A stretch of DNA of 43,214 bases from Candidatus Adlerbacteria bacterium RIFCSPHIGHO2_12_FULL_53_18 (GTDB lineage Bacteria > Patescibacteriota > Minisyncoccia > Phycocordibacterales > SBAW01), in contig MEWW01000017.1 of the NCBI GenBank assembly GCA_001775475.1, forward strand, positions 1 through 43,214, in the 5' to 3' direction. The notes under the pieces were generated by a model. The model did no database searches and was not told where the DNA came from. It worked only from the letters and a program-made list of their open reading frames with translations. Of the stretch, positions 1 through 43,214 are shown piece after piece. How positions within the stretch are numbered: the stretch's first letter is position 1; the number at the start of each line of letters is the position of its first letter. A program made the translations under genes and the position numbers.

Positions 1-86
1 TCTGCCAGTACTGCGTGCTATCGGCGGCTATTACCGCTCTGCTGTTTGGCGTGGCACTTTGGCATGTACGCTCTAGCGGTACCTAG
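1..86 (+). CDS. 3' end of a vitamin K epoxide reductase (VKOR)-family membrane protein (partial)
   Basis: Frame 3 reads CQYCVLSAAITALLFGVALWHVRSSGT* (TAG at 84-86). A CxxC followed by a hydrophobic helix is typical of the VKOR C-terminus. Not in the ORF track. Confidence 0.6.
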   Translation, partial: CQYCVLSAAITALLFGVALWHVRSSGT

Positions 87-837
87 GTCTTCGCATGCGT
101 TTGTAGAGCCGCCAGAGGAAGTAAAAGAAGGCGATTGCCAGCACGGGGTAGAAAATACCCGCATTGTTCAACAACCACTTGAGTGCCGAAAATAGATAGA
201 GGAGCAGTGTTGCAACTAACCCCATCACCGTGCCTGCTATGCCGCTCGTCTCGGAGCTCTCGCCCGCGACTTCTCCCTGACCCGCTTTTGTTTTTGCCCA
301 CGCTTCACCTGTCTCAAGCGCTCTTACCCCTTTTTCTCGCAGTGAGTCTATCGTTCCAAATACCGGCGCCGCGGCGCTTGCTGCCTGAGGTGAGATGCCC
401 GCAATAGTTTCTTGTATCCCTTTGGAGGACTCGACGCTTGTCGATGCCGCGGCTTCTTCTTCAGTATCCGCTTCAGGCCGCTCCTCAATCACAAAGGTTG
501 CGCTCGCACTTTCCACAACCGTGCCGTCGCCGGCAGTAAGCTCGGCTGTCACAGAGTGCGAGCCCTTCGCAGGCTGCCACGAAACGGAAGTTGCCTCCGC
601 GCCGCCGGGCGGCAGAGTGACGGCGACAGCTCCTATCCGCACATCGCCGTCTTTAAACACCACTTCGCCCGCAAATGCAGCATCGCTGTCGTTCGTTACG
701 ATGGCATGAATAAACACCGTCTCGCCCTCGGTAACGGGGCTTTTGGAGAGAAACAGAGACTCTTTGGCAAAGCCGGCTGCACCCGCAGCAAGGGGAGTAA
801 TCAACAATAAACCAAGCAAAATAGATCTAAACCACAT
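73..837 (-). CDS. Secreted/membrane-anchored protein with CARDB-like Ig domain
   Basis: Signal peptide, PVTEGETVFIHAIVTN...W..KGSH Ig-like segment, C-terminal TM helices and basic tail. Confidence 0.7.
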   Translation of the reverse strand: MWFRSILLGLLLITPLAAGAAGFAKESLFLSKSPVTEGETVFIHAIVTNDSDAAFAGEVVFKDGDVRIGAVAVTLPPGGAEATSVSWQPAKGSHSVTAELTAGDGTVVESASATFVIEERPEADTEEEAAASTSVESSKGIQETIAGISPQAASAAAPVFGTIDSLREKGVRALETGEAWAKTKAGQGEVAGESSETSGIAGTVMGLVATLLLYLFSALKWLLNNAGIFYPVLAIAFFYFLWRLYKRMRRPRYR

Positions 838-851
838 GCTAGTATTATACT

Positions 852-1898
852 ATGGACTTTTTTTGGGAAAGGCTGAGGGGATTATTCAGAAAAATACACG
901 GTTACGTTATCCCTACCAGACACAACGCGTATCGTCCCCGCCTTCTCCATACCTCCTGGCTCATCTTCTTTTTAGCGTTGATACTTACGTCCGAGGCGGT
1001 GCTTCTTACCAACGTTTTTGCGGGGCAGTCGGCGCGAGATTACCTTGCGGCAGTGCTGCCGCTCGACATTGTCGAGCTTACCAACCTTGAGCGAGGTTTT
1101 AACAATGTAGCGACCGTCAAGGAAAACTCGCAACTCACTGCCGCCGCCGAGGCCAAGGCGCGTGACATGGCAGAAAAAAGCTACTTTGCCCATACGGGTC
1201 CCGACGGCAAAGAGCCGTGGGCGTGGATTAACGAGGCCGGCTATCGCTACGGCGCCGCGGGAGAAAATCTGGCCGTGCGCTTTAACGAGTCTGCCGACGT
1301 AGTTGAAGCATGGATGGCTTCACCGGGCCATCGTGCCAATATGGTTAAACCTACATACTCGGAGATCGGTGTTGGCGTAGCACAGGGCGTATACAAGGGC
1401 GCGCCTGCGATGTTTGTGGTGCAGTACTTTGGCAGACCCTCAGCCGCTGCCACCGCGGCGCAAACCGCTGTGGTGCCTGCAGTGGAAGAGCAGTCGCCGC
1501 AGGTGTTGGGTGCCGCGGCCGAAGCGCAGGCTAAAGAAGATGCCGTTAAACTTGTCGCGGGCGTGGGTGCGGTCCCTACCGTGCAAGCGTTTAGTATCTT
1601 GGCCGGAGCCGCCGCGTTTATGATTGTTATAGTGCTTCTTACGTTTGTAGTAAATCCGCAGGTCCAGCCGGTCGACCTCCTGCTTGGCGGCGGAGGTGTT
1701 GCTGTGGTTGCCGTGGCACTGCTTATACTCAACTTTTCGTTTGTCGGGCCGGTTATCAACACGCCGCAGGCGGCGAGTGTTATCGGTGCCACACAGCCCG
1801 GCGTTCTTGTTGGCGAGGACGGCGCGTTTACTCCTCTCGAAAATGAGGGGATAGAGGACTTGCCTCCGGCAGACACGGAGGGTACGCTAAACTCATGA
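852..1898 (+). CDS. CAP/SCP domain membrane protein
   Basis: LTNLER, KARDMAEKSYFAH, AGENLA, AWMASPGHRANM and EIGVG motifs; flanking TM helices. Confidence 0.9.
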   Translation: MDFFWERLRGLFRKIHGYVIPTRHNAYRPRLLHTSWLIFFLALILTSEAVLLTNVFAGQSARDYLAAVLPLDIVELTNLERGFNNVATVKENSQLTAAAEAKARDMAEKSYFAHTGPDGKEPWAWINEAGYRYGAAGENLAVRFNESADVVEAWMASPGHRANMVKPTYSEIGVGVAQGVYKGAPAMFVVQYFGRPSAAATAAQTAVVPAVEEQSPQVLGAAAEAQAKEDAVKLVAGVGAVPTVQAFSILAGAAAFMIVIVLLTFVVNPQVQPVDLLLGGGGVAVVAVALLILNFSFVGPVINTPQAASVIGATQPGVLVGEDGAFTPLENEGIEDLPPADTEGTLNS

Positions 1899-2350
1899 GT
1901 AACAAACAATTTACGGCAGGAGTGGCGGTGGTAGCGGCGGTCGCGGTCGTACTTCTCTTTTTTGTGTTTGGCAATCCGTTTGCAGCGGTCGAGCAAGGGC
2001 TCACGGCAAATACGATAGGCAGCGTGGGGGGCCAGCTCCTCGTACAGGACGAGGTTGTTGGTACCGGAGCGGAGGCCTCGATAGGCAGCATCGTCTCAGT
2101 GCACTACACCGGCATGTTTCAGGACGGTGCGGTGTTTGACAGCTCGGAGGGCGGTCAGCCGTTCCAGTTTGTGATAGGGGCGGGGCAGGTGATACCGGGG
2201 TGGGACCAGGGCCTGCAGGGTATGAGGGTCGGCGGTACGCGGCTCCTTGTTATCCCGCCCGACCTCGCTTACGGTGCACAAGGCTACGGACCGATACCGC
2301 CAAACGCAACACTCGTATTTGAAGTTGAGTTGATTGCTATTGAAGAGTAA
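1895..2350 (+). CDS. FKBP-type peptidyl-prolyl cis-trans isomerase
   Basis: VHYTG, FDSS, VIPGWDQG, LAYG and IPPNATLVFEVEL motifs; N-terminal anchor; ATGA overlap with the upstream gene. Confidence 0.95.
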   Translation: MSNKQFTAGVAVVAAVAVVLLFFVFGNPFAAVEQGLTANTIGSVGGQLLVQDEVVGTGAEASIGSIVSVHYTGMFQDGAVFDSSEGGQPFQFVIGAGQVIPGWDQGLQGMRVGGTRLLVIPPDLAYGAQGYGPIPPNATLVFEVELIAIEE

Positions 2351-2369
2351 CGAAGGCACACTTCGTCCG

Positions 2370-3623
2370 ATGCGTCCGATTTCGTTTGAGATAACAAAAA
2401 GTGCCGGCCCGCTCTCTAGGGCCGGTGTTTTGTACACTCCGCATGGGGCTATCGAGACGCCTGCGTTTGTGGCCGTTGCCACCAAAGCCAACGTCAAAGG
2501 AGTACCTTCAACCGCGTTTCAGGCGCTTGGCGTACAAGGGATAATTGCCAACACCTACCACCTCTACCTCTCCGGGCTCGAGGCTATTGAAAAAGCCGGC
2601 GGGGTGGGGAAGTTTATGGCTTTTAGCGGCCCCACCATGACCGACTCGGGGGGATTCCAGGTATTTTCGCTGGGAGTGGGGTTTGGCAAAAAAATATCAA
2701 AGTTCCTTCCGGAGGAGAACCCTTTTCTCCGGAGAGATGAACGGCACTCCTCCGAAAAGGGTTCTCCTCCTCCAGCAGTTTGGGATGAGGATTTGGCAAC
2801 AAGCCATGGCAAGCTCGCAATTATAGATGAAGAAGGAGTTTCCTTTACCTCTCACCTCGATGGCACCCTGCATCGCTTTACCCCCGAGCGCTCAGTTGAA
2901 ATACAACACCAGCTTGGCGCCGACATTATTTTTGCCTTCGACGAGTGCACCGCCCCCGATGCCGAGTACGACTACCAAAAAGAGGCGATGGACCGGACGC
3001 ACCGGTGGGCGGAGCGCTCTCTCAAAGCGCACCGACAGAACGTACAGAAAAACAATGAACAAGGAATCTACGGCATCGTACAAGGAGGGCGGTATGCCGA
3101 CTTGCGTGTGCAAAGTGCCAAAGAAATTGCGGGGATGGACTTTGACGGCTTTGGCATTGGTGGTTCTTTCAGCAAACAGGATATTTTAGGGATTTTAGAT
3201 AAGGTCAACAACGAACTACCAAAAGAAAAGCCGCGGCATTTGCTTGGCATCGGCGAGCCCGAAGATATTTTTATCGGCGTTGCCGCAGGCTGTGATACGT
3301 TTGACTGTGTCTTGCCAACTCGCAACGGCCGCACGGGCGGCATCTATACGCGCGGGGGTAAGATTCAAATTCCAAACGCCGAGTACAGAGAAGACTTTTT
3401 GCCGCTCGACAAAGGCTGCGGGTGTCCAGTATGCCAGACGTACACCCGCGCCTACGTTCACCACCTTTTTCGCACCAAAGAGTTGCTCGGGCCCGTGCTT
3501 GCCAGCCAGCACAACCTCTACTTTTTGACCAACCTCGCCAAACAGATTCGTAATGCGCTCCTTGACGGAACATTCGAAAAGTTTCGGGATGATTTTTTGG
3601 CAAAGTATCGGTTGACGAAGTAG
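2370..3623 (+). CDS. tgt: Queuine tRNA-ribosyltransferase
   Basis: TPHG..ETP, NTYHL, TDSGGFQ, GIVQGG, FDCVLPTRNGR and CxCxxC motifs. Start set at ATG 2370. Confidence 0.95.
   Translation: MRPISFEITKSAGPLSRAGVLYTPHGAIETPAFVAVATKANVKGVPSTAFQALGVQGIIANTYHLYLSGLEAIEKAGGVGKFMAFSGPTMTDSGGFQVFSLGVGFGKKISKFLPEENPFLRRDERHSSEKGSPPPAVWDEDLATSHGKLAIIDEEGVSFTSHLDGTLHRFTPERSVEIQHQLGADIIFAFDECTAPDAEYDYQKEAMDRTHRWAERSLKAHRQNVQKNNEQGIYGIVQGGRYADLRVQSAKEIAGMDFDGFGIGGSFSKQDILGILDKVNNELPKEKPRHLLGIGEPEDIFIGVAAGCDTFDCVLPTRNGRTGGIYTRGGKIQIPNAEYREDFLPLDKGCGCPVCQTYTRAYVHHLFRTKELLGPVLASQHNLYFLTNLAKQIRNALLDGTFEKFRDDFLAKYRLTK
2711..2770. repeat. In-frame palindromic element inside tgt
   Basis: Perfect 17-bp inverted repeat GGAGGAGAACCCTTTTC (2711-2727) / GAAAAGGGTTCTCCTCC (2754-2770), inner stem GGAG/CTCC around loop AGATGAACGGCA, TCC on both flanks. 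Confidence 0.85.
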
Positions 3624-3639
3624 GGTATGAGGCTATAGT
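3612..3639 (+). promoter_or_regulatory. Sigma70-type promoter of the intergenic RNA
   Basis: TTGACG (3612-3617), 16 nt, TATAGT (3634-3639). Confidence 0.6.
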
Positions 3640-3644
3640 GAAGA

Positions 3645-3799
3645 AGTTGGCTGATCTTTGATTCGGTTTTTCCTCCCTCCGGGTTGGAGGTTAGCCGACT
3701 GTTCCCCTCTGGAAGGTGTTTGCCGTTCAGGTTGTTGACGCGGCAAGAACTGCCGGGTTTCACTTCGCGCGTTGCGATTTGGACCCGGCAACTTTTTTT
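3645..3799 (+). ncRNA. Candidate structured small RNA, family unknown
   Basis: 22-bp stem with 8 G-U pairs (3645-3666/3679-3700), branched domain 3701-3750, terminator stem 3751-3760/3781-3790 plus T7. Confidence 0.65.
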
Positions 3800-3819
3800 A
3801 AATCTGCTAAAGTAACCGG

Positions 3820-5844
3820 GTGGCCGATTTTAAAATCAAATCAAAGTACAAGCCCGCCGGCGACCAACCGAAGGCTATTTCAGCTTTAGTTAAGGGTCTT
3901 AAGGCGGGGGAGCGCCACCAAACCCTGCTCGGCGTCACCGGCTCCGGTAAGACCTTTACCGTTGCCAATGTTATAGAGGCGCTGCAGCGGCCGACCCTGG
4001 TTATCGCCCACAACAAAACGCTTGCGGCGCAGCTGGCGCAGGAGTATCGCGAGTTTTTCCCCGATGCGGCGGTGCACTACTTTGTCTCCTACTACGACTA
4101 CTACCAACCAGAAGCCTATATTCCGCACAGCGATACCTATGTTGAAAAAGAAGCGCAGATAAACGAAGAAATTGAGCGCCTGCGCCATGCCTCTACCCAA
4201 GCGCTCTTAACGCGTAAGGATGTGATTGTAGTCGCGTCGGTCTCGTGCATCTACGGCCTCGGCAACCCGGCAGAGTATGCTAAGTACCTGGTTGAGCTTA
4301 AGGTAGGGCAGAAGAAAAACCGCGCCGAGCTTATCCGCGAGCTTATCCATTTGTATTTTACGCGCACGACTGCCGATCTAACGCCGGGCGAGTTTAGAGC
4401 GCTCGGCAACTCGGTCGAAATACAGCCCGCCGGCGAGCGTGTGATCTACCGGATTGAGTTTGAAGGAGAAACAATTGCGAAAATCAGGATTATAGATGCG
4501 ATTACGCGGGTGGAGCGGGAGGAGAAGCAGTCGCTCACCCTATTCCCCGGCAAACACTACGTGACGCCGGAAGACGAAACGAAGCGCGCGATGGGGGAGA
4601 TTAAGCACGAACTTAAAGAGCAGTTGCTGAAGTTTGAACGGCAGGGCAAGGTGCTGGAGGCCGAGCGGCTCAAGCGTCGCACCAACCACGACCTGGCACT
4701 TATACGCGAGCTTGGCTACTGCAACGGGATAGAAAACTACTCAAGACACTTCGACGGTAGAGCGCCCGGCGAGCCCGCGTATTCGCTTTTAGACTACTTC
4801 CCGAAAGACTTTTTGACTATCATAGACGAGAGCCACGTCACCGTGCCGCAGATAGGCGGTATGTATGCTGGCGACCGCGCGCGCAAGGAAAATCTGATTG
4901 AGTACGGCTTCCGCCTGCCTTCTGCGGTCGACAATCGGCCGCTCATGTTCGAAGAGTTTGAAAAAAAAGTCGGGCAGGTTATATACACTTCTGCGACTCC
5001 GGGGCCTTATGAACGCGAAAAATCGGGCAAGCATATCGTCGAGCAGATTATCCGCCCGACCGGCCTGGTTGACCCACAAATAGATGTACGGCCTGTCATA
5101 GGCAAAGACGGCGTGAAAAGCCAGGTCGAAGACGTACTTGAGGAAGCGACAAGTACCATAGACCGTGGCGCGCGAGTGCTTATTACGACCCTCACCAAAA
5201 AAATGGCCGAAGACTTATCAGAGTTTCTTAAAGACCGGGGCTACAAAGCAGCCTATCTCCACAGCGACATTGAGACCCTGGAGCGGATTACAACTTTAAC
5301 CGACCTGCGTAAGGGTACGTACGACGTGTTGGTGGGCGTTAACCTCCTGCGAGAGGGGCTGGACTTGCCGGAGGTGGAGCTGGTGGCGATTTTAGACGCC
5401 GACAAAGAGGGCTTTTTGCGCAGCGAGGTGTCCCTGATACAAACTATTGGCCGCGCGGCGCGCAACGTGGCGGGGCGAGTCATCCTTTATGCCGACCAGG
5501 AAACGCCCTCGCTTAAAAAGGCGGTCGGGGAGACCAACCGACGCCGCGCGGTGCAGGTTGCCTACAACAAAGAGCACGGCATCACGCCACAAACTATAAA
5601 GAAGAACATCAAAGACATTACCGAAGAGCTCCGGAGCGAACACGGCAAGGCGGTGCAAGAGATGATTACGATTGAGCAGAAGCTCTACAAAGAAAACCCG
5701 CGCAAATTCTTGAGCGAAAAACGCACCCAGATGGCCGAGGCGGTCAAAAACCTCGACTTCGAAACTGCAGCTTTAATCCGTGATGAAATTTATGCTCTGA
5801 CGGGAAGGGAAAAGAAGAAAACCGCTAGTAGACGCGCTAAATAA
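3820..5844 (+). CDS. uvrB: Excinuclease ABC subunit B
   Basis: GDQP, GVTGSGKT, YYDYYQPEAY, DESH, QTIGRAARN and C-terminal UVR motif. Confidence 0.98.
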   Translation: MADFKIKSKYKPAGDQPKAISALVKGLKAGERHQTLLGVTGSGKTFTVANVIEALQRPTLVIAHNKTLAAQLAQEYREFFPDAAVHYFVSYYDYYQPEAYIPHSDTYVEKEAQINEEIERLRHASTQALLTRKDVIVVASVSCIYGLGNPAEYAKYLVELKVGQKKNRAELIRELIHLYFTRTTADLTPGEFRALGNSVEIQPAGERVIYRIEFEGETIAKIRIIDAITRVEREEKQSLTLFPGKHYVTPEDETKRAMGEIKHELKEQLLKFERQGKVLEAERLKRRTNHDLALIRELGYCNGIENYSRHFDGRAPGEPAYSLLDYFPKDFLTIIDESHVTVPQIGGMYAGDRARKENLIEYGFRLPSAVDNRPLMFEEFEKKVGQVIYTSATPGPYEREKSGKHIVEQIIRPTGLVDPQIDVRPVIGKDGVKSQVEDVLEEATSTIDRGARVLITTLTKKMAEDLSEFLKDRGYKAAYLHSDIETLERITTLTDLRKGTYDVLVGVNLLREGLDLPEVELVAILDADKEGFLRSEVSLIQTIGRAARNVAGRVILYADQETPSLKKAVGETNRRRAVQVAYNKEHGITPQTIKKNIKDITEELRSEHGKAVQEMITIEQKLYKENPRKFLSEKRTQMAEAVKNLDFETAALIRDEIYALTGREKKKTASRRAK

Positions 5845-5874
5845 TTTTAGCTACTCTACATTTTTGGCTAATGG

Positions 5875-5909
5875 CTCCGGGCGGCGCGGCAGCTGCCCGG
5901 AGATTTTTT
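5875..5909 (+). terminator. Intrinsic terminator after uvrB
   Basis: CTCCGGGCGGC/GCTGCCCGGAG stem followed by ATTTTTT. Confidence 0.7.
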
Positions 5910-5952
5910 ATGCTATTATTAGATAAACAAATCAATACATTTTTTAGGGACT

Positions 5953-6393
5953 ATGATACCAAAAAAAATCGTAGCAGTGTCAGGAGGTTTTGATCCTATA
6001 CATATTGGGCACGTACGCATGCTTGAAGAGGCCAAAAAGCTCGGCGACGAGCTTGTGGTTATACTCAACAACGACCACTGGCTTGTAAACAAAAAGGGTT
6101 TTGCGTTTATGCCGGAGCATGAGCGCAAGGAGGTGATAGAGGCAATTAAACATGTCGATCGCGTTATAATTTCTGACCATACGCTCGGCGATGAAGACCG
6201 CAGCGTTTGCCGTATCTTGCGCGACCTTAGACCCCATATTTTTGCAAACGGAGGCGACCGCAAACCAGATGGCGACCCGGTGCCTGAGGTAATGCTTTGT
6301 GAAGAACTTGGCATTGAGATGATTTATAACGTAGGTCGCGACGGCAAGGTGCAGTCGAGCTCGTGGCTCACCGAGCGCGTGAAGAAAAAGTAG
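5953..6393 (+). CDS. Cytidylyltransferase-family protein (HIGH; glycerol-3-phosphate cytidylyltransferase-like)
   Basis: GGFDPIHIGH, ERKEVI, ANGGDR and SSS motifs. Confidence 0.85.
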   Translation: MIPKKIVAVSGGFDPIHIGHVRMLEEAKKLGDELVVILNNDHWLVNKKGFAFMPEHERKEVIEAIKHVDRVIISDHTLGDEDRSVCRILRDLRPHIFANGGDRKPDGDPVPEVMLCEELGIEMIYNVGRDGKVQSSSWLTERVKKK

Positions 6394-6461
6394 TTTTGTG
6401 CTATATTTAAGTTGTGTATAGGTACCCCCCAGAGCAGCTGCGGGGGATTTATCGCGTATAT

Positions 6462-9041
6462 ATGCAAGACTCGATCAACATCAAAGGGGCTAAGACCCAC
6501 AATTTAAAAAACATCTCGTTGACGATACCTCGCAATAAGATGGTCATTTTTACGGGGCTTTCCGGCAGCGGCAAGTCTTCTTTGGCGTTCGACACCATTT
6601 TTGCCGAGGGCCAGCGCCGCTACGTCGAGAGCCTTTCTGCCTATGCCCGCCAGTTCCTCCGCCAGATGCAGAAGCCCGATGTCGAGGAGATTACCGGCCT
6701 CTCTCCGGCGATTTCTATCGATCAAAAAAGCCGCTCCAACAACCCGCGCTCAACCGTGGCGACCATTACAGAGATTTACGACTATCTGCGCGTCTTGTAT
6801 GCCCGTGTGGGCAAGCCGCACTGTCCGGTGTGCGGCCGCGAAATAAAAAAGCACTCAAACGAAGAGATTATCCAAAGCGTTATCCAAAGCGTTACAAAAA
6901 ATGCGCCCAAAAAGACCAAGAAAGTAATGGGAGTTGAAATTAATGAGGACACCGTGCGCATTTTTGCGCCGGTTGTCGTGGGCCGCAAAGGCGAGTACTA
7001 CCAGCTCTTATACGACTTGCTGGGCAAGGGGTTTGAGAAGGCCAAGATCGACGGCGAGATTAAAAGCTTGCGTGAGCGGGTTACACTCTCTAAGTATAAA
7101 AAGCACGACATTGATGCCCTAGTAGACGAAATTTTGGTAACCGACTTCGCAAAGCAGAAACAAGCCGCACTCGAGCGCCTCTCTGAGGCGGTAGAGCGCG
7201 CTCTCCACGAGAGCGACGGGTTGGTAAAGATAGAGGACACACAGGGCTCGCGGCTTATATCGGCCAAGTTTATGTGCCCGTATGACGGGTTTTCTTTCCC
7301 CGAAGTGGAGCCGCGGCTTTTCTCCTTTAACTCACCCTACGGCGCTTGCCCCGAGTGCAACGGCCTCGGCACCAAGCACTTTATGGGCTCGGAGCCGTGC
7401 CCCGTATGCAAGGGCGCGAGGCTCCGCCCGGAGGCGCTCAATGTCTGGCTAGGAGAAAAAATAAACATTGTAGACGTCTCTTCGCTTTCTATAAAAGACG
7501 CCTACGACTTTTTTGACAAACTAAAACTTTCCAAAAAAGATCAGGAGATTTCGAAGTCCGTAATCAGGGAAATCACCTCGCGGCTAAGGTTTATGCTCAA
7601 CGTGGGGCTCGACTACCTCACCCTCGACCGTCGCGCCAACACGCTCTCCGGCGGCGAAGCGCAGCGCATAAGGCTCGCCAGCCAGCTCGGGAGTGGCCTC
7701 GTGGGTGCGCTCTACGTCTTGGACGAGCCGACCATCGGCCTCCATCAACGCGACAACGAGCGGCTGATTAAAACCCTTCTCAACCTGCGCGACCTTGGCA
7801 ACACCATTTTAGTCGTCGAGCACGACGAGGACACTATTTACTCGGGCGACTACCTGGTGGACATCGGTCCGGGCGCCGGTATCCACGGCGGCGAGATAGT
7901 CGTTGCGGGCGAGCTCGACAAGCTCTTAACCGCTAAAAAAAACGATAGCGGCTCTGTTACACTCGCGTACCTGCGCGGAGAGAAGGCAATAGCGGTGCCT
8001 GAAGAGCGTCGCGAGAAAGACAAAGGGTTTTTAAAAATTGCTGGTGGCAAGGCGTACAATATCGAAAATTTGAACTGCGAAGTGCCGCTTGGACGTACGG
8101 TTGCCGTAACCGGTGTCTCGGGCTCGGGGAAGTCGACGTTTCTCTACGATATCTTGTACGAAAACCTGCGTGCCCGTTTTGACAAGCGTTACCGCACCAA
8201 CAAGGTTTACAATGCGGCGCGCTTTGAGGGCACGGAGCACCTTTCGCGCGCGATTTTGATTGACCAAAGCCCTATCGGCCGCACGCCTCGTAGCAACCCG
8301 GCAACCTATACCGGTGCCTTTACCTTTGTACGAGACCTTTTTGCCGAAACCGCCGAGGCGCGGGCGCGCGGATGGAAGTCTAACCGCTTTTCCTTTAACG
8401 TGCCGCAGGCACGCGGAGGTGGGCGTTGTGAGGCGTGCGAGGGCAACGGTGTTATCGCGGTTGAGATGTCCTTTTTGCCCACGGTCTACGTTACCTGTGA
8501 CCTCTGCAACGGGAAGCGTTTTATGAAAGAAACCCTGGAAGTGAAGTACAAGAAGAAAAACATTTATGATATTTTGGAGATGTCTATCGAGGAGGCAATT
8601 GCGTTCTTTCAGGACATACCTGCGATTTATGACCGGCTCCGCACGCTCGAAGAGGTGGGGCTGGGCTACTTGAAGCTCGGGCAAAGCGCCACGACCCTTT
8701 CCGGCGGCGAAGCACAGCGGGTGAAAATCTCTTCCGAGCTCTACAAGCCGCACCTGCAAAAAACTATTTATCTTCTTGATGAGCCGACGGTTGGTCTGCA
8801 CTACGAAGACGTGCAAAAGTTGATAGACATCCTGAATCGCCTGGTCAATGCCGGCAACTCTGTCGTGCTTATCGAGCACAACATGGACATTATTAAAAAC
8901 GCCGACTGGCTCCTCGACTTCGGCCCCGAGGGTGGGGTAGGGGGTGGCAAGCTCGTTGCTAAGGGGACGCCGGAAATGATAGCAAACAGCAAACACTCAC
9001 ATACAGGAAAATATTTGAAGCGGGTGTTAGGAGGAAAATAG
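6462..9041 (+). CDS. uvrA: Excinuclease ABC subunit A
   Basis: Two Walker A motifs (GLSGSGKS, GVSGSGKS), two LSGGEAQR signatures, zinc fingers. Start at MQDSINIKGA (6462). Confidence 0.97.
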   Translation: MQDSINIKGAKTHNLKNISLTIPRNKMVIFTGLSGSGKSSLAFDTIFAEGQRRYVESLSAYARQFLRQMQKPDVEEITGLSPAISIDQKSRSNNPRSTVATITEIYDYLRVLYARVGKPHCPVCGREIKKHSNEEIIQSVIQSVTKNAPKKTKKVMGVEINEDTVRIFAPVVVGRKGEYYQLLYDLLGKGFEKAKIDGEIKSLRERVTLSKYKKHDIDALVDEILVTDFAKQKQAALERLSEAVERALHESDGLVKIEDTQGSRLISAKFMCPYDGFSFPEVEPRLFSFNSPYGACPECNGLGTKHFMGSEPCPVCKGARLRPEALNVWLGEKINIVDVSSLSIKDAYDFFDKLKLSKKDQEISKSVIREITSRLRFMLNVGLDYLTLDRRANTLSGGEAQRIRLASQLGSGLVGALYVLDEPTIGLHQRDNERLIKTLLNLRDLGNTILVVEHDEDTIYSGDYLVDIGPGAGIHGGEIVVAGELDKLLTAKKNDSGSVTLAYLRGEKAIAVPEERREKDKGFLKIAGGKAYNIENLNCEVPLGRTVAVTGVSGSGKSTFLYDILYENLRARFDKRYRTNKVYNAARFEGTEHLSRAILIDQSPIGRTPRSNPATYTGAFTFVRDLFAETAEARARGWKSNRFSFNVPQARGGGRCEACEGNGVIAVEMSFLPTVYVTCDLCNGKRFMKETLEVKYKKKNIYDILEMSIEEAIAFFQDIPAIYDRLRTLEEVGLGYLKLGQSATTLSGGEAQRVKISSELYKPHLQKTIYLLDEPTVGLHYEDVQKLIDILNRLVNAGNSVVLIEHNMDIIKNADWLLDFGPEGGVGGGKLVAKGTPEMIANSKHSHTGKYLKRVLGGK

Positions 9042-9072
9042 AAAAGAGCCGGCGGATTCCGGCTCTTCGTTC
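9042..9072. terminator. Terminator between convergent uvrA and small ORF
   Basis: AAGAGCCGG/CCGGCTCTT stem with A-rich and T-rich flanks. Confidence 0.65.
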
Positions 9073-9084
9073 TGCATGAGCAGT

Positions 9085-9270
9085 TCAGGCATGCAATTCA
9101 GAATCTCCCTGTTCCTGCGCCTGAAGTGCTTTTTTTGCCTTCCGCCATATTCGTGCGGGCTTCTTCTCCCGCAGAAGTTCTTGGCGGCGCTTCCGAATCA
9201 TTGCTGAGGTCGGCTCTCGCCCAAAAGGTTGGCGAAAAGCAATCTCTGCGACATCTTTTTTGATGCTCAT
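9085..9270 (-). CDS. Small basic hypothetical protein
   Basis: MSIKKDVAEIAF... with GGGAG upstream and a terminator downstream. Confidence 0.5.
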   Translation of the reverse strand: MSIKKDVAEIAFRQPFGREPTSAMIRKRRQELLREKKPARIWRKAKKALQAQEQGDSELHA

Positions 9271-9355
9271 GACATGTGCTCCCGTTATGGTGAAGTGAAG
9301 ACCAAATTCATACACAAAGTATCACTCTTATGGTACAATGTCAAATATAGCCTCT

Positions 9356-10678
9356 ATGACCCTCGAGCAATTCAAGAAAATAGCCAAAAAAATGCCTGAC
9401 ACGCCGGGGGTGTATTTCTTTTTGGATAAGGCTAAAAAAGTGCTCTACATCGGTAAGGCAACCAGCCTGCGCGACCGCGTGCGCAGCTACTTTGCTAAGG
9501 ATCTTATCGCTACCCGCGGGTCGCTTATCACCTCCATGATAGAAAAGGCACACTCAGTTGACTGGCGCGAAGTGGACTCGGTATTGGAGGCGCTTATTTT
9601 GGAGGCAAACCTAATAAAAAATTACAAACCGAAGCACAATACCGACCTCAAAGACGACAAAAGCTGGAACTACGTCGTTATTACGAAGGAAGACTTTCCG
9701 CGGGTGCTTCTTGTGCGGGGGAAGGAGCTAGCGGAGCAGAGGCTCCGCAAAGGTCCTCCGCTTAGGGGAGATAAACGGCACCCCTTCGCGAAGGACTTTG
9801 CTTCGCCGTCATATACAACGTTACATACTTTTGGCCCCTTTCCTCATGGCCTACAGCTCAGAGAGGCGATGAAGCTTATTCGCAAGATATTTCCATATCG
9901 CGATACCTGCATCCCTTGCGAAGTTTTAACGAAGCAGGGCAAACCTTGCAAACCATGTTTCAATGTTCACCTCGGCCTCTGCCCCGGTGTCTGCTCGGGT
10001 GAGATTTCAAAAACAGAGTACCGTAAAATAATCCGCAATATTTCACTCCTTTTTCAGGGCAAAAAGAAGACACTGGTAGTGGTGCTCAAGAGGGAAATGA
10101 AACAGGCGGCTAAAAGTGAACGGTTTGAGGAGGCGGCGCGGCTGCGCAAGCAGATTTTTGCGCTCGAGCATATCCGCGACATTTCGCTTATTAAAGAGGA
10201 GTATCGGCGCCCTCAGATAGAACTCGGGGTAAACCGAATTGAGGCCTACGACATCGCGCACCTGCGCGGCTCGAGCAACGTGGGCGTGATGACAGTGGTG
10301 GAGAACGGTGAGGCGCAAAAAAATGAGTACCGTAAATTCAGAATCCGCACCGCGAATGCAGGCGACGACGTAGGAGCTCTGCGCGAGGTGTTGACCCGCC
10401 GGCTCGGGCACGACGAGTGGCCTATGCCGCGCATTATTGTGGTAGACGGCGCTGCGGCGCAGATAAACGCTGCAGAGCGTGTGCTGAAAAGTTATGGAGT
10501 GGCAATACCAGTAGTTGGGGTGGTAAAAGACGAAAAGCACCGCCCGCGCGACATCCGCGGCAACCGAGATTTAATTAAAGGTCGCGAGCGCGACATCCTT
10601 CTTGCCAACGCCGAAGCACACCGGTTTGCAATAAGCTATCATCGCAAGAGCTCCCGTGCGCAATTTAATCCTCAATAA
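9356..10678 (+). CDS. uvrC: Excinuclease ABC subunit C (no C-terminal HhH2)
   Basis: GIY-YIG (PGVYFF...YIGKA..LRDRV.SY), Cys cluster, UVR domain, RNase H-like EAYDI/VDG motifs. Start taken at 9356 because TGGTACAAT overlaps ATG 9338. Confidence 0.9.
   Translation: MTLEQFKKIAKKMPDTPGVYFFLDKAKKVLYIGKATSLRDRVRSYFAKDLIATRGSLITSMIEKAHSVDWREVDSVLEALILEANLIKNYKPKHNTDLKDDKSWNYVVITKEDFPRVLLVRGKELAEQRLRKGPPLRGDKRHPFAKDFASPSYTTLHTFGPFPHGLQLREAMKLIRKIFPYRDTCIPCEVLTKQGKPCKPCFNVHLGLCPGVCSGEISKTEYRKIIRNISLLFQGKKKTLVVVLKREMKQAAKSERFEEAARLRKQIFALEHIRDISLIKEEYRRPQIELGVNRIEAYDIAHLRGSSNVGVMTVVENGEAQKNEYRKFRIRTANAGDDVGALREVLTRRLGHDEWPMPRIIVVDGAAAQINAAERVLKSYGVAIPVVGVVKDEKHRPRDIRGNRDLIKGRERDILLANAEAHRFAISYHRKSSRAQFNPQ
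9731..9801. repeat. In-frame palindromic element inside uvrC
   Basis: Hairpin GCGGAGC-AGAG-GCTCCGC, then GCAAAGGTCCT...AGGGG-AGATAAACGGCA-CCCCT...AGGACTTTGC. The loop matches the tgt element at 11/12. Confidence 0.75.
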
Positions 10679-10712
10679 AAACAAGGCGGCGCCGAAGCGC
10701 CGCCAGTACGAA

Positions 10713-10904
10713 CTAGTATCGCCTTTGCCAGTTCTGCCACTTGCTGTTTGCGAAATAGAGGAATGAGAGAACAGAGAGGGGAGCAAGCGAAGACCACCAC
10801 ATTACCGTTATGGCCTGCTCCGTGACTTTATCGTCGGTGCCGATAAGCCATAGAACGCAACTCACACCGAACATGAAAAGAGAGCCGCAAATCCCAACCG
10901 CCAT
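10713..10904 (-). CDS. Small two-TM hypothetical protein
   Basis: Two hydrophobic segments, AAAGGA upstream, GGCGGCGC/GCGCCGCC hairpin downstream. Confidence 0.5.
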   Translation of the reverse strand: MAVGICGSLFMFGVSCVLWLIGTDDKVTEQAITVMWWSSLAPLSVLSFLYFANSKWQNWQRRY

Positions 10905-10986
10905 GGGATATTCCTTTAGTTAAGAGCATGGCCGGCCTCTGGCCACGGACACTGTACTAGCATATTTTTGCGTTATAATAAAGGCC

Positions 10987-11964
10987 ATGCGCACCGTAGT
11001 CGGGGTACTCCGTGGCGGGCCCTCAAGCGAGTACAACGTGTCGCTCAAAAGCGGCGCGAGTGTTTTAAACGCACTCGACCGCGAACGGTACGACCCGCGC
11101 GACATCTTTATCGACCGCCAAGGTGCCTGGCATATGCACGGTGTTGAGGCCACTCCTGCACGGGCGCTCCGCGGCGTGGATGTTGCGGTAAACATGATAC
11201 ACGGCGAGTATGGCGAAGACGGCTCGCTCCACCAAGTACTCGATGCGCTTGCGGTGCCGTATACCGGCTCCTCGGCGGCAGTTTCCAAACTCGTATTCAA
11301 CAAGCATCTGACCAGGGAGGCGGTGCAAAAGTTTGGCGTTAAAGTGCCGCATGGGGTTGTGGTTAAGTACCCTAAGCGCGGCGCCGAAGATTTGGAAGAG
11401 CTGGCACGCCGGTTGTTTACCCGTCTTCCGCAGCCCTCTATCGTTAAGCCTGTCACCGGAGGCTCTTCGGTTGGCATGACCATAGCCGAAGACTTTCATA
11501 CCCTGCTGTGGGGGCTGGAACATGCGTTCCAATACTCGCCGCAGGTCTTAGTAGAGGAGTTTATCCGCGGCCGTGAGGCCACTGTGGGAGTGATTGACGA
11601 TTTTCGAAACGAAAAGACCTATACACTCATGCCGGTCGAGATTATCCCGCCACCACACCACAAGTTCTTCAGCTACGACGCCAAGTACAGCGGCGAGACC
11701 CTGGAGCGCGTGCCGAGCCACTTTACCCACGAACAAAAGCAGGATCTGATGAATATCGCCAAGGCCGTGCATGAGAATTTGGGGTTAAGTCACTACTCGC
11801 GGAGCGACTTTATTGTCTCGCGCCGGGGAATTTACTTCTTGGAGATCAACAACTCGGCCGGAGTGGGGATGACCGAGGAGTCTCTGATGCCCAAAGCGAT
11901 TAAGGCAGTCGGCTCCAAACTCTCCGAGTTTTTCGAGCATGTTATCAACCTGGCGCGGCGGTAA
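10987..11964 (+). CDS. ddl: D-alanine--D-alanine ligase
   Basis: GGPSSEYNVS, HGEYGEDG, VKP..GGSS.G, YDAKY, RSDF and LEIN motifs. Confidence 0.93.
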   Translation: MRTVVGVLRGGPSSEYNVSLKSGASVLNALDRERYDPRDIFIDRQGAWHMHGVEATPARALRGVDVAVNMIHGEYGEDGSLHQVLDALAVPYTGSSAAVSKLVFNKHLTREAVQKFGVKVPHGVVVKYPKRGAEDLEELARRLFTRLPQPSIVKPVTGGSSVGMTIAEDFHTLLWGLEHAFQYSPQVLVEEFIRGREATVGVIDDFRNEKTYTLMPVEIIPPPHHKFFSYDAKYSGETLERVPSHFTHEQKQDLMNIAKAVHENLGLSHYSRSDFIVSRRGIYFLEINNSAGVGMTEESLMPKAIKAVGSKLSEFFEHVINLARR

Positions 11965-12299
11965 TGTCTGAACTCTCCAAAAAAAGATGTATACCGTGCG
12001 AAGGCGGTGTTACAGCCTATACGCCGCAAGAAGCACAAAAAATGATGAAGGAGCTTGCCGGAGGCTGGATGCTTATCGATGGCGCACACCTGTTGATTAA
12101 AGAATTTCAGTTTAAAAACTTTAAAGAAGCTCTCGCCTTTGCCAACAAAGTGGGCGAAATTGCCGAGGCGGAGCAGCATCACCCGGACCTCTCGGTTGGC
12201 TGGGGCAGGGTCTCTGTGGAGCTCACTACCCACGCGATAGACGGCCTGTCGGAGAATGACTTCATTGTAGCGGCCAAGATAGACGAGATTGCGAAATAA
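11964..12299 (+). CDS. phhB: Pterin-4-alpha-carbinolamine dehydratase
   Basis: CIPCEGG, EQHHPD and THAIDGLSENDF motifs. Confidence 0.92.
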   Translation: MSELSKKRCIPCEGGVTAYTPQEAQKMMKELAGGWMLIDGAHLLIKEFQFKNFKEALAFANKVGEIAEAEQHHPDLSVGWGRVSVELTTHAIDGLSENDFIVAAKIDEIAK

Positions 12300-12319
12300 T
12301 GTTTAAATAGGCCACGCAC

Positions 12320-12395
12320 GGGCCCGTAGCTTAGTTGGTAGAGCGCCTCATTTGCAATGAGGAGGTCACCGGTTCGAATCCGGTCGGGTCCACCA
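12320..12395 (+). tRNA. tRNA-Ala(TGC), CCA encoded
   Basis: Acceptor GGGCCCG/CGGGTCC with G3-U70; anticodon arm CCTCA-TTTGCAA-TGAGG; GTTCGAATC. Confidence 0.97.
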
Positions 12396-12396
12396 C

Positions 12397-12469
12397 GCAC
12401 TCTTAGCTCAGTTGGTAGAGCACACCCTTCACACGGGTGGGGTCGCAGGTTCGAGTCCTGCAGAGTGCA
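12397..12469 (+). tRNA. tRNA-Val(CAC)
   Basis: Acceptor GCACTCT/AGAGTGC; anticodon arm CACCC-TTCACAC-GGGTG. Confidence 0.95.
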
Positions 12470-12561
12470 CAAGTCGTGTGGGGCACGACTTGTGAGCCGG
12501 AGGTGCGACGGCACCGAGGCGGGGTCGCGGAAATTTTCAGCAGAAAATTATCTGTGACCCT
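12468..12561. repeat. Multi-hairpin element directly downstream of tRNA-Val
   Basis: CACAAGTCGTG/CACGACTTGTG, GGTGC/GCACC and GGGTCGCGGA-AATTTTC/GAAAATT-A-TCTGTGACCC stems. Confidence 0.6.
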
Positions 12562-12582
12562 GTGCAGAATTATTGACAAAAT

Positions 12583-12656
12583 CGGGGTGTGGTATAACGG
12601 TATTACGTACGATTCGGGTTCGTAAAATCCGAGTTCAATTCTCGGCACCCCGACCA
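12583..12656 (+). tRNA. tRNA-Pro(CGG), CCA encoded
   Basis: Acceptor CGGGGTG/CACCCCG; anticodon arm TACGA-TTCGGGT-TCGTA. Confidence 0.93.
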
Positions 12657-12683
12657 GGTTTTTGATATAGTATTTGGCGATTA

Positions 12684-12754
12684 GGGCCTGTAGTAAAGTG
12701 GTATTACGCGGCATTCGCATTGCCGAGTCGCGAGTTCGATTCTCGCCAGGTCCA
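12684..12754 (+). tRNA. tRNA-Ala(CGC)
   Basis: Acceptor GGGCCTG/CAGGTCC with G3-U70; anticodon arm CGGCA-TTCGCAT-TGCCG. Confidence 0.93.
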
Positions 12755-12785
12755 CATACACAAAATATGCTATCCTGGCAGGGCA

Positions 12786-13391
12786 ATGGCAAAAGGTAAA
12801 AATGTTTACCGAAAAATCGTCAACTTTTTCTACGAAGTGGGCACCATGCGCCGGCTGCCGCGCATCCACCGGCAAACGCTTCTGGTAGATGACGTCACCG
12901 ACACAATTGCCAGTCACTCCTACCGCGTGGCATTAATAGGTTGGTTTTTGGCAAAGGAAGAAAAGGTAGACCCATACAAAGTGGTGATGATGTGTCTTCT
13001 GCACGATGTGGGCGAGGTGCGCACCGGCGACCACAACTGGGTACACAAGCGTTACATAAAGATTTTTGACGATGAGGTTATAAAAGAACAGTTGGGCGAC
13101 CTGCCGCACCAAGAGATTTTCGAGATTGCTGAGGAGTACCATGCCCGCAAGAGCAAGGAGTCGATAGTGGCCAAGCAGGCTGATGTGCTCGACCAGCTTT
13201 TGCTTCTTAGGGAGTACGAGTGGCAGGGTATCAAAGAGGCACCGGAGTGGATCCGCGGGCGGCCCAAAGACGGCGTCGCCAACAAGCAGGGGGAGCTCAT
13301 CCTGCCGAGCTCGCGCAGGCTCGGCAAAGAGATACTCACGACGCGCCCTTCGGAGTGGTGGGCTAACCTTCAGACCAGCAAAAACCGCTAG
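12786..13391 (+). CDS. HD-domain phosphohydrolase (YfbR/HDDC2-like 5'-deoxynucleotidase)
   Basis: IASHSYRV, LLHD.GE.RTGD and AD.LD motifs. Start moved to ATG 12786 because the tracked start lies inside the tRNA. Confidence 0.85.
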   Translation: MAKGKNVYRKIVNFFYEVGTMRRLPRIHRQTLLVDDVTDTIASHSYRVALIGWFLAKEEKVDPYKVVMMCLLHDVGEVRTGDHNWVHKRYIKIFDDEVIKEQLGDLPHQEIFEIAEEYHARKSKESIVAKQADVLDQLLLLREYEWQGIKEAPEWIRGRPKDGVANKQGELILPSSRRLGKEILTTRPSEWWANLQTSKNR

Positions 13392-13460
13392 TTGCGGCGC
13401 GAGACGGAGCGCGGTAAAACTAGGCAGACAGAGCAGTATTATTTTTATCGAACAAGTTGT

Positions 13461-14039
13461 ATGAGCTTTAATTTACTTTTGGGCATTGTGGCGGCAATTG
13501 TGGTTGTGGGCGGAGGTGCCTATGTCGCCATGAATCCGGAGATTATAATGAGCATTAGCGGCGGCAGTGCGGAAGAGGGAGAGGAGGCAATGGAGAATAA
13601 AGAAGGCGCCTCGGTAGGCAACACCTTTGCCAACCTGGTGGCCTTGGGCCAGAGCGTTACATGTACCTTTAGCCACGACGACGGCGCGGGCAGCCGCTCC
13701 TCGGGCACGGTGTATATGACTGGCGGTGCCACGCAGATGCGCGGCGACTTTACGGTTGAGGCAAGCGGCACGGCACCGGTTGAGACCTTCATGGTCCGCA
13801 CGGGCGGCTACACCTACATTTGGAGCGATGCTTCGCCGCAGGGAATCAAGAGTCAGGTCATCAACGAAACAGAGCTCATGAGCGACGACCAAAACGGCGG
13901 TATCGACGAGGACACAGAGTTTAGCTGCCAAGCGTGGAGTGTAGATACAGCCAAGTTTTCACTCCCGAACGGCATTCAGTTTACAGACATGAGCGCGCAG
14001 ATAGACGCCATGATGGAGGCTTCGGGCATCATTCAATAA
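13461..14039 (+). CDS. Membrane-anchored hypothetical protein (LolA-like beta-rich)
   Basis: N-terminal TM, CTF...SGTVY...MRGD...YIW pattern, C-terminal F.LP..IQF. Confidence 0.7.
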   Translation: MSFNLLLGIVAAIVVVGGGAYVAMNPEIIMSISGGSAEEGEEAMENKEGASVGNTFANLVALGQSVTCTFSHDDGAGSRSSGTVYMTGGATQMRGDFTVEASGTAPVETFMVRTGGYTYIWSDASPQGIKSQVINETELMSDDQNGGIDEDTEFSCQAWSVDTAKFSLPNGIQFTDMSAQIDAMMEASGIIQ

Positions 14040-14057
14040 TCGCGTTATTATACAAGG

Positions 14058-14867
14058 GTGTCAGACATCCTAAGCGCTTTTGCCGTGCTTGACCCAAAGG
14101 GTGCCATTGGGGCCGCCGAGTTGCAGCTCATGGTGCAGGCGATGCTTTTTATGCTCATCGTCGCGGTGCCGGTGTTTGTCCTGCTGTTTTTCTTTGCCTG
14201 GCATTACCGAGCGGGCAACAAAAAAGCCAAGTACCTGCCGGAGTGGGAGCATGCAAAAATTGACGAGCTTATCTGGTGGGCGATACCGTTTGAAATTGTG
14301 TTGATATTAGGCGCCTTAACCTGGACAAGCACCCACGAGCTCGACCCGCCGAAACCCTTAGAAGGCGAGCCCGCACTCGTAGTGCAGGTTGTTGCACTCG
14401 ACTGGAAGTGGCTTTTTATCTACCCCGAAGAGGGGGTAGCCACAGTTAACTACCTTGCAATACCGGTTGGCCGGCCAGTGCAATTTAACATCACTTCCGA
14501 CGCGCCGATGAACGCATTTTGGATACCGCAGCTCGGCGGAATGCTCTACGCCATGACCGGTATGACCAACACGCTCCACTTAGTAGCCGACGAAGCGGGG
14601 GAGTATAAGGGCCTTTCCGCCAACTACAGCGGCGAGGGCTTCGCTCAGATGAAATTCGTCGCCGAAGCAATGCCGGCTGAGGAGTTTGAGACATGGACGA
14701 TAGTGACAAGATCCTCTTCGCGGTACTTGTCGTGGCAGGAGTACGAACACCTTGCGGAGCCGAGTGTCGAGGAAAGACCTACGTACTACGCGGGCGTTGA
14801 GAATAACCTTTACAATACAATCGTGATGCAGTTTATGGAAAGCGGCACGCACGCCGAGGCGCATTAA
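14058..14867 (+). CDS. cyoA: Cytochrome bo3 quinol oxidase subunit II
   Basis: LDPKG, IWWAIP, DWKWLFIYP, MNAFWIPQLGG and SANYSGEGF motifs; no CuA cysteines. Confidence 0.93.
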   Translation: MSDILSAFAVLDPKGAIGAAELQLMVQAMLFMLIVAVPVFVLLFFFAWHYRAGNKKAKYLPEWEHAKIDELIWWAIPFEIVLILGALTWTSTHELDPPKPLEGEPALVVQVVALDWKWLFIYPEEGVATVNYLAIPVGRPVQFNITSDAPMNAFWIPQLGGMLYAMTGMTNTLHLVADEAGEYKGLSANYSGEGFAQMKFVAEAMPAEEFETWTIVTRSSSRYLSWQEYEHLAEPSVEERPTYYAGVENNLYNTIVMQFMESGTHAEAH

Positions 14868-14889
14868 TTATTTGTGGTATAGTGCTTAT

Positions 14890-15072
14890 ATGGCTGTTAT
14901 CACTATTCCAAAAAAGCTGGCAAACAAGGGCGATTTGGTGGTAATCCCTAAAAAGGAACTAGAAGCCCTTATTGAACGCGCTGGAGAAGAAGTAACCGAA
15001 CGGGATATCCTACGTTGGTCAAAAGAAGCAAAACGTCTTCGTCGCGCCGGTAAACTTCGAAAACTCTCTTAG
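14890..15072 (+). CDS. Putative antitoxin
   Basis: 60-aa MAVITIPKK...DLVVIPKKE protein just upstream of a RelE-like gene, with its own TGGTATAGT -10. Confidence 0.65.
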   Translation: MAVITIPKKLANKGDLVVIPKKELEALIERAGEEVTERDILRWSKEAKRLRRAGKLRKLS

Positions 15073-15091
15073 TCGCCCACTCCAGTTGGCT

Positions 15092-15355
15092 ATGACGATT
15101 TATCTTTTTGGCCGCTATCGTCGTAGCTATAAACGCCTTGATCCGCAGTTACAACGTCTAGCAACGGAGCGAATAGTTCTCTTTGAGCGCAACCCGTTTG
15201 ATCCACGTCTCGACACGCACAGCCTCCACGGTAAACTTAAGAAGCAGTGGAGCTTTTCCGTAGACAAACGATACCGGATACTCTTTGAGTTTCTCGACAA
15301 GAACAAAGAGGAGGTCATCTTTTTAGATGTAGGTTCTCACTCGATATACCGATAA
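15092..15355 (+). CDS. RelE/YafQ-family mRNA interferase toxin
   Basis: Basic 87-aa protein: NPFDPRLDTHSLHGKL..WSFSV..YRILF...VGSHSIY. Confidence 0.85.
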   Translation: MTIYLFGRYRRSYKRLDPQLQRLATERIVLFERNPFDPRLDTHSLHGKLKKQWSFSVDKRYRILFEFLDKNKEEVIFLDVGSHSIYR

Positions 15356-15358
15356 CCT

Positions 15359-17254
15359 ATGTTTGGCAGACTTACACTAGACGCATTCGTGCATGCACCG
15401 GTTGAGACCGGCGCTCAGCTTATGGTGGTGGGCGGTGCTGTGGCCGTGGTGCTCTTGCTGACCTACTTTAAAAAGTGGGGATGGCTCTACCACGAGTGGT
15501 TGACCTCCCTCGATGCCAAAAAAATCGGCATCATGTACCTCGTCTTAACTGCTGTGATGTTGGCGCGCGGCGCCGCAGACGCCTTTATGATGCGCGCCCA
15601 GCAGGTAGTGGCGGTGGGGGAAGGGGTAGGATATCTACCGCCGGATCACTACGCACAAATTTTCAGCGCGCACGGCGTCATTATGATTTTCTTCGTCGCG
15701 ATGCCGTTTATGTTCGCGCTCCTCAACCTCATCGTACCCTTGCAAATCGGCGCCAGAGACGTTGCCTATCCTTTTTTAAACTCCGTTTCGTTCTGGCTCA
15801 CGGCCGTGGGTGCCATACTCATCAACCTCTCGCTCGTGGCGGGGGAGTTTGCTGCAACCGGCTGGCTGGCTTACCCGCCCTTGTCAGGCTTAGAGTACAG
15901 CCCGGGGGTTGGGGTCGACTACTGGATATGGGCCCTGCAGATTTCAGGCATAGGTACGCTTATCTCCGGCATCAACTTCTTTGTCACCATACTTAAAATG
16001 CGCGCGCCGGGGATGACTCTGATGCGCATGCCAATCTTCTGCTGGACGGCTCTCGGCTCGATGTCGCTCGTCATCTTTGCCTTCCCGATTTTGACGGTGA
16101 CCTTGAGTCTTCTCGCTCTCGACCGGATATTTGGCATGCACTTTTTCACCACCGACATGGGCGGCAACGCCATGCTCTACGTCAACTTAATCTGGGCCTG
16201 GGGACACCCCGAGGTTTACATTCTTATACTGCCCGCGTTCGGGATTTTCTCGGAAGTGGTGGCCACTTTTTCACAGAAAAGATTGTTCGGCTACACCTCA
16301 ATGGTCGTGGCGACCATGGCAATCGTCGTGTTGTCGTTTATCGTCTGGGTACACCACTTTTTTACCATGGGTGCGGGTTCAGACGTCAACGCATTTTTCG
16401 GCATTATGACGATGACAATAGCCATTCCGACCGGCGTCAAAGTGTTTAACTGGCTCTTTACCATGTTCCGCGGCCGGATTATCTTTGCGACGCCCATGCT
16501 GTGGTTTATGGGCTTCTTAACCACGTTTACCTTGGGCGGGATGACAGGGGTCTTAATGGCCATACCGGGCGCCGACTTCCAGCTCCACAATTCGCTGTTT
16601 TTGGTCGCACACTTCCACAACATGATTATAGGCGGCGTACTCTTCGGCTTTTTTGCGGGGCTGACCTACTGGTGGCCAAAAATATTCGGCTTCACATTAA
16701 GCGAGCGGCTCGGCCGGTACGCCTTTTGGAGCTGGATTATCGGATTTCTCCTTGCGTTTATCCCGCTCTACTTACTCGGTCTGATGGGCATGACCCGGCG
16801 GCTCAACCAGGTAGACGAGATATTCCAGCCGCTCCTTATAGTCGCGGCAGTGGGGGCGTGTGTTATTGCGCTCGGGATTTTCTTTCAAGTTCTGCAAATT
16901 GTTCACGGCATATGGAACCGGAAGAAAAACATCGCGGGCAGTGACCCGTGGAACGGGCGCACGCTCGAGTGGGCCACTTCCTCGCCGCCGCCAGAGTATA
17001 ACTTTGCAACAATCCCGGCTGTCGAAGGCCGTGATGCGTGGTGGCTTATGAAGCGGCAAGGTAAAAAATTAGAGGGGCGCGAGGAAAAGATTCATATACC
17101 GGCAAATACCCCGTTTGGACTTTTTATTGCGGGATGCACTTTGTTGCTAGGGTTCGGGATCATCTGGCACATGTGGTGGCTGGCCGTCCTTGGTGTTGTG
17201 GGGTGTATTGTTTTGCTTATGGTTCGATCTTTTATGTATGAAGGAGAACACTAG
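15359..17254 (+). CDS. cyoB: Cytochrome bo3 quinol oxidase subunit I
   Basis: RG.ADA.MMR and HY.QIF.AHG quinol-site residues; WGHPEVY, VWVHH, AHFH, MTRR. Confidence 0.97.
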
Positions 17255-17255
17255 C

Positions 17256-17828
17256 ATGCCTGCGCATGCAGGCGACAAAGTACTATTCGGCTTTTGGGTC
17301 TACCTCATGAGCGACGTGGTCTTGTTTGCGTCGCTTTTTGCGACCCACGCAGTCTTGCAAGGCCAGACTTTCGGAGCCCCAAGCATCGCCGAGCTCGCGA
17401 ACCTGCCCTTTGTGTTGTGGGAGACTCTTATCCTTCTCACATCAAGCTTTACCGTGGGTTTGACAGTGTATTTCGCTGCAAAAAAGAGAAAAGTGCAGAC
17501 TTTTTTGGCCTTAGCAGCTACATTAGCGCTCGGTGCCGCGTTTCTCTCGATGGAGCTGTATGAGTTTGCTCACTTAGTCAAAGAAGGCCACGGCCCGTGG
17601 GCAAACGCTTCATACTCGGCCTTCTTTACTCTTGTCGGCACGCACGGCCTGCACGTGTTTTTGGGTACGGTGTGGGGCATGTTGCTTGTGGTTCAGCTGA
17701 TGGTGTGGGAAGCACATGCAACAGTAGCGCGGCGGCTTATGTGCTTTAGCCTGTTTTGGCACTTCCTCGACGTGATTTGGATTTTTATCTTTACCTTCGT
17801 GTACCTGTTCGGCGCACTACAAGTATGA
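17256..17828 (+). CDS. cyoC: Cytochrome bo3 quinol oxidase subunit III
   Basis: FGFWVYLMSD, ETLILLTSS, FFTLVGTHGLHV and FWHFLDVIW motifs; AAGGAG before ATG 17256. Confidence 0.95.
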   Translation: MPAHAGDKVLFGFWVYLMSDVVLFASLFATHAVLQGQTFGAPSIAELANLPFVLWETLILLTSSFTVGLTVYFAAKKRKVQTFLALAATLALGAAFLSMELYEFAHLVKEGHGPWANASYSAFFTLVGTHGLHVFLGTVWGMLLVVQLMVWEAHATVARRLMCFSLFWHFLDVIWIFIFTFVYLFGALQV

Positions 17829-17830
17829 GT

Positions 17831-17906
17831 CCCGTTAGAGACCCGCATATACACTATGTCTGATAAAATTTCACCACAAAGAAAAAGTTCCTTAGTCTCT
17901 AACGGG
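17831..17906. mobile_element. 76-bp MITE-like element with 12-bp terminal inverted repeats and 6-bp target duplication
   Basis: CCCGTTAGAGAC (17831-17842) / GTCTCTAACGGG (17895-17906), flanked by ATGAGT at 17825-17830 and 17907-17912. Confidence 0.85.
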
Positions 17907-18269
17907 ATGAGTACGTTACAGAACTATAGTATCGGCTTCCTGCTCTCAATCGCGTTTACGCTCGCGGCTTTTTGGCTCGTGTGGCAGCACGTACAGGGCG
18001 CGGCGCTGTTCTCTGCAGAAAAGCTTGTCGTGCTGTTGGTGGGGCTCGCCGTAGCTCAGCTCTACGTCCAGCTTATCTGCTTTTTGCATCTGGGGGCCGA
18101 GAAGCAGAGGCCGCGATGGAGCCTCATCATTTTTGCCTTTGCCGCGGTTGTCGTTGTGGTGCTCGTGGGCGGCACTATCTGGATTATGTACCACCTAGAC
18201 CGGGGTCATACTGATCTTTCGGAAATTTATCCAAGCGGCACGGTTTCGCCCCAAACCCAGGATGATTAG
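17907..18269 (+). CDS. cyoD: Cytochrome bo3 quinol oxidase subunit IV
   Basis: Y.IGF.LS..FT..AF, AVAQL.VQL.CFLH and GTIWIM motifs. Original start is ATG 17907; in-frame ATG 17856 lies within the MITE. Confidence 0.9.
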   Translation: MSTLQNYSIGFLLSIAFTLAAFWLVWQHVQGAALFSAEKLVVLLVGLAVAQLYVQLICFLHLGAEKQRPRWSLIIFAFAAVVVVVLVGGTIWIMYHLDRGHTDLSEIYPSGTVSPQTQDD

Positions 18270-18957
18270 TTCCTACTACGAGCTGGTGAAGCCGCGCATG
18301 GTGCTGATGAATGTCTTGGTAGCTGTGGCGGTGTTTATCTTTGCCTCACCCGAGGTTATTAGCTGGGAGGCACTGAGCGTTATGGCTTCCGGCCTTGCTT
18401 TTGTGGTGGCGAGCGCATGCGTCTTCAACAACTACGCGGACCGGCACCTCGACGCCAAGATGGAGCGCACCAAGAACCGCGGCCTGGTGACCGGCGCAGT
18501 GACGCCCGCGCATGCGCTTGTCTTTGGCGGAGCGCTGCTGGTGTGCGGCGTCTTGCTACTGTATACGGTGCACCCCTTGGCTCTTGGGGTGGCACTCTTC
18601 GGGTTTGCGGTCTATGTGTTTGTCTACACGCCGCTTAAACCAAAAACCGGCTACGCGCTCTATGTGGGTGCTGTCGCGGGCGCCGCACCGCCCCTGGTAG
18701 GCTACGCGGCCGCGGCGCACACACTAGACTATATGGCACTGGCGCTCTTTGCTCTTTTGTTTTTGTGGCAGGTGCCGCACTTTTTGGCCATAGCACGTTA
18801 CCGCTATGATGAGTACTCTGCGGGCGGCGTACCGCTCTTGGTAGAGCGGCCAAAAAGCGCAGAGGAGCGCCAGCGTGCGCGAACAATCTTTTACCTGTCG
18901 CTCCTCGTGCTGCTTTTGTTCTGCCTTATCCTGATAGTCCAGAGGTGGATCAAGTAG
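18262..18957 (+). CDS. cyoE: Heme O synthase (protoheme IX farnesyltransferase), short form
   Basis: LVKPR, NNYADRHLDAKMERTKNR, YTPLK, GAAPPLVG and WQVPHF motifs. Confidence 0.9.
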   Translation: MISSYYELVKPRMVLMNVLVAVAVFIFASPEVISWEALSVMASGLAFVVASACVFNNYADRHLDAKMERTKNRGLVTGAVTPAHALVFGGALLVCGVLLLYTVHPLALGVALFGFAVYVFVYTPLKPKTGYALYVGAVAGAAPPLVGYAAAAHTLDYMALALFALLFLWQVPHFLAIARYRYDEYSAGGVPLLVERPKSAEERQRARTIFYLSLLVLLLFCLILIVQRWIK

Positions 18958-19442
18958 GGGATTATCGAGCCGATAAGAAAAGCGCCGAACGCGCTTGTGG
19001 CGAGCGTCAGTGGCTTTAGGTTGTGGAAAATCACGGTCGTGAGCCCCACGAAGTTAATCAGTATGAGCGCGCCCATCACGGAGTAAAAGTTGATTAAGCT
19101 CCACCAGTTGACCTCGTCTTTCTCGACATGGATGTGGGCGAAATGCTTGAGATAGTGTTGAAGACCCTCGGTACGGACGCGCTGCTCTGCGGCGCGCACG
19201 CCAACAAGATACCCTGCGGCAACCCCCACAATGCCGGCGGGGATAGTGTAGGGAAGCGTCGCAAAGAAAAACTCCCAGTAGGAAATAGTGAGAGTCAAAA
19301 CGATAAAGCAAAAAAACGCGGTCATAATAAACCGCATCCGGATAAAATCGTCTTTGACCGCGTACTTGAGGACAAGGAGGAGCGAGAGAAAGAGGGTCAA
19401 GACGGCGATAACAACGATGATTGAGTTCGGAAGCGCCTCCAT
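18891..19442 (-). CDS. Multi-pass membrane hypothetical protein
   Basis: About 5 TM segments from MEALPNSII; TGATAAAAT 7 nt before the ATG; 3' end overlaps cyoE by 67 bp. Confidence 0.7.
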   Translation of the reverse strand: MEALPNSIIVVIAVLTLFLSLLLVLKYAVKDDFIRMRFIMTAFFCFIVLTLTISYWEFFFATLPYTIPAGIVGVAAGYLVGVRAAEQRVRTEGLQHYLKHFAHIHVEKDEVNWWSLINFYSVMGALILINFVGLTTVIFHNLKPLTLATSAFGAFLIGSIIPYLIHLWTIRIRQNKSSTRSDR

Positions 19443-19470
19443 CCCGCAGATTTTATCATGTAAAAGAAAT

Positions 19471-19503
19471 CGCCGCCCTCGACCAGTGTGGTCTCGGGCG
19501 GCG
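19471..19503 (-). terminator. 33-bp terminator-like hairpin, copy 1
   Basis: CGCCGCCCTCGACCAGTGTGGTCTCGGGCGGCG with a T-rich tail on the minus strand; 30/33 identical to 20265-20297. Confidence 0.7.
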
Positions 19504-19522
19504 TATTCGCGGTGAAGGACGG

Positions 19523-20164
19523 TCAAGACGGCCGGCGCTGGATGGGGAAAATCCTGGGCAGGAGCTCGAACTTGCGCAGGTAGCTCTCCACCCTGCTGAC
19601 GTGGTAGTTGTGCTCGCGACGGTCGTAGATCAGCAGATGCCAGAAGCAGTAGCCGATCAATGTCAGCAGGATGCCGCCAAACGTTTTTTCTGCCCAGTGG
19701 GCGCCAAAGAGCATACCTACGCCGAGCGCGCATATCATACCCAAAAGAAGGAGGGTTGCCGGACCGGTGTCAGCCAGCTGGCGACGTAGCGACCAGTACT
19801 CGAGGTTGTTCCAGGCCAGGTCGAACACCCGTTCGTTGAGAGGTCTTGCGAGATTCTCCCTCAACCCTAAGATAGTCGGTGTCGCCTTGCCGTCGCAATT
19901 CTTCGCCGTGACGAAATATTCATAGAGCTGAGGTTTGCTGGGCGTACGATAGACAGAAATGACGTAGTCCCTGTACTCTTTGGCGCGCATTACTGCTGCC
20001 AGTACCTCATCGCGGTCAGGCTCGTTCTCAAGCAAGTCGTGGAGCTCGGCAAAAGCCTGATCGTAGCCTTGAGCGACCGGAAGTTCAAGCAGGAGATATG
20101 GATTGAGTGCTGCTCTAATAACCTCTTGCTCTTCTTCGCTAGAAAATTCACTTATGTGGGGCAT
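19523..20164 (-). CDS. Hypothetical protein with two C-terminal TM helices
   Basis: 213-aa ORF, GAGGAG upstream, terminator downstream. Confidence 0.7.
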   Translation of the reverse strand: MPHISEFSSEEEQEVIRAALNPYLLLELPVAQGYDQAFAELHDLLENEPDRDEVLAAVMRAKEYRDYVISVYRTPSKPQLYEYFVTAKNCDGKATPTILGLRENLARPLNERVFDLAWNNLEYWSLRRQLADTGPATLLLLGMICALGVGMLFGAHWAEKTFGGILLTLIGYCFWHLLIYDRREHNYHVSRVESYLRKFELLPRIFPIQRRPS

Positions 20165-20264
20165 TTTCTCCTCGCAAAGTTGGGGAGTACTCTCCCGGTG
20201 ACTTTTCTAACGTTAGTGTACCGCCCCGACACATATTTCGCAACAGGTTTTATAAAAAGGGAAG

Positions 20265-20297
20265 CGCCGCCTTCGACCAGTGTGGTCTCAGGCAGCG
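20265..20297 (-). terminator. 33-bp terminator-like hairpin, copy 2
   Basis: CGCCGCCTTCGACCAGTGTGGTCTCAGGCAGCG; differs from copy 1 by one compensatory pair and one wobble. Confidence 0.7.
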
Positions 20298-20310
20298 CAG
20301 AGCGCGGCAG

Positions 20311-20658
20311 TTAGTGGCCGTCGTATATCCATGTGTGCCACTCTTGAGCGGTCTTCTTTTCGACAAAATACAAATAGTGCACTGGGTAACTCGTCCAGCC
20401 TATGCTGATAATGCGACCGACATATTCCATGTCGGCAATGTCCAACCACGCGCAGGTGGTTCACAGCATTTTGTCCAGTTTCTTGATGCCCAGAAACGCC
20501 CTCTTGTCCTCGGGGACAAGTCCGTAGCGGATTACCCAACGCATGTCGGTGGCCGAGTGACAAAAAACACGCTCGTCTGAGGACAAGGAAGCCGGAGATG
20601 AAGCGGCACTTACAAGCGTCATCAGACTCACGGCCGTTACTGTACCGAGGTTCAACAT
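20311..20658 (-). pseudogene. Secreted Cys-x35-Cys protein with in-frame TGA; paralogue of 23960-24316
   Basis: AGGAGG upstream. Reading through TGA 20461-20463 gives TTCAWLDIADMEY...PVHYL...WHTWIYDGH*, which aligns with the 118-aa paralogue. Confidence 0.75.
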
Positions 20659-20780
20659 GAGTGCCTCCTGTAATAATGTACGCGCCAGTTTCCCTTATCA
20701 TCCACTATGCGCCTGAAATAAATGCTGTCAACTTATGCTACACTACGGATATTACAAATATTCGTTAACTGTAAGTCAGT

Positions 20781-21503
20781 ATGAAAAAACTGGTTTTGGG
20801 CGCGGCATTGGTAAGTATGTTCGGGTTTGCTGGAGTTGCGTTCGCGGCGTATTCATTTTTTGGCGATGCGTCTGTGGTGGCGGGTGGTAATCCAGGTAAC
20901 GCAGCTGAGATTGTCTCGGATGCAACGGGCGCAGCGTTTGGCGGGGTGCTTATCCCTCTTGCAGCACCGGTTGCATGGGCAGACTTCGATACTTTGAGTC
21001 TCGATTACAACATAACGGACGATAACTGCGGCGGCGGCTCACCGCGTGCACAGGTACGTATAGACACTACCGGCGACGGCGTCTCGGACGGTTCTGTTCG
21101 CATTGCACTTGGTCCATCACCAAACTTCACGGGTTGCGCCGCTGGGTGGCAGAGCACAGGCAACCTTATAGGCAATGAAGATGCTGGACGCTATGATTAC
21201 AGCGTATTCGGCGGGTCGCCATTTACGACTTACAGCAATGCACCTGCAGTAGTTACAGCTGGACAAGTTGTTGGCGTTACAGTTCTTGTCGACGGCAGTT
21301 GGAGCGCGGCAGCTACTGGCGGTGACAGCGAGCAGACCACTCTTGTAGATAATATTAATGTAAACGGCGAGATTGAGACCTTTGATCCGCCTCCGGGCCC
21401 CGAAACGAAAGACGACTGCAAGGATGGCGGTTGGGAAGGGTTTGGCTTTGAGAATCAAGGCCAGTGTGTTGCTTCGGTGGTGAGTCAGAGCGAAAACCAC
21501 TAA
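20781..21503 (+). CDS. Secreted protein with C-terminal CK.GGW...F.NQG.C motif
   Basis: Signal peptide (AFA), Gly/Asp-rich beta domain, TKDDCKDGGWEGFGFENQGQCVASV tail. Confidence 0.75.
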   Translation: MKKLVLGAALVSMFGFAGVAFAAYSFFGDASVVAGGNPGNAAEIVSDATGAAFGGVLIPLAAPVAWADFDTLSLDYNITDDNCGGGSPRAQVRIDTTGDGVSDGSVRIALGPSPNFTGCAAGWQSTGNLIGNEDAGRYDYSVFGGSPFTTYSNAPAVVTAGQVVGVTVLVDGSWSAAATGGDSEQTTLVDNINVNGEIETFDPPPGPETKDDCKDGGWEGFGFENQGQCVASVVSQSENH

Positions 21504-21520
21504 GGTACATCCGATTAGTT

Positions 21521-21553
21521 CAACAAAACCGCCCTCAAGGGGCGGTTTTGTTG
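21521..21553. terminator. Intrinsic terminator
   Basis: Perfect 14-bp inverted repeat CAACAAAACCGCCC/GGGCGGTTTTGTTG. Confidence 0.8.
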
Positions 21554-21568
21554 TGCTATGCTCGAGGT

Positions 21569-22294
21569 ATGAAATACGCACCTTATGTAGCTCTCGCCAG
21601 TGGGCTTTTTATTCTTTCTGCAGTTGGGCTTAGTGCAGCGACCGAAGTTATTCCCAACCTTAAGGCACTACCGGCAAGCGACATCAGGCTCGCACAAAGC
21701 GGTAGCTCGACGTTGCTGCGTTTTAGCACCACAGGGTGGAACGACGGCGTAGGGCCACTCGAGGTTTTCGCGGGAGAGATAGATAGAGAAAACGGCAAGC
21801 AAAACGTCTATCAGCGCATCTATAACACCGACGGTACGGTTTCTCGAGAGCCGTTGGTCGGCTCGTTTATCTGGCACGAGGCGCATAATCATTTCCACTT
21901 TGAGGATTACGCGACCTACACGCTGCAGCTTGCAGGTGCACCCGGCGCTTCAGACCGGTTTGGCCAAAAAACCACCTTCTGCATCATGGATACGACGAGG
22001 ATGAACACCAAACTCTCCGGAGCGCCAAAGCGCCCCGTGTATGACACGTGCGGAAGCGTGGTGCAGGGTATGTCAGTTGGTTGGGGCGACACCTACGGCT
22101 ACCAGCTTGCAGGGCAGGAGATTGATGTAACCGGCCTTGCAGACGGTGACTATAAGCTCATCATCGAACTTGATCCTAAAGACAAACTTGACGAGACAAA
22201 CGAAGGAGACAACGTAAGCATAATAGACATCCGCATTTCAAACGGCACGGTAAGCGTCATCGGCGGGGGAAGCCGCGGGCGCGGCAACCACTAG
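21569..22294 (+). CDS. Secreted lysyl oxidase-family copper protein
   Basis: WHEAHNHFH Cu motif, KTTFCIMD, QGMSVGWGDTY, QEIDVTGL.DGDY.L and E.NE.DN motifs; signal peptide. Confidence 0.88.
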   Translation: MKYAPYVALASGLFILSAVGLSAATEVIPNLKALPASDIRLAQSGSSTLLRFSTTGWNDGVGPLEVFAGEIDRENGKQNVYQRIYNTDGTVSREPLVGSFIWHEAHNHFHFEDYATYTLQLAGAPGASDRFGQKTTFCIMDTTRMNTKLSGAPKRPVYDTCGSVVQGMSVGWGDTYGYQLAGQEIDVTGLADGDYKLIIELDPKDKLDETNEGDNVSIIDIRISNGTVSVIGGGSRGRGNH

Positions 22295-23109
22295 CGGCTG
22301 TTGCGGCTCTCGCGCTCTCTAGGCTCTGCCCAGAAGACGTGGGTAAAGACGCTATCGTTGCCGCCCAACTCAAGCTCAAAGAGTGACGCGCGGCCGTCTG
22401 ACGAGCGGCGGACTTCGCGCCCCCAGTGTGTGGGGTCGTCGCCAAGGTCGTCCTGATTTTTCCCCTTGTTTGAGCTTGTGCTCTGCACAAGGGTCGTTGT
22501 GGTGTCGAGGTGTGCGTAAATTTCCTCAAGCATTTCGTAGTCGTGAGCGTTGGGGTGCTGGTTAGGGTTAGGGTCGCTTGAATAATCCATACACGTGCCG
22601 AGCGGCGTATTGCTAAAGTTTTCGTCCTGATGGTCAAGGCCAAAGATATGTCCTATTTCCTGGCACATCACCAGCGCGCGCCAGGTCGGCTTGTTGTAGG
22701 TGCTCATGCCAAAGTACGTGTCGTTCATCTTAACGAGCCCCTTGGTGATGTGGTTGCTGGAGATCCAGATTTGTGCCACGCCAAGCCAGCCGGTACGGCC
22801 ATATTTTTTGGCGCATACCTCTGCTCGGCCAGTCTGTGCGGTGCAGCTGGTACCCGCTTTGCCGGCGACAACACTGGTGTCTAACACACTCGAGACGCTC
22901 CAGTCGGTTGAGGCGGTGCGCAGGTAGCTGTCCCACGCGCTTCCGACATTGTCGCCCAGCTGTAAGGTAAAGGGGTTGCTTGTGCGCGCCCAGTGGTAGG
23001 CACCGGAAACGTTGCCCCACACATGGTCTGCAGAAGCTACTGATGCAAGTAACGTCAGACCTAAAACACCCGCCGCTAATGCACCGAGAGCACGTTGTCT
23101 AGGAGTCAT
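22291..23109 (-). CDS. Secreted matrixin-like (metzincin) protein
   Basis: GWLGVA, QEIGHIFGLDH (HExxHxxGxxH with the first H replaced by Q) and CMDY Met-turn; signal peptide. Confidence 0.75.
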   Translation of the reverse strand: MTPRQRALGALAAGVLGLTLLASVASADHVWGNVSGAYHWARTSNPFTLQLGDNVGSAWDSYLRTASTDWSVSSVLDTSVVAGKAGTSCTAQTGRAEVCAKKYGRTGWLGVAQIWISSNHITKGLVKMNDTYFGMSTYNKPTWRALVMCQEIGHIFGLDHQDENFSNTPLGTCMDYSSDPNPNQHPNAHDYEMLEEIYAHLDTTTTLVQSTSSNKGKNQDDLGDDPTHWGREVRRSSDGRASLFELELGGNDSVFTHVFWAEPRERESRNSR

Positions 23110-23279
23110 ACGGTAAAAGCCTTAAGGATAATTCGATTCTATACTAACACGTACTATGCTCCGCAGAAAAATTCTGTCAACAAGGCATTTGACACGGCTT
23201 TGTAGCAGGAACATAGTGTATTTTAGATGAATCTGTGCTCTCCATGGGGAGAGCCAGCACCGGCAAGGAGGTTAAGGGG

Positions 23280-23849
23280 ATGTTTACAATGCGCACGTTG
23301 CTTGCGGTAGCCTTTGTCTTTGGCGGTGTCTCTTTTGGCAAAGCCGAAGAGCCAGAAGCGGGCCTCGGCACGCTCTGTATGGCCGACTTCCTGTACAAGG
23401 AGGTCAACTACCGAGAGAGTCAAGAGGGTTATCTGAGGCTGCTCGCAGTGCAGGAGATCAACAGTATTGCAGGCGTCACCGTCTGCGACAACTACCTCTA
23501 CAAGTACCTCAAGATTCGGCCAGTTGGTCTCATCAGCGTGCATGGGGCTGTGCACGAGCTATGGCAACTGCGCATAACCTTTCTGCTTTCTACGACGCTC
23601 ATCTATGTGCAGCACCATCCGAGTCAAATTTTCTATCTCTACGGTGCAATCGCTGCGGAAGGGCCGCTGATACCGATACCGGTCCCGCGGCCGGACCTGT
23701 CAGAGCGTGTACAAGCCCCCGACACAAACGAACCCGCTCCCGAGCCGAGGCCTCCAATCGACGACGAACTGCCGGAGCCCGACCCCTGGCTCCCGCCCGA
23801 TGAGTTTGACGTGCTCTCGCCTGAATACCTGCACGAAATTCGGTTCTGA
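23280..23849 (+). CDS. Secreted hypothetical protein (Cys-x35-Cys) with Pro/acidic tail
   Basis: AAGGAGG upstream, signal peptide, terminator at 23871-23900. Confidence 0.65.
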   Translation: MFTMRTLLAVAFVFGGVSFGKAEEPEAGLGTLCMADFLYKEVNYRESQEGYLRLLAVQEINSIAGVTVCDNYLYKYLKIRPVGLISVHGAVHELWQLRITFLLSTTLIYVQHHPSQIFYLYGAIAAEGPLIPIPVPRPDLSERVQAPDTNEPAPEPRPPIDDELPEPDPWLPPDEFDVLSPEYLHEIRF

Positions 23850-23959
23850 GCCGCCTGATGCCCACTTTCGGCCCCGCAAACCATCGCGGGGCTGTTTTTT
23901 ATAAAAACAAAAGCGCCGCCCAAAGAAATGCCTGGGCGGCGGGCAATGTTGGCCGAAAC

Positions 23960-24316
23960 TCACGGGAGACGGAACCACGTCCAGGTGAACCATTTCATTC
24001 CGGTCCTTGCCTCGATGTAGCTCAGACGTCTGACAGGCAGGCGTCTCTCGTTGATAGTGCTGTTGTCCGCCCGGTGATAGACCATGTCGGACATCTTGCG
24101 CCACTCGCAGCTTCCGAGCAGGAAGTCATACCATGTACGCGTAGTGAAGAATGCCAGAAAATTATCGGCGTCCACGACGTAGCGGACGGCGATATCCATG
24201 TCCATACGTGAGCGGCAAAAGACCCGCTCCTCCGGCACCATCCCGGTCTGCTCTTCGTGAGGAGCCGCGGTGAAAGTGACAAGCCCCACCACAGCGACTT
24301 TAACAAGGTGCAGCAT
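23960..24316 (-). CDS. Small secreted hypothetical protein (Cys-x35-Cys)
   Basis: AGGAGGAG upstream, hydrophobic N-terminus, clear paralogy to 20311-20658. Confidence 0.7.
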   Translation of the reverse strand: MLHLVKVAVVGLVTFTAAPHEEQTGMVPEERVFCRSRMDMDIAVRYVVDADNFLAFFTTRTWYDFLLGSCEWRKMSDMVYHRADNSTINERRLPVRRLSYIEARTGMKWFTWTWFRLP

Positions 24317-24440
24317 CGCACTCCTCCTGCGACGTTAGGCCCCTAACCCTATGCCTACTATGCCAGCGGGATACAAGATGTCAATAAAAGGAATGGGGCT
24401 GTTTTATAATTTTATAATTTCAACAATAGTAATACACAGA

Positions 24441-24511
24441 TTTCGCACGTGCGAAAAAAGTGAATAAACGCGCATACACCACTCTTAAGCTATAGCGTAA
24501 GAGTGGTGTAT
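24441..24511. promoter_or_regulatory. Two DNA palindromes, candidate protein-binding sites
   Basis: TTTCGCACGTGCGAAA (24441-24456, perfect) and ATACACCACTCTTA-AGCTATAGCG-TAAGAGTGGTGTAT (24474-24511). Confidence 0.5.
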
Positions 24512-24599
24512 AGAGGTAGAGCCTAAAAAATAAAAAAACGCGCCGCCAAGACTAGGAGGTCAGGGTGGCGCGGAAGCGTACGAAGAGAGGGGAGCCGGA

Positions 24600-25253
24600 T
24601 CAAGTCGGGCTTCTGGTTCGGTGGTAGTGGGTGACGCTCCCTGGCGGGAAGAGATCTTCCGGCGGATACAATATGTTCTGCAACTTCTTCTTATTCTTTT
24701 GGATTGAGAAGGGATAGTAGAAGAAAGCGCCGGCCAGACCGAGCATAAACATAAGGAAGCCGGTGAAGTAGGTGGCCACCAAGCCATCGAGCGGGGTGTA
24801 GAAGTGTTGCCAGCCGCCCGCCCACATGAGTATCGCCAACGCCACCATGAGAAACAGCAGCCCAAAAATGACCGAGATATGGTTCTTCTCCTCGGAGATC
24901 TCCAAGTAGCTCATGTTTTCGAGCTGCTTTTCGGCCAGCTTACGGAGCTCCTCGTCGCCGACAATGTCGTGGCCGGCGGGGTAGGCAAGCCACCGCGCTT
25001 TCGATTCTTTGTGTTTGACGACTACAAGATGGCGCATGCCGAACATGAACGGATAGACACGAGCAGTGGTACCGCCCTTGTGCATGATTTCCATTTCGAC
25101 GACGTTCTGCACTACTTTGGGCAGGCGCAGCAGGTCGGTTGCAAAGCCGATCGGTTTTGGCTCGCGTTGAAAGATGATAGGCGTGAGGTCGGCAACTGCC
25201 GCATTGAGAACACGCGTTCTCGAATATCCGGTTAACAGATGGTCTTCCGACAT
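24600..25253 (-). CDS. Hypothetical protein with two C-terminal TM helices
   Basis: 217-aa ORF, GGGAG upstream, terminator-like hairpin near 24539-24572. Confidence 0.7.
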   Translation of the reverse strand: MSEDHLLTGYSRTRVLNAAVADLTPIIFQREPKPIGFATDLLRLPKVVQNVVEMEIMHKGGTTARVYPFMFGMRHLVVVKHKESKARWLAYPAGHDIVGDEELRKLAEKQLENMSYLEISEEKNHISVIFGLLFLMVALAILMWAGGWQHFYTPLDGLVATYFTGFLMFMLGLAGAFFYYPFSIQKNKKKLQNILYPPEDLFPPGSVTHYHRTRSPT

Positions 25254-25326
25254 CGAACACTCCCGTGGTTGTGTTGAAGATCGTTCATGTTTACATAGCT
25301 AAAATTCCGGCACAAAGTCAAATTTG

Positions 25327-25362
25327 ATATTGACGCTCTTCATGAAGAAATCTCGAATATTT
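25327..25362. repeat. 36-bp direct repeat, left copy
   Basis: ATATTGACGCTCTTCATGAAGAAATCTCGAATATTT; 35/36 identical to 27846-27881. Confidence 0.9.
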
Positions 25363-25374
25363 GTAGAAAAATAA

Positions 25375-25401
25375 AAGGGCGGGGTCGAAGACCCCGCCCT
25401 T
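25375..25401 (-). terminator. Terminator of the GT2/deacetylase unit
   Basis: AAGGGCGGGGTC-GAA-GACCCCGCCCTT with an upstream A-run (T-run on the minus strand). Confidence 0.75.
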
Positions 25402-25425
25402 GACACCTAGTCGGTGCCGCCTTCT

Positions 25426-25689
25426 TCAGCCGCAGCTTGCAGCCGGCTGGCCGCTCGCGTCGACGCGCTTCTCGCACTCCTTCTTGGTGATGCAGATTTC
25501 CTGCACTACGCCGCCGATCTCGGCCTGCACGACATTGCCGTCGCATGGACTGCTGTTCGTCGCGTAGCTCCAGAGGCATCCGCACCCAATGATTGCTGCC
25601 GCAATGGGCAGCCGCAGCGCTCCGTGGGCCAAAGCACCCACGGGGTCGCAGACAAGTCCCGCGTTAAATGACAATGTACTTCTCCTCAT
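25426..25689 (-). CDS. Small Cys-rich exported hypothetical protein
   Basis: Hydrophobic segment followed by several Cys; lies between the deacetylase and the terminator. An alternative TTG start at 25674 follows GAGGAG. Confidence 0.5.
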   Translation of the reverse strand: MRRSTLSFNAGLVCDPVGALAHGALRLPIAAAIIGCGCLWSYATNSSPCDGNVVQAEIGGVVQEICITKKECEKRVDASGQPAASCG

Positions 25690-25723
25690 GTTGTGCGCTT
25701 ATGCGCAGGTGGAAGTTCAGGCG

Positions 25724-26575
25724 TCAGTTCTGTGCCGACAGGCTCGGGATCGCCCGCAGGGCGTCCTTCACCGTTACGGCTTCGACTGCTCCCTCGAGGA
25801 CCTTGCCCAACGTACAGCGGGCAATTTGCTCGAAGTTGTCGGTCGACACTTCATACTTGTTTTCGTCGCTCTGGCCCGGTTCCGGCACGATATCGTGGAA
25901 GCCGAGCACGAGCCAAGAGCGCTCTTTTGCTGCACGGCCGACGGCCGCACAGACGTCTTTGACCGCCGTGTCGCGGGTGACGATGAGGCGGTTCACCTGA
26001 TAGTGGTCGATGCCGGTAAGTGGGTTTTGCCCCTCGCCGGCGTCGCTTTCTCCCCAGGCGCCGACCTGATTGTCGTAGAGATTTTTCACCGTCTCGAGCA
26101 CCGCGTCGTTGTAGTCGCCGGACGGCGAAGCAAACGACGTGGGATAGAAGCCGAGGTTGCGATACATCACCGCCGCCGGATAGCCCAGCTCTTCACGCAG
26201 CTGATGCTCGTCGACAGACGTCAGCATCGGGTGCGAGTGAGAATGAGAGCCCACCTCCCAGTGCATGTCGGTCCAACTCCGAACCTGCTCCCAACTCATC
26301 GTCGCCCCTCTCTCGCCGACTCCGGTTGGGGTGTCGGCAATCCCATCGGTGTTGATGAAGAGCGTACCCGGCAGTCCGTACTTCCGCACGATAGCGCGGC
26401 CGTACTCGTACTGGCTGAGAAGCCCGTCGTCAAACGTGATCGAGACCTTGCCCGTGGGGGTTGGCCGAGGCGCCGGTGTAGGCACCTGCGGTTGTGCCGC
26501 GAGTGCAACGGTAGCAAACACCGCTGCGAAGCACGTATGTGCAAAGCAAGCGGTAATGAGGCGTAGAATCCGCAT
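25724..26575 (-). CDS. Secreted polysaccharide deacetylase (CE4/NodB)
   Basis: TFDDG, HSHSHP, FASPSG and LGFH motifs; signal peptide; GAGGAG upstream. Confidence 0.92.
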   Translation of the reverse strand: MRILRLITACFAHTCFAAVFATVALAAQPQVPTPAPRPTPTGKVSITFDDGLLSQYEYGRAIVRKYGLPGTLFINTDGIADTPTGVGERGATMSWEQVRSWTDMHWEVGSHSHSHPMLTSVDEHQLREELGYPAAVMYRNLGFYPTSFASPSGDYNDAVLETVKNLYDNQVGAWGESDAGEGQNPLTGIDHYQVNRLIVTRDTAVKDVCAAVGRAAKERSWLVLGFHDIVPEPGQSDENKYEVSTDNFEQIARCTLGKVLEGAVEAVTVKDALRAIPSLSAQN

Positions 26576-26613
26576 GAGTAAGTTCTCCTCTCTTGTGCGG
26601 GTTGGTAGGGAAG

Positions 26614-27726
26614 TCAGTGACCTTTATCCCACGAGTGGAGCTTGTCCCGAAGGATCCACTCCTTCCAGATGGAATACAGGTATACGCCGAAGCTTACATA
26701 CTGCGTCACTAGAGTGGCGGGCAAGCTTGCCAGGGCCGTCGAGAACATGCCAAGCCGATATGCCCGCCACAGCGCCGGCACTCCCATGGTGATCATCTGG
26801 AGTGCCATCATCCATCCAATCGCCGAGACAACCCCGTAGCCTGCCCACAAGAGCATCACAGGCAGCATCATGGGGCCGATCAGAAACCACACGACATACA
26901 CGTAGATGAGCAGCTGGAGACGCCAGCTGCCGAACTTGTAGAACTTACGCACGGCGATGTTCTGCAGGAATCCGCGATACCACCGCGAAAGCTGCTTCAC
27001 ATAGATGCCGAAGGTCGGTGGGTCTACCGGGTAGCACTTGGCTTCAGGGGCAAAATACACGTGATACCCCTTGCCGGTTGCTTCCCAGGTTAAGTCCAGG
27101 TCCTCCGCCATTGTCCGTTCGTTGAAGTGGCCGAACTCCTCGAGCGTTTCCTTGGTACGGAAAACGCTGAAGCAGCCGGAGGCGACAAGCACCATCCGGT
27201 TGTGGTTCTGCGCCGGCTTGATAATCGTGAGGCCGTAGAGATATTCGATAAACCGGCCGCGTTCCCACAGTGTTTGTATCTTCTGCGGGACAACAAAGCC
27301 CGAGACAATGAGCGTTTTCGGATCGTTGAAGTAGCGGATGGTCTTCTCGACTGCATCGGGCGCCACAATCGTGTCTGCATCCACCGTGACGAACAAGTCC
27401 GTCTTGACGAATGCTAGAGCAAGATTTTGCGCCTGCGCCTTGGTGCCGCGGTTCTTCGGCGTGCGATACACCGCGGCGCCGAGCGACCGGGCGATGTCGC
27501 CCGTGCGGTCGGTAGAGCAGTCGTCGACGACGATGATTTCGTCGAGACGGTAGGTCTGCGCCTGGAGGCTTCTGATCGTTGAAGCGATCGAAACTTCTTC
27601 GTTGTAGGCCGGGATTATTGCTGTAATAGACAATCGCCCGCTACTCGGGCGATTGAAGGCCACTTCTTTCGGTGATAGCCCGAGGAACCAGCGCCCCCCG
27701 TCTATCAGGTGTTCTCTCAGCGCCAT
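26614..27726 (-). CDS. Processive GT2 glycosyltransferase (PgaC/IcaA-like)
   Basis: IPAYNEE, VDDCSTD, DADT, AEDLDL and QLSRW (QxxRW) motifs; C-terminal TM helices. Confidence 0.9.
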   Translation of the reverse strand: MALREHLIDGGRWFLGLSPKEVAFNRPSSGRLSITAIIPAYNEEVSIASTIRSLQAQTYRLDEIIVVDDCSTDRTGDIARSLGAAVYRTPKNRGTKAQAQNLALAFVKTDLFVTVDADTIVAPDAVEKTIRYFNDPKTLIVSGFVVPQKIQTLWERGRFIEYLYGLTIIKPAQNHNRMVLVASGCFSVFRTKETLEEFGHFNERTMAEDLDLTWEATGKGYHVYFAPEAKCYPVDPPTFGIYVKQLSRWYRGFLQNIAVRKFYKFGSWRLQLLIYVYVVWFLIGPMMLPVMLLWAGYGVVSAIGWMMALQMITMGVPALWRAYRLGMFSTALASLPATLVTQYVSFGVYLYSIWKEWILRDKLHSWDKGH

Positions 27727-27845
27727 CTCTTTGGCCTTTCTTGCGGTTGGATTGACAAAAAGGAGAATAATTACAATGTCCAAGTCTCTCGCAATTTTAA
27801 CCTATAAAACATGTTTTGTAAATGAAGCTGATTTTGCCTATTTTA

Positions 27846-27881
27846 ATATTGACGCTCTTCATGAAGAAATCCCGAATATTT
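27846..27881. repeat. 36-bp direct repeat, right copy
   Basis: ATATTGACGCTCTTCATGAAGAAATCCCGAATATTT. Confidence 0.9.
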
Positions 27882-27945
27882 TGTGCACATTTTGTCCACG
27901 CGTTACCCACGGGTTGTACACAGCTTACCAACAGGTTTACCCACA
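27881..27945 (+). promoter_or_regulatory. Array of six DnaA-box-like 9-mers at 11-bp spacing
   Basis: TTGTGCACA, TTGTCCACG, TTACCCACG, TTGTACACA, TTACCAACA, TTACCCACA starting at 27881, 27892, 27903, 27914, 27925 and 27937. Confidence 0.6.
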
Positions 27946-27964
27946 AAAGGTGCTAAAGTGGAAA

Positions 27965-28240
27965 TAAGGAAACCAGCGCGTGTGCTAGCGTTCACAGACG
28001 TGTTTTGTATTTCGAACGAAATATAAGGCGCGGGTTCTGCTCGTTCGTACATATTACTCATGGTGCAACCGAGACTCTTTAATGCATCGCGCGCGGGACT
28101 CTCAACGAGAGCTGCTTTTGCTTCTTGCCTAAAAAGCGAGTAACAAGAGCAGCTCTTTTTGTTTGAGATCTGCGAGGTTGGTCGGTCAGCGACACTAAAG
28201 AGCAGGGCTTCACTGAAAACACCTTCAGGTAAATTTCAGG
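27965..28240 (+). ncRNA. Candidate structured 5' leader / cis-regulatory RNA of the sipW operon
   Basis: Extended -10 TGCTAAAGT (27951), several G-U-containing stems, embedded terminator-like hairpin 28108-28164. Confidence 0.55.
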
Positions 28241-28309
28241 GGGCTTAACGGCACAATGATAGAGGTTTATCCATTAGTAGCTTATTAACTAGCAAATTAT
28301 TAAAAAAAT

Positions 28310-30016
28310 ATGAAACGACTTTTAGTTAGCGCAGGTACGCTGATCTTCATCGGCGCAGTTGCAATCAGCGCAACAGGCGCATTCTTTAGCGACACTGAAA
28401 CGTCGACAGGGAACACGTTTGCAGCAGGAGAGCTCGATCTCACGATTGACAACACCAGCTACGGGTTTGATTGGAACGATCCGTTAGCTACAAACCCGAC
28501 AGGTGTATGGGGACTTAACGCAGCCAACTCATGGCAACTCGCAGACCTCACGAACCAGCTATTCTTTAGCTTCGATGACCTTAAACCGGGAGATTACGGT
28601 GAGGACACCATCTCGCTCCATGTGCAAAACAACGCATGGGCATGTATGGCTCTTGATCTCACTGGAACACCAGAAAATGGTGTCAACGAGCCGGAAGCCG
28701 ACTTCCCAGACCTTACTGTCGGTGCTGACGAGGGTGAGCTCCAGAATTACCTCTCGTTCCTCTTCTGGAACGACGACGGCGACAATGTTCTTGAGACTGG
28801 AGAGACGGTAATTCCGGAATTAAGTGGCCTTCCGGGCTCTGCCTTTACTGGCAACTGGCTCGCGATTGCAGACCAAGGCGACACGCCACTTCAAGCTGGC
28901 ACGACGACGTGGATTGGCAAGGGTTGGTGCTTTGGCACGATGACCCCAAATCCAGTTGTGCAAGACAATGCATCCTCAAGTCCTCCTGTGGCGCCGGATC
29001 GCATCGGCTTTACCTGCAACGGTGCAGGCGACCACAACATCGCACAGACCGACGGTATCGTTGTAGACGTCCACTTCTACGCAGAGCAGTCAAGAAATAA
29101 TCCAAACTTCTTGTGCTCACAACTCCCTCCGCCTGATGGTCGCCAAGTCGTTGGTGCAGCAGCTGCAACATATGACGATCCTGCAATCTGTAATGTAACA
29201 GTTGACCTCGGCGAATCGCTCCAAGCTGCTATTGATGTGGCTGCTCCGGGAGACACAATTTGTGTTGATCCGACATATACAGGTGTGGGTGACGTTGCAA
29301 GTGTGATTGAAGTTAATGAACTTAATCTAACCATTGCAGGTCTTGGCGCAGCGGGCGCCGCAACGGTCAGCAAGGGTCTTCACATTGACGCAAATGGTGT
29401 AACGATCAAAGGCTTGACACTCAACGCGCACCCTCTCATCGAGGCTAGCGAACAAGCGGCGATCTACATTAATTCTGCGATCACAGGTACTACTATCACT
29501 CATAACCTGATTGATGGTCCTCCAGGCGCTATCGCGGCCAATGCTAAGGGCATCATCACGGAGATCGGGAACGATGGAACAGCAGGTGCTTCTGGCATCC
29601 TGGTTGCCCACAACCTGATTCGTGGCTGGAATCAGGGCATCTTCTTCAACACAGCAAACGCTGAAGTTAGATTCAACGACATCTATGCAAACACAGTGGG
29701 TGTTGCAAATGATGGCCCGCACAACACAACAATTCACCACAACGACTTCGACGGTAACACTGCCGAGGCCGTTGGTGTAGCTCCTTCCGCCAATAACGGA
29801 ACAGCTAACAATGGTGACTTGGATGTAAATACAAACAACTTCACTCCGGCGGGAGCAGGGAATAATGTAAATCATTATCTTGCTTCAGTTGTAGGAGGTG
29901 CAGATGTAAATGCTACGAATAACTTCTGGGATAGTGAAGTCGAAGCAGATAGGACAAATGTTCCTGCTGAGGTAGATACTTCATCTCCTGCAGCAGTAGC
30001 GTTCCCTGAAAACTAG
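28310..30016 (+). CDS. TasA/CalY-like SipW-processed protein with C-terminal parallel beta-helix
   Basis: TGAFFSDTETSTGNTFAAG SipW-class N-terminus, LKPGD core motif, then SLQAAIDVAAPGDTI and Asn-ladder beta-helix repeats. Confidence 0.85.
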   Translation: MKRLLVSAGTLIFIGAVAISATGAFFSDTETSTGNTFAAGELDLTIDNTSYGFDWNDPLATNPTGVWGLNAANSWQLADLTNQLFFSFDDLKPGDYGEDTISLHVQNNAWACMALDLTGTPENGVNEPEADFPDLTVGADEGELQNYLSFLFWNDDGDNVLETGETVIPELSGLPGSAFTGNWLAIADQGDTPLQAGTTTWIGKGWCFGTMTPNPVVQDNASSSPPVAPDRIGFTCNGAGDHNIAQTDGIVVDVHFYAEQSRNNPNFLCSQLPPPDGRQVVGAAAATYDDPAICNVTVDLGESLQAAIDVAAPGDTICVDPTYTGVGDVASVIEVNELNLTIAGLGAAGAATVSKGLHIDANGVTIKGLTLNAHPLIEASEQAAIYINSAITGTTITHNLIDGPPGAIAANAKGIITEIGNDGTAGASGILVAHNLIRGWNQGIFFNTANAEVRFNDIYANTVGVANDGPHNTTIHHNDFDGNTAEAVGVAPSANNGTANNGDLDVNTNNFTPAGAGNNVNHYLASVVGGADVNATNNFWDSEVEADRTNVPAEVDTSSPAAVAFPEN

Positions 30017-30022
30017 TCCTCT

Positions 30023-30064
30023 CTAGCCGAATCCAGCACTAACACTTAGTGCTGGGCGGGCTAG
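30023..30064 (+). other. Intercistronic stem-loop after the first TasA-like gene
   Basis: CTAGCC..CCAGCACTAA-CAC-TTAGTGCTGG..GGCTAG with no U-tract. Confidence 0.55.
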
Positions 30065-30118
30065 GTGGGATTTATTCCTAGCGTCGTTGGATTAATTAAT
30101 AGTTTTTACTAACTCAGT

Positions 30119-31618
30119 ATGAAAAGGATACTCTTGGGCACAGTTACGATAGTAGGGGCACTTGCAGCAATGTATATCGGGGTGACGGGCGCGTTTTTTA
30201 GCGACACAGAGACAAGTACCGGCAACACCTTTGCCGCCGGCGCGATTGACCTCTTGGTTGATAACGAGTCGTACTACAACGGCAATGTATGCGCCGAGAC
30301 GGCTCCTGACAGCGGCATTTGGCAATGGCAAGGCAATGCATTGTTTCCTGTCCCCGGCACCGAGTGCGACACGAGCTGGGAACTCGACAACTTAACCGGA
30401 CACCTCTTCTTTAACTTTACCGACATCAAGCCTGATGATGAAGGCGAAGACACTATCTCCCTGCACGTAAACACCAACGACGCTTATATGTGTATGAACA
30501 TTGCTCTCACAGAGAATGATGACAATAACACAACCGAGCCCGAGGGCTTGGTAGACCCAACCGCCAACCCCGACACCGAATGGGATGGCGAGCTCGCGCA
30601 GACTCTACAAATGGTCTGGTGGGCTGACGACAGCGACAATGTGCTGGAGCACGGCGAGACAATACTTACGGGCGACGGAACCGTTGTCGGCGGTGTTGAA
30701 ACCTTGTTTAACCTCGCCTCAACCAGCGGGCCGTTTGTGGTGGCGCTGGCAGACTCTGAAAACAATGTATGGGACCCACAGAATCCGGGTCCAGTACCGG
30801 GTGAAGAAACTCGCTACATCGGCAAGGCATGGTGCTTTGGCACACTGACTATCAGCCCTGTTCCATTTGACACTGGAGTGAGTCCTGCAGTTGACCCAGG
30901 GGTGTTATGCGACGGAACATTGCTTGGCAACGAAACCCAGACCGACAGCGCTCTGCTCGACGTGACGTTTGACGCAGTGCAGGCGCGCAACAATCCGGAT
31001 TTTGTGTGTCTCGAAGATGAGTGCACCTTCAACGAGCAGGTAGACCTGCTTGTTGCAACCGCTAAGTTTGAGAATCCGGAGGTAACTACCGCTCAAAACT
31101 GGGACGTCTTCGGCTCGCCGGTAGACGGCTGGAACGTTGATTGGCGCGGCGATATACCAGCAACCTTTGGCCCGCAAAATCGTCCGGCAGTCGCCAACCT
31201 TGAGTACCACGAAGGTGTCCTTGGTGCGGCGTTTGAGGGCGACCAGTATGCTGAGCTCGACTCCGACTGGGGAGGCCCTTCAGACGCGGGCACTGGTGAA
31301 CCGGCTTCTGTAAGTATCTATCGCAACTTTGTAACGGTGCCGGGTGCGCAGTACTTGCTCAAGTATCACTTCTCGCCACGTCCTAACACTCCAGCAGCAG
31401 ATAACAATCTTGAAGCAAAAGTAGAAGGTGTTGCACTTAACACCACGGGCCCAACTGCGGGCGGTGGAGCAATTGCATGGAGTGAAATTGTGGTCCCATT
31501 TATCGCTGGTGATGCAAGCACTGAAATCCGCTTTACCGACCTTGGTACCGCAAACTCGCTCGGTACATTCCTCGACAATGTTCGCTTGTACCAGATCAGC
31601 TGTCCGGTGGTGCAATAG
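30119..31618 (+). CDS. TasA/CalY-like SipW-processed protein with C-terminal DUF642/galactose-binding-like domain
   Basis: Same TGAFFSDTETSTGNTFAAG N-terminus, IKPDD core, C-terminal FE.P...EGDQYAELD...GTFLDNV jelly-roll pattern. Confidence 0.83.
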   Translation: MKRILLGTVTIVGALAAMYIGVTGAFFSDTETSTGNTFAAGAIDLLVDNESYYNGNVCAETAPDSGIWQWQGNALFPVPGTECDTSWELDNLTGHLFFNFTDIKPDDEGEDTISLHVNTNDAYMCMNIALTENDDNNTTEPEGLVDPTANPDTEWDGELAQTLQMVWWADDSDNVLEHGETILTGDGTVVGGVETLFNLASTSGPFVVALADSENNVWDPQNPGPVPGEETRYIGKAWCFGTLTISPVPFDTGVSPAVDPGVLCDGTLLGNETQTDSALLDVTFDAVQARNNPDFVCLEDECTFNEQVDLLVATAKFENPEVTTAQNWDVFGSPVDGWNVDWRGDIPATFGPQNRPAVANLEYHEGVLGAAFEGDQYAELDSDWGGPSDAGTGEPASVSIYRNFVTVPGAQYLLKYHFSPRPNTPAADNNLEAKVEGVALNTTGPTAGGGAIAWSEIVVPFIAGDASTEIRFTDLGTANSLGTFLDNVRLYQISCPVVQ

Positions 31619-31650
31619 TTCTACCCGCTAATGTTCTCTCAACAATCTGA

Positions 31651-32667
31651 ATGAGAGCCGCAACCCACAAATCTTTGGTGGCGAGAGCACTCCTTGTAGC
31701 AGGGGTACTCTCGCTTGCATCCGGATTGTTTGTAGTGCGTGCGCAGGAGCCAGAGAGCACCTATGCCCGCTCGTACAGCTATCACAGTTTTGACCTTACC
31801 GTAGACAGTGAGGCCTCTTACAACGGGGTGCCGTGGCCTGATGGCACGTGGGACTTAAAAGACCTAAAGCCGTGGAAGGACAAGTTTTGGAACTTTGGCG
31901 ACATCAAGCCGGGCGACAAGGGGGAGAACACGATTAGCCTCCATGTAAACAAAGACGCCTGGGTGTGTCTCGAGTTCTTAAACTTAAAGGAGCAGGAGAA
32001 CGGCGAAAACGAACCGGAGTCTTTAGACGACAACAGTGCGCCCAGCGAAGGCGAGCTAGCCGACCAGATGGAGTTTTTTGCCTGGCACGACGACGGCGAC
32101 AACATTTTTCAAGTAGGGGAGATACCGATTTTTGGCACGACGACCCAGGCCGCCACGCAAGTGTTAAACAACAAGGTGTACCCTATAGCCGACTACACAC
32201 ATGGCCCGGCAATCCCCAAAAACCAGACCAAGTACTTCGGTGTGTATTGGTGCGCGGGCAACCTCACGGTTGACGTTGCAACGGCTTTTCTAGCCTGCGA
32301 CGGCTCTGCCATGAACAACGACTCGCAGACCGACAGCATGTCGGTGGATGTGCAGCTGGTTGCCGTGCCCAAAAATGACAAGCCGAAGTTTACCTGCGAC
32401 AAAATCGTAGTGCCGCCGCCGGGCGAGCAGTGCGAGGTGGGCAAGGTGGAAATAAAGGTGGAGAACAACGCCGTAATCATCAACAACACATCCTCAAACA
32501 GCAACACTGGAGACAACTCGGCGGGCCCGGGCGGCACGGTAACTACCGGCAATGCGAGTTCAAATTCAAATACGATCAACGTGGTTAACACGACCATAAT
32601 CCAAAACGGGGGCACCAGCACTTCGAGCATCATCAACATCCTGCAAAATATGATCAGACGGCGATAA
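31651..32667 (+). CDS. TasA-like core protein lacking the SipW N-terminal motif, Asn/Thr-rich tail
   Basis: Shares DIKPGD.GE.TISLHV, EPE, GEL, W.DDGDN, WC.G and QTD with the two upstream paralogues, but has an ordinary VRA signal peptide. Confidence 0.78.
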   Translation: MRAATHKSLVARALLVAGVLSLASGLFVVRAQEPESTYARSYSYHSFDLTVDSEASYNGVPWPDGTWDLKDLKPWKDKFWNFGDIKPGDKGENTISLHVNKDAWVCLEFLNLKEQENGENEPESLDDNSAPSEGELADQMEFFAWHDDGDNIFQVGEIPIFGTTTQAATQVLNNKVYPIADYTHGPAIPKNQTKYFGVYWCAGNLTVDVATAFLACDGSAMNNDSQTDSMSVDVQLVAVPKNDKPKFTCDKIVVPPPGEQCEVGKVEIKVENNAVIINNTSSNSNTGDNSAGPGGTVTTGNASSNSNTINVVNTTIIQNGGTSTSSIINILQNMIRRR

Positions 32668-32669
32668 GT

Positions 32670-33263
32670 ATGAAAACCCTCGGCAAAATAATCTACGGAC
32701 TTTTTGTGACAGCGCTGGTTGGCGTTGCGGCACTGCTCTTGGTCTCGCTTATGCCGATAACGGGCAACCTCGAACTCAAGATTGTAAAATCCGGCTCAAT
32801 GGAGCCCTCGATACCAACCGGCTCTATCGTGGTGGTGATGCCGCGCGCGAGCTACCAGGTGGGGGATGTGGTGACCTTCGGTAAGGACACCCCCCGCGAA
32901 ATACCGACCACGCACCGCGTTATTGCCAAGCGGGTTGAAAACGGGCAGACGGTCTTTACGACCAAGGGCGATGCCAACGAAGAGCAAGACCCGCGCGACA
33001 TCGCGCTCCGCGAGGTTATCGGCGGCGTACTCTTCCACGTGCCGTACCTGGGCTATGTGCTCGACTTTGCCCGGCAACCACTCGGCTTTGCGCTCTTAAT
33101 CGGGCTGCCAGCGACCATGATTGTCGTTGACGAGGCACTTAATATCGCTAGGGAGGTGGCGGCATTGCGCCGTCGGCGACATCAAGGTTCGACCTTGATG
33201 AATATGCCGGTGCCGCAGAAACCCCGAGTATTTTCTGAAAGAACGCGCATACCAACGCTATGA
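32670..33263 (+). CDS. sipW: SipW-type (ER-type) signal peptidase I
   Basis: SGSMEP, THRV and TKGDAN motifs (Ser-His type); adjacent to cognate substrates. Confidence 0.9.
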   Translation: MKTLGKIIYGLFVTALVGVAALLLVSLMPITGNLELKIVKSGSMEPSIPTGSIVVVMPRASYQVGDVVTFGKDTPREIPTTHRVIAKRVENGQTVFTTKGDANEEQDPRDIALREVIGGVLFHVPYLGYVLDFARQPLGFALLIGLPATMIVVDEALNIAREVAALRRRRHQGSTLMNMPVPQKPRVFSERTRIPTL

Positions 33264-34336
33264 TTTTTTATCGGCGACATACGCATATCATCCCCACGCT
33301 GATGCTCTGCGCGGCGGCGCTGCTCCCGGCACAGCCCCTTATCACCAACAGCGCCTACGGCGACACGGAGACCTCGGTGGGGAATATCTTTCAAGCTGGA
33401 GTGTGGGGCGGCATTAGTACCGAGCCGGATCCTTTTGACATAGTGCTAAACGAGTTTTTGCCGAACCCAGACAGCACTGCTAATGGCCTAAATTTTGGAG
33501 ACGACAACGACAGCAACCCGCTTGGCGAGTGGGTTGAGCTCTACAACAAAGGCGATGTCGCTCAAGATCTTGCCGGCTGGTATCTGGAGGATGCTTCTGG
33601 CGGCGGCGGTAACACTCAGGCGGTTATCTCGGGCAGTAACACCGACACGGGCGGGACTATCATTGCTGTGCACGGATGGCTCGTAGTTTTTATGAATAAG
33701 ACTACGCTCAACAACACCGGCGACGAGATACATCTTTTCACCCCCACAGACGTAGAAGTAGATTCTGTCGTCTATGATGATCCAAGTAATGCGTGCGAGC
33801 TGCCTCCGACGCCCGGGGATGAAAATTCTACCTCTACACCAACGGGCACTCCGGATAACAGTCCTAACGCCGATTGTATTGCCAACCAAGTTGCACCAAA
33901 TAAATCATACGCACGTATCCCAGACGGCACTGGCGCATGGATTGACCCTATACCAACGCCGGGTGCACCGAATATCCTTGACGAAGAGTCTGCAGAGGCA
34001 CTGGGGCAAAGTGGGGGAGGAGCAGAGGCTGCAGCAGCAGAACCCGAACTTGAAGTCGAGGTCAGCAATGAACCACTCGAGATCACGGAGCCCGCATCAT
34101 CGACGCCGAGCAATGAGCCAGAATTTGAAGTCGAGGTAAGCGACGAACCGCTCGAAGTGGTGGAGCCAACGCCGGAGCCAGCACCGACAGAGGACCCCGC
34201 GCCGGAAGAAACAGTAGAGGAGGAACCAACTCCTGAATCTGAGCCTGACCCAGAGCCCGAACCGGAGCCGGAACCTGAAGTAGAAGAAGCGCCGGCCGAG
34301 GTTGCCCCCGAACCGGCGCCAGCTTCAGAAGAATAA
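33260..34336 (+). CDS. SipW-motif protein with lamin-tail domain and Pro/Glu-rich tail
   Basis: AYGDTETSVGNIFQAG, IVLNEF...EWVELYN...LAGWYLED...LNNTGDEI...PTPG, acidic EP repeats. Confidence 0.8.
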   Translation: MIFYRRHTHIIPTLMLCAAALLPAQPLITNSAYGDTETSVGNIFQAGVWGGISTEPDPFDIVLNEFLPNPDSTANGLNFGDDNDSNPLGEWVELYNKGDVAQDLAGWYLEDASGGGGNTQAVISGSNTDTGGTIIAVHGWLVVFMNKTTLNNTGDEIHLFTPTDVEVDSVVYDDPSNACELPPTPGDENSTSTPTGTPDNSPNADCIANQVAPNKSYARIPDGTGAWIDPIPTPGAPNILDEESAEALGQSGGGAEAAAAEPELEVEVSNEPLEITEPASSTPSNEPEFEVEVSDEPLEVVEPTPEPAPTEDPAPEETVEEEPTPESEPDPEPEPEPEPEVEEAPAEVAPEPAPASEE

Positions 34337-34337
34337 T

Positions 34338-34982
34338 TTAATTGACCTCAACCGAGCCCGTGGCCTCTACGTTTGCGTCAACGTTTGCCTTAAGCGGTCG
34401 GCCCCACTCGTCGGTCTCTCTGCCATCGGACGTGCCTTCCGGTAGGGGGTCTTCAACGAGTGTTGAAGCCGCGATGTTTGCCGCCGCGGCAAGCGTGCCG
34501 GTGACCTTGAGCATTAAGAAGTCGAGTGCGCCCTGCTCGCCTTCGCCCGTGGTGCTTGTGTGTGCCTCAGCCTGGGCGTAGGCAAGGCTCTCCGCCTGGT
34601 TTGCGAGCGCCTGCCCGACCTTTATCGCCACTTCCTTGGCTTCGTCGAGGCGATTTTCTTCTTTGAGCATCGTGAGATACTCGTCGATGCCTTTGAGCTG
34701 GGTATTAAAGTTTGCAAGTACTACTGTTTGTGCCTCGGTGTCAAACTGTCCCTTGAGAGACGCCTCCGAAGCCTCACGCAGGCGGCGCTCTGCGGCGGCT
34801 ATCTGCCAATCCACTTTTGAGCGGCCGCCTCCGGCAAAGGCCGCGGACACCTTTTCATTTACCCCAAGTTTAACGCCATACAACATGCTGCCCGGCAGAG
34901 CACTACCTGCTGCTGCAACCGTTCCGCCTGTTAGAAATAACACCGCACAAAGCCCAACGATGATCTTGGTCATACGTGACAT
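34338..34982 (-). CDS. DUF5667-like exported protein
   Basis: ALPGSMLYGVKLGVNEKV...AERRLREA helical motif after a signal anchor. Confidence 0.75.
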   Translation of the reverse strand: MSRMTKIIVGLCAVLFLTGGTVAAAGSALPGSMLYGVKLGVNEKVSAAFAGGGRSKVDWQIAAAERRLREASEASLKGQFDTEAQTVVLANFNTQLKGIDEYLTMLKEENRLDEAKEVAIKVGQALANQAESLAYAQAEAHTSTTGEGEQGALDFLMLKVTGTLAAAANIAASTLVEDPLPEGTSDGRETDEWGRPLKANVDANVEATGSVEVN

Positions 34983-35042
34983 AAGACGCCTAGTATAACA
35001 TTTTCTTACTATTCGTTCTATGCTATCGTAGCTCTATCAGCT

Positions 35043-35822
35043 ATGGAGGAAGGTATTCATATTTCGCTCGCAGCAGAGCGCTTATTTTCACTGTGGGGGA
35101 TACCCATAACCAACACAGTTGTGACCGCGGTGGGGATTGCAGTACTCCTTATTATAGCGGGGTTTGTCTTTGGTAGACGGTTGAAACTCGTCCCCGGGCG
35201 CTTCCAGACCGCTGTCGAAGCGGGGTTTGAGTATGTTTTCGGCTACGTAGAGCAGACACTTGGGAGCCGGGCTTTGGCACAGCGTTACTTTCCTTTAATA
35301 GCAACCATCTTCCTTTTTATATTGGTGGCGAACACGCTCCACTTTTTTCCGTTCGTCGGACACGCTATCGGGCTGGAAGATCCAAGCACCAACGGCCTCG
35401 CTCCCTTGCTGCGCGCGCCTAACACCGACCTCAATACTCCGCTGGCGCTTGCTATCATCACGTTCTTGGTTGTTGAGATTTCAGGCATCCTCGCCCTGGG
35501 GCTGTTGAAATACGGCTCAAAATTTGTTAATTTCAAGGCAGGCGCGATAGGGTTCGTTGTTGGACTCCTCGAGATTATCGGCAACCTCGCGCGTCTTGTC
35601 TCGCTGTCGTTCCGGCTCTTTGGAGCGATATTCGCAGGCGAGGTACTGCTCCTAGTCATGGGCGTATTCGTGCCATACTTTCTGCCGGTGCCGCTCATGG
35701 CGTTCGAGCTTTTTATCGGATTCCTGCAGGCGGCTATTTTTGCGATTCTGACACTCGCATACATCAAGCTGGCGTTGGAAGAGCCGCACGGCAGCGAGCA
35801 CGCGCACGCAGGCGCACATTAA
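35043..35822 (+). CDS. atpB: ATP synthase Fo subunit a
   Basis: P..FQ...E, SLSFRLFG (essential Arg) and LQAAIF motifs. Confidence 0.95.
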   Translation: MEEGIHISLAAERLFSLWGIPITNTVVTAVGIAVLLIIAGFVFGRRLKLVPGRFQTAVEAGFEYVFGYVEQTLGSRALAQRYFPLIATIFLFILVANTLHFFPFVGHAIGLEDPSTNGLAPLLRAPNTDLNTPLALAIITFLVVEISGILALGLLKYGSKFVNFKAGAIGFVVGLLEIIGNLARLVSLSFRLFGAIFAGEVLLLVMGVFVPYFLPVPLMAFELFIGFLQAAIFAILTLAYIKLALEEPHGSEHAHAGAH

Positions 35823-35843
35823 TTAAGCTTCAATTATTAGTAG

Positions 35844-36083
<240 letters not shown>

Positions 36084-36095
36084 CTACGCGAACGG

Positions 36096-36200
36096 TTTCG
36101 CTGAATTGGTCTTCGAAAAGTCCTCGGTTCTCCCGTCTCGCGCCGCTCTCTGCGGAGCGTCCTCGCGGGCCAGACTTTTCTCACACCAATTCCAGCTCCA
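36096..36200. repeat. 105-bp structured intercistronic repeat, copy 1 (atpE-atpF)
   Basis: Core GAAAAGTCCTCGG.TCTCCCGTCTCGCGCCGC...CCTCGCGGGCCAGACTTTT shared with 40769-40873. Confidence 0.9.
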
Positions 36201-36212
36201 CGTATAGATAGT

Positions 36213-36653
36213 ATGGAACAGGTTCTGCACGTATTCGGCATAGACTGGAAGCTGCTTTTAATCAACGCGGCGAACTTCGGCCTGCTTTTGGCGGCGTTGA
36301 CCTACTTCTTCTATAAGCCGATGATGCGGATGCTCGACCTGCGCCGCGACAAAATCGCGCACGGCGTTGAGGCCGCGCAGAAAGCCGAGGCGGAACTTAA
36401 GGAAATCGAGGCCTCGCGCGCCGCCAAGCTGGCCAAAGCAGGGAAGGAGGCCGACCAGGTGGTTTCCGAAGCGCGCAGTGCAGGCGCCGAAAAGCAGAAA
36501 GAAATCGTTTCTCTTGCCGAAGCCGCTGCCGCACGCACGCTTGTCGAGGCCGAGGCACAGGCGGAGGATATGAAGCAAAAGGCCGTGCAGGAGAGCAAGC
36601 AGGAGGTCGCAAAGCTCGTCGTGCTTGGGATGGAGAGGGCGCTCAAAAAATAA
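36213..36653 (+). CDS. atpF: ATP synthase Fo subunit b
   Basis: N-terminal TM, YKP....D.RR, Ala/Glu-rich coiled coil; operon position. Confidence 0.92.
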   Translation: MEQVLHVFGIDWKLLLINAANFGLLLAALTYFFYKPMMRMLDLRRDKIAHGVEAAQKAEAELKEIEASRAAKLAKAGKEADQVVSEARSAGAEKQKEIVSLAEAAAARTLVEAEAQAEDMKQKAVQESKQEVAKLVVLGMERALKK

Positions 36654-36654
36654 T

Positions 36655-36909
36655 ATGACCCTAGCTGCTCAATATGCCAAAGCGCTCTACGAGAGCAACG
36701 CGCCGGAAGGGGCGCGGTTAAAAAATCTGCGCGAGACCTTGAGACGCCGCGGACATGAAAAGCTTTTGCAGCAAATTTATACGGAGTACAAACGGCTGGT
36801 CGAGGAAGAAAAAAGACTGCAGGAATATAAAAAGATAACGCCGGAGAAAGAACAAACCCGCATACTGCTCGAGCTCTACCAAAAACTAGTACACACACCC
36901 TCGCTGTAA
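36655..36909 (+). CDS. atpH: Short ATP synthase delta-like subunit
   Basis: AAQYAKALYE N-terminal delta motif; between atpF and atpA; only 84 aa. Confidence 0.7.
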   Translation: MTLAAQYAKALYESNAPEGARLKNLRETLRRRGHEKLLQQIYTEYKRLVEEEKRLQEYKKITPEKEQTRILLELYQKLVHTPSL

Positions 36910-36912
36910 ACT

Positions 36913-38469
36913 ATGGCTAACTTTATAGAACAATTTAAAAAAGAGATCGAAGGCTTTGTCCCGAGCGAGCGAGCGCAAGGAGGTATCGTGACGCGCGTGC
37001 AAGACGGCGTTGCGGAGATTGAGGGCCTGGAGCGCGCGGGCATGTCGGAGATGGTGCGTTTTAATATTGCAGAGGGCAAGCCGCTTCAAAAAGCAGTTGA
37101 GGGCCAAAGTCACGTGTACGGCGTCATTTTGAACCTGGAAGAGGAGTCAGTGCGCGCGATTATTTTAGGCGACCAGGCTTCCGTTGCCGAGGGCATGCCG
37201 GTTGAGGCAACAGGAACGACGCTTTCTATCCCTGTGGGGGAGGCACTGCTTGGCCGCGTGGTCTCGGCCTTAGGCGAGCCTTTGGACGGCCTCGGGGCAA
37301 TCAAGGCGGAGAAACACAACCCTATTGAGCGCGAGGCGTACGGCGTGATGGACCGACAGAGTGTTAACCAGCCCTTGCACACCGGCATCAAAGCCATCGA
37401 CTCGATGATCCCGATTGGCCGCGGCCAGCGCGAGCTTATCATCGGTGACAGAGGCACCGGCAAAACGACGGTTGCAATAGACACGATTTTAAACCAGCTT
37501 GCAGAACCGGAAGAGAGCCGCCCTGTGTGCATCTACGTAGCGGTCGGCCAAAAAGAAAGCAAGACGGCAAGACTCAGCGGCCTGCTTAAAGAGCGTGGAG
37601 CGATGGACTACACGATTATCGTTGACGCCGGCGCCTCCGCACCCGCAGCACTGCAATACTTGGCGCCCTTTGCAGGTGCGGCGATAGGCGAGTACTTCAT
37701 GGATAAGGGCCGCGACGCCTTGATTATCTATGACGACCTCTCCAAGCACGCGGTGGCCTACCGTGCACTTTCACTCCTGTTGCGCCGCCCGCCGGGCCGC
37801 GAGGCGTACCCGGGCGACGTGTTTTATCTCCACTCGCGCCTCTTGGAGCGCGCGGCAAAGCTCAACGCAGAAAAAGGCGGGGGTTCCTTAACCGCGCTCC
37901 CCATCATCGAGACGCAGGAGAACGACATCTCCGGCTACATCCCAACCAACGTGATTTCTATCACCGACGGGCAGATATTTTTGGAGACCGACCTCTTTAA
38001 CAAAGGTACGCGGCCTGCCATCAACGCCGGCAACTCGGTGTCACGCGTAGGCTCCGCCGCGCAAACCAAGGCGATGAAAAAAGTCTCCGGCAAGATCAAG
38101 CTCGAGCTGGCGCAGTTTCGCGAGCTGGAGGCCTTTATGCAGTTTGCACAGGACCTCGACCCCGACACCAAAAAGCGCATCGACCGGGGAGCGCGCATGA
38201 TGGCGATTTTGAAGCAAAAGAACGGTGCTCCAATGGCGTTCGAGCGGCAGGCGGTGGTGATTTATGCCGCGGTGAACGGTTATCTTGAAAGAGTTGCGGT
38301 AGGCCGCGTCGGCGAGTTTGAAGAAAAATTCCTGAACTTCCTCGACTCAAGTGCCAACCATGTGCTTGAGTCTATAGCCAAAGCAAAGGATATCGTTTTG
38401 CAGACCGAAGAGGAGTTAAAGACGCAGCTCAAAAAGTTCGAAGAGACACATCCGGACCTCTTTAAGTAG
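36913..38469 (+). CDS. atpA: ATP synthase F1 alpha
   Basis: [40 protein letters not shown]. Confidence 0.98.
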
Positions 38470-38470
38470 T

Positions 38471-40766
<2,296 letters not shown>

Positions 40767-40768
40767 CT

Positions 40769-40873
40769 TTTCGCTACTTGATTCCTTGAAAAAGTCCTCG
40801 GGTCTCCCGTCTCGCGCCGCCTCCTGCGGGGCGGCCTCGCGGGCCAGACTTTTTCTCGGAACAAGTAGCTCCA
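40769..40873. repeat. 105-bp structured intercistronic repeat, copy 2 (atpD-atpC)
   Basis: Same core as 36096-36200 with a different but still complementary outer stem. Confidence 0.9.
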
Positions 40874-40877
40874 ATAT

Positions 40878-41108
40878 ATGAAAGTTGTAATTGCAAAAGT
40901 TGATCAAAATCTATTCGACGGCGAAGCCAAGTCTTTAACCGTGCCTGCTGCCGACGGCGAGATGACCGTTTTGCCCGAACACATGCCGGTTGTGACGACG
41001 CTCAAGGCAGGGACAATAACGGTGCGTAGTGCGCAAGGCGAACAGCAATTTCCAATTGAAAGCGGGGTGTTGGAAGTTCGCCGCGACGGCGCGACGGTGA
41101 TTCTCTAA
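40878..41108 (+). CDS. atpC: ATP synthase F1 epsilon, beta-sandwich only
   Basis: GE.TVLPEH.P..T.L..G and GVLEV motifs; 76 aa, ends before the helical hairpin. Confidence 0.88.
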   Translation: MKVVIAKVDQNLFDGEAKSLTVPAADGEMTVLPEHMPVVTTLKAGTITVRSAQGEQQFPIESGVLEVRRDGATVIL

Positions 41109-41180
41109 CCGGCGTTTCTATTCTGTAACTATTCCTTTCAATTTCTGTTATATTAGTGGACCCACTGCAAGGAGAGGGCC

Positions 41181-41423
41181 ATGAGTGACTTGTTTGTGAG
41201 AATGGAGGACCTCGCTCGGTGGTGGGAGAAAGAACTTGTTTCCACCACGGACGAGATAGCCGCCAAACTGCAGTTCCTTTGTTCGAAGTATAACGGAAAC
41301 CTCATATCAACACGTGCCCATGAGATGCCTCAGGATGTCCTCGCGACCCTGCAGTTATGTGAGAAGTGCTGGTTTGAGAAGCATCCGGATGGAGGGGTCC
41401 TCCACTTTAGGTCGACCGACTGA
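41181..41423 (+). CDS. Small hypothetical protein
   Basis: TGTTATATT -10, AAGGAGAGG ribosome-binding site, terminator 41425-41459. Confidence 0.6.
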   Translation: MSDLFVRMEDLARWWEKELVSTTDEIAAKLQFLCSKYNGNLISTRAHEMPQDVLATLQLCEKCWFEKHPDGGVLHFRSTD

Positions 41424-41479
41424 AGCCCTGCGCGAACTCGCGCAGGGCCGTTTTGTTTGTTATAAATTTTATGTACCGC

Positions 41480-41552
41480 GGGCCTGTAGCTCACTTGGTA
41501 GAGCGCTTCCATGGCATGGAAGAGGCAAGGGGTTCGAATCCCCTCAGGTCCA
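41480..41552 (+). tRNA. tRNA-Ala(GGC)
   Basis: Acceptor GGGCCTG/CAGGTCC; anticodon arm CTTCC-ATGGCAT-GGAAG. Confidence 0.96.
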
Positions 41553-41579
41553 CACATTTACCGTGCTACAATTTTTTAT

Positions 41580-42521
41580 GTGACCGCGGGAGAGTTAGTA
41601 ACCCTGGGGCTTTATCTCATGCAACAACTGGGCGTCATGCTTGGTGTTGGGGCTGCAACTGTTACCCTTATTGCCCATCTTGTCTCAACGCGCGACGGCG
41701 TTGTGGAGCCCACCGAGGCGCGCTTTGCGCGCACCATAGAGCGGCTTCTTATGGTTGGGCTCTTTTTTATCATTGTCTCGGGGGTAGCCATAACCGCAAT
41801 TCATAGTCTCGAGGGAGAGGCACAGCTTATCTTTACCCCCGCATACATTTTTAAATGGTTGCTTATCGGCGTTGTCGCCCTGCCCTTAATTGCTGGGCAT
41901 AAAAATCCTTTCCCGCCGATTTTGTTTGAGGGCTTTATCGGCGCCACATGGTATGCGCTGTTTATCCTGCACGTTATCGCTCCCATTACCACCTGGGTAG
42001 ATTTGGCCCTGCTCTACGTTGCATGGACAGCAGGCTTCCTTGTCCTGTGGACTGGGCTCGCGCGACTTATACATGCAAACAACTTTACACTGGCCTTGGC
42101 AAAAAAATCTGAAGCTCCCGCTGCTCCAAAACCGGTTGTTGCAACTCCTGCACCAAAGCCCACGCCCAAACCTGTTGTAACTATTACCCCTGCGCCCAAA
42201 CTACCCACACCCCCTCCCGCTCCCGTAGCACCGCTCACTCCAAAACTAGTTGCAGCTGTGGCGCCAACTAAACCCGTGGCCGCAGCAGCACCGCACAAAC
42301 CTGCAGAGCTGCCGCCGGCACACGTGCTACTTTCGCCAAAGTCTGCCGAACCCGTGCCCGCTAAACCAGCACTCTCTGTGCCGGCTAAGCCTCCGACTAA
42401 ACCTGAAGAAAAAGTGGAAGACCCAGATCAGTATCCAGGCCTCCCGGCAATCCGCGTTATGCCAAGAACTCCGGAGGATGTGGACAAACAACTTCGCGAA
42501 GCCATAGTACAATTTTCATAA
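41580..42521 (+). CDS. Multi-TM membrane protein with Pro/Ala/Lys-rich tail
   Basis: About 5 TM helices then a low-complexity PAPK tail; GTG 41580 lies 7 nt after TGCTACAAT. Confidence 0.7.
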   Translation: MTAGELVTLGLYLMQQLGVMLGVGAATVTLIAHLVSTRDGVVEPTEARFARTIERLLMVGLFFIIVSGVAITAIHSLEGEAQLIFTPAYIFKWLLIGVVALPLIAGHKNPFPPILFEGFIGATWYALFILHVIAPITTWVDLALLYVAWTAGFLVLWTGLARLIHANNFTLALAKKSEAPAAPKPVVATPAPKPTPKPVVTITPAPKLPTPPPAPVAPLTPKLVAAVAPTKPVAAAAPHKPAELPPAHVLLSPKSAEPVPAKPALSVPAKPPTKPEEKVEDPDQYPGLPAIRVMPRTPEDVDKQLREAIVQFS

Positions 42522-43136
42522 ATGCACTTTTTTAGCGATCCGCGCCCCAAAAAAATCGTCATCCTGTGCGGCCACCCCGACAAAGGGCGGACCTTTACCG
42601 GAGAGCTGACCTTGCTGTACGAGACTGCGGCTAGAGCTGCCGGCCACGAGGTCAAGCGCTTTAACCTCTACGATATGAGGTTCGACCCGATACTCCACCA
42701 AGGTTACAAGGTGATACAGGAGCTTGAGCCAGACTTGTTGAAGTTTCAGGAAGCGGTTAGATGGTGCGACCATTTTGTAATCCTGTATCCAGTGTGGTGG
42801 TCGAGCATGCCCGCGCTTTTAAAAGGCTTGTTCGACCGCGCATGGCTGCCGGGCTTTGCCTACAACATGCGCAAAAACAAACAAGGGACACCCGCGCTCG
42901 GCTGGCGCAAACGGCTTAAGGGTAAGACTGCCCGGGTTGTTGTCGTGTCCGGAACACAGCCGTTTTTTATTTGGCTTCTCTTTGGTGACTACACCAACGA
43001 AATTAAGCGCGCTGTTCTGTGGTTTGCCGGTTTTAAGGTAAAGATGAGCCGCTTCGGCCCCAATGAAATTGCGCCGGAGTGGAAGAAAAACGAGTGGCGC
43101 AAAAAAGTTGCCCTTTTGGGCAAGCTGGGGGAGTAG
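42522..43136 (+). CDS. Flavodoxin-like NAD(P)H:quinone oxidoreductase (Flavodoxin_2 family)
   Basis: GHP, FDP.L, YPVWWSSMPALLKG.FDR..LPGFAY and LKGK motifs. Confidence 0.88.
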   Translation: MHFFSDPRPKKIVILCGHPDKGRTFTGELTLLYETAARAAGHEVKRFNLYDMRFDPILHQGYKVIQELEPDLLKFQEAVRWCDHFVILYPVWWSSMPALLKGLFDRAWLPGFAYNMRKNKQGTPALGWRKRLKGKTARVVVVSGTQPFFIWLLFGDYTNEIKRAVLWFAGFKVKMSRFGPNEIAPEWKKNEWRKKVALLGKLGE

Positions 43137-43160
43137 TTCGGCCGTAAAATATCCATACAT

Positions 43161-43180
43161 TATAATTAAGCTATAGCTTA
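43161..43180 (+). promoter_or_regulatory. TATAAT -10 followed by a perfect 14-bp palindrome
   Basis: TATAAT (43161-43166) then TAAGCTATAGCTTA (43167-43180), before an ATG at 43187 or 43191. Confidence 0.5.
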
Positions 43181-43214
43181 CAAATAATGTATGGGGAGAT
43201 TGGAAAGGGAACAT

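Follow-up and report, generated by a model that had tools for sequence, protein, structure and literature searches.

A probable AbcR-related small RNA gene between tgt and uvrB in the genome of an ultrasmall bacterium

The spacer between the tgt and uvrB genes of Candidatus Adlerbacteria bacterium RIFCSPHIGHO2_12_FULL_53_18 carries a promoter-to-terminator unit, whose RNA product is probably a diverged member of the alpha-r15/alpha-r8 clan of small RNAs (AbcR1/2, MmgR/SuhB; CL00108), that is, an anti-Shine-Dalgarno sRNA acquired from Alphaproteobacteria. We studied this unit in a 43,214-nt stretch of contig MEWW01000017.1 (the window). The assignment, which was made from sequence, is carried by the features of the unit, by its homology to ar15, by synteny, and by a promoter and unpaired seeds that are conserved.

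Locus anatomy and predicted fold

The unit and its neighbours are all encoded on the plus strand, and the -35 box of the sRNA promoter is shared with the final codons of tgt. The features, in the coordinates of the window, are as follows.

2334–3623, + strand: tgt (queuine tRNA-ribosyltransferase), the upstream neighbour, from the ORF list (Pfam TGT, 3.1e-131)
3612–3799, + strand: putative free-standing sRNA gene, from promoter to terminator, with an RNA of about 154 nt
3612–3639, + strand: sRNA promoter, with -35 TTGACG (3612–3617), a 16-nt spacer and -10 TATAGT (3634–3639)
3645–3700, + strand: SL1, an uninterrupted 22-bp helix with 8 G-U pairs (3645–3666 with 3679–3700)
3667–3678, + strand: 12-nt loop of SL1, UUUUUCCUCCCU, as given by the fold
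3701–3713, + strand: linker GUUCCCCUCUGGA, identical to the ar15 consensus linker at 13/13 positions
3715–3751, + strand: middle hairpin of the minimum-energy fold
3752–3799, + strand: intrinsic terminator, an interrupted GC-rich hairpin (3752–3789) and then U7 (3793–3799)
3805–3813, + strand: extended -10 of uvrB, TGcTAAAGT, located 3' of the sRNA terminator and 6 nt before the GTG at 3820
3820–5844, + strand: uvrB, the downstream neighbour (Pfam UvrB, UvrB_inter and Helicase_C)

Almost all features listed in an earlier sequence-only reading of this DNA (promoter, helix, loop and terminator) were found where that reading had placed them, including the 22-bp helix with its 8 G-U pairs and a -10 element of uvrB's own farther downstream. 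Its branched domain was recovered in part, as in the minimum-energy fold it forms a single long hairpin without a branch. The promoter, which is of the sigma-70 type, agrees with the consensus at 10/12 positions, and a promoter scan of 1.5 kb returned 2 promoter-like sites, as compared to 0.8 ± 1.0 in shuffled sequences. Transcription would start at about position 3646, which nearly coincides with the beginning of SL1, and would end at 3799. The uvrB gene, in turn, would be near-leaderless if transcribed from its extended -10.

Other identities of the region were considered and rejected. None of the four small ORFs that lie over it had a Pfam match at E up to 0.1, which speaks against a coding reading, and the region is single-copy in the genome, which does not fit a repeat or a mobile element. 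A 6S RNA was dismissed, as the only Rfam matches in the window, those to 5 tRNAs, lie elsewhere. In the same search SRP RNA, tmRNA, RNase P and riboswitches, the hallmarks of which had not been seen in the sequence-only reading either, had no match here.

The structure was found to be specific for the plus strand, as had been argued from the G-U pairs of the helix. The plus-strand RNA folds with -78.2 kcal/mol (z -4.87), and 0/200 shuffled sequences folded as well, whereas the minus strand reached a z of -2.50 and was equalled by 5/200. In the whole 540-kb genome there are about eight hairpins with at least 18 uninterrupted pairs, and only two with at least 22, SL1 among them. Of these two, SL1 alone relies on G-U pairs, the other being a perfect DNA palindrome.

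Two CU-rich seeds known from alphaproteobacterial sRNAs are present in the predicted RNA. Positions 3669–3678, within the SL1 loop, are the invariant 10-mer UUUCCUCCCU defined for alpha-R8 sRNAs in PMC12559287, and the probability of their being unpaired is 0.999. The same stretch contains UUCCUCCC (3671–3677), which corresponds to 7/8 bases of the AbcR seed aSD1 (CUCCUCCC), while positions 3702–3709, within the consensus-identical linker, are an exact copy of the AbcR seed aSD2, UUCCCCUC. Both aSD seeds were defined, and proven by mutation, in S. meliloti (PMC8844928). The second seed is less exposed than the first: the minimum-energy fold pairs four of its bases in a weak 4-bp hairpin, and the probability of its being fully unpaired is 0.10, with 1.4 kcal/mol needed to open it. 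The proposal of the sequence-only reading that the CU-rich loop may serve as an anti-Shine-Dalgarno seed thus gained support, as the loop here is left unpaired, and so is the CU motif of all relatives.

The 22-bp helix is absent from every other genome searched, so that it offered no material for a covariation test. The spacer was covered by reads from four DNA runs, which showed no differences from the assembly and no variants in the helix. When 10 relatives of the alpha-r8 type were analysed with RNAalifold, the terminator alone was supported, by 8 pairs, of which 7 had compensatory changes.

Affinity to the alpha-r15 and alpha-r8 families

No Rfam family gave the RNA of the window a score that reaches its cut-off. 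The best was ar15 (RF02345), with 15.4 bits where 40 are required and an E of 0.42 in a search of 166 nt, and this alignment took in the loop as well as the linker. RF00519 had no match here with E allowed up to 10, and 0 matches in the genome that carries the window (G000). The relation to ar15 became apparent in pairwise comparisons. A blastn search against plasmids returned 5 records at E of 2–5, values that in this 7.3-Gb set are not significant alone; the two Rhizobiaceae loci among them are both bona fide ar15 (114.3 and 113.7 bits). Local alignment of positions 3650–3797 with positions 2–110 of the Shinella ar15 (the one of 114.3 bits) gave 83/102 identical positions, with z of 8.4 and 5.7, and 0/300 shuffled sequences reached this score in either control. 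In the reverse direction, two ar15 sequences were compared by blastn with the whole 540-kb genome, and the locus came first with both (E 8e-5 and 2.8e-4); it also came first among 10,744 sequence windows in a Smith-Waterman search (56.5, the next being 46.5).

In the ar15 alignments SL1 is the counterpart of the 5' hairpin of ar15/AbcR, and the terminators of both are aligned as well. The equivalent of SL2 is imperfect and is followed by a 31-nt insertion, a stretch of the middle hairpin region (about 3730–3760) that is absent from bona fide ar15. A 15-mer around the CU motif otherwise had matches in Alphaproteobacteria. When loci were tested for RF00519, the alphaproteobacterial ones were positive in 9/9 cases and the others in 0/5.

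Seeds rich in C and U are also known from sRNAs of other phyla that are not related to these, and this, together with scores below every Rfam cut-off and a promoter unlike those of the alphaproteobacterial copies, might speak for a convergent, independently evolved CU-rich sRNA that is new, as the sequence-only reading held, with likeness to ar15 limited to the seeds that any anti-Shine-Dalgarno RNA needs. We consider such an origin quite unlikely. The similarity is not confined to the seeds, but spans the stem, the linker, the second hairpin and the terminator; the 13-nt linker equals the ar15 consensus; the locus is the best ar15 match of the whole genome; and relatives at the same site exceed the RF00519 cut-off.

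Membership in the clan, which we prefer, implies a mixture of shared and divergent traits. As in AbcR1 and AbcR2, the alpha-r15 sRNAs of Rhizobiales, the RNA of the window would combine a 5' hairpin loop that contains an anti-Shine-Dalgarno seed with an exact second seed right after the hairpin and with an intrinsic terminator. In contrast to the perfect 22-bp SL1 described here, SL1 of AbcR has about 12 bp and is interrupted by internal loops, and AbcR has neither the 31-nt insertion nor the imperfect SL2, nor the promoter found here. AbcR sRNAs, which silence mRNAs of ABC transporters and of metabolism at the ribosome-binding site, bind and depend on Hfq and occur in Alphaproteobacteria, whereas the host of the window lies outside this class and has no detected Hfq. 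The alpha-r8 sRNAs of the same clan (MmgR, SuhB and SisA-D; RF00519, 'suhB') have the 10-mer and a Rho-independent terminator in common with the window, but there the 10-mer follows a weak hairpin as an unpaired linker (PMC12559287), whereas here it lies in the loop of a strong one. The alpha-r14 sRNA NfeR1 (RF02344) resembles the RNA of the window in having anti-Shine-Dalgarno motifs in hairpin loops, but has three identical loop motifs (PMC8844928), in place of a single one in a loop and another in the linker.

The tgt–uvrB site in related genomes

Our genus sample comprised 80 genomes. Of 30 tgt loci fetched, 26 included uvrB as well, and in a 27th (G023) the start of uvrB lies at the contig end. 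A unit of promoter, hairpin, CU motif and terminator is located between the two genes in five carriers, G000, G058, G020, G073 and G023, and the elements of the four congeners have the promoter or the CU motif in common with the window. The corresponding site of G073 has the identical 13-nt stretch TATAGTGAAGAAG, which covers the -10 box and the putative start, and those of G020 and G058 each differ from it by a single change. The pattern TTGAY-N17-TATAGTGAA was matched in 8/80 genomes of the genus, and four of these matches are at the tgt–uvrB site. Four species have retained here, across the stop codon of tgt, a promoter that is close to the consensus and of the recipient's own type. A -10-like element of uvrB, read by eye rather than by a scan, follows the terminator in 5/5 carriers, suggesting a settled arrangement.

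The transcribed bodies are less uniform. The one in the window has no detectable similarity to the RNAs of its genus-mates (z 0.3–3.4), so that orthology with them is one of position and promoter alone, and in a blastn search of the spacer against 41 genomes the only match was G000 itself, the relatives having been traced by synteny instead. Three of the same-site elements pass the 41-bit threshold of RF00519 (G023 with 62.8, G073 with 57.5 and G058 with 50.4), as do copies elsewhere in three other genomes (G071 with 62.1, G010 with 57.8 and G013 with 46.7), which makes 6/80 genomes of the genus. The element of G020 had its best weak match, of 18.1 bits, in alpha-r14/NfeR1. No genome of the 80 contained ar14 or ar15 above the cut-off. 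RF00519 exceeded its cut-off in 0/151 genomes of the order and 0/151 genomes of the phylum, which fits a local acquisition. Since relatives at the same site score as RF00519 and the RNA of the window aligns over its full length with bona fide ar15/AbcR, it does not represent a new RNA class. The 'novel sRNA' of the sequence-only reading is thereby given up; the comparison with Rfam left the RNA of the window itself below the cut-off, but its syntenic relatives, at 50–63 bits, are strong matches to a known family.

A model built from sequence only (R1) recovered its 5 training loci together with G071, G010 and G013, and its weaker matches were coding regions. A pattern scan of metagenomes returned 40 loci, of which 36 were one unrelated sequence (many on contigs labelled human gut); one locus alone (L214) resembles a further member, and no second RNA with a 22-bp helix was seen among them. 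The host of the window is a groundwater bacterium with a tiny genome (0.54 Mb), and the genome sizes among the rows listed for the 151-genome phylum sample are 0.5–1.3 Mb; judged by these sizes, it would be an ultrasmall bacterium of the Patescibacteria kind.

The position of the unit, directly after tgt and 20 nt upstream of uvrB, could also indicate a cis-acting element, in which a terminator or insulator of tgt would be combined with a leader or attenuator for the tuning of uvrB, and the RNA would be a by-product. In 15/26 loci of the relatives tgt and uvrB are only about 0–40 nt apart, so that an inserted terminator must alter their coupling. However, both a promoter and a strong terminator belong to the unit itself, uvrB has a -10 of its own after this terminator, family members are also found in unrelated places (in front of the 16S rRNA gene in G071 and G013), and the alphaproteobacterial homologs act in trans (PMC8844928). 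Taken together, these observations make a cis-acting element very improbable, and the conserved promoter and the terminator support an independent sRNA gene, as the sequence-only reading had suggested.

Host machinery, mode of action and significance

The alpha-r8 and alpha-r15 sRNAs have been described as alphaproteobacterial, Hfq-associated regulators (PMC12559287), and known members of the family act in trans in Alphaproteobacteria in an Hfq-dependent manner (PMC8844928). The Hfq Pfam family had 0 matches in G000 and matched in 1/80 genomes of the genus, and ProQ and CsrA were likewise not found in G000. As the gene for Hfq was not found, the action of the RNA would have to be Hfq-independent. 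RsaE/RoxS and LhrC of Firmicutes pair with Shine-Dalgarno regions through C-rich unpaired motifs in loops or linkers, and do not need Hfq. They are working analogues only, and we claim no sequence relation to them.

According to the mode of action that we propose, the RNA would display one seed in the loop of its 5' hairpin and the other directly after this hairpin, and these would pair with a small number of mRNAs at purine-rich ribosome-binding sites, blocking the initiation of translation. Genetic proof for such a block by seed pairing exists for AbcR1/2 (PMC8844928). GGAGG sites mark few genes in G000: by a crude count they lie upstream of 57/598 ORF starts, against a background of 7.5%, so that the use of Shine-Dalgarno sequences barely exceeds the background. 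The G000 assembly lacks the 3' end of 16S rRNA. Chance GC-rich pairings prevailed among the duplex energies calculated for 598 crude ORFs, scans for exact complements gave a handful of 8-nt matches without statistics, and the best candidate target, a formyltransferase, had no ortholog in the 10 relatives searched. Therefore, we propose no regulon.

The lack of a supported target from these scans, the weak use of Shine-Dalgarno sequences and the missing Hfq would also be compatible with a transferred passenger or relic, that is, an AbcR-type gene from Alphaproteobacteria that is transcribed or decaying, but has no regulatory role. The 31-nt insertion relative to ar15 and the imperfect SL2 fit this as well. 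So does the patchy distribution of the family (RF00519 in 6/80 genomes): the close relatives G042 and G043 lack the element, as would be expected if it were dispensable, and in a quick single-gene tree of tgt the carriers fall into two small groups, each with one non-carrier. We regard a passenger or relic as unlikely, because the promoter of the recipient's own type has been kept in four species, even across the tgt stop codon, both seeds are intact, with the 10-mer displayed unpaired, and a -10-like element of uvrB follows the terminator in all five carriers.

The seeds could also serve a decoy or sponge, which would titrate purine-rich RNA or a CU-binding protein without repressing mRNAs. 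The alpha-R8 sRNAs of Caulobacter use this 10-mer for pairing with the G/A-rich loop of another sRNA, CrfA (PMC12559287), which would be a precedent, but Hfq, ProQ and CsrA are all undetected in G000, and we give this role hardly any credence.

Thus, we favour an anti-Shine-Dalgarno regulator, the gene for which was most likely transferred from Alphaproteobacteria and now stands under a promoter of the recipient's own type. A bolder scenario, for which the chances appear remote, is that the genus took up alphaproteobacterial sRNA genes more than once, with copies of the alpha-r8 type at two kinds of site and a body of the alpha-r15 type at tgt–uvrB, because its cells are attached to alphaproteobacterial hosts. 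The RNA would then mimic the AbcR of the host, pass between cells and act on host mRNAs, e.g., nutrient-uptake transcripts, and not solely on the messages of its own cell.

Among the papers listed in our literature search, none, judged by title, ties alpha-r8 or alpha-r15 (suhB, AbcR) to the candidate phyla radiation or Patescibacteria, and, judged by title and abstract, none is a study of sRNAs in such bacteria. To the extent that the literature can be judged in this way, a kind of sRNA previously described in Alphaproteobacteria only would now appear between two housekeeping genes of an ultrasmall bacterium, suggesting that regulators of this type are able to pass from one group of bacteria to another, very distant one. 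If true, this would be a concrete example of phyla being crossed by the gene of a base-pairing sRNA, which was re-wired to a local promoter. It would provide a first candidate for a riboregulator acting in trans in a bacterium that is ultrasmall, host-dependent and without detectable Hfq, ProQ and CsrA. It would also imply that curated covariance-model cut-offs miss rearranged members, as the site and promoter of relatives, together with pairwise alignment, revealed what cmscan had missed. For the genus itself, the element would provide a testable clue to its hosts or gene donors.

Gene anatomy and conservation of the tgt-uvrB unit

The 196-nt spacer between tgt (end at 3623) and uvrB (start at 3820), together with the end of tgt, where the −35 box overlaps the stop codon, carries the following features:

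3612-3617 and 3634-3639, plus strand: sRNA promoter, −35 TTGACG and −10 TATAGT with a 16-nt spacer (promoter scan)
3645-3666 with 3679-3700, plus strand: long helix of 22 uninterrupted pairs, 8 of them G-U
Loop of the 22-pair helix, plus strand: 12 nt, UUUUUCCUCCCU (fold)
3702-3714, plus strand: small hairpin (fold)
3715-3751, plus strand: longer hairpin (fold)
3752-3789, plus strand: terminator hairpin, then seven T at 3793-3799 (sequence and fold)

Thus, the promoter, the 22-pair helix with eight G-U pairs, the loop and the U7 terminator described in the sequence-only reading are present at 3612-3799. The pairing is also specific to the plus strand, as had been claimed: the predicted fold of this strand reached −78.2 kcal/mol (z −4.87, equaled by none of 200 shuffles), as compared with z −2.50 for the minus strand. 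The region is single-copy in the 540-kb genome of the window (G000), which contains about 8 hairpins with at least 18 uninterrupted pairs, and its hairpin is the only one with at least 22 such pairs that needs G-U pairs. Three similar hairpins elsewhere in this genome, with 18 uninterrupted pairs and loops of 8-11 nt (contigs C6:10048-10092(+), C14:14424-14470(−) and C16:56322-56365(+)), form a small repeat family. The window also contains five tRNA genes (12320-12754 and 41480-41552), four of them clustered at 12320-12754.

As a blastn search with the spacer did not give any match in 40 relatives, the search was redirected via the neighboring genes. The tgt gene was present in 58 of 61 genus genomes; 30 tgt loci were fetched, 26 of which showed tgt together with uvrB. 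The distance between the two genes was about 0-40 nt in 15 loci and about 95-200 nt in 7, and 4 had an insert of 0.7-1.2 kb. An sRNA-type unit was found in four of the seven mid-sized gaps (G000, G058, G020 and G073), and G023, in which the uvrB start lies at a contig end, is a fifth carrier. In all five, the unit lies on the same strand; besides its promoter it has one or two hairpins, the motif UUCCUCCCU in an unpaired state and a GC-rich terminator carrying a U-run, after which a −10-like element of uvrB can be read in the sequence. The promoter TTGAY-N17-TATAGTGAA is common to G000, G058, G020 and G073; the pattern occurred in 8 of 80 genus genomes, with 1 control match, and four of its occurrences are at the tgt-uvrB site. 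The full 13-mer TATAGTGAAGAAG of G000 was also found in G073. Such an arrangement is that of an independent gene, as the earlier reading had proposed from a separate −10 of uvrB. In the window, this is an extended −10, TGcTAAAGT (3805-3820 region), ending 6 nt before the GTG start, and uvrB appears nearly leaderless.

In a quick tgt tree, the carriers fell into two small groups with one non-carrier in each. The 0.7-1.2 kb inserts of four congeners (loci L007, L016, L018 and L024) are gene-sized, and no correctly laid-out family motif was seen in them. A further family member is likely in the metagenome contig L214 (11563-11712, at a contig end), where the conserved promoter and the CU motif are accompanied by a terminator and, after it, a −10. 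In metagenome run X2, one contig joins window position 3541 to 3821, omitting 279 nt, so that an sRNA-less relative seems to be co-resident in this sample. In three other loci (L034 of G024, L038 of G052 and L039 of G091), the promoter type TTGAC-N17-TATAGTGAA is found ahead of a conserved element of another kind: an A-run, a short hairpin and a U-run, with CU-rich stretches behind them. This element may be another small RNA or a leader.

Relatives of the alpha-r8 family in the genus

A scan of one genome per species with a 15-mer around the CU motif yielded at least 120 stretches; the 80 among the matches listed were mostly from Alphaproteobacteria. When 14 of these loci were given to Rfam, RF00519 (alpha-r8, suhB/MmgR; cut-off 41 bits) was over the cut-off in all nine alphaproteobacterial loci (14 matches in total) and in none of the five others. 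Six of eight loci from the genus also exceeded this cut-off:

G023: 62.8 bits
G071: 62.1 bits (L045, C3:66011-66088)
G010: 57.8 bits
G073: 57.5 bits
G058: 50.4 bits
G013: 46.7 bits (L047, C37:534-608)

The remaining two, both of G020 (L010 at the tgt-uvrB site and L055 elsewhere), had no Rfam match, and a narrower search gave L010 9.9 bits to RF00519. Genus-wide, RF00519 was over the cut-off in 6 of 80 genomes, and in none of the 151 genomes of the order sample or the 151 of the phylum sample. Sub-threshold matches in G095 (37 bits), G076 (34.6), G006 (30.3) and G007 (29.5) resemble additional, diverged copies. PMC12559287 describes alpha-R8 by three features, all of which the genus relatives fit exactly: a Rho-independent terminator, a single-stranded 10-mer inside the RNA, UUUCCUCCCU, and, immediately 5′ to this 10-mer, a weak hairpin.

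In G071 and G013, the gene is located 375-475 nt before the 16S rRNA gene and in the same orientation, which places these copies within the organism's own contigs rather than on stray fragments. This is a second recurrent site of alpha-r8-type genes in the genus, and, as the 16S gene is unassembled in G000, a second copy may be present there. Two other loci deserve mention. L055 of G020 (C6:142871-142944) is a terminator hairpin with UUCCUCCC in its loop, directly 3′ of a coding region, and may be a 3′-end-derived relative of the family. L253 of G041 (C2:152731-152812), a hairpin with UUCCCCUCU in its loop followed by a terminator (ar15 24.2 bits, below the cut-off), may be another CU-seed sRNA.

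Relationship of the window's RNA to alpha-r15

The window's RNA itself did not match RF00519. Its best Rfam family was the clan-mate ar15 (alpha-r15, AbcR), which it matched with 15.4 bits (cut-off 40); in the model alignment the stem start is paired and the loop aligned, and the linker GUUCCCCUCUGGA (3701-3713) agrees with the ar15 consensus at 13 of 13 positions. [quoted passage not shown] In the window's RNA, the loop contains UUCCUCCC instead of the former, and the latter is present exactly, at 3702-3709.

A blastn search against plasmids gave five weak records (E 2-5), two of them from Rhizobiaceae, and both of these loci are bona fide ar15 (114.3 and 113.7 bits). When window 3650-3797 was locally aligned with the Shinella ar15 (positions 2-110), 83 of 102 bases were identical, with one insertion of about 31 nt; the score (z 8.4 against mononucleotide shuffles, 5.7 against neighbor-preserving swaps) was reached by 0 of 300 shuffles in either control. 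In the reverse direction, the sRNA locus was the best match of the two ar15 sequences in the whole of G000 (E 8e-5 and 2.8e-4), and it ranked first among 10,744 G000 windows by Smith-Waterman (56.5 versus 46.5 for the next). We conclude from these comparisons that the window's RNA is homologous to alpha-r15 over its full length; its score is below the curated cut-off because SL1 has become a longer, perfect helix and an extra hairpin has been inserted. The claim of novelty in the sequence-only reading is not supported, as the RNA belongs to a known clan, as an AbcR-type member that has been rearranged; the proposal of an anti-SD sRNA in that reading is supported by homology. In the description of alpha-r15 by del Val et al. 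(PMC3346310), an anti-SD 5′ hairpin is added to a 3′ module of the suhB type, which explains the presence of two "families" at one site in the genus.

Putative mode of action and origin

Judging from the family and the anatomy, the transcript would start near 3646 and end at 3799. In the predicted fold, the 10-mer is unpaired with a probability of 0.999, and the second seed would cost 1.4 kcal/mol to free. By analogy with AbcR1/2 and SuhB, the seeds would base-pair with ribosome-binding sites rich in purines and thereby prevent translation from initiating, as reported for AbcR1/2 (PMC8844928) and for SuhB on thnR (bioRxiv paper). In G000 (0.54 Mb, 89% complete), such pairing would have to run without Hfq: no match to the Hfq profile was found in this genome, nor were ProQ or CsrA, while RNase III is present. 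The sole Hfq match among 80 genus genomes (G059:C46:129-314, 102 bits) is at a contig start and may be assembly contamination. Genome sizes are 0.5-1.3 Mb among the congeners, 0.5-0.9 Mb in the listed part of the order sample and 0.5-1.3 Mb in that of the phylum sample. DNA of G000 was present in groundwater and soil metagenome runs.

GGAGG preceded 57 of 598 crude ORF starts in G000 (9.5%, versus a 7.5% background), so Shine-Dalgarno use looks weak, and this, together with the leaderless-looking uvrB, suggests that any regulon of the sRNA would be small. Complements of 8 nt to a seed precede the first-choice starts of a formyltransferase (C8:9364), for which 10 relatives yielded no ortholog, of an adenylosuccinate lyase (C10:40749) and of a protein of 126 aa without a Pfam match (C16:31809), and those of 7 nt include one ahead of a DUF5680-like protein; these genes are possible examples rather than target predictions.

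In its transcribed body, the window's RNA resembles Rhizobiaceae ar15 (z 8.0) more than it does the same-site RNAs of its genus-mates (z 0.3-3.4). These genus-mate RNAs are clearly related among themselves (z 4.7-14). The promoter of the window's RNA, in contrast, is common to the genus-mates and unlike alphaproteobacterial promoters. The alpha-r8 copies of the genus resemble alphaproteobacterial copies (up to 0.86) as much as one another (0.65-0.81), and the G071 terminator is a near match to particular alphaproteobacterial copies. Repeated transfer would be consistent with this pattern, and so would exchange of the body while the site stayed the same, but, as the sequences are short and the alphaproteobacterial sample was chosen by motif, this should be taken as a lead only. 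The unexpected part is the location of an AbcR-type sRNA, outside Alphaproteobacteria, and what this implies.

Follow-up and report, generated by a model that had tools for sequence, protein, structure and literature searches.

An in-frame hairpin in a patescibacterial tgt gene is a copy of a genus-restricted and likely mobile DNA repeat family

The tgt gene in the window (i.e., the whole stretch of 43,214 nucleotides analyzed here) carries, in frame, a 60-bp DNA hairpin, which is one copy of a DNA repeat family (family A) with members of 60 - 90 bp that is restricted to the genus and likely mobile. The explanation that we favor, with good confidence, is that these repeats are non-autonomous mobile hairpins, one of which would have come to lie in frame in a tolerant loop of Tgt, where it would be read out as a peptide predicted to be disordered. 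The features of the tgt locus are as follows.

2370..3623, + strand: tgt, encoding a tRNA-guanine transglycosylase of 417 aa; intact host gene (match to TIGR00430 above the cut-off)
2711..2770, no strand assigned: hairpin element, family-A copy of 60 bp (inverted-repeat search, DNA and RNA folds)
2711..2727, + strand: left arm, 17 bp; its first 7 nt correspond to the ancestral host codons (P)-E-E
2731..2750, + strand: conserved core, with an inner GGAG/CTCC helix and the loop AGATGAACGGCA; family signature GGRGAGATRAACGGCACYCC
2754..2770, + strand: right arm, 17 bp; perfect reverse complement of the left arm
2718..2774, + strand: stretch of 19 foreign codons, corresponding to Tgt residues 117-135, as compared to 7 codons at this place in short alleles

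The two perfect arms are separated by a spacer of 26 nt, and the hairpin is flanked by TCC on both sides (2708-2710 and 2771-2773). It represents the only perfect arm pair of at least 17 bp (with a spacer of at most 80) in the window, and no such pair occurred in 200 triplet shuffles. The DNA fold of positions 2700-2785 reached -22.5 kcal/mol (z = -3.8), a value equaled by none of 200 shuffles, and the RNA fold of the hairpin was also strong (z = -3.3 as compared to shuffles). Contigs from other public DNA runs, some of which are possibly the window's own source, span the hairpin with zero differences (X4, 2417-2945; X5, 2670-2899); as the hairpin is identical in separately assembled contigs, it is no assembly artefact. 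These analyses confirmed that the hairpin is real and located in frame in an intact tgt gene and that, as claimed in an earlier note on this DNA, a 60-bp element with a perfect 17-bp inverted repeat encodes the peptide given there.

The hairpin lies within a full-length coding gene, and no variation is seen across 31 Tgt orthologues in the DSGGFQ motif, in D191 and D312, or in the C350/C352/C355/H381 cluster. In an AlphaFold model built with an alignment (used instead of a single-sequence run, which was uninformative with a pLDDT of 38), the mean pLDDT was 83 and only residues 97-148, which include the insert, had a pLDDT below 50. The insertion is thus predicted by the model to be compatible with the Tgt fold. 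Even when it carries no insert, the loop is already far longer than in solved Tgt structures.

In the genus, 56 of 61 genomes gave a Tgt match, and we compared the loop among the 30 best-scoring loci. Fourteen of these loci have short, conserved loops of 13 - 14 residues and 16 have long loops of 17 - 41 residues; significant hairpins (i.e., folds matched by at most 1 of 200 shuffles) are found in 13 of the 16 long loops as compared to none of the 14 short ones. The inserts in congeners represent several unrelated hairpin families, as judged by eye, and occur in both orientations; orthologues encoding the same peptide with no palindrome, which the earlier note had considered as the contrary case, were not seen. 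Compared to the short orthologous allele, the net gain at the window's tgt is 12 codons (36 nt; 26 versus 14 aa) and not the indel of approx. 21 aa that had been expected from the sequence, though insertions of +21 aa were found in uvrC, mpg and mnmA.

A 63-bp insertion with a TCC duplication, which is how the 63 bp with TCC on both sides of the earlier note may be read, is likewise unsupported at tgt. The ancestral host codons L-P-E-E account for the left TCC as well as for the first 7 nt of the left arm; the left TCC thus looks like host sequence, and the right arm therefore ends in an inverted copy of host sequence. Loci L005 and L008 present the opposite case, in which the right host flank is mirrored on the left. 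As the arms at these two loci and in the window contain inverted host flank, we infer that one arm may have been copied onto the other by template switching after insertion. Such arm-to-arm copying would pull flanking host codons into the stem and would erase the original ends and any duplication.

When the loop was left out of the Tgt tree, long alleles were interleaved with short ones, with the sister pairs L004/L015 (100/99) and L005/L007 (97/93). Monophyly was rejected for the short alleles (p-AU = 6 × 10-5) and for the family-A alleles (p-AU = 4 × 10-69), and the tree shows 8 state changes, a number that is possibly inflated by allele exchange or recombination between lineages and that includes kin which are not independent. 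A single origin is rejected by this tree, and among the loci compared the tgt loop is shown to be a hotspot that has been filled repeatedly by differing hairpin families. These results bear on the possibility that a single ancient insertion in the tgt loop was lost in some lineages and overwritten in place through recombination with other repeats. Most long alleles are indeed alike in their right junction, which ends in P-A-V, and in their length (26 - 32 aa), and one genomic copy with family-A ends and another core (C6:41151, see below) indicates that cores may be exchangeable. Considering the rejected monophyly, the same pattern in uvrC and mpg, and the conserved 14-residue sequence of the short alleles in both main clades, which independent deletions would not recreate, we nevertheless regard a single ancient insertion as very unlikely. 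As a separate observation, Tgt matches are split near residues 113-147 in four genomes (G021, G038, G046 and G054), which suggests that this loop holds longer inserts there; in G041 and G051, the split is located near residue 224.

In the genome to which the window belongs (G000; 540 kb, 89% complete), the core GGRGAGATRAACGGCACYCC has 6 exact occurrences, as compared to none in 5 Markov-shuffled genomes, and a total of 9 family-A copies is reached with close variants. Further copies with the loop AGATRAACGGCA, predicted in the earlier note, were thus found (6 exact, 9 with close variants), and so was the coding-compatible palindrome family that it had proposed for the lineage, as 4 of the 9 copies are in frame, i.e., in tgt, uvrC, mpg (methylpurine glycosylase) and polA (DNA polymerase I), and the family is dispersed across the genus. 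A sister core was present in 34 of 80 genus genomes (family-A copies thus occurring in 35 when G026 is included), with no match to a control pattern, and was not found in 198 genomes representing other families of the same order. We collected 96 distinct copies from the genus genomes (pattern hits and orthologue loci) and 86 further copies from metagenomes, in unrelated genes and intergenic sites. An exact-core scan of GTDB yielded 11 hits as compared to approx. 9 expected by chance; only two of these are family hairpins, both from one congener genome. Viral contigs searched with two patterns gave no match.

Family-A copies share a conserved loop and inner helix, followed by a small internal loop and a stem whose sequence varies freely. 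Part of the family also has the ends GCTNCGC-AAAA and TTTT-GCTNCGC; GCTNCGC ends are common among copies from genus genomes, rare among metagenome copies and missing from the tgt copy. From the filled and empty orthologous sites we infer that family A is likely mobile. A contrary view would be that nothing has moved and that the hairpin is a chance palindrome built from tgt sequence by local template switching, in line with an outer stem that is partly host-derived; this is hardly conceivable, being refuted by the dispersed copies of the core (96 in genomes and 86 in metagenomes, with no match to a reversed control pattern).

Other repeats were also observed. A second hairpin family (core GTCCTCGG.TCTCC ... 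GGCCAGACTTT) has two apparently intergenic copies in the window, at positions 36111-36179 and 40785-40853; in congeners, relatives of this second family occupy loops of tgt, polA and mpg (L013, L024, L027, L101, L103, L111 and L120). A 108-bp element elsewhere in the genome (L087; G000:C6:41151-41258) combines the family-A ends GCTACGCAAAA and TTTTGCTACGC with a different core, which suggests that several cores may share one end system. Palindromes of a further family, with arms CCCGTTAGA ... TCTAACGGG and variable spacers, some of which look as if they held a gene start, occur at window positions 17830-17907 as well as at G000:C14:1470-1551 and C5:23468-23538, and palindromes centered on AAGCTATAGCTT are repeated in the genome (window 24474-24511 and 43152-43193; G000:C13:1143). 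The window also contains a 40-bp direct repeat (25323-25362 and 27842-27881; 95% identical, 2.5 kb apart), which brackets two ORFs and could mark an integrated segment, and, at 28310-32667, three tandem paralogous ORFs (568, 499 and 338 aa) with common repeated DNA blocks.

A second family-A copy in the window is located in uvrC.

9338..10678, + strand: uvrC, host gene of the second copy (profile search)
9742..9806, + strand: family-A copy of 65 bp, the second described here; GCTNCGC is present at either end, and the copy keeps the uvrC reading frame (+21 aa compared to a 17-aa empty loop)

The genes tgt, uvrB, uvrA and uvrC are clustered at window positions 2334-10678, and family-A copies are present in two of the four. 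The filled uvrC loop has 38 aa here as compared to 17 aa when empty; the corresponding numbers are 27 and 6 aa for mpg and 47 and 26 aa for mnmA. The polA linker has 57 residues here and approx. 40 in many orthologues, and is too variable for a clean count. Overall, 42 of the 96 copies are located within identified genes, i.e., tgt (11 copies), uvrC (7), mpg (4), HhH-GPD glycosylases (4), ileS (3), tsaD, recG, mnmA, pnp and ligA (2 each), and leuS, dus and a SAM methyltransferase (1 each), some of the tgt, uvrC and mpg assignments being based on the flanking peptide or an orthologue search instead of Pfam. Among the 86 metagenome copies, 34 are located in the same gene set plus polA, and one is in parB.

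Each of the 15 different host genes with an annotation encodes a product that acts on DNA or RNA, a count that leaves out copies spanning long unannotated ORFs (L206, L319, L341, L386 and others), which could include hosts unrelated to nucleic acids. This frequency was significantly greater than among the annotated ORFs in a 99-ORF sample of G000 (31 of 64 nucleic-acid related; P = 1 × 10-4, Fisher test) and among the annotated neighbors of intergenic copies (30 of 55; P = 6 × 10-4, Fisher test), with gene classes sorted by hand and the methyltransferase counted as RNA-acting in both test and background. Among the non-coding copies, 28 of 54 have a same-strand ORF that ends 22 - 39 nt before the core (hand count). 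The intergenic copies L033, L196, L215, L229, L244 and L249 share a PIF1-like helicase gene as their neighbor across several genomes, and this recurrence indicates that there are intergenic hotspots too. We propose that inserts would persist mainly between genes, often adjoining stop codons, and that inserts within genes would persist only if the frame is kept and the loop is permissive, which would give rise to hotspots such as tgt and uvrC.

The left arm found its best complement in the right arm of the same copy in 85 of the 95 copies. In addition, a related strain carries the changes C2720T and G2761A, which affect exact pairing partners, one being silent and the other replacing Gly by Asp; this compensatory pair comes from one contig with a depth of 3.45 and 16 differences in 239 nt. 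Together, these comparisons show stems that stay complementary while their sequence drifts, with structure apparently kept at amino-acid cost. Copies in coding genes are mostly in sense orientation (36 sense versus 6 antisense, n = 42; 29 versus 5 in metagenomes). On the core strand, stem mismatches are mostly A.C (68 A.C versus 28 G.T; 72 versus 24 in the new metagenome copies), and the opposite strand therefore folds better (in 77 of 95 copies, as DNA). By position, A.C and G.T mismatches numbered 41 versus 9 at offsets -17 to -25 and 24 versus 30 (i.e., no bias) beyond -26; much of the bias is located at offsets -10 to -16 and is probably inherited. Copies antisense to the gene, with 7 A.C and 4 G.T mismatches, are too few to separate the element strand from the gene strand. 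These strand data fit a folded single-strand DNA substrate and also a selection for weaker mRNA hairpins; as a sign of strand-specific Y1 cleavage, the mismatch asymmetry is only suggestive.

Bacteria of the CPR are reportedly rich in rRNA insertions. Together with the strong RNA fold of the tgt hairpin, this might point to a small self-removing RNA intron, or a similar element, that is excised from the mRNA. Given that the mRNA strand is usually the weaker-folding one, that the copies in identified genes preserve the reading frame, contain no stop and are found in either orientation, that more than half of all copies are located outside identified genes, and that Rfam gave no match near the gathering score for the hairpin, excision from the mRNA is highly improbable.

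The host-gene bias (P = 1 × 10-4 for the 15 annotated hosts against the genomic background), the conserved core, the structure kept despite an amino acid change and the prevalence of one orientation (36 of 42 coding copies) would also be expected if the hairpins were host-selected regulatory sites, such as protein-binding or pausing signals of a repair and RNA-modification regulon, instead of selfish passengers. Yet unrelated hairpin families can stand in for one another at the same tgt loop, no hairpin is present there in 14 of 30 orthologues, both orientations and several frames are used, and the neighbors of intergenic copies are mixed. According to the available text of PMC3733652, REPs located inside genes also show a bias towards repair genes, and such a bias may reflect tolerance. 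Overall, we consider a regulatory origin unlikely and favor mobile hairpins retained in tolerant loops.

Family A resembles several known elements. Rickettsia palindromic elements (RPEs; Ogata et al. 2000, 2002, as summarized in the available text of PMC10969869 and PMC3733652) are dispersed palindromes of approx. 105 - 150 bp without coding capacity of their own; nearly half are in frame in unrelated conserved genes, and these sources give no known mobilizer. Family A likewise consists of dispersed palindromes, in frame in conserved genes and absent from orthologues. Unlike RPEs, family-A copies are shorter (60 - 90 bp), their stems vary freely around a conserved loop, their peptide is not conserved because several frames and both strands are used, and, within this genus, different families have come to refill one and the same loop. 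In NCBIfam and Pfam, which we take to contain RPE-named models, neither Tgt nor UvrC matched such a model, and no sequence link was seen. Family A works like RPEs and, judging by length, variable peptides and profile searches, is not a member of that group.

With REPs and REPINs (available text of PMC3733652 and PMC8266576), family A shares short hairpins, a conserved internal loop, an apparent strand preference and a frequent location just after stop codons or between convergent genes; in addition, REPs inside genes are described as enriched in DNA-repair and tRNA-handling genes (PMC3733652, in part). In contrast to these elements, no conserved GTAG or CGTC tag was found in the flanks of 25 copies with both canonical ends, and family A was not found beside RAYT-like genes, has a low copy number and has a far higher share of copies within genes (42 of 96). 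MITEs, as described in the available text of PMC10969869 and PMC3184786, are also small and non-coding, with terminal inverted repeats, filled and empty sites and in-frame fusions. Family A differs from these in that the flanks of canonical copies contain no consistent target-site duplication (later erosion of an original duplication being possible), that arm sequences vary between copies, and that no cognate IS sharing its ends was found among the Y1, GIY-YIG, IVP and DUF559 families searched. Finally, when read as its reverse complement, on the strand that folds better, the GCTNCGC end motif is identical to d(GCGNAGC) with a variable free position, a very stable and nuclease-resistant DNA mini-hairpin (PMC13037366, available text); this is a structural motif, not an element family, and is not enriched genome-wide here. 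A literature search that left subscription journals mostly outside its coverage found no description of in-frame palindromes in Patescibacteria; for other phyla, tgt or uvrC may be among the target genes listed in Additional file 3 of PMC3733652.

The earlier note had suggested looking for a nearby or unlinked HUH/RAYT/IS200 transposase. Candidate enzymes in G000 are two Y1/RAYT-like genes with other palindromes at their ends and one small GIY-YIG gene, which has no family-A copy nearby; four-helix IVP and DUF559 gave no match in this 89% complete genome. Across the genus, the family-A core was absent from all 32 Y1-transposase loci searched (of more than 130 Y1 matches), and Y1 genes with readable ends (a Y1 ORF was found at 17 of the 32 loci) are bracketed by other short palindromes. 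No transposase was found among 78 neighbors of intergenic copies, and the presence of Y1 genes does not track family A over 80 genomes (P = 0.10); a linked transposase is thus not supported, and the Y1, GIY-YIG, IVP and DUF559 searches did not reveal a mobilizer. Close filled and empty pairs, mapped apart from the nth-frr site and three leuS loci, gave no clean junctions. By analogy with REPs (PMC8266576, available text), the best single guess is an unlinked HUH enzyme acting in trans; the moving form of the element would be a single DNA strand in its folded state, which a host-encoded enzyme of the HUH/Y1 type would most likely copy in trans, and we regard the HUH assignment as tentative, with the odds somewhat against it. 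Doublet palindromes of the form AAGG-N5-CCTT are also numerous in the genome (e.g., G000:C6:10050, C6:16934, C7:34781, C10:12171, C16:56323, C10:32385, C10:59117 and C11:8835); the Y1/RAYT-like gene on C4 has one such unit at its 3' end, and in congeners units of this kind are found on both sides of Y1 genes, which makes them candidates for true REPs.

A more far-reaching version of these ideas would be a transposase-free system of single-stranded DNA hairpins in Patescibacteria that is actively steered into, and kept in, DNA- and RNA-handling genes, in which several unrelated families compete for the same loops, structure is maintained against the protein sequence, and hairpins have been domesticated as strand-specific signals on the template strand of repair and tRNA-modification genes; we think it improbable that all of this holds. 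Palindromes that code for part of a protein have been described chiefly in Rickettsia and in a few species rich in REPs. While this kind of element is thus already known, the data presented here add that the same loops are refilled repeatedly by different families, that there is a bias in the host genes, and that structure appears to be maintained. As the genus offers many natural filled and empty alleles, refilled by different families, insertion preference, tolerance and arm homogenization would be directly testable, and insertions of this type may represent a route to fast loop turnover in core enzymes of very small genomes.

Follow-up and report, generated by a model that had tools for sequence, protein, structure and literature searches.

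A conserved SipW-dependent fibre operon and neighbouring, probably accessory secretome genes in a Candidatus Adlerbacteria bacterium

The fibre genes of the locus studied here are compared with the donor-strand fibres of the TasA superfamily. As far as described in one source on TasA and TapA (PMC9674648), the N terminus of TapA mimics the TasA donor strand, and monomeric TasA is self-complemented and soluble; calcium-responsive fibres of the superfamily are described in a 2026 preprint, which is cited here for the fibre reading. The window, i.e., the whole stretch of DNA analysed, comprises 43,214 nucleotides of Candidatus Adlerbacteria bacterium RIFCSPHIGHO2_12_FULL_53_18, and the features of its region 20781-34336 are listed in Table 1. 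Each of the 13 genes of this region codes for a secreted or membrane protein, so that a true cluster of secretome genes is present: 10 of the 13 possess an N-terminal signal-like segment, and the remaining three (E, GT2 and SipW) possess transmembrane segments. Contigs of 99+% identity from three other samples cover 30/30 bins of the stretch and bridge the junctions GT2-H, A-LOX, C-D and E-repeat, and the gene arrangement is therefore not an assembly chimera.

Table 1. Genes and other sequence features of the region and its right border
Feature	Position	Strand	Description
A	20781..21503	+	Secreted 240-aa beta-sandwich protein, uncharacterised family; N-terminal hydrophobic segment
B (LOX)	21569..22294	+	Short (241 aa) secreted lysyl-oxidase-family protein; PF01186 57.3 bits, cut-off 20.4
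C	22291..23109	-	Secreted metzincin-like protein; QExxHxxGxxH and CMDY Met-turn
Promoter-like site of D	23189-23217		
D	23235..23849	+	Small secreted orphan protein, rich in Pro; flanked by a promoter-like and a terminator-like site of its own
Terminator-like site of D	23869-23894		
E	24600..25253	-	Orphan membrane protein, C-terminal transmembrane segments; hydrophobic segments at residues 123-184
40-nt direct repeat, copy 1	25323..25362		Beyond the terminator downstream of CE4
Terminator-like hairpin	25401-25375	-	Strong; abuts repeat copy 1
F (CE4)	25724..26575	-	Secreted CE4 polysaccharide deacetylase; PF01522 E 6.9e-20
G (GT2)	26614..27783	-	Membrane GT2, processive synthase type similar to PgaC/IcaA and NodC; PF00535 E 1.9e-32
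40-nt direct repeat, copy 2	27842..27881		59-98 nt upstream of GT2 start
H	28310..30016	+	Putative fibre subunit; SipW-type signal, TasA-like jelly-roll module (~residues 25-275), C-terminal beta-helix (NosD-like) domain
I	30119..31618	+	Paralogous putative fibre subunit; C-terminal domain like choice-of-anchor C / DUF642
J	31651..32667	+	Third paralogue; deviant N-terminal motif, Asn/Ser/Thr-rich tail
K (SipW)	32670..33263	+	SipW-type (archaeal/ER-type) signal peptidase I; TIGR02228 106.1 bits, cut-off 51.85
L	33260..34336	+	Lamin-tail-domain (LTD) protein; PF00932 55 bits, cut-off 34.3
M	34338..34982	-	DUF5667 membrane-anchored protein between operon and atpB; PF18915 E 4.3e-8

The fibre operon and its subunits

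The five genes at 28310-34336 form a conserved operon for TasA-superfamily surface fibres that depend on SipW, i.e., an already known kind of fibre operon, and the sipW/TasA-like operon claimed in an earlier sequence-only reading is thus upheld, as SipW passes TIGR02228, the three secreted paralogues H, I and J precede it, and the arrangement is conserved in relatives. The paralogues are pairwise 31–42% identical over ~290 aa and share an acidic four-cysteine jelly-roll module; the N-terminal module of I is 42% identical to that of H, and J is 31% identical to both. H and I exceed the cut-off of 19 of the SipW-cognate signal model TIGR04088, with 22.0 and 19.4 bits, respectively; H shows weak NosD matches in the Pfam/NCBIfam profile search, and I matches TIGR04362 at E 1.4e-10, under that model's cut-off. 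J is always located directly upstream of SipW, with J-type orthologues of 52–65% identity in the same position directly 5' of SipW in L005, L006, L009 and L012. SipW itself reaches 104 bits against the Bacillus SipW equivalog NF046067, under its cut-off of 190; the second signal peptidase of the genome, of the ordinary type, is encoded on C10. The start of L overlaps the SipW stop by 4 nt, and L carries an acidic Pro/Glu-rich tail, lacks the TasA-like body and shares with H and I the N-terminal motif DTETS-x-GN-x-F-x-AG, as read from the translation; LTD orthologues are found downstream of SipW in L005 (60%), L051 (51%), L010 (34%) and L003 (29%), and a homologue of M occupies the same position in L006.

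A SipW-type peptidase above the cut-off was detected in 11 of the 60 relatives, and one to four H/I/J paralogues stand directly upstream of SipW in all 11 of these loci and likewise in G243. The H-module family comprises 3502 representatives at E<=1e-3 and 941 at E<=1e-30, with the module N-terminal in every case and differing C-terminal domains among 10 sampled members (SpaA_2 in seven, VWA in three and DUF642 in one).

The AF2 model of H (pLDDT 74.2) has the TasA fibre 8AUR as its best PDB match (Foldseek rank 1, E 8e-4), which is also first by VIA among 48,161 chains, with 152 residues aligned at an rmsd of 3.9 and a Z of 7.5, a value in the "middling" range by the tool's own scale. The top 11 structural matches include three further TasA-superfamily donor-strand filaments, namely 7PNB (Z 6.1), 7UEG (Z 5.8) and 9H8B (Z 5.2). 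Sequence similarity to TasA is limited to the signal and donor-strand segment; PF12389 (TasA) scores 20.5 and 19.9 bits, under the cut-off of 22.5 and at profile positions 23-50 only, and comparison of PDB sequences with the profile of a 27-sequence alignment gave nothing at E<=10. In a model of three copies of H residues 25-275, residues 25-42 make donor-strand contacts with strands 44-46, 80-95 and 251-260 of the next copy, with contact agreement between runs of at least 68%, partner pLDDT of at least 73, and a median score of 0.53 against 0.01 for the best control. The tool was calibrated for two copies, where 20 of 30 proteins with a homo-pair structure attained this mark, as did 1 of 23 with a single-chain structure. 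The pass may reflect that the network had learned the solved TasA fibre.

From the fold and the predicted docking we infer that H, I and J polymerise. Once freed by SipW cleavage, the first ~18 residues of the module (FFSDTETSTGNTFAAGEL) would, by prediction, enter the following subunit as a donor strand, and L, having the donor-strand motif without an acceptor body, would act like TapA, either contributing the initial strand or serving as the fibre's anchor, which makes it a candidate TapA-like nucleator or anchor. It is rather unlikely that H, I and J are instead SipW-processed adhesins or enzymes that sit at the surface as monomers and use their shared N-terminal module only for secretion or anchoring. 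Such monomers would agree with the large C-terminal domains of H, I and J, which TasA lacks, with the modest fold similarity, with the lack of a sequence-profile link to solved TasA proteins and with the self-complemented, soluble TasA monomer described in PMC9674648; however, in the predicted docking the conserved N-terminal strand joins the sheet of the adjacent subunit, the top structural matches are dominated by donor-strand filaments, and several paralogues per operon together with an L-type protein carrying the strand motif only are found here as in TasA/TapA.

Probable accessory genes upstream of the operon

Gene A ends 65 nt before LOX, reads in the same direction and has no Pfam or NCBIfam match; its 142 homologues, all named hypothetical, occur in Patescibacteria and Dehalococcoidia, and its Atlas model shows TM 0.62–0.64 to small PEP-CTERM/IPTL-CTERM secreted proteins. 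The LOX, whose start is probably at 21569 in a reading frame open from 21464, passes PF01186 and aligns to LOXL2 (5ZE3, E 5.3e-9), retaining WHEAHNHFH as well as the Lys and Tyr of the alignment, in agreement with the secreted lysyl oxidase first proposed; some of its 1041 homologues are named "lysyl oxidase family protein". The conserved LOX neighbour in 10/10 other Patescibacteria LOX loci is a GSDH-type dehydrogenase (sugar dehydrogenase), not a fibre gene, and none of 12 other B-type LOX loci holds a fibre, GT2 or CE4 gene. D, with a hydrophobic segment at residues 16-34, has no Pfam or NCBIfam family match and E has no Pfam match, and neither has a homologue in the related loci examined; A and D, both with N-terminal hydrophobic segments, account for the small secreted proteins claimed earlier.

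Gene C, which had been called matrixin-like, is a secreted metzincin-like gene, and its matrixin identity is rejected, as its motif QEIGHIFGLDH has Gln in place of the first zinc-binding His of the metzincins' canonical HExxH and no Pfam match, hence no Pfam protease family, was obtained at E<=0.01. The Gln is present in 7/7 aligned homologues and in 119 of 120 database homologues; Reprolysin_5 is sub-threshold in six of the seven (best E 3.5e-5) and M10 in two (best E 0.0073), and the Atlas model of C shows TM 0.50–0.57 to M10 clusters. C stands alone and belongs to a metzincin-like family that is very common in Patescibacteria, and no other gene of the region was found within 5 kb of C in 20 further C loci. 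In three genomes (G000; G013, same genus; and G243, another family) C lies <10 kb from a SipW operon, and in the Saccharibacteria MAG L034 it directly adjoins a B-type LOX (tandem, 7 nt apart, 56% and 62% identity); C and the genes around it may therefore be linked in function to some extent.

The divergent GT2 and secreted deacetylase reported earlier were recovered by PF00535 and PF01522, respectively; they are co-directional and divergent from the fibre operon, with a 526-nt spacer between GT2 and H. The GT2 carries QLSRW at residue 264 and C-terminal hydrophobic segments, and its best NCBIfam match is TIGR03937 PgaC_IcaA (120.7 bits, under the cut-off of 422.3), with no orthologue above 34% identity in the 60 relatives. 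The CE4 shows TFDD and HSHSH motifs and an N-terminal hydrophobic segment and reaches no NCBIfam equivalog, with HfsH, PdaB, PgaB and IcaB all far under their cut-offs. The 40-nt repeat, identical at 38/40 bases, has two copies only in the 540-kb genome, and these bracket GT2-CE4. A processive-type GT2 with a secreted CE4 is a plausible source of partly deacetylated exopolysaccharide, and the product of the bracketed cassette is probably a partly deacetylated beta-linked HexNAc-type polymer.

Synteny, co-occurrence and origin of the cluster

The comparative data show that the secretome gene cluster arose by accretion at a variable site, where same-genus genomes have either the fibre operon alone or gene C alone. 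In G027, the fibre operon stands between the left flank (homologues of 15359-19733) and the atp operon, and A, LOX, C, GT2 and CE4 are all missing; in G033, the left flank is followed by the operon to the contig end; in G026, both flanks are present with only gene C between them; and in G009, G023 and G035, the operon stands directly before the atp operon. We regard it as likely that 20781-34336 is a composite of the conserved SipW fibre operon and unrelated strain-specific accessory genes and not one system. About 19.7–28.3 kb would be strain-specific cargo between two conserved flanks, the left one and the atp operon (from 35043), made of three unrelated items: the LOX paralogue with its co-directional beta-sandwich protein, gene C, and the GT2-CE4 cassette. 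Accessory islands often collect co-working genes, and non-conservation is not proof against interaction in this strain.

Much less probable is the proposal of the sequence-only reading, an integrated toolkit whose components, namely fibres, a PNAG-like polymer, a cross-linking LOX and a protease, jointly make and rework a single attachment matrix. It is consistent with 13 secreted or membrane genes within 13.5 kb, the divergent GT2 and first fibre gene, the copper-site and cofactor residues retained by LOX, the places of gene C in G013, G243 and L034, and the 18 lysines of J (5.3%), which could serve as LOX substrates. Against it, H, I and L are poor in lysine (1.1%, 1.2% and 0.8%, respectively), C lacks the first zinc-binding His, LOX elsewhere is partnered by the GSDH dehydrogenase and stands apart from fibre, GT2 and CE4 genes, the GT2 lacks a close orthologue in the relatives, and the operon occurs alone in same-genus genomes. 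The predicted co-occurrence and co-location in relatives were largely absent: LOX was detected in 2/60 relatives, none of which has SipW, and in 7/400 genomes of the class sample, where SipW was detected in 55/400 and both in one (~0.96 expected by chance), on different contigs, with LOX and SipW never on the same contig; SipW in 5 of 44 class genomes with gene C (~6 expected) is likewise the chance rate. These counts are descriptive only, because the relatives share ancestry among themselves and their assemblies are in many cases fragmented. Neither synteny nor co-occurrence gave comparative evidence joining LOX, C, GT2-CE4 and the fibre genes as a pathway.

It is equally doubtful that LOX and gene C form a small fibre-independent module of their own, e.g., a protease-like partner maturing or working with the oxidase for amine oxidation, H2O2 production or host-surface modification, for although they are adjacent and convergent here with 3' ends overlapping by 4 nt, stand in tandem in L034, and C occurs in 2/7 LOX genomes of the class sample (~0.8 expected), the two genes are on separate contigs in G100 and G384, LOX is missing from 42 of the 44 class genomes that have gene C, 11/12 other B-type LOX loci are without gene C, and LOX is within 5 kb in 0/20 further C loci.

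In the composite reading, cargo and fibre genes share a destination, which is the cell surface, and each subunit has a different C-terminal domain, so that modules resembling adhesins or enzymes would be exposed on the fibre there.

Gene content of the region

The source genome comprises 539,999 bases in 18 contigs and is 89% complete, with contig C17 constituting the window. The homologues of the window's proteins are named at source as Patescibacteria, Paceibacterota or Parcubacteria proteins, and the stretch occurs in DNA runs from groundwater and soil metagenomes. It is covered in full, at 99+% identity, by contigs from three other samples that also bridge its key junctions, so that an artefact of assembly does not explain the arrangement. 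The GC content ranges from 0.50 to 0.56 across the region without an outlier, the accessory (non-operon) block showing no compositional sign of foreign origin, and no tRNA or Rfam family was detected in 19.5–35.2 kb. Positions 20781–34982 are filled by thirteen genes, ten of which encode an N-terminal hydrophobic signal-like segment, with transmembrane segments in the remaining three (gene E, the GT2 and SipW). Genes D and E are orphans, having no family matches and no homologues at the related loci examined. The 118-amino-acid open reading frame listed in the table lies between a promoter-like site and a strong terminator-like hairpin, and may be an unannotated small gene. Four promoter-like sites, all falling inside the accessory block, share identical hexamers at a spacing of 16–17 nt, and these may reflect the promoter consensus of the organism.

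Features of the accessory block and of the adjoining fibre operon
Feature	Position	Strand	Description
Promoter-like site	20704–20731	-	TTGACA, CATAGT
Gene A, secreted beta-sandwich	20781–21503	+	without Pfam or NCBIfam match
Cys-flanked motif of A	21410–21481		C-terminal, after Pro-rich linker
Gene B, lysyl-oxidase-family protein	21569–22294	+	241 aa; PF01186
Gene C, metzincin-like secreted protein	22291–23109	-	QEIGHIFGLDH motif; no Pfam match at E≤0.01
Promoter-like site	23153–23180	-	TTGACA, CATAGT
Promoter-like site	23189–23217	+	TTGACA, CATAGT
Terminator-like hairpin	23941–23914		strong
118-aa open reading frame	23960–24316	-	possible small gene
Promoter-like site	24384–24357	-	TTGACA, CATAGT
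40-nt direct repeat, first copy	25323–25362		38/40 identical to the second copy
Gene F, CE4 deacetylase	25724–26575	-	PF01522; TFDD and HSHSH motifs; same strand as G and after G
Gene G, GT2	26614–27783	-	PF00535; processive-type QLSRW
40-nt direct repeat, second copy	27842–27881		38/40 identical to the first copy
Genes H, I, J (fibre subunits), K (SipW), L (lamin-tail-domain protein)			tight co-directional cluster; gaps of 102, 32 and 2 nt, then a 4-nt overlap

The fibre operon

Genes H to L are the real system of the stretch, and the SipW/TasA-like fibre system recognised in the sequence-only reading was upheld. The signal peptidase, which starts 2 nt after J, matches TIGR02228 (sigpep_I_arch) at 106.1 bits against a cut-off of 51.85, while the Bacillus-specific SipW equivalog NF046067 is missed (104 versus 190). 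A module of about 270 residues, 31–42% identical, is common to the three subunits H, I and J; among the aligned homologues, four cysteines of its core are invariant and a W-x-DDGDN loop is nearly so. For the SipW-cognate signal TIGR04088, H (22.0 bits) and I (19.4 bits) exceed the cut-off of 19, and J has no match. The TasA/camelysin family PF12389 (Peptidase_M73) is approached by H (20.5 bits) and I (19.9 bits) below its cut-off of 22.5 and over profile positions 23–50 of 196 only, and J has no match to it. The lamin-tail-domain (LTD) protein L carries the H/I-type N-terminal motif on a PF00932 body, and by analogy with TapA it would nucleate or anchor the fibre.

A SipW-type peptidase above the TIGR02228 cut-off was detected in 11 of 60 relatives, and one to four H/I/J-module paralogues lie immediately upstream of sipW at all 11 of these loci, with a J-type paralogue adjoining sipW in four and an LTD protein downstream in several. 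This count covers the 60-relative sample only and leaves out the SipW locus of a further genome (G198, locus L024), where tblastn at E 1e-8 detected no H/I/J homologue. That locus (L024:8976–13411, G198 contig C7) harbours three secreted proteins sharing a different N-terminal motif (FEAHVINVTAKIEN-like), which probably constitute a second SipW substrate family in the class. A search with the module profile returned 3502 representatives at E≤1e-3, in proteins of 263–992 amino acids and with the module always N-terminal. Ten sampled family members bear SpaA_2 (seven), VWA (three) and DUF642 (one) as C-terminal domains, and four of the ten pass the PF12389 threshold, over its first ~50 positions only.

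The AlphaFold2 (AF2) model of the H module has a pLDDT of 74.2, and its best match is the TasA fibre 8AUR, both by Foldseek (E 8e-4, TM 0.34/0.41) and by VIA (Z 7.5, rmsd 3.9, 152 residues aligned, rank 1 of 48,161 chains), where a Z below 8 is "middling" on the tool's scale. Further VIA matches are 5OF1 and 5OF2 (Z 6.3), 7PNB (6.1) and 7UEG (5.8), and the donor-strand filaments other than TasA reach Z 5.2–6.1; all of these scores, that of 8AUR included, are modest. The fibre-module profile retrieved nothing from the PDB sequences at E≤10. A three-copy model of H residues 25–275 gave a median of 0.53 versus 0.01 for the best control, with a contact agreement of at least 68% and a partner pLDDT of at least 73; in calibration, 20 of 30 homo-pairs and 1 of 23 single chains attained the complex-prediction mark. 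In this model the mature N-terminal residues 25–42 of H are predicted to dock on the sheet of the adjacent subunit, a geometry agreeing with that of the TasA donor strand (TasA residues 28–38, according to the available part of PMC9674648). The pass may nevertheless stem from the model's memory of the solved TasA fibre, and since that fibre has already been solved it is a likeness and not a proof.

The operon itself adds a new member to a type of system already known. As in tapA-sipW-tasA of Bacillus subtilis (8AUR, 5OF1), a dedicated SipW-type peptidase adjoins its substrates, the substrates bear a SipW-cognate signal and an N-terminal motif, a core modelled as a jelly-roll has TasA as its best, though middling, structural match with N-terminal donor-strand docking predicted, and an accessory protein, like TapA, has the strand motif alone in common with the subunits. 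The operon differs from that of B. subtilis in several respects: its three paralogous subunits each carry a large C-terminal region (a beta-helix, a choice-of-anchor-C-like domain or a low-complexity tail), four cysteines and a DDGDN loop are invariant in their core, PF12389 is sub-threshold and confined to the N terminus, the accessory gene encodes an LTD protein and not a TapA homologue, and the gene order runs from subunits to sipW to accessory. The archaeal and bacterial TasA-superfamily donor-strand filaments AbpA (7UEG), Saci_0406 threads (7PNB) and cannulae (9H8B) show a fold-level likeness to H (Z 5.2–6.1), but these and the AbpX-like proteins are single-domain, of about 150–220 amino acids, unlike the multidomain subunits observed here.

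A 2026 preprint describes calcium-responsive TasA-superfamily fibres, including an AbpX clade, and some of the features it presents match the H/I/J family; Patescibacteria has 0 occurrences in the portion of it that was available. Searches combining TasA or donor strand with names for the Candidate Phyla Radiation (CPR) returned only one sentence, in the accessible text of PMC9245690, that lists Patescibacteria among the phyla with PF12389 matches, and TasA homologues from Patescibacteria may be among those in its Supplementary Data 1. The excerpts of the TasA-superfamily literature consulted treat neither Patescibacteria nor such multidomain subunits.

A variable site beside the operon

Differential gene contents were observed beside the operon in genomes of the same genus. 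In G027 the homologues of the window genes at 15359–19733 are followed by the fibre operon and then the atp operon, with nothing else; in G033 the same left flank as in the window leads directly into the operon; in G009, G023 and G035 the operon is followed by the atp operon; in G026 both flanks are present with only gene C between them; and in G013 the operon is preceded by C and an A-like protein of 459 amino acids. The non-operon genes are strain-specific cargo at a variable site.

Among the 60 relatives, two have a lysyl oxidase (LOX) and 11 others a SipW-type peptidase, and gene C occurs in five, two of which also have SipW. Of 400 genomes of the class, 7 have LOX, 55 have SipW and 44 have C; LOX and SipW occur together in one genome (about 0.96 expected) and on different contigs, C and SipW in five (about 6 expected), and C and LOX in two (about 0.8 expected), again on different contigs. 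In the neighbourhoods, fibre, GT2, CE4 or A genes were present at 0 of 12 other B-type LOX loci, and at 20 further C loci the surrounding 5 kb on either side contained none of the region's other genes, nor was any neighbour of C conserved. At most 10 kb separates gene C from a SipW operon in the source genome (G000), in G013 and, independently, in G243, and C lies beside LOX in two genomes.

Protein B was confirmed as a secreted member of the lysyl-oxidase family, matching PF01186 at 57.3 bits (cut-off 20.4) over profile positions 76–201 of 204. It aligns with the LOXL2 structure 5ZE3 at E 5.3e-9 and keeps the copper-binding histidine motif as WHEAHNHFH; its GQKTTFC segment, with the Lys, is aligned to GHKASFC of LOXL2, and its GWGDTYGY segment, with the Tyr, to GCWDMYRH. 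In lysyl oxidases this Lys and Tyr form the LTQ cofactor. Like the animal LOX/LOXL enzymes, B is secreted and retains the catalytic half of PF01186 together with the WHxxHxHxH motif, the Lys and the Tyr; unlike animal LOX, it has only 241 amino acids, without propeptide or SRCR domains. It is a lone LOX domain, as reported for most prokaryotic LOX (PMC4448552), and in the part available that 2015 paper names five bacterial clades, Patescibacteria not being one of them. The B-type is a short LOX subtype with 1041 homologues, occurring also in Saccharibacteria, Nitrospira and Rhizobacter metagenome-assembled genomes (MAGs). A C homologue lies immediately upstream of LOX at one of the 12 other B-type loci (Saccharibacteria MAG, L034), and nine metagenome B-type loci, mostly short, have no neighbours in common with the window. 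In the Nitrospira and Rhizobacter MAGs the gene before the short LOX encodes a small secreted protein that is Cys-rich, conserved and not related to A (L035:9354–9830, L036:9365–9817, L037:1430–1798), which suggests that LOX partners or substrates are lineage-specific. The source genome possesses a second LOX on contig C10, 38% identical to B (L016, LOX 5769–6653 followed by a dehydrogenase-type gene at 6659–7801). This neighbour is a PF07995 glucose/sorbosone-dehydrogenase-type (GSDH) beta-propeller gene, which adjoins LOX at all 10 of the other LOX loci examined in Patescibacteria (L014–L023), a count that includes the genome's own copy on C10. The literature searched yielded nothing relevant on a pairing of lysyl oxidase with a sorbosone or PQQ sugar dehydrogenase, and nothing on lysyl oxidase in Patescibacteria or the CPR, though supplements may contain lists; the LOX-GSDH pair is conserved in Patescibacteria, and its biology is not described in that literature.

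Protein C had been read as matrixin-like, a reading confirmed only in part: it is secreted and has an ExxHxxGxxH segment and a Met-turn, and its identity as a matrixin was rejected on account of a Gln in place of the first zinc His and the lack of a PF00413 match. The motif is QEIGHIFGLDH instead of HExxHxxGxxH, and Gln occupies the first zinc-ligand position in 7 of 7 aligned homologues and in 119 of 120 database homologues (P0391–P0510), with one undetermined and His in none; the Met-turn CMDY is present in 119 of these 120. No Pfam family, including PF00413, is matched by C at E≤0.01. Sub-threshold matches of its homologues are to PF00413 in 2 of 7 (best E 0.0073) and to Reprolysin_5 in 6 of 7 (best E 3.5e-5), and these weak sequence matches lean to reprolysin-like families over matrixin. 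The Atlas model (pTM 0.83) has a TM of 0.50–0.57 to M10 clusters, and it was used in place of our own AF2 model from 7 sequences, whose mean pLDDT of 42 was too poor for a fold search. Searches of the PDB with sequence and profile gave motif-level matches only (EcxA, E 0.75; ADAMTS-5, E 0.48–1). The protein is accordingly like the metzincins (matrixins M10, reprolysins M12B) in its ExxHxxGxxH segment, CMDY Met-turn and secretion, and unlike them in having Gln and not His as first zinc ligand and in reaching no Pfam threshold. The family is without a Pfam model, comprises 7181 clusters at E≤1e-5, all "hypothetical", with about 60% identity across lineages, and is present in 44 of 400 class genomes; it is thus a very common Gln-for-His metzincin-like family whose biology is not described in the literature searched.

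The A family consists of hypothetical proteins of about 245 amino acids (142 matches), and the Atlas model of A resembles small beta-sandwich proteins with PEP-CTERM-type sorting signals in other phyla. After a Pro-rich linker, A and the 459-amino-acid secreted protein that adjoins the fibre operon in G013 (L005:392–1771) share a C-terminal Cys-flanked motif, C-K-D/N-G-G-W ... F-x-N-Q-G-Q-C-V, which may be a sorting or anchoring tag. In one contig of DNA run X4, position 20731 is joined to 21548 with 4 other letters between, so that 816 nt including the whole of gene A are skipped; the shorter side of the joint has only 30 letters, and the contig is weak evidence for a variant without A.

The polysaccharide reading of the GT2 and deacetylase plausibly holds, with none of the PNAG equivalogs reached. 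The GT2 matches PF00535 at 113 bits (cut-off 23.3) and carries QLSRW, and its best NCBIfam match is PgaC_IcaA (TIGR03937) at 120.7 bits versus an equivalog cut-off of 422.3. The deacetylase matches PF01522 at 71.7 bits (cut-off 23.1), with TFDD at residue 47 and HSHSH at residue 111, and scores 22.3 against PgaB (cut-off 321.9) and 17.7 against IcaB (cut-off 248.35). The pair is like the PNAG systems (PgaC/PgaB, IcaA/IcaB) in the succession of a processive-type GT2 with QxxRW and a secreted CE4 deacetylase, and unlike them in that both proteins fall far below the equivalog cut-offs; the region showed no counterparts of PgaA/PgaD or IcaC/IcaD. In the 60 relatives, matches to the GT2 do not exceed 34% identity, and a looser GT2-CE4 pairing was found at one of four related GT2 loci. 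The 40-nt direct repeat brackets the pair and has no other copy in the genome. The bracket also takes in a strong terminator-like hairpin, which abuts the distal copy on its inner side, and each copy is 60–110 nt upstream of a minus-strand gene start (that of the GT2 for 27842–27881, that of E for 25323–25362). This bracket is consistent with a cassette insertion, and the repeat may be either the scar of an insertion or a regulatory site that was duplicated; the contigs of four DNA runs revealed no joint of one repeat to the other, as in a cassette-less variant, although contigs cannot show absence.

Meaning of the locus

What was noticed in the sequence is largely right as an observation. An integrated, cross-linked and protease-remodelled matrix, as proposed from the sequence, did not hold up, since LOX and SipW co-occur at a chance rate and same-genus genomes have the operon alone. 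Animal-matrix-like enzymes beside a fibre operon do not here amount to a matrix pathway, and that over-reading is removed. The idea is kept alive at a low level by the proximity of C to SipW or LOX and by the lysine content of J, 5.3% as compared with 0.8–1.2% in H, I and L. In its fullest form, which we consider very improbable, several TasA-superfamily paralogues, each with a different C-terminal adhesin or enzyme domain, would form mixed donor-strand fibres nucleated or anchored by the strand-only LTD protein, and here an acquired short LOX, possibly together with the Gln-variant protein, would oxidise lysines of J or of a host surface. If true, LOX would lock the fibres covalently, as a prokaryotic analogue of the cross-linked extracellular matrix.

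The attachment of ultrasmall Patescibacteria to hosts and surfaces is poorly understood, and the locus represents a widespread candidate for it, namely a SipW-dependent TasA-superfamily fibre operon with swappable C-terminal domains, VWA, SpaA-like, DUF642 and beta-helix being among those sampled from the family.

Follow-up and report, generated by a model that had tools for sequence, protein, structure and literature searches.

The question raised by this locus is what decides whether transcription continues from a structured leader of some 345 nt into the operon behind it. The window (the whole 43,214-nt stretch of DNA analyzed here, contig C17) belongs to a 540-kb genome that is 89% complete. 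By its first downstream protein, its nearest named relatives are Patescibacteria carrying Kaiserbacteria, Zambryskibacteria, and other Paceibacteria labels. The leader region is flanked by a divergent glycosyltransferase gene and by five co-oriented genes, for three paralogous TasA-like proteins, a SipW-like peptidase, and a lamin-tail protein:

28310..30016, plus strand: first TasA-like gene of the operon; the others begin at 30119, 31651, 32670 (SipW-like), and 33260 (lamin-tail protein)

A SipW-type signal peptide (TIGR04088, cut-off 19 bits) is recognized in the products of 28310 (22.0 bits) and 30119 (19.4 bits), both of which match PF12389 below cut-off only, and 32670 encodes an archaeal/SipW-type signal peptidase (TIGR02228, above cut-off). 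A sequence search of the N-terminal 277 amino acids of the first protein against the PDB returned nothing significant, so the designation “TasA-like” rests on the signal-peptide and SipW evidence and on the literature; Patescibacteria are already known to have TasA homologues (PMC9245690, available text).

The original prediction proposed an undescribed attenuator, riboswitch, or antitermination RNA controlling matrix genes. Of these, the attenuator is the reading that held: the hairpin and U-run are conserved, covary, and are tied to the TasA-like operon. With a probability of roughly 0.6, judged from sequence comparison, the leader is a ribosome-dependent transcription attenuator of this operon.

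Folding of the Leader

The features discussed below are:

27999..28032, plus strand: 5′ hairpin P1, 15 bp, z = -6.0
28060..28143, plus strand: leader ORF of 27 codons, with its stop codon within the terminator hairpin
28099..28111, plus strand: small hairpin overlapping the 5′ arm of the terminator, a possible RNA-polymerase pause hairpin
28109..28155 and 28156..28164, plus strand: intrinsic-terminator-like hairpin and U-run, paired and covarying in homologues
28180..28185, plus strand: GGUCGR motif, in homologues mostly the loop of a hairpin, with a weak stem in the window
28205..28257, plus strand: downstream hairpin, z = -4.3, overlapping a block of ~35 nt common to the three closest leaders

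The whole 345-nt leader folds at z = -4.77, with none of 100 shuffles equally stable. The 15-bp stem predicted at 27999-28013/28018-28032 is in place, with its four G-U pairs. This hairpin, P1, is likely a protective 5′ stem-loop and not an aptamer; hairpins of unlike sequence occupy its position in G033, G035, and L130 (alignment read by eye). The predicted terminator-like stem is likewise present, followed by a tail of five U, one G, and three U, and has a pair probability of 1.0 at every transcript length folded; the longer rod into which it was thought to extend was recovered at 28096-28170 (z = -4.95).

The long-range and competing pairings of the original prediction do occur, but are partial in the full leader (probabilities 0.53-0.54 and 0.30-0.39). 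As a switch they fail. Their 3′ partners (28193-28210) are transcribed later than the U-run; the pairings can therefore arise only on read-through, too late for the termination decision, and they are not conserved: pairing between upstream and downstream segments was better than in shuffles in 0 of 22 homologous modules. What orthologous leaders keep is the hairpin and U-run, with covariation, and not the long-range pairings. An antitermination RNA is also disfavored, the best non-terminator fold being 14-28 kcal/mol worse than the terminator in all 24 modules (20 in the window) by equilibrium folding only.

The Rfam check that had been suggested found no family at cut-off and no known aptamer. 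Locally in the window there was no credible match to E = 10, nor any in 20 homologous loci; six loci gave sub-threshold matches only, mostly to generic miRNA hairpins. Neither tmRNA nor any other known RNA matched as an identity for the leader. The riboswitch reading fares poorly as well: the homologues share no aptamer and have no competitive RNA antiterminator.

Within the downstream hairpin region, the block at 28224-28257, which contains a TTCAG direct repeat, is largely invariant in four of four leaders (the window, G033, G035, and L130); the latter three have this block and lack a GGUCGA hairpin.

Homologous Leaders and Their Distribution

A DNA similarity search with the leader found no matches in 100 relatives, and homologues were therefore collected via the downstream protein. 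From 105 loci, 4 without a detected start, 26 that were operon-internal or redundant (by hand), and 9 duplicates were removed, leaving 66 leaders. A rule-based scan yielded 19 distinct hairpin-plus-U-run modules and a relaxed scan five more, after one non-homologous candidate (L091) was dropped. These 24, among loci numbered L001-L186, are a minority: most TasA-like operons have no such module.

In the terminator stem 96.5% of cells are paired, a score inflated by the choice of modules for having a hairpin, and 9 of 12 pairs show two-sided changes; covariation is 0.648, against 0.317 for shuffled and at most 0.204 for slid alignments. Invariant alignment columns are restricted to the terminator base, the U-run, and GGUCG. 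Every module has a U-rich tail straight after the G-C stem base (partly by selection), with just three U before a G in one subgroup. The idea that the hairpin serves as terminator of an upstream gene was rejected, the neighbor being divergent.

A covariance model finds a single copy in each of 8 genomes out of the 88 of the family, seven of these being in the training set. All eight are among the 12 genomes with a TasA-like operon, and the other 76 have no match. The four operon-bearing genomes that the model missed have either a diverged module (G013, G030) or a shorter hairpin with a U-rich tail (G033, G035), and in the latter pair the leader ORFs likewise enter the shorter hairpins. Run against 150 genomes of the order, the same model recovered the window and a copy from the training set and added a single new true one, which also precedes a TasA-like gene; two further matches were weak and false, one lying within a coding gene and the other being a plain terminator. 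A strict pattern for one subgroup had no matches in 401 genomes of the order. By these scans, the ORF-hairpin unit is found solely before TasA-like operons of Paceibacteria.

The small hairpin at 28099..28111 is paired in 83% of cells across the 24 modules, with some covariation; it beats shuffles (p ≤ 0.1) in eight of the 24, the window copy (0.88) not being one of them, which makes it a weak candidate for a pause hairpin.

An ORF Overlapping the Terminator-Like Hairpin

The leader ORF, which was absent from the original prediction's list of features, begins 49 nt before the terminator-like hairpin and extends into it. The context of its AUG scores at the 76th percentile among the starts of genes in this genome and at the 97th when all ATGs are taken; Shine-Dalgarno sequences are rare at gene starts in this genome (13%). 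In 17 of 18 strict modules (2.35 expected from shuffles), an AUG lies 38-60 nt before the hairpin and opens a frame that runs into it; 21 of the 23 modules in the relaxed set have one, against a background of 12.7% over 22,113 intergenic positions of the window's genome; the modules are kin, forming seven clusters at 70% identity and one at 62%, so that these statistics overstate the case. One module truncated by a contig end (L134) was excluded from both tests.

One reading frame is depleted in stop codons (21, 19, and 3 per frame over 19 modules). In 11 of the 19 modules the ORF stops at a UGA that follows the stem by 7 nt; these 11 ORFs range from 25 to 70 codons, and their hairpins vary from 42 to 59 nt. 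The symmetry of the hairpin does not by itself require indels to come in threes. There are two exceptions to the spacing: L113 has an insertion of ~100 nt, with its AUG 152 nt upstream and the frame still open to the usual UGA, and in L173 a stop comes early and another AUG is present 24 nt upstream. The ORF overlap is also seen in copies that had no part in building the model (L006, L139, L014, G030, and, from another family, L203), the L014 ORF ending at the usual place with UAA. The stop lies inside the hairpin in the window, L024, and L112, and other frames are used in L022, L143, and L004.

The 21 pre-hairpin peptides share no conserved residues or codon run. The window and L021 peptides are similar, with synonymous changes (by eye). 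A conserved peptide function was considered and ruled out; L112, G033, G035, and L130 shift frame. On comparison of these sequences, the retained feature is the overlap of ORF and hairpin, not the peptide.

The GGUCGR Motif and a Subgroup Pseudoknot

The GGUCGR hairpin of the window is not itself stable (z = +0.85). As DNA, GGTCGA is found in sense orientation in 34 of the 66 TasA-operon leaders, and in antisense in three (3.1 expected). GGTCGR lies within 260 nt of the start in 43 of 66 and is thus commoner than the attenuator; in 38 of these 43 it is enclosed by at least five pairs (30 expected), with variable arms. Copies before rpsA-, rplJ-, and cspA-like genes had prompted the idea of a genome-wide 5′ UTR signal, which was rejected: in 312 upstream regions there are 19 sense and 28 antisense copies, with 18.1 in shuffled sequence.

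One subgroup has, in place of a hairpin like P1, a predicted H-type pseudoknot between the transcription start and the leader AUG (L113:78-107, L116:2255-2299, L167:2079-2119, L062, and L035), significant against shuffles (p ≤ 0.06) in 5 of 12. It could gate leader translation or constitute a small aptamer.

A small ORF, presumably resembling a GIY-YIG nuclease, is found in L112 (2120-2500) and in L090, L150, L168, L176, and L177; that of L112 is inserted between the leader and the first gene, after the GGUCGA motif.

A Possible Mechanism

Sequence comparison supports ribosome-dependent attenuation on several counts: there is an ORF, it overlaps the hairpin, the stem covaries, the unit is tied to the operon, and no RNA antiterminator competes. 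By default, the hairpin would end transcription near 28163. A ribosome that had started at AUG 28060 and reached codon ~13-14 before the 3′ arm emerged from the polymerase would cover the 5′ arm and block the hairpin. The polymerase would then enter the operon, and the rod, the GGUCGR hairpin, and the long-range pairings would form only afterwards. The ribosome would be given time to load by a pause, for which the small hairpin together with the U-rich 5′ arm (a mean of 4.75 U in 10 nt) is a possible site. In constraint folding with an assumed footprint of -12/+15, the stem base is lost once the masking ribosome has reached codon 13-14.

Since the peptide lacks both conserved residues and a run of codons, the input would most likely be the pace at which the leader is translated compared with that of transcription, whether set by general translational capacity or by nucleotide-dependent pausing as in pyrBI. 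Costly fiber export would thereby become conditional on active growth. It is likely, then, that a translating ribosome gates transcription of the fiber genes and that a small-molecule riboswitch is not the decider.

For E. coli, terminators less than 100 nt into an ORF are suppressed only if there is a pause (PMC4824070, available text). The design requires a ribosome able to follow the polymerase and so bears on transcription-translation coupling in Patescibacteria: in this genome 21 of the 63 terminators predicted have a stop codon within 12 nt, a share below the >70% given for uncoupled B. subtilis (PMC7819879, in the text available), though not negligible. Counting against an attenuator, termination before the leader stop would yield a non-stop RNA in many homologues. 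Searches for Rho, SmpB, and tmRNA found none in this genome, whose 89% completeness means that absence is not established.

Alternative Explanations

The ORF and hairpin could instead be a small gene in its own right, encoding a small protein or an sRNA and ending in a terminator of its own, the operon being driven from an internal promoter behind it. The gene-like start context of the ORF is consistent with this, as is the conserved TTCAG block of the four closest leaders. It is nonetheless unlikely: the peptide is not conserved, and frames vary even among close leaders; in 15 of 19 modules the conserved-frame ORF stops after the stem, at or past the termination point; the gap between stem and operon start is just 61-120 nt in 15 of 19; in the one homologue scanned (L116), a sigma-70 match occurs only upstream of the ORF; and the unit was found solely before TasA-like operons. 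Post-transcriptional control, in which a ribosome on the ORF opens the rod and reshapes both the GGUCGR hairpin and the region of the start, altering translation or stability while the U-run terminates little, is likewise improbable. It would do without transcription-translation coupling, it would suit the subgroup with only three U in its tail, and the conserved UGA lies at the base of the GGUCGR hairpin, able to pair either upstream or with the hairpin in several copies (by eye); against it stand the U-rich tail that directly follows the stem in every module, selection having contributed to this, and the position of the window's own stop, inside the hairpin and 37 nt before the GGUCGR motif.

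The remaining possibilities assign the decision to a protein or a metabolite. A protein antiterminator acting on leader or polymerase, in the style of LoaP/RfaH, TRAP, or BglG and with the ORF secondary, might be suggested by the operon-specific GGUCGA loop motif, by a terminator 3′ arm resembling what we take to be the boxA consensus, and by the presence of NusB. However, GGUCGA comes after the terminator and so cannot act before the decision; the genome (89% complete) yielded a single NusG, with one PF02357 match and no paralogue found; clustering of 815 ORFs revealed no regulator family, NusG paralogues included, that recurs near the operon; and conservation of the frame would go unexplained. 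We consider such a protein very unlikely. Matrix genes are common riboswitch targets, and an aptamer in 27965-28100 could in principle govern the terminator or how accessible the leader AUG is, as the subgroup pseudoknot ending at that AUG might do for leader translation. The 5′ parts are unlike among subgroups, however, and the window has no pseudoknot; Rfam gave no match, no invariant columns lie in the would-be aptamer, and there is neither a competitive antiterminator nor a long-range pairing better than shuffles. This is the least probable of the four.

Comparison with Known Attenuators

If it is a ribosome-dependent attenuator, the leader has two close parallels. In E. coli pyrL-pyrBI, as here, an intrinsic terminator lies within a short ORF, there are U-rich stretches, and it is the ribosome, not an RNA antiterminator, that blocks the hairpin; tight coupling across pyrL prevents termination there (PMC5021804, available text). 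The present leader differs in preceding a secreted fiber operon instead of pyrimidine synthesis genes, in its long hairpin (41-59 nt), and in the GGUCGA hairpin that follows. Since the downstream genes are TasA/SipW-like, with no pyrimidine genes to control, it would work like pyrBI but is no pyrL. In B. subtilis bmrB-bmrCD a terminator also lies within the leader ORF, read-through of bmrB requires translation, and blocked translation strengthens the terminator; that system, as described in the available text of PMC4191407, relies on alternative stem-loops, and antibiotics that target the ribosome induce it, whereas the leader here has no competitive antiterminator and no resistance gene. It thus resembles the pyrBI and bmrB attenuators in how it would work, but belongs to neither.

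Amino-acid attenuators such as those of trp, his, and ilv combine a leader peptide with a terminator and possibly a pause hairpin. Unlike the present leader, those of the trp/his type have a run of control codons, none being common to the 21 pre-hairpin peptides. Their terminator also lies >20 nt after the ORF (PMC4824070, available text), whereas here the two overlap.

The Bacillus tapA-sipW-tasA operon is under the repressors SinR and AbrB. Like the operon here, that of B. subtilis encodes a SipW-type peptidase and several proteins with SipW signals (PMC9245690, available text). In the literature searched, no report was found of a leader-ORF attenuator for Bacillus tapA-sipW-tasA or for Patescibacteria, nor, among work on Patescibacteria riboswitches, attenuators, structured RNAs, uORFs, and GGUCGA, any that concerned this leader; subscription journals and supplements of RNA screens were outside the scope of the search. 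Patescibacteria have tiny genomes and few regulators, and a conserved attenuator of the leader-ORF type, controlling what is likely an attachment or biofilm fiber, would show how the timing of a surface structure can be set without transcription factors. At ~150 nt, the element is portable to standard reporters.

Promoter Region and DnaA-Box-Like Array

Upstream of the leader are three further features:

27881..27945, plus strand: six DnaA-box-like 9-mers with a period of 11-12 nt, a DNA element just upstream of the promoter
27954..27959, plus strand: candidate extended -10 element 1, start near 27966; partly invariant in four of four close leaders, without a good -35
27986..27991, plus strand: candidate extended -10 element 2, implying a start near 27997, where the base of P1 lies; hexamer invariant in four of four

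Both -10 candidates are conserved, which would place the transcription start near 27966 or 27997. The array was defined with what we take to be the DnaA-box consensus; a consensus derived from counts agrees with it, but those counts were seeded with it. It is the only array in the genome with at least four boxes, and under a three-box rule, 161 genes with a long upstream gap yield just two arrays, those of dnaA and of the TasA-like operon. A similar array is present in 22 of 66 homologous leaders (antisense 3). The commonest spacing, 9 + 2 nt, equals that of the low-affinity arrays of E. coli oriC (PMC6727663, available text). This distribution suggests DnaA control of the fiber operon promoter.

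Taken together with the leader, the array could conceivably be part of a three-tier growth checkpoint on the TasA-type attachment fiber of Paceibacteria, the DnaA array reporting replication, the leader ORF reporting ribosome activity, and the GGUCGA motif recruiting a factor. This is a speculative and rather doubtful scheme; if true, fibers would be built only when the cell both replicates and translates, for example on a host.

Other Features of the Window

A hairpin similar to that of the leader, but without a U-run, lies between the first and second TasA-like genes of the window (30017-30118), and also in L016, L017, L005, and L084 (by eye); it is possibly an mRNA stabilizer or processing site. 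The divergent minus-strand genes at 24600-27726 encode a glycosyltransferase (PgaC/IcaA-like, below cut-off) and a polysaccharide deacetylase, a possible matrix-polysaccharide partner of the fiber operon. A 40-nt repeat, 95% identical at 25323-25362 and 27842-27881 and containing a 12-nt perfect palindrome, stands upstream of two minus-strand genes and is likely an operator common to both. The window further carries, within this 540-kb genome, heme-copper (cytochrome bo-type) oxidase subunits and an F-type ATP synthase cluster, at 14058-18957 and 35043-40766.
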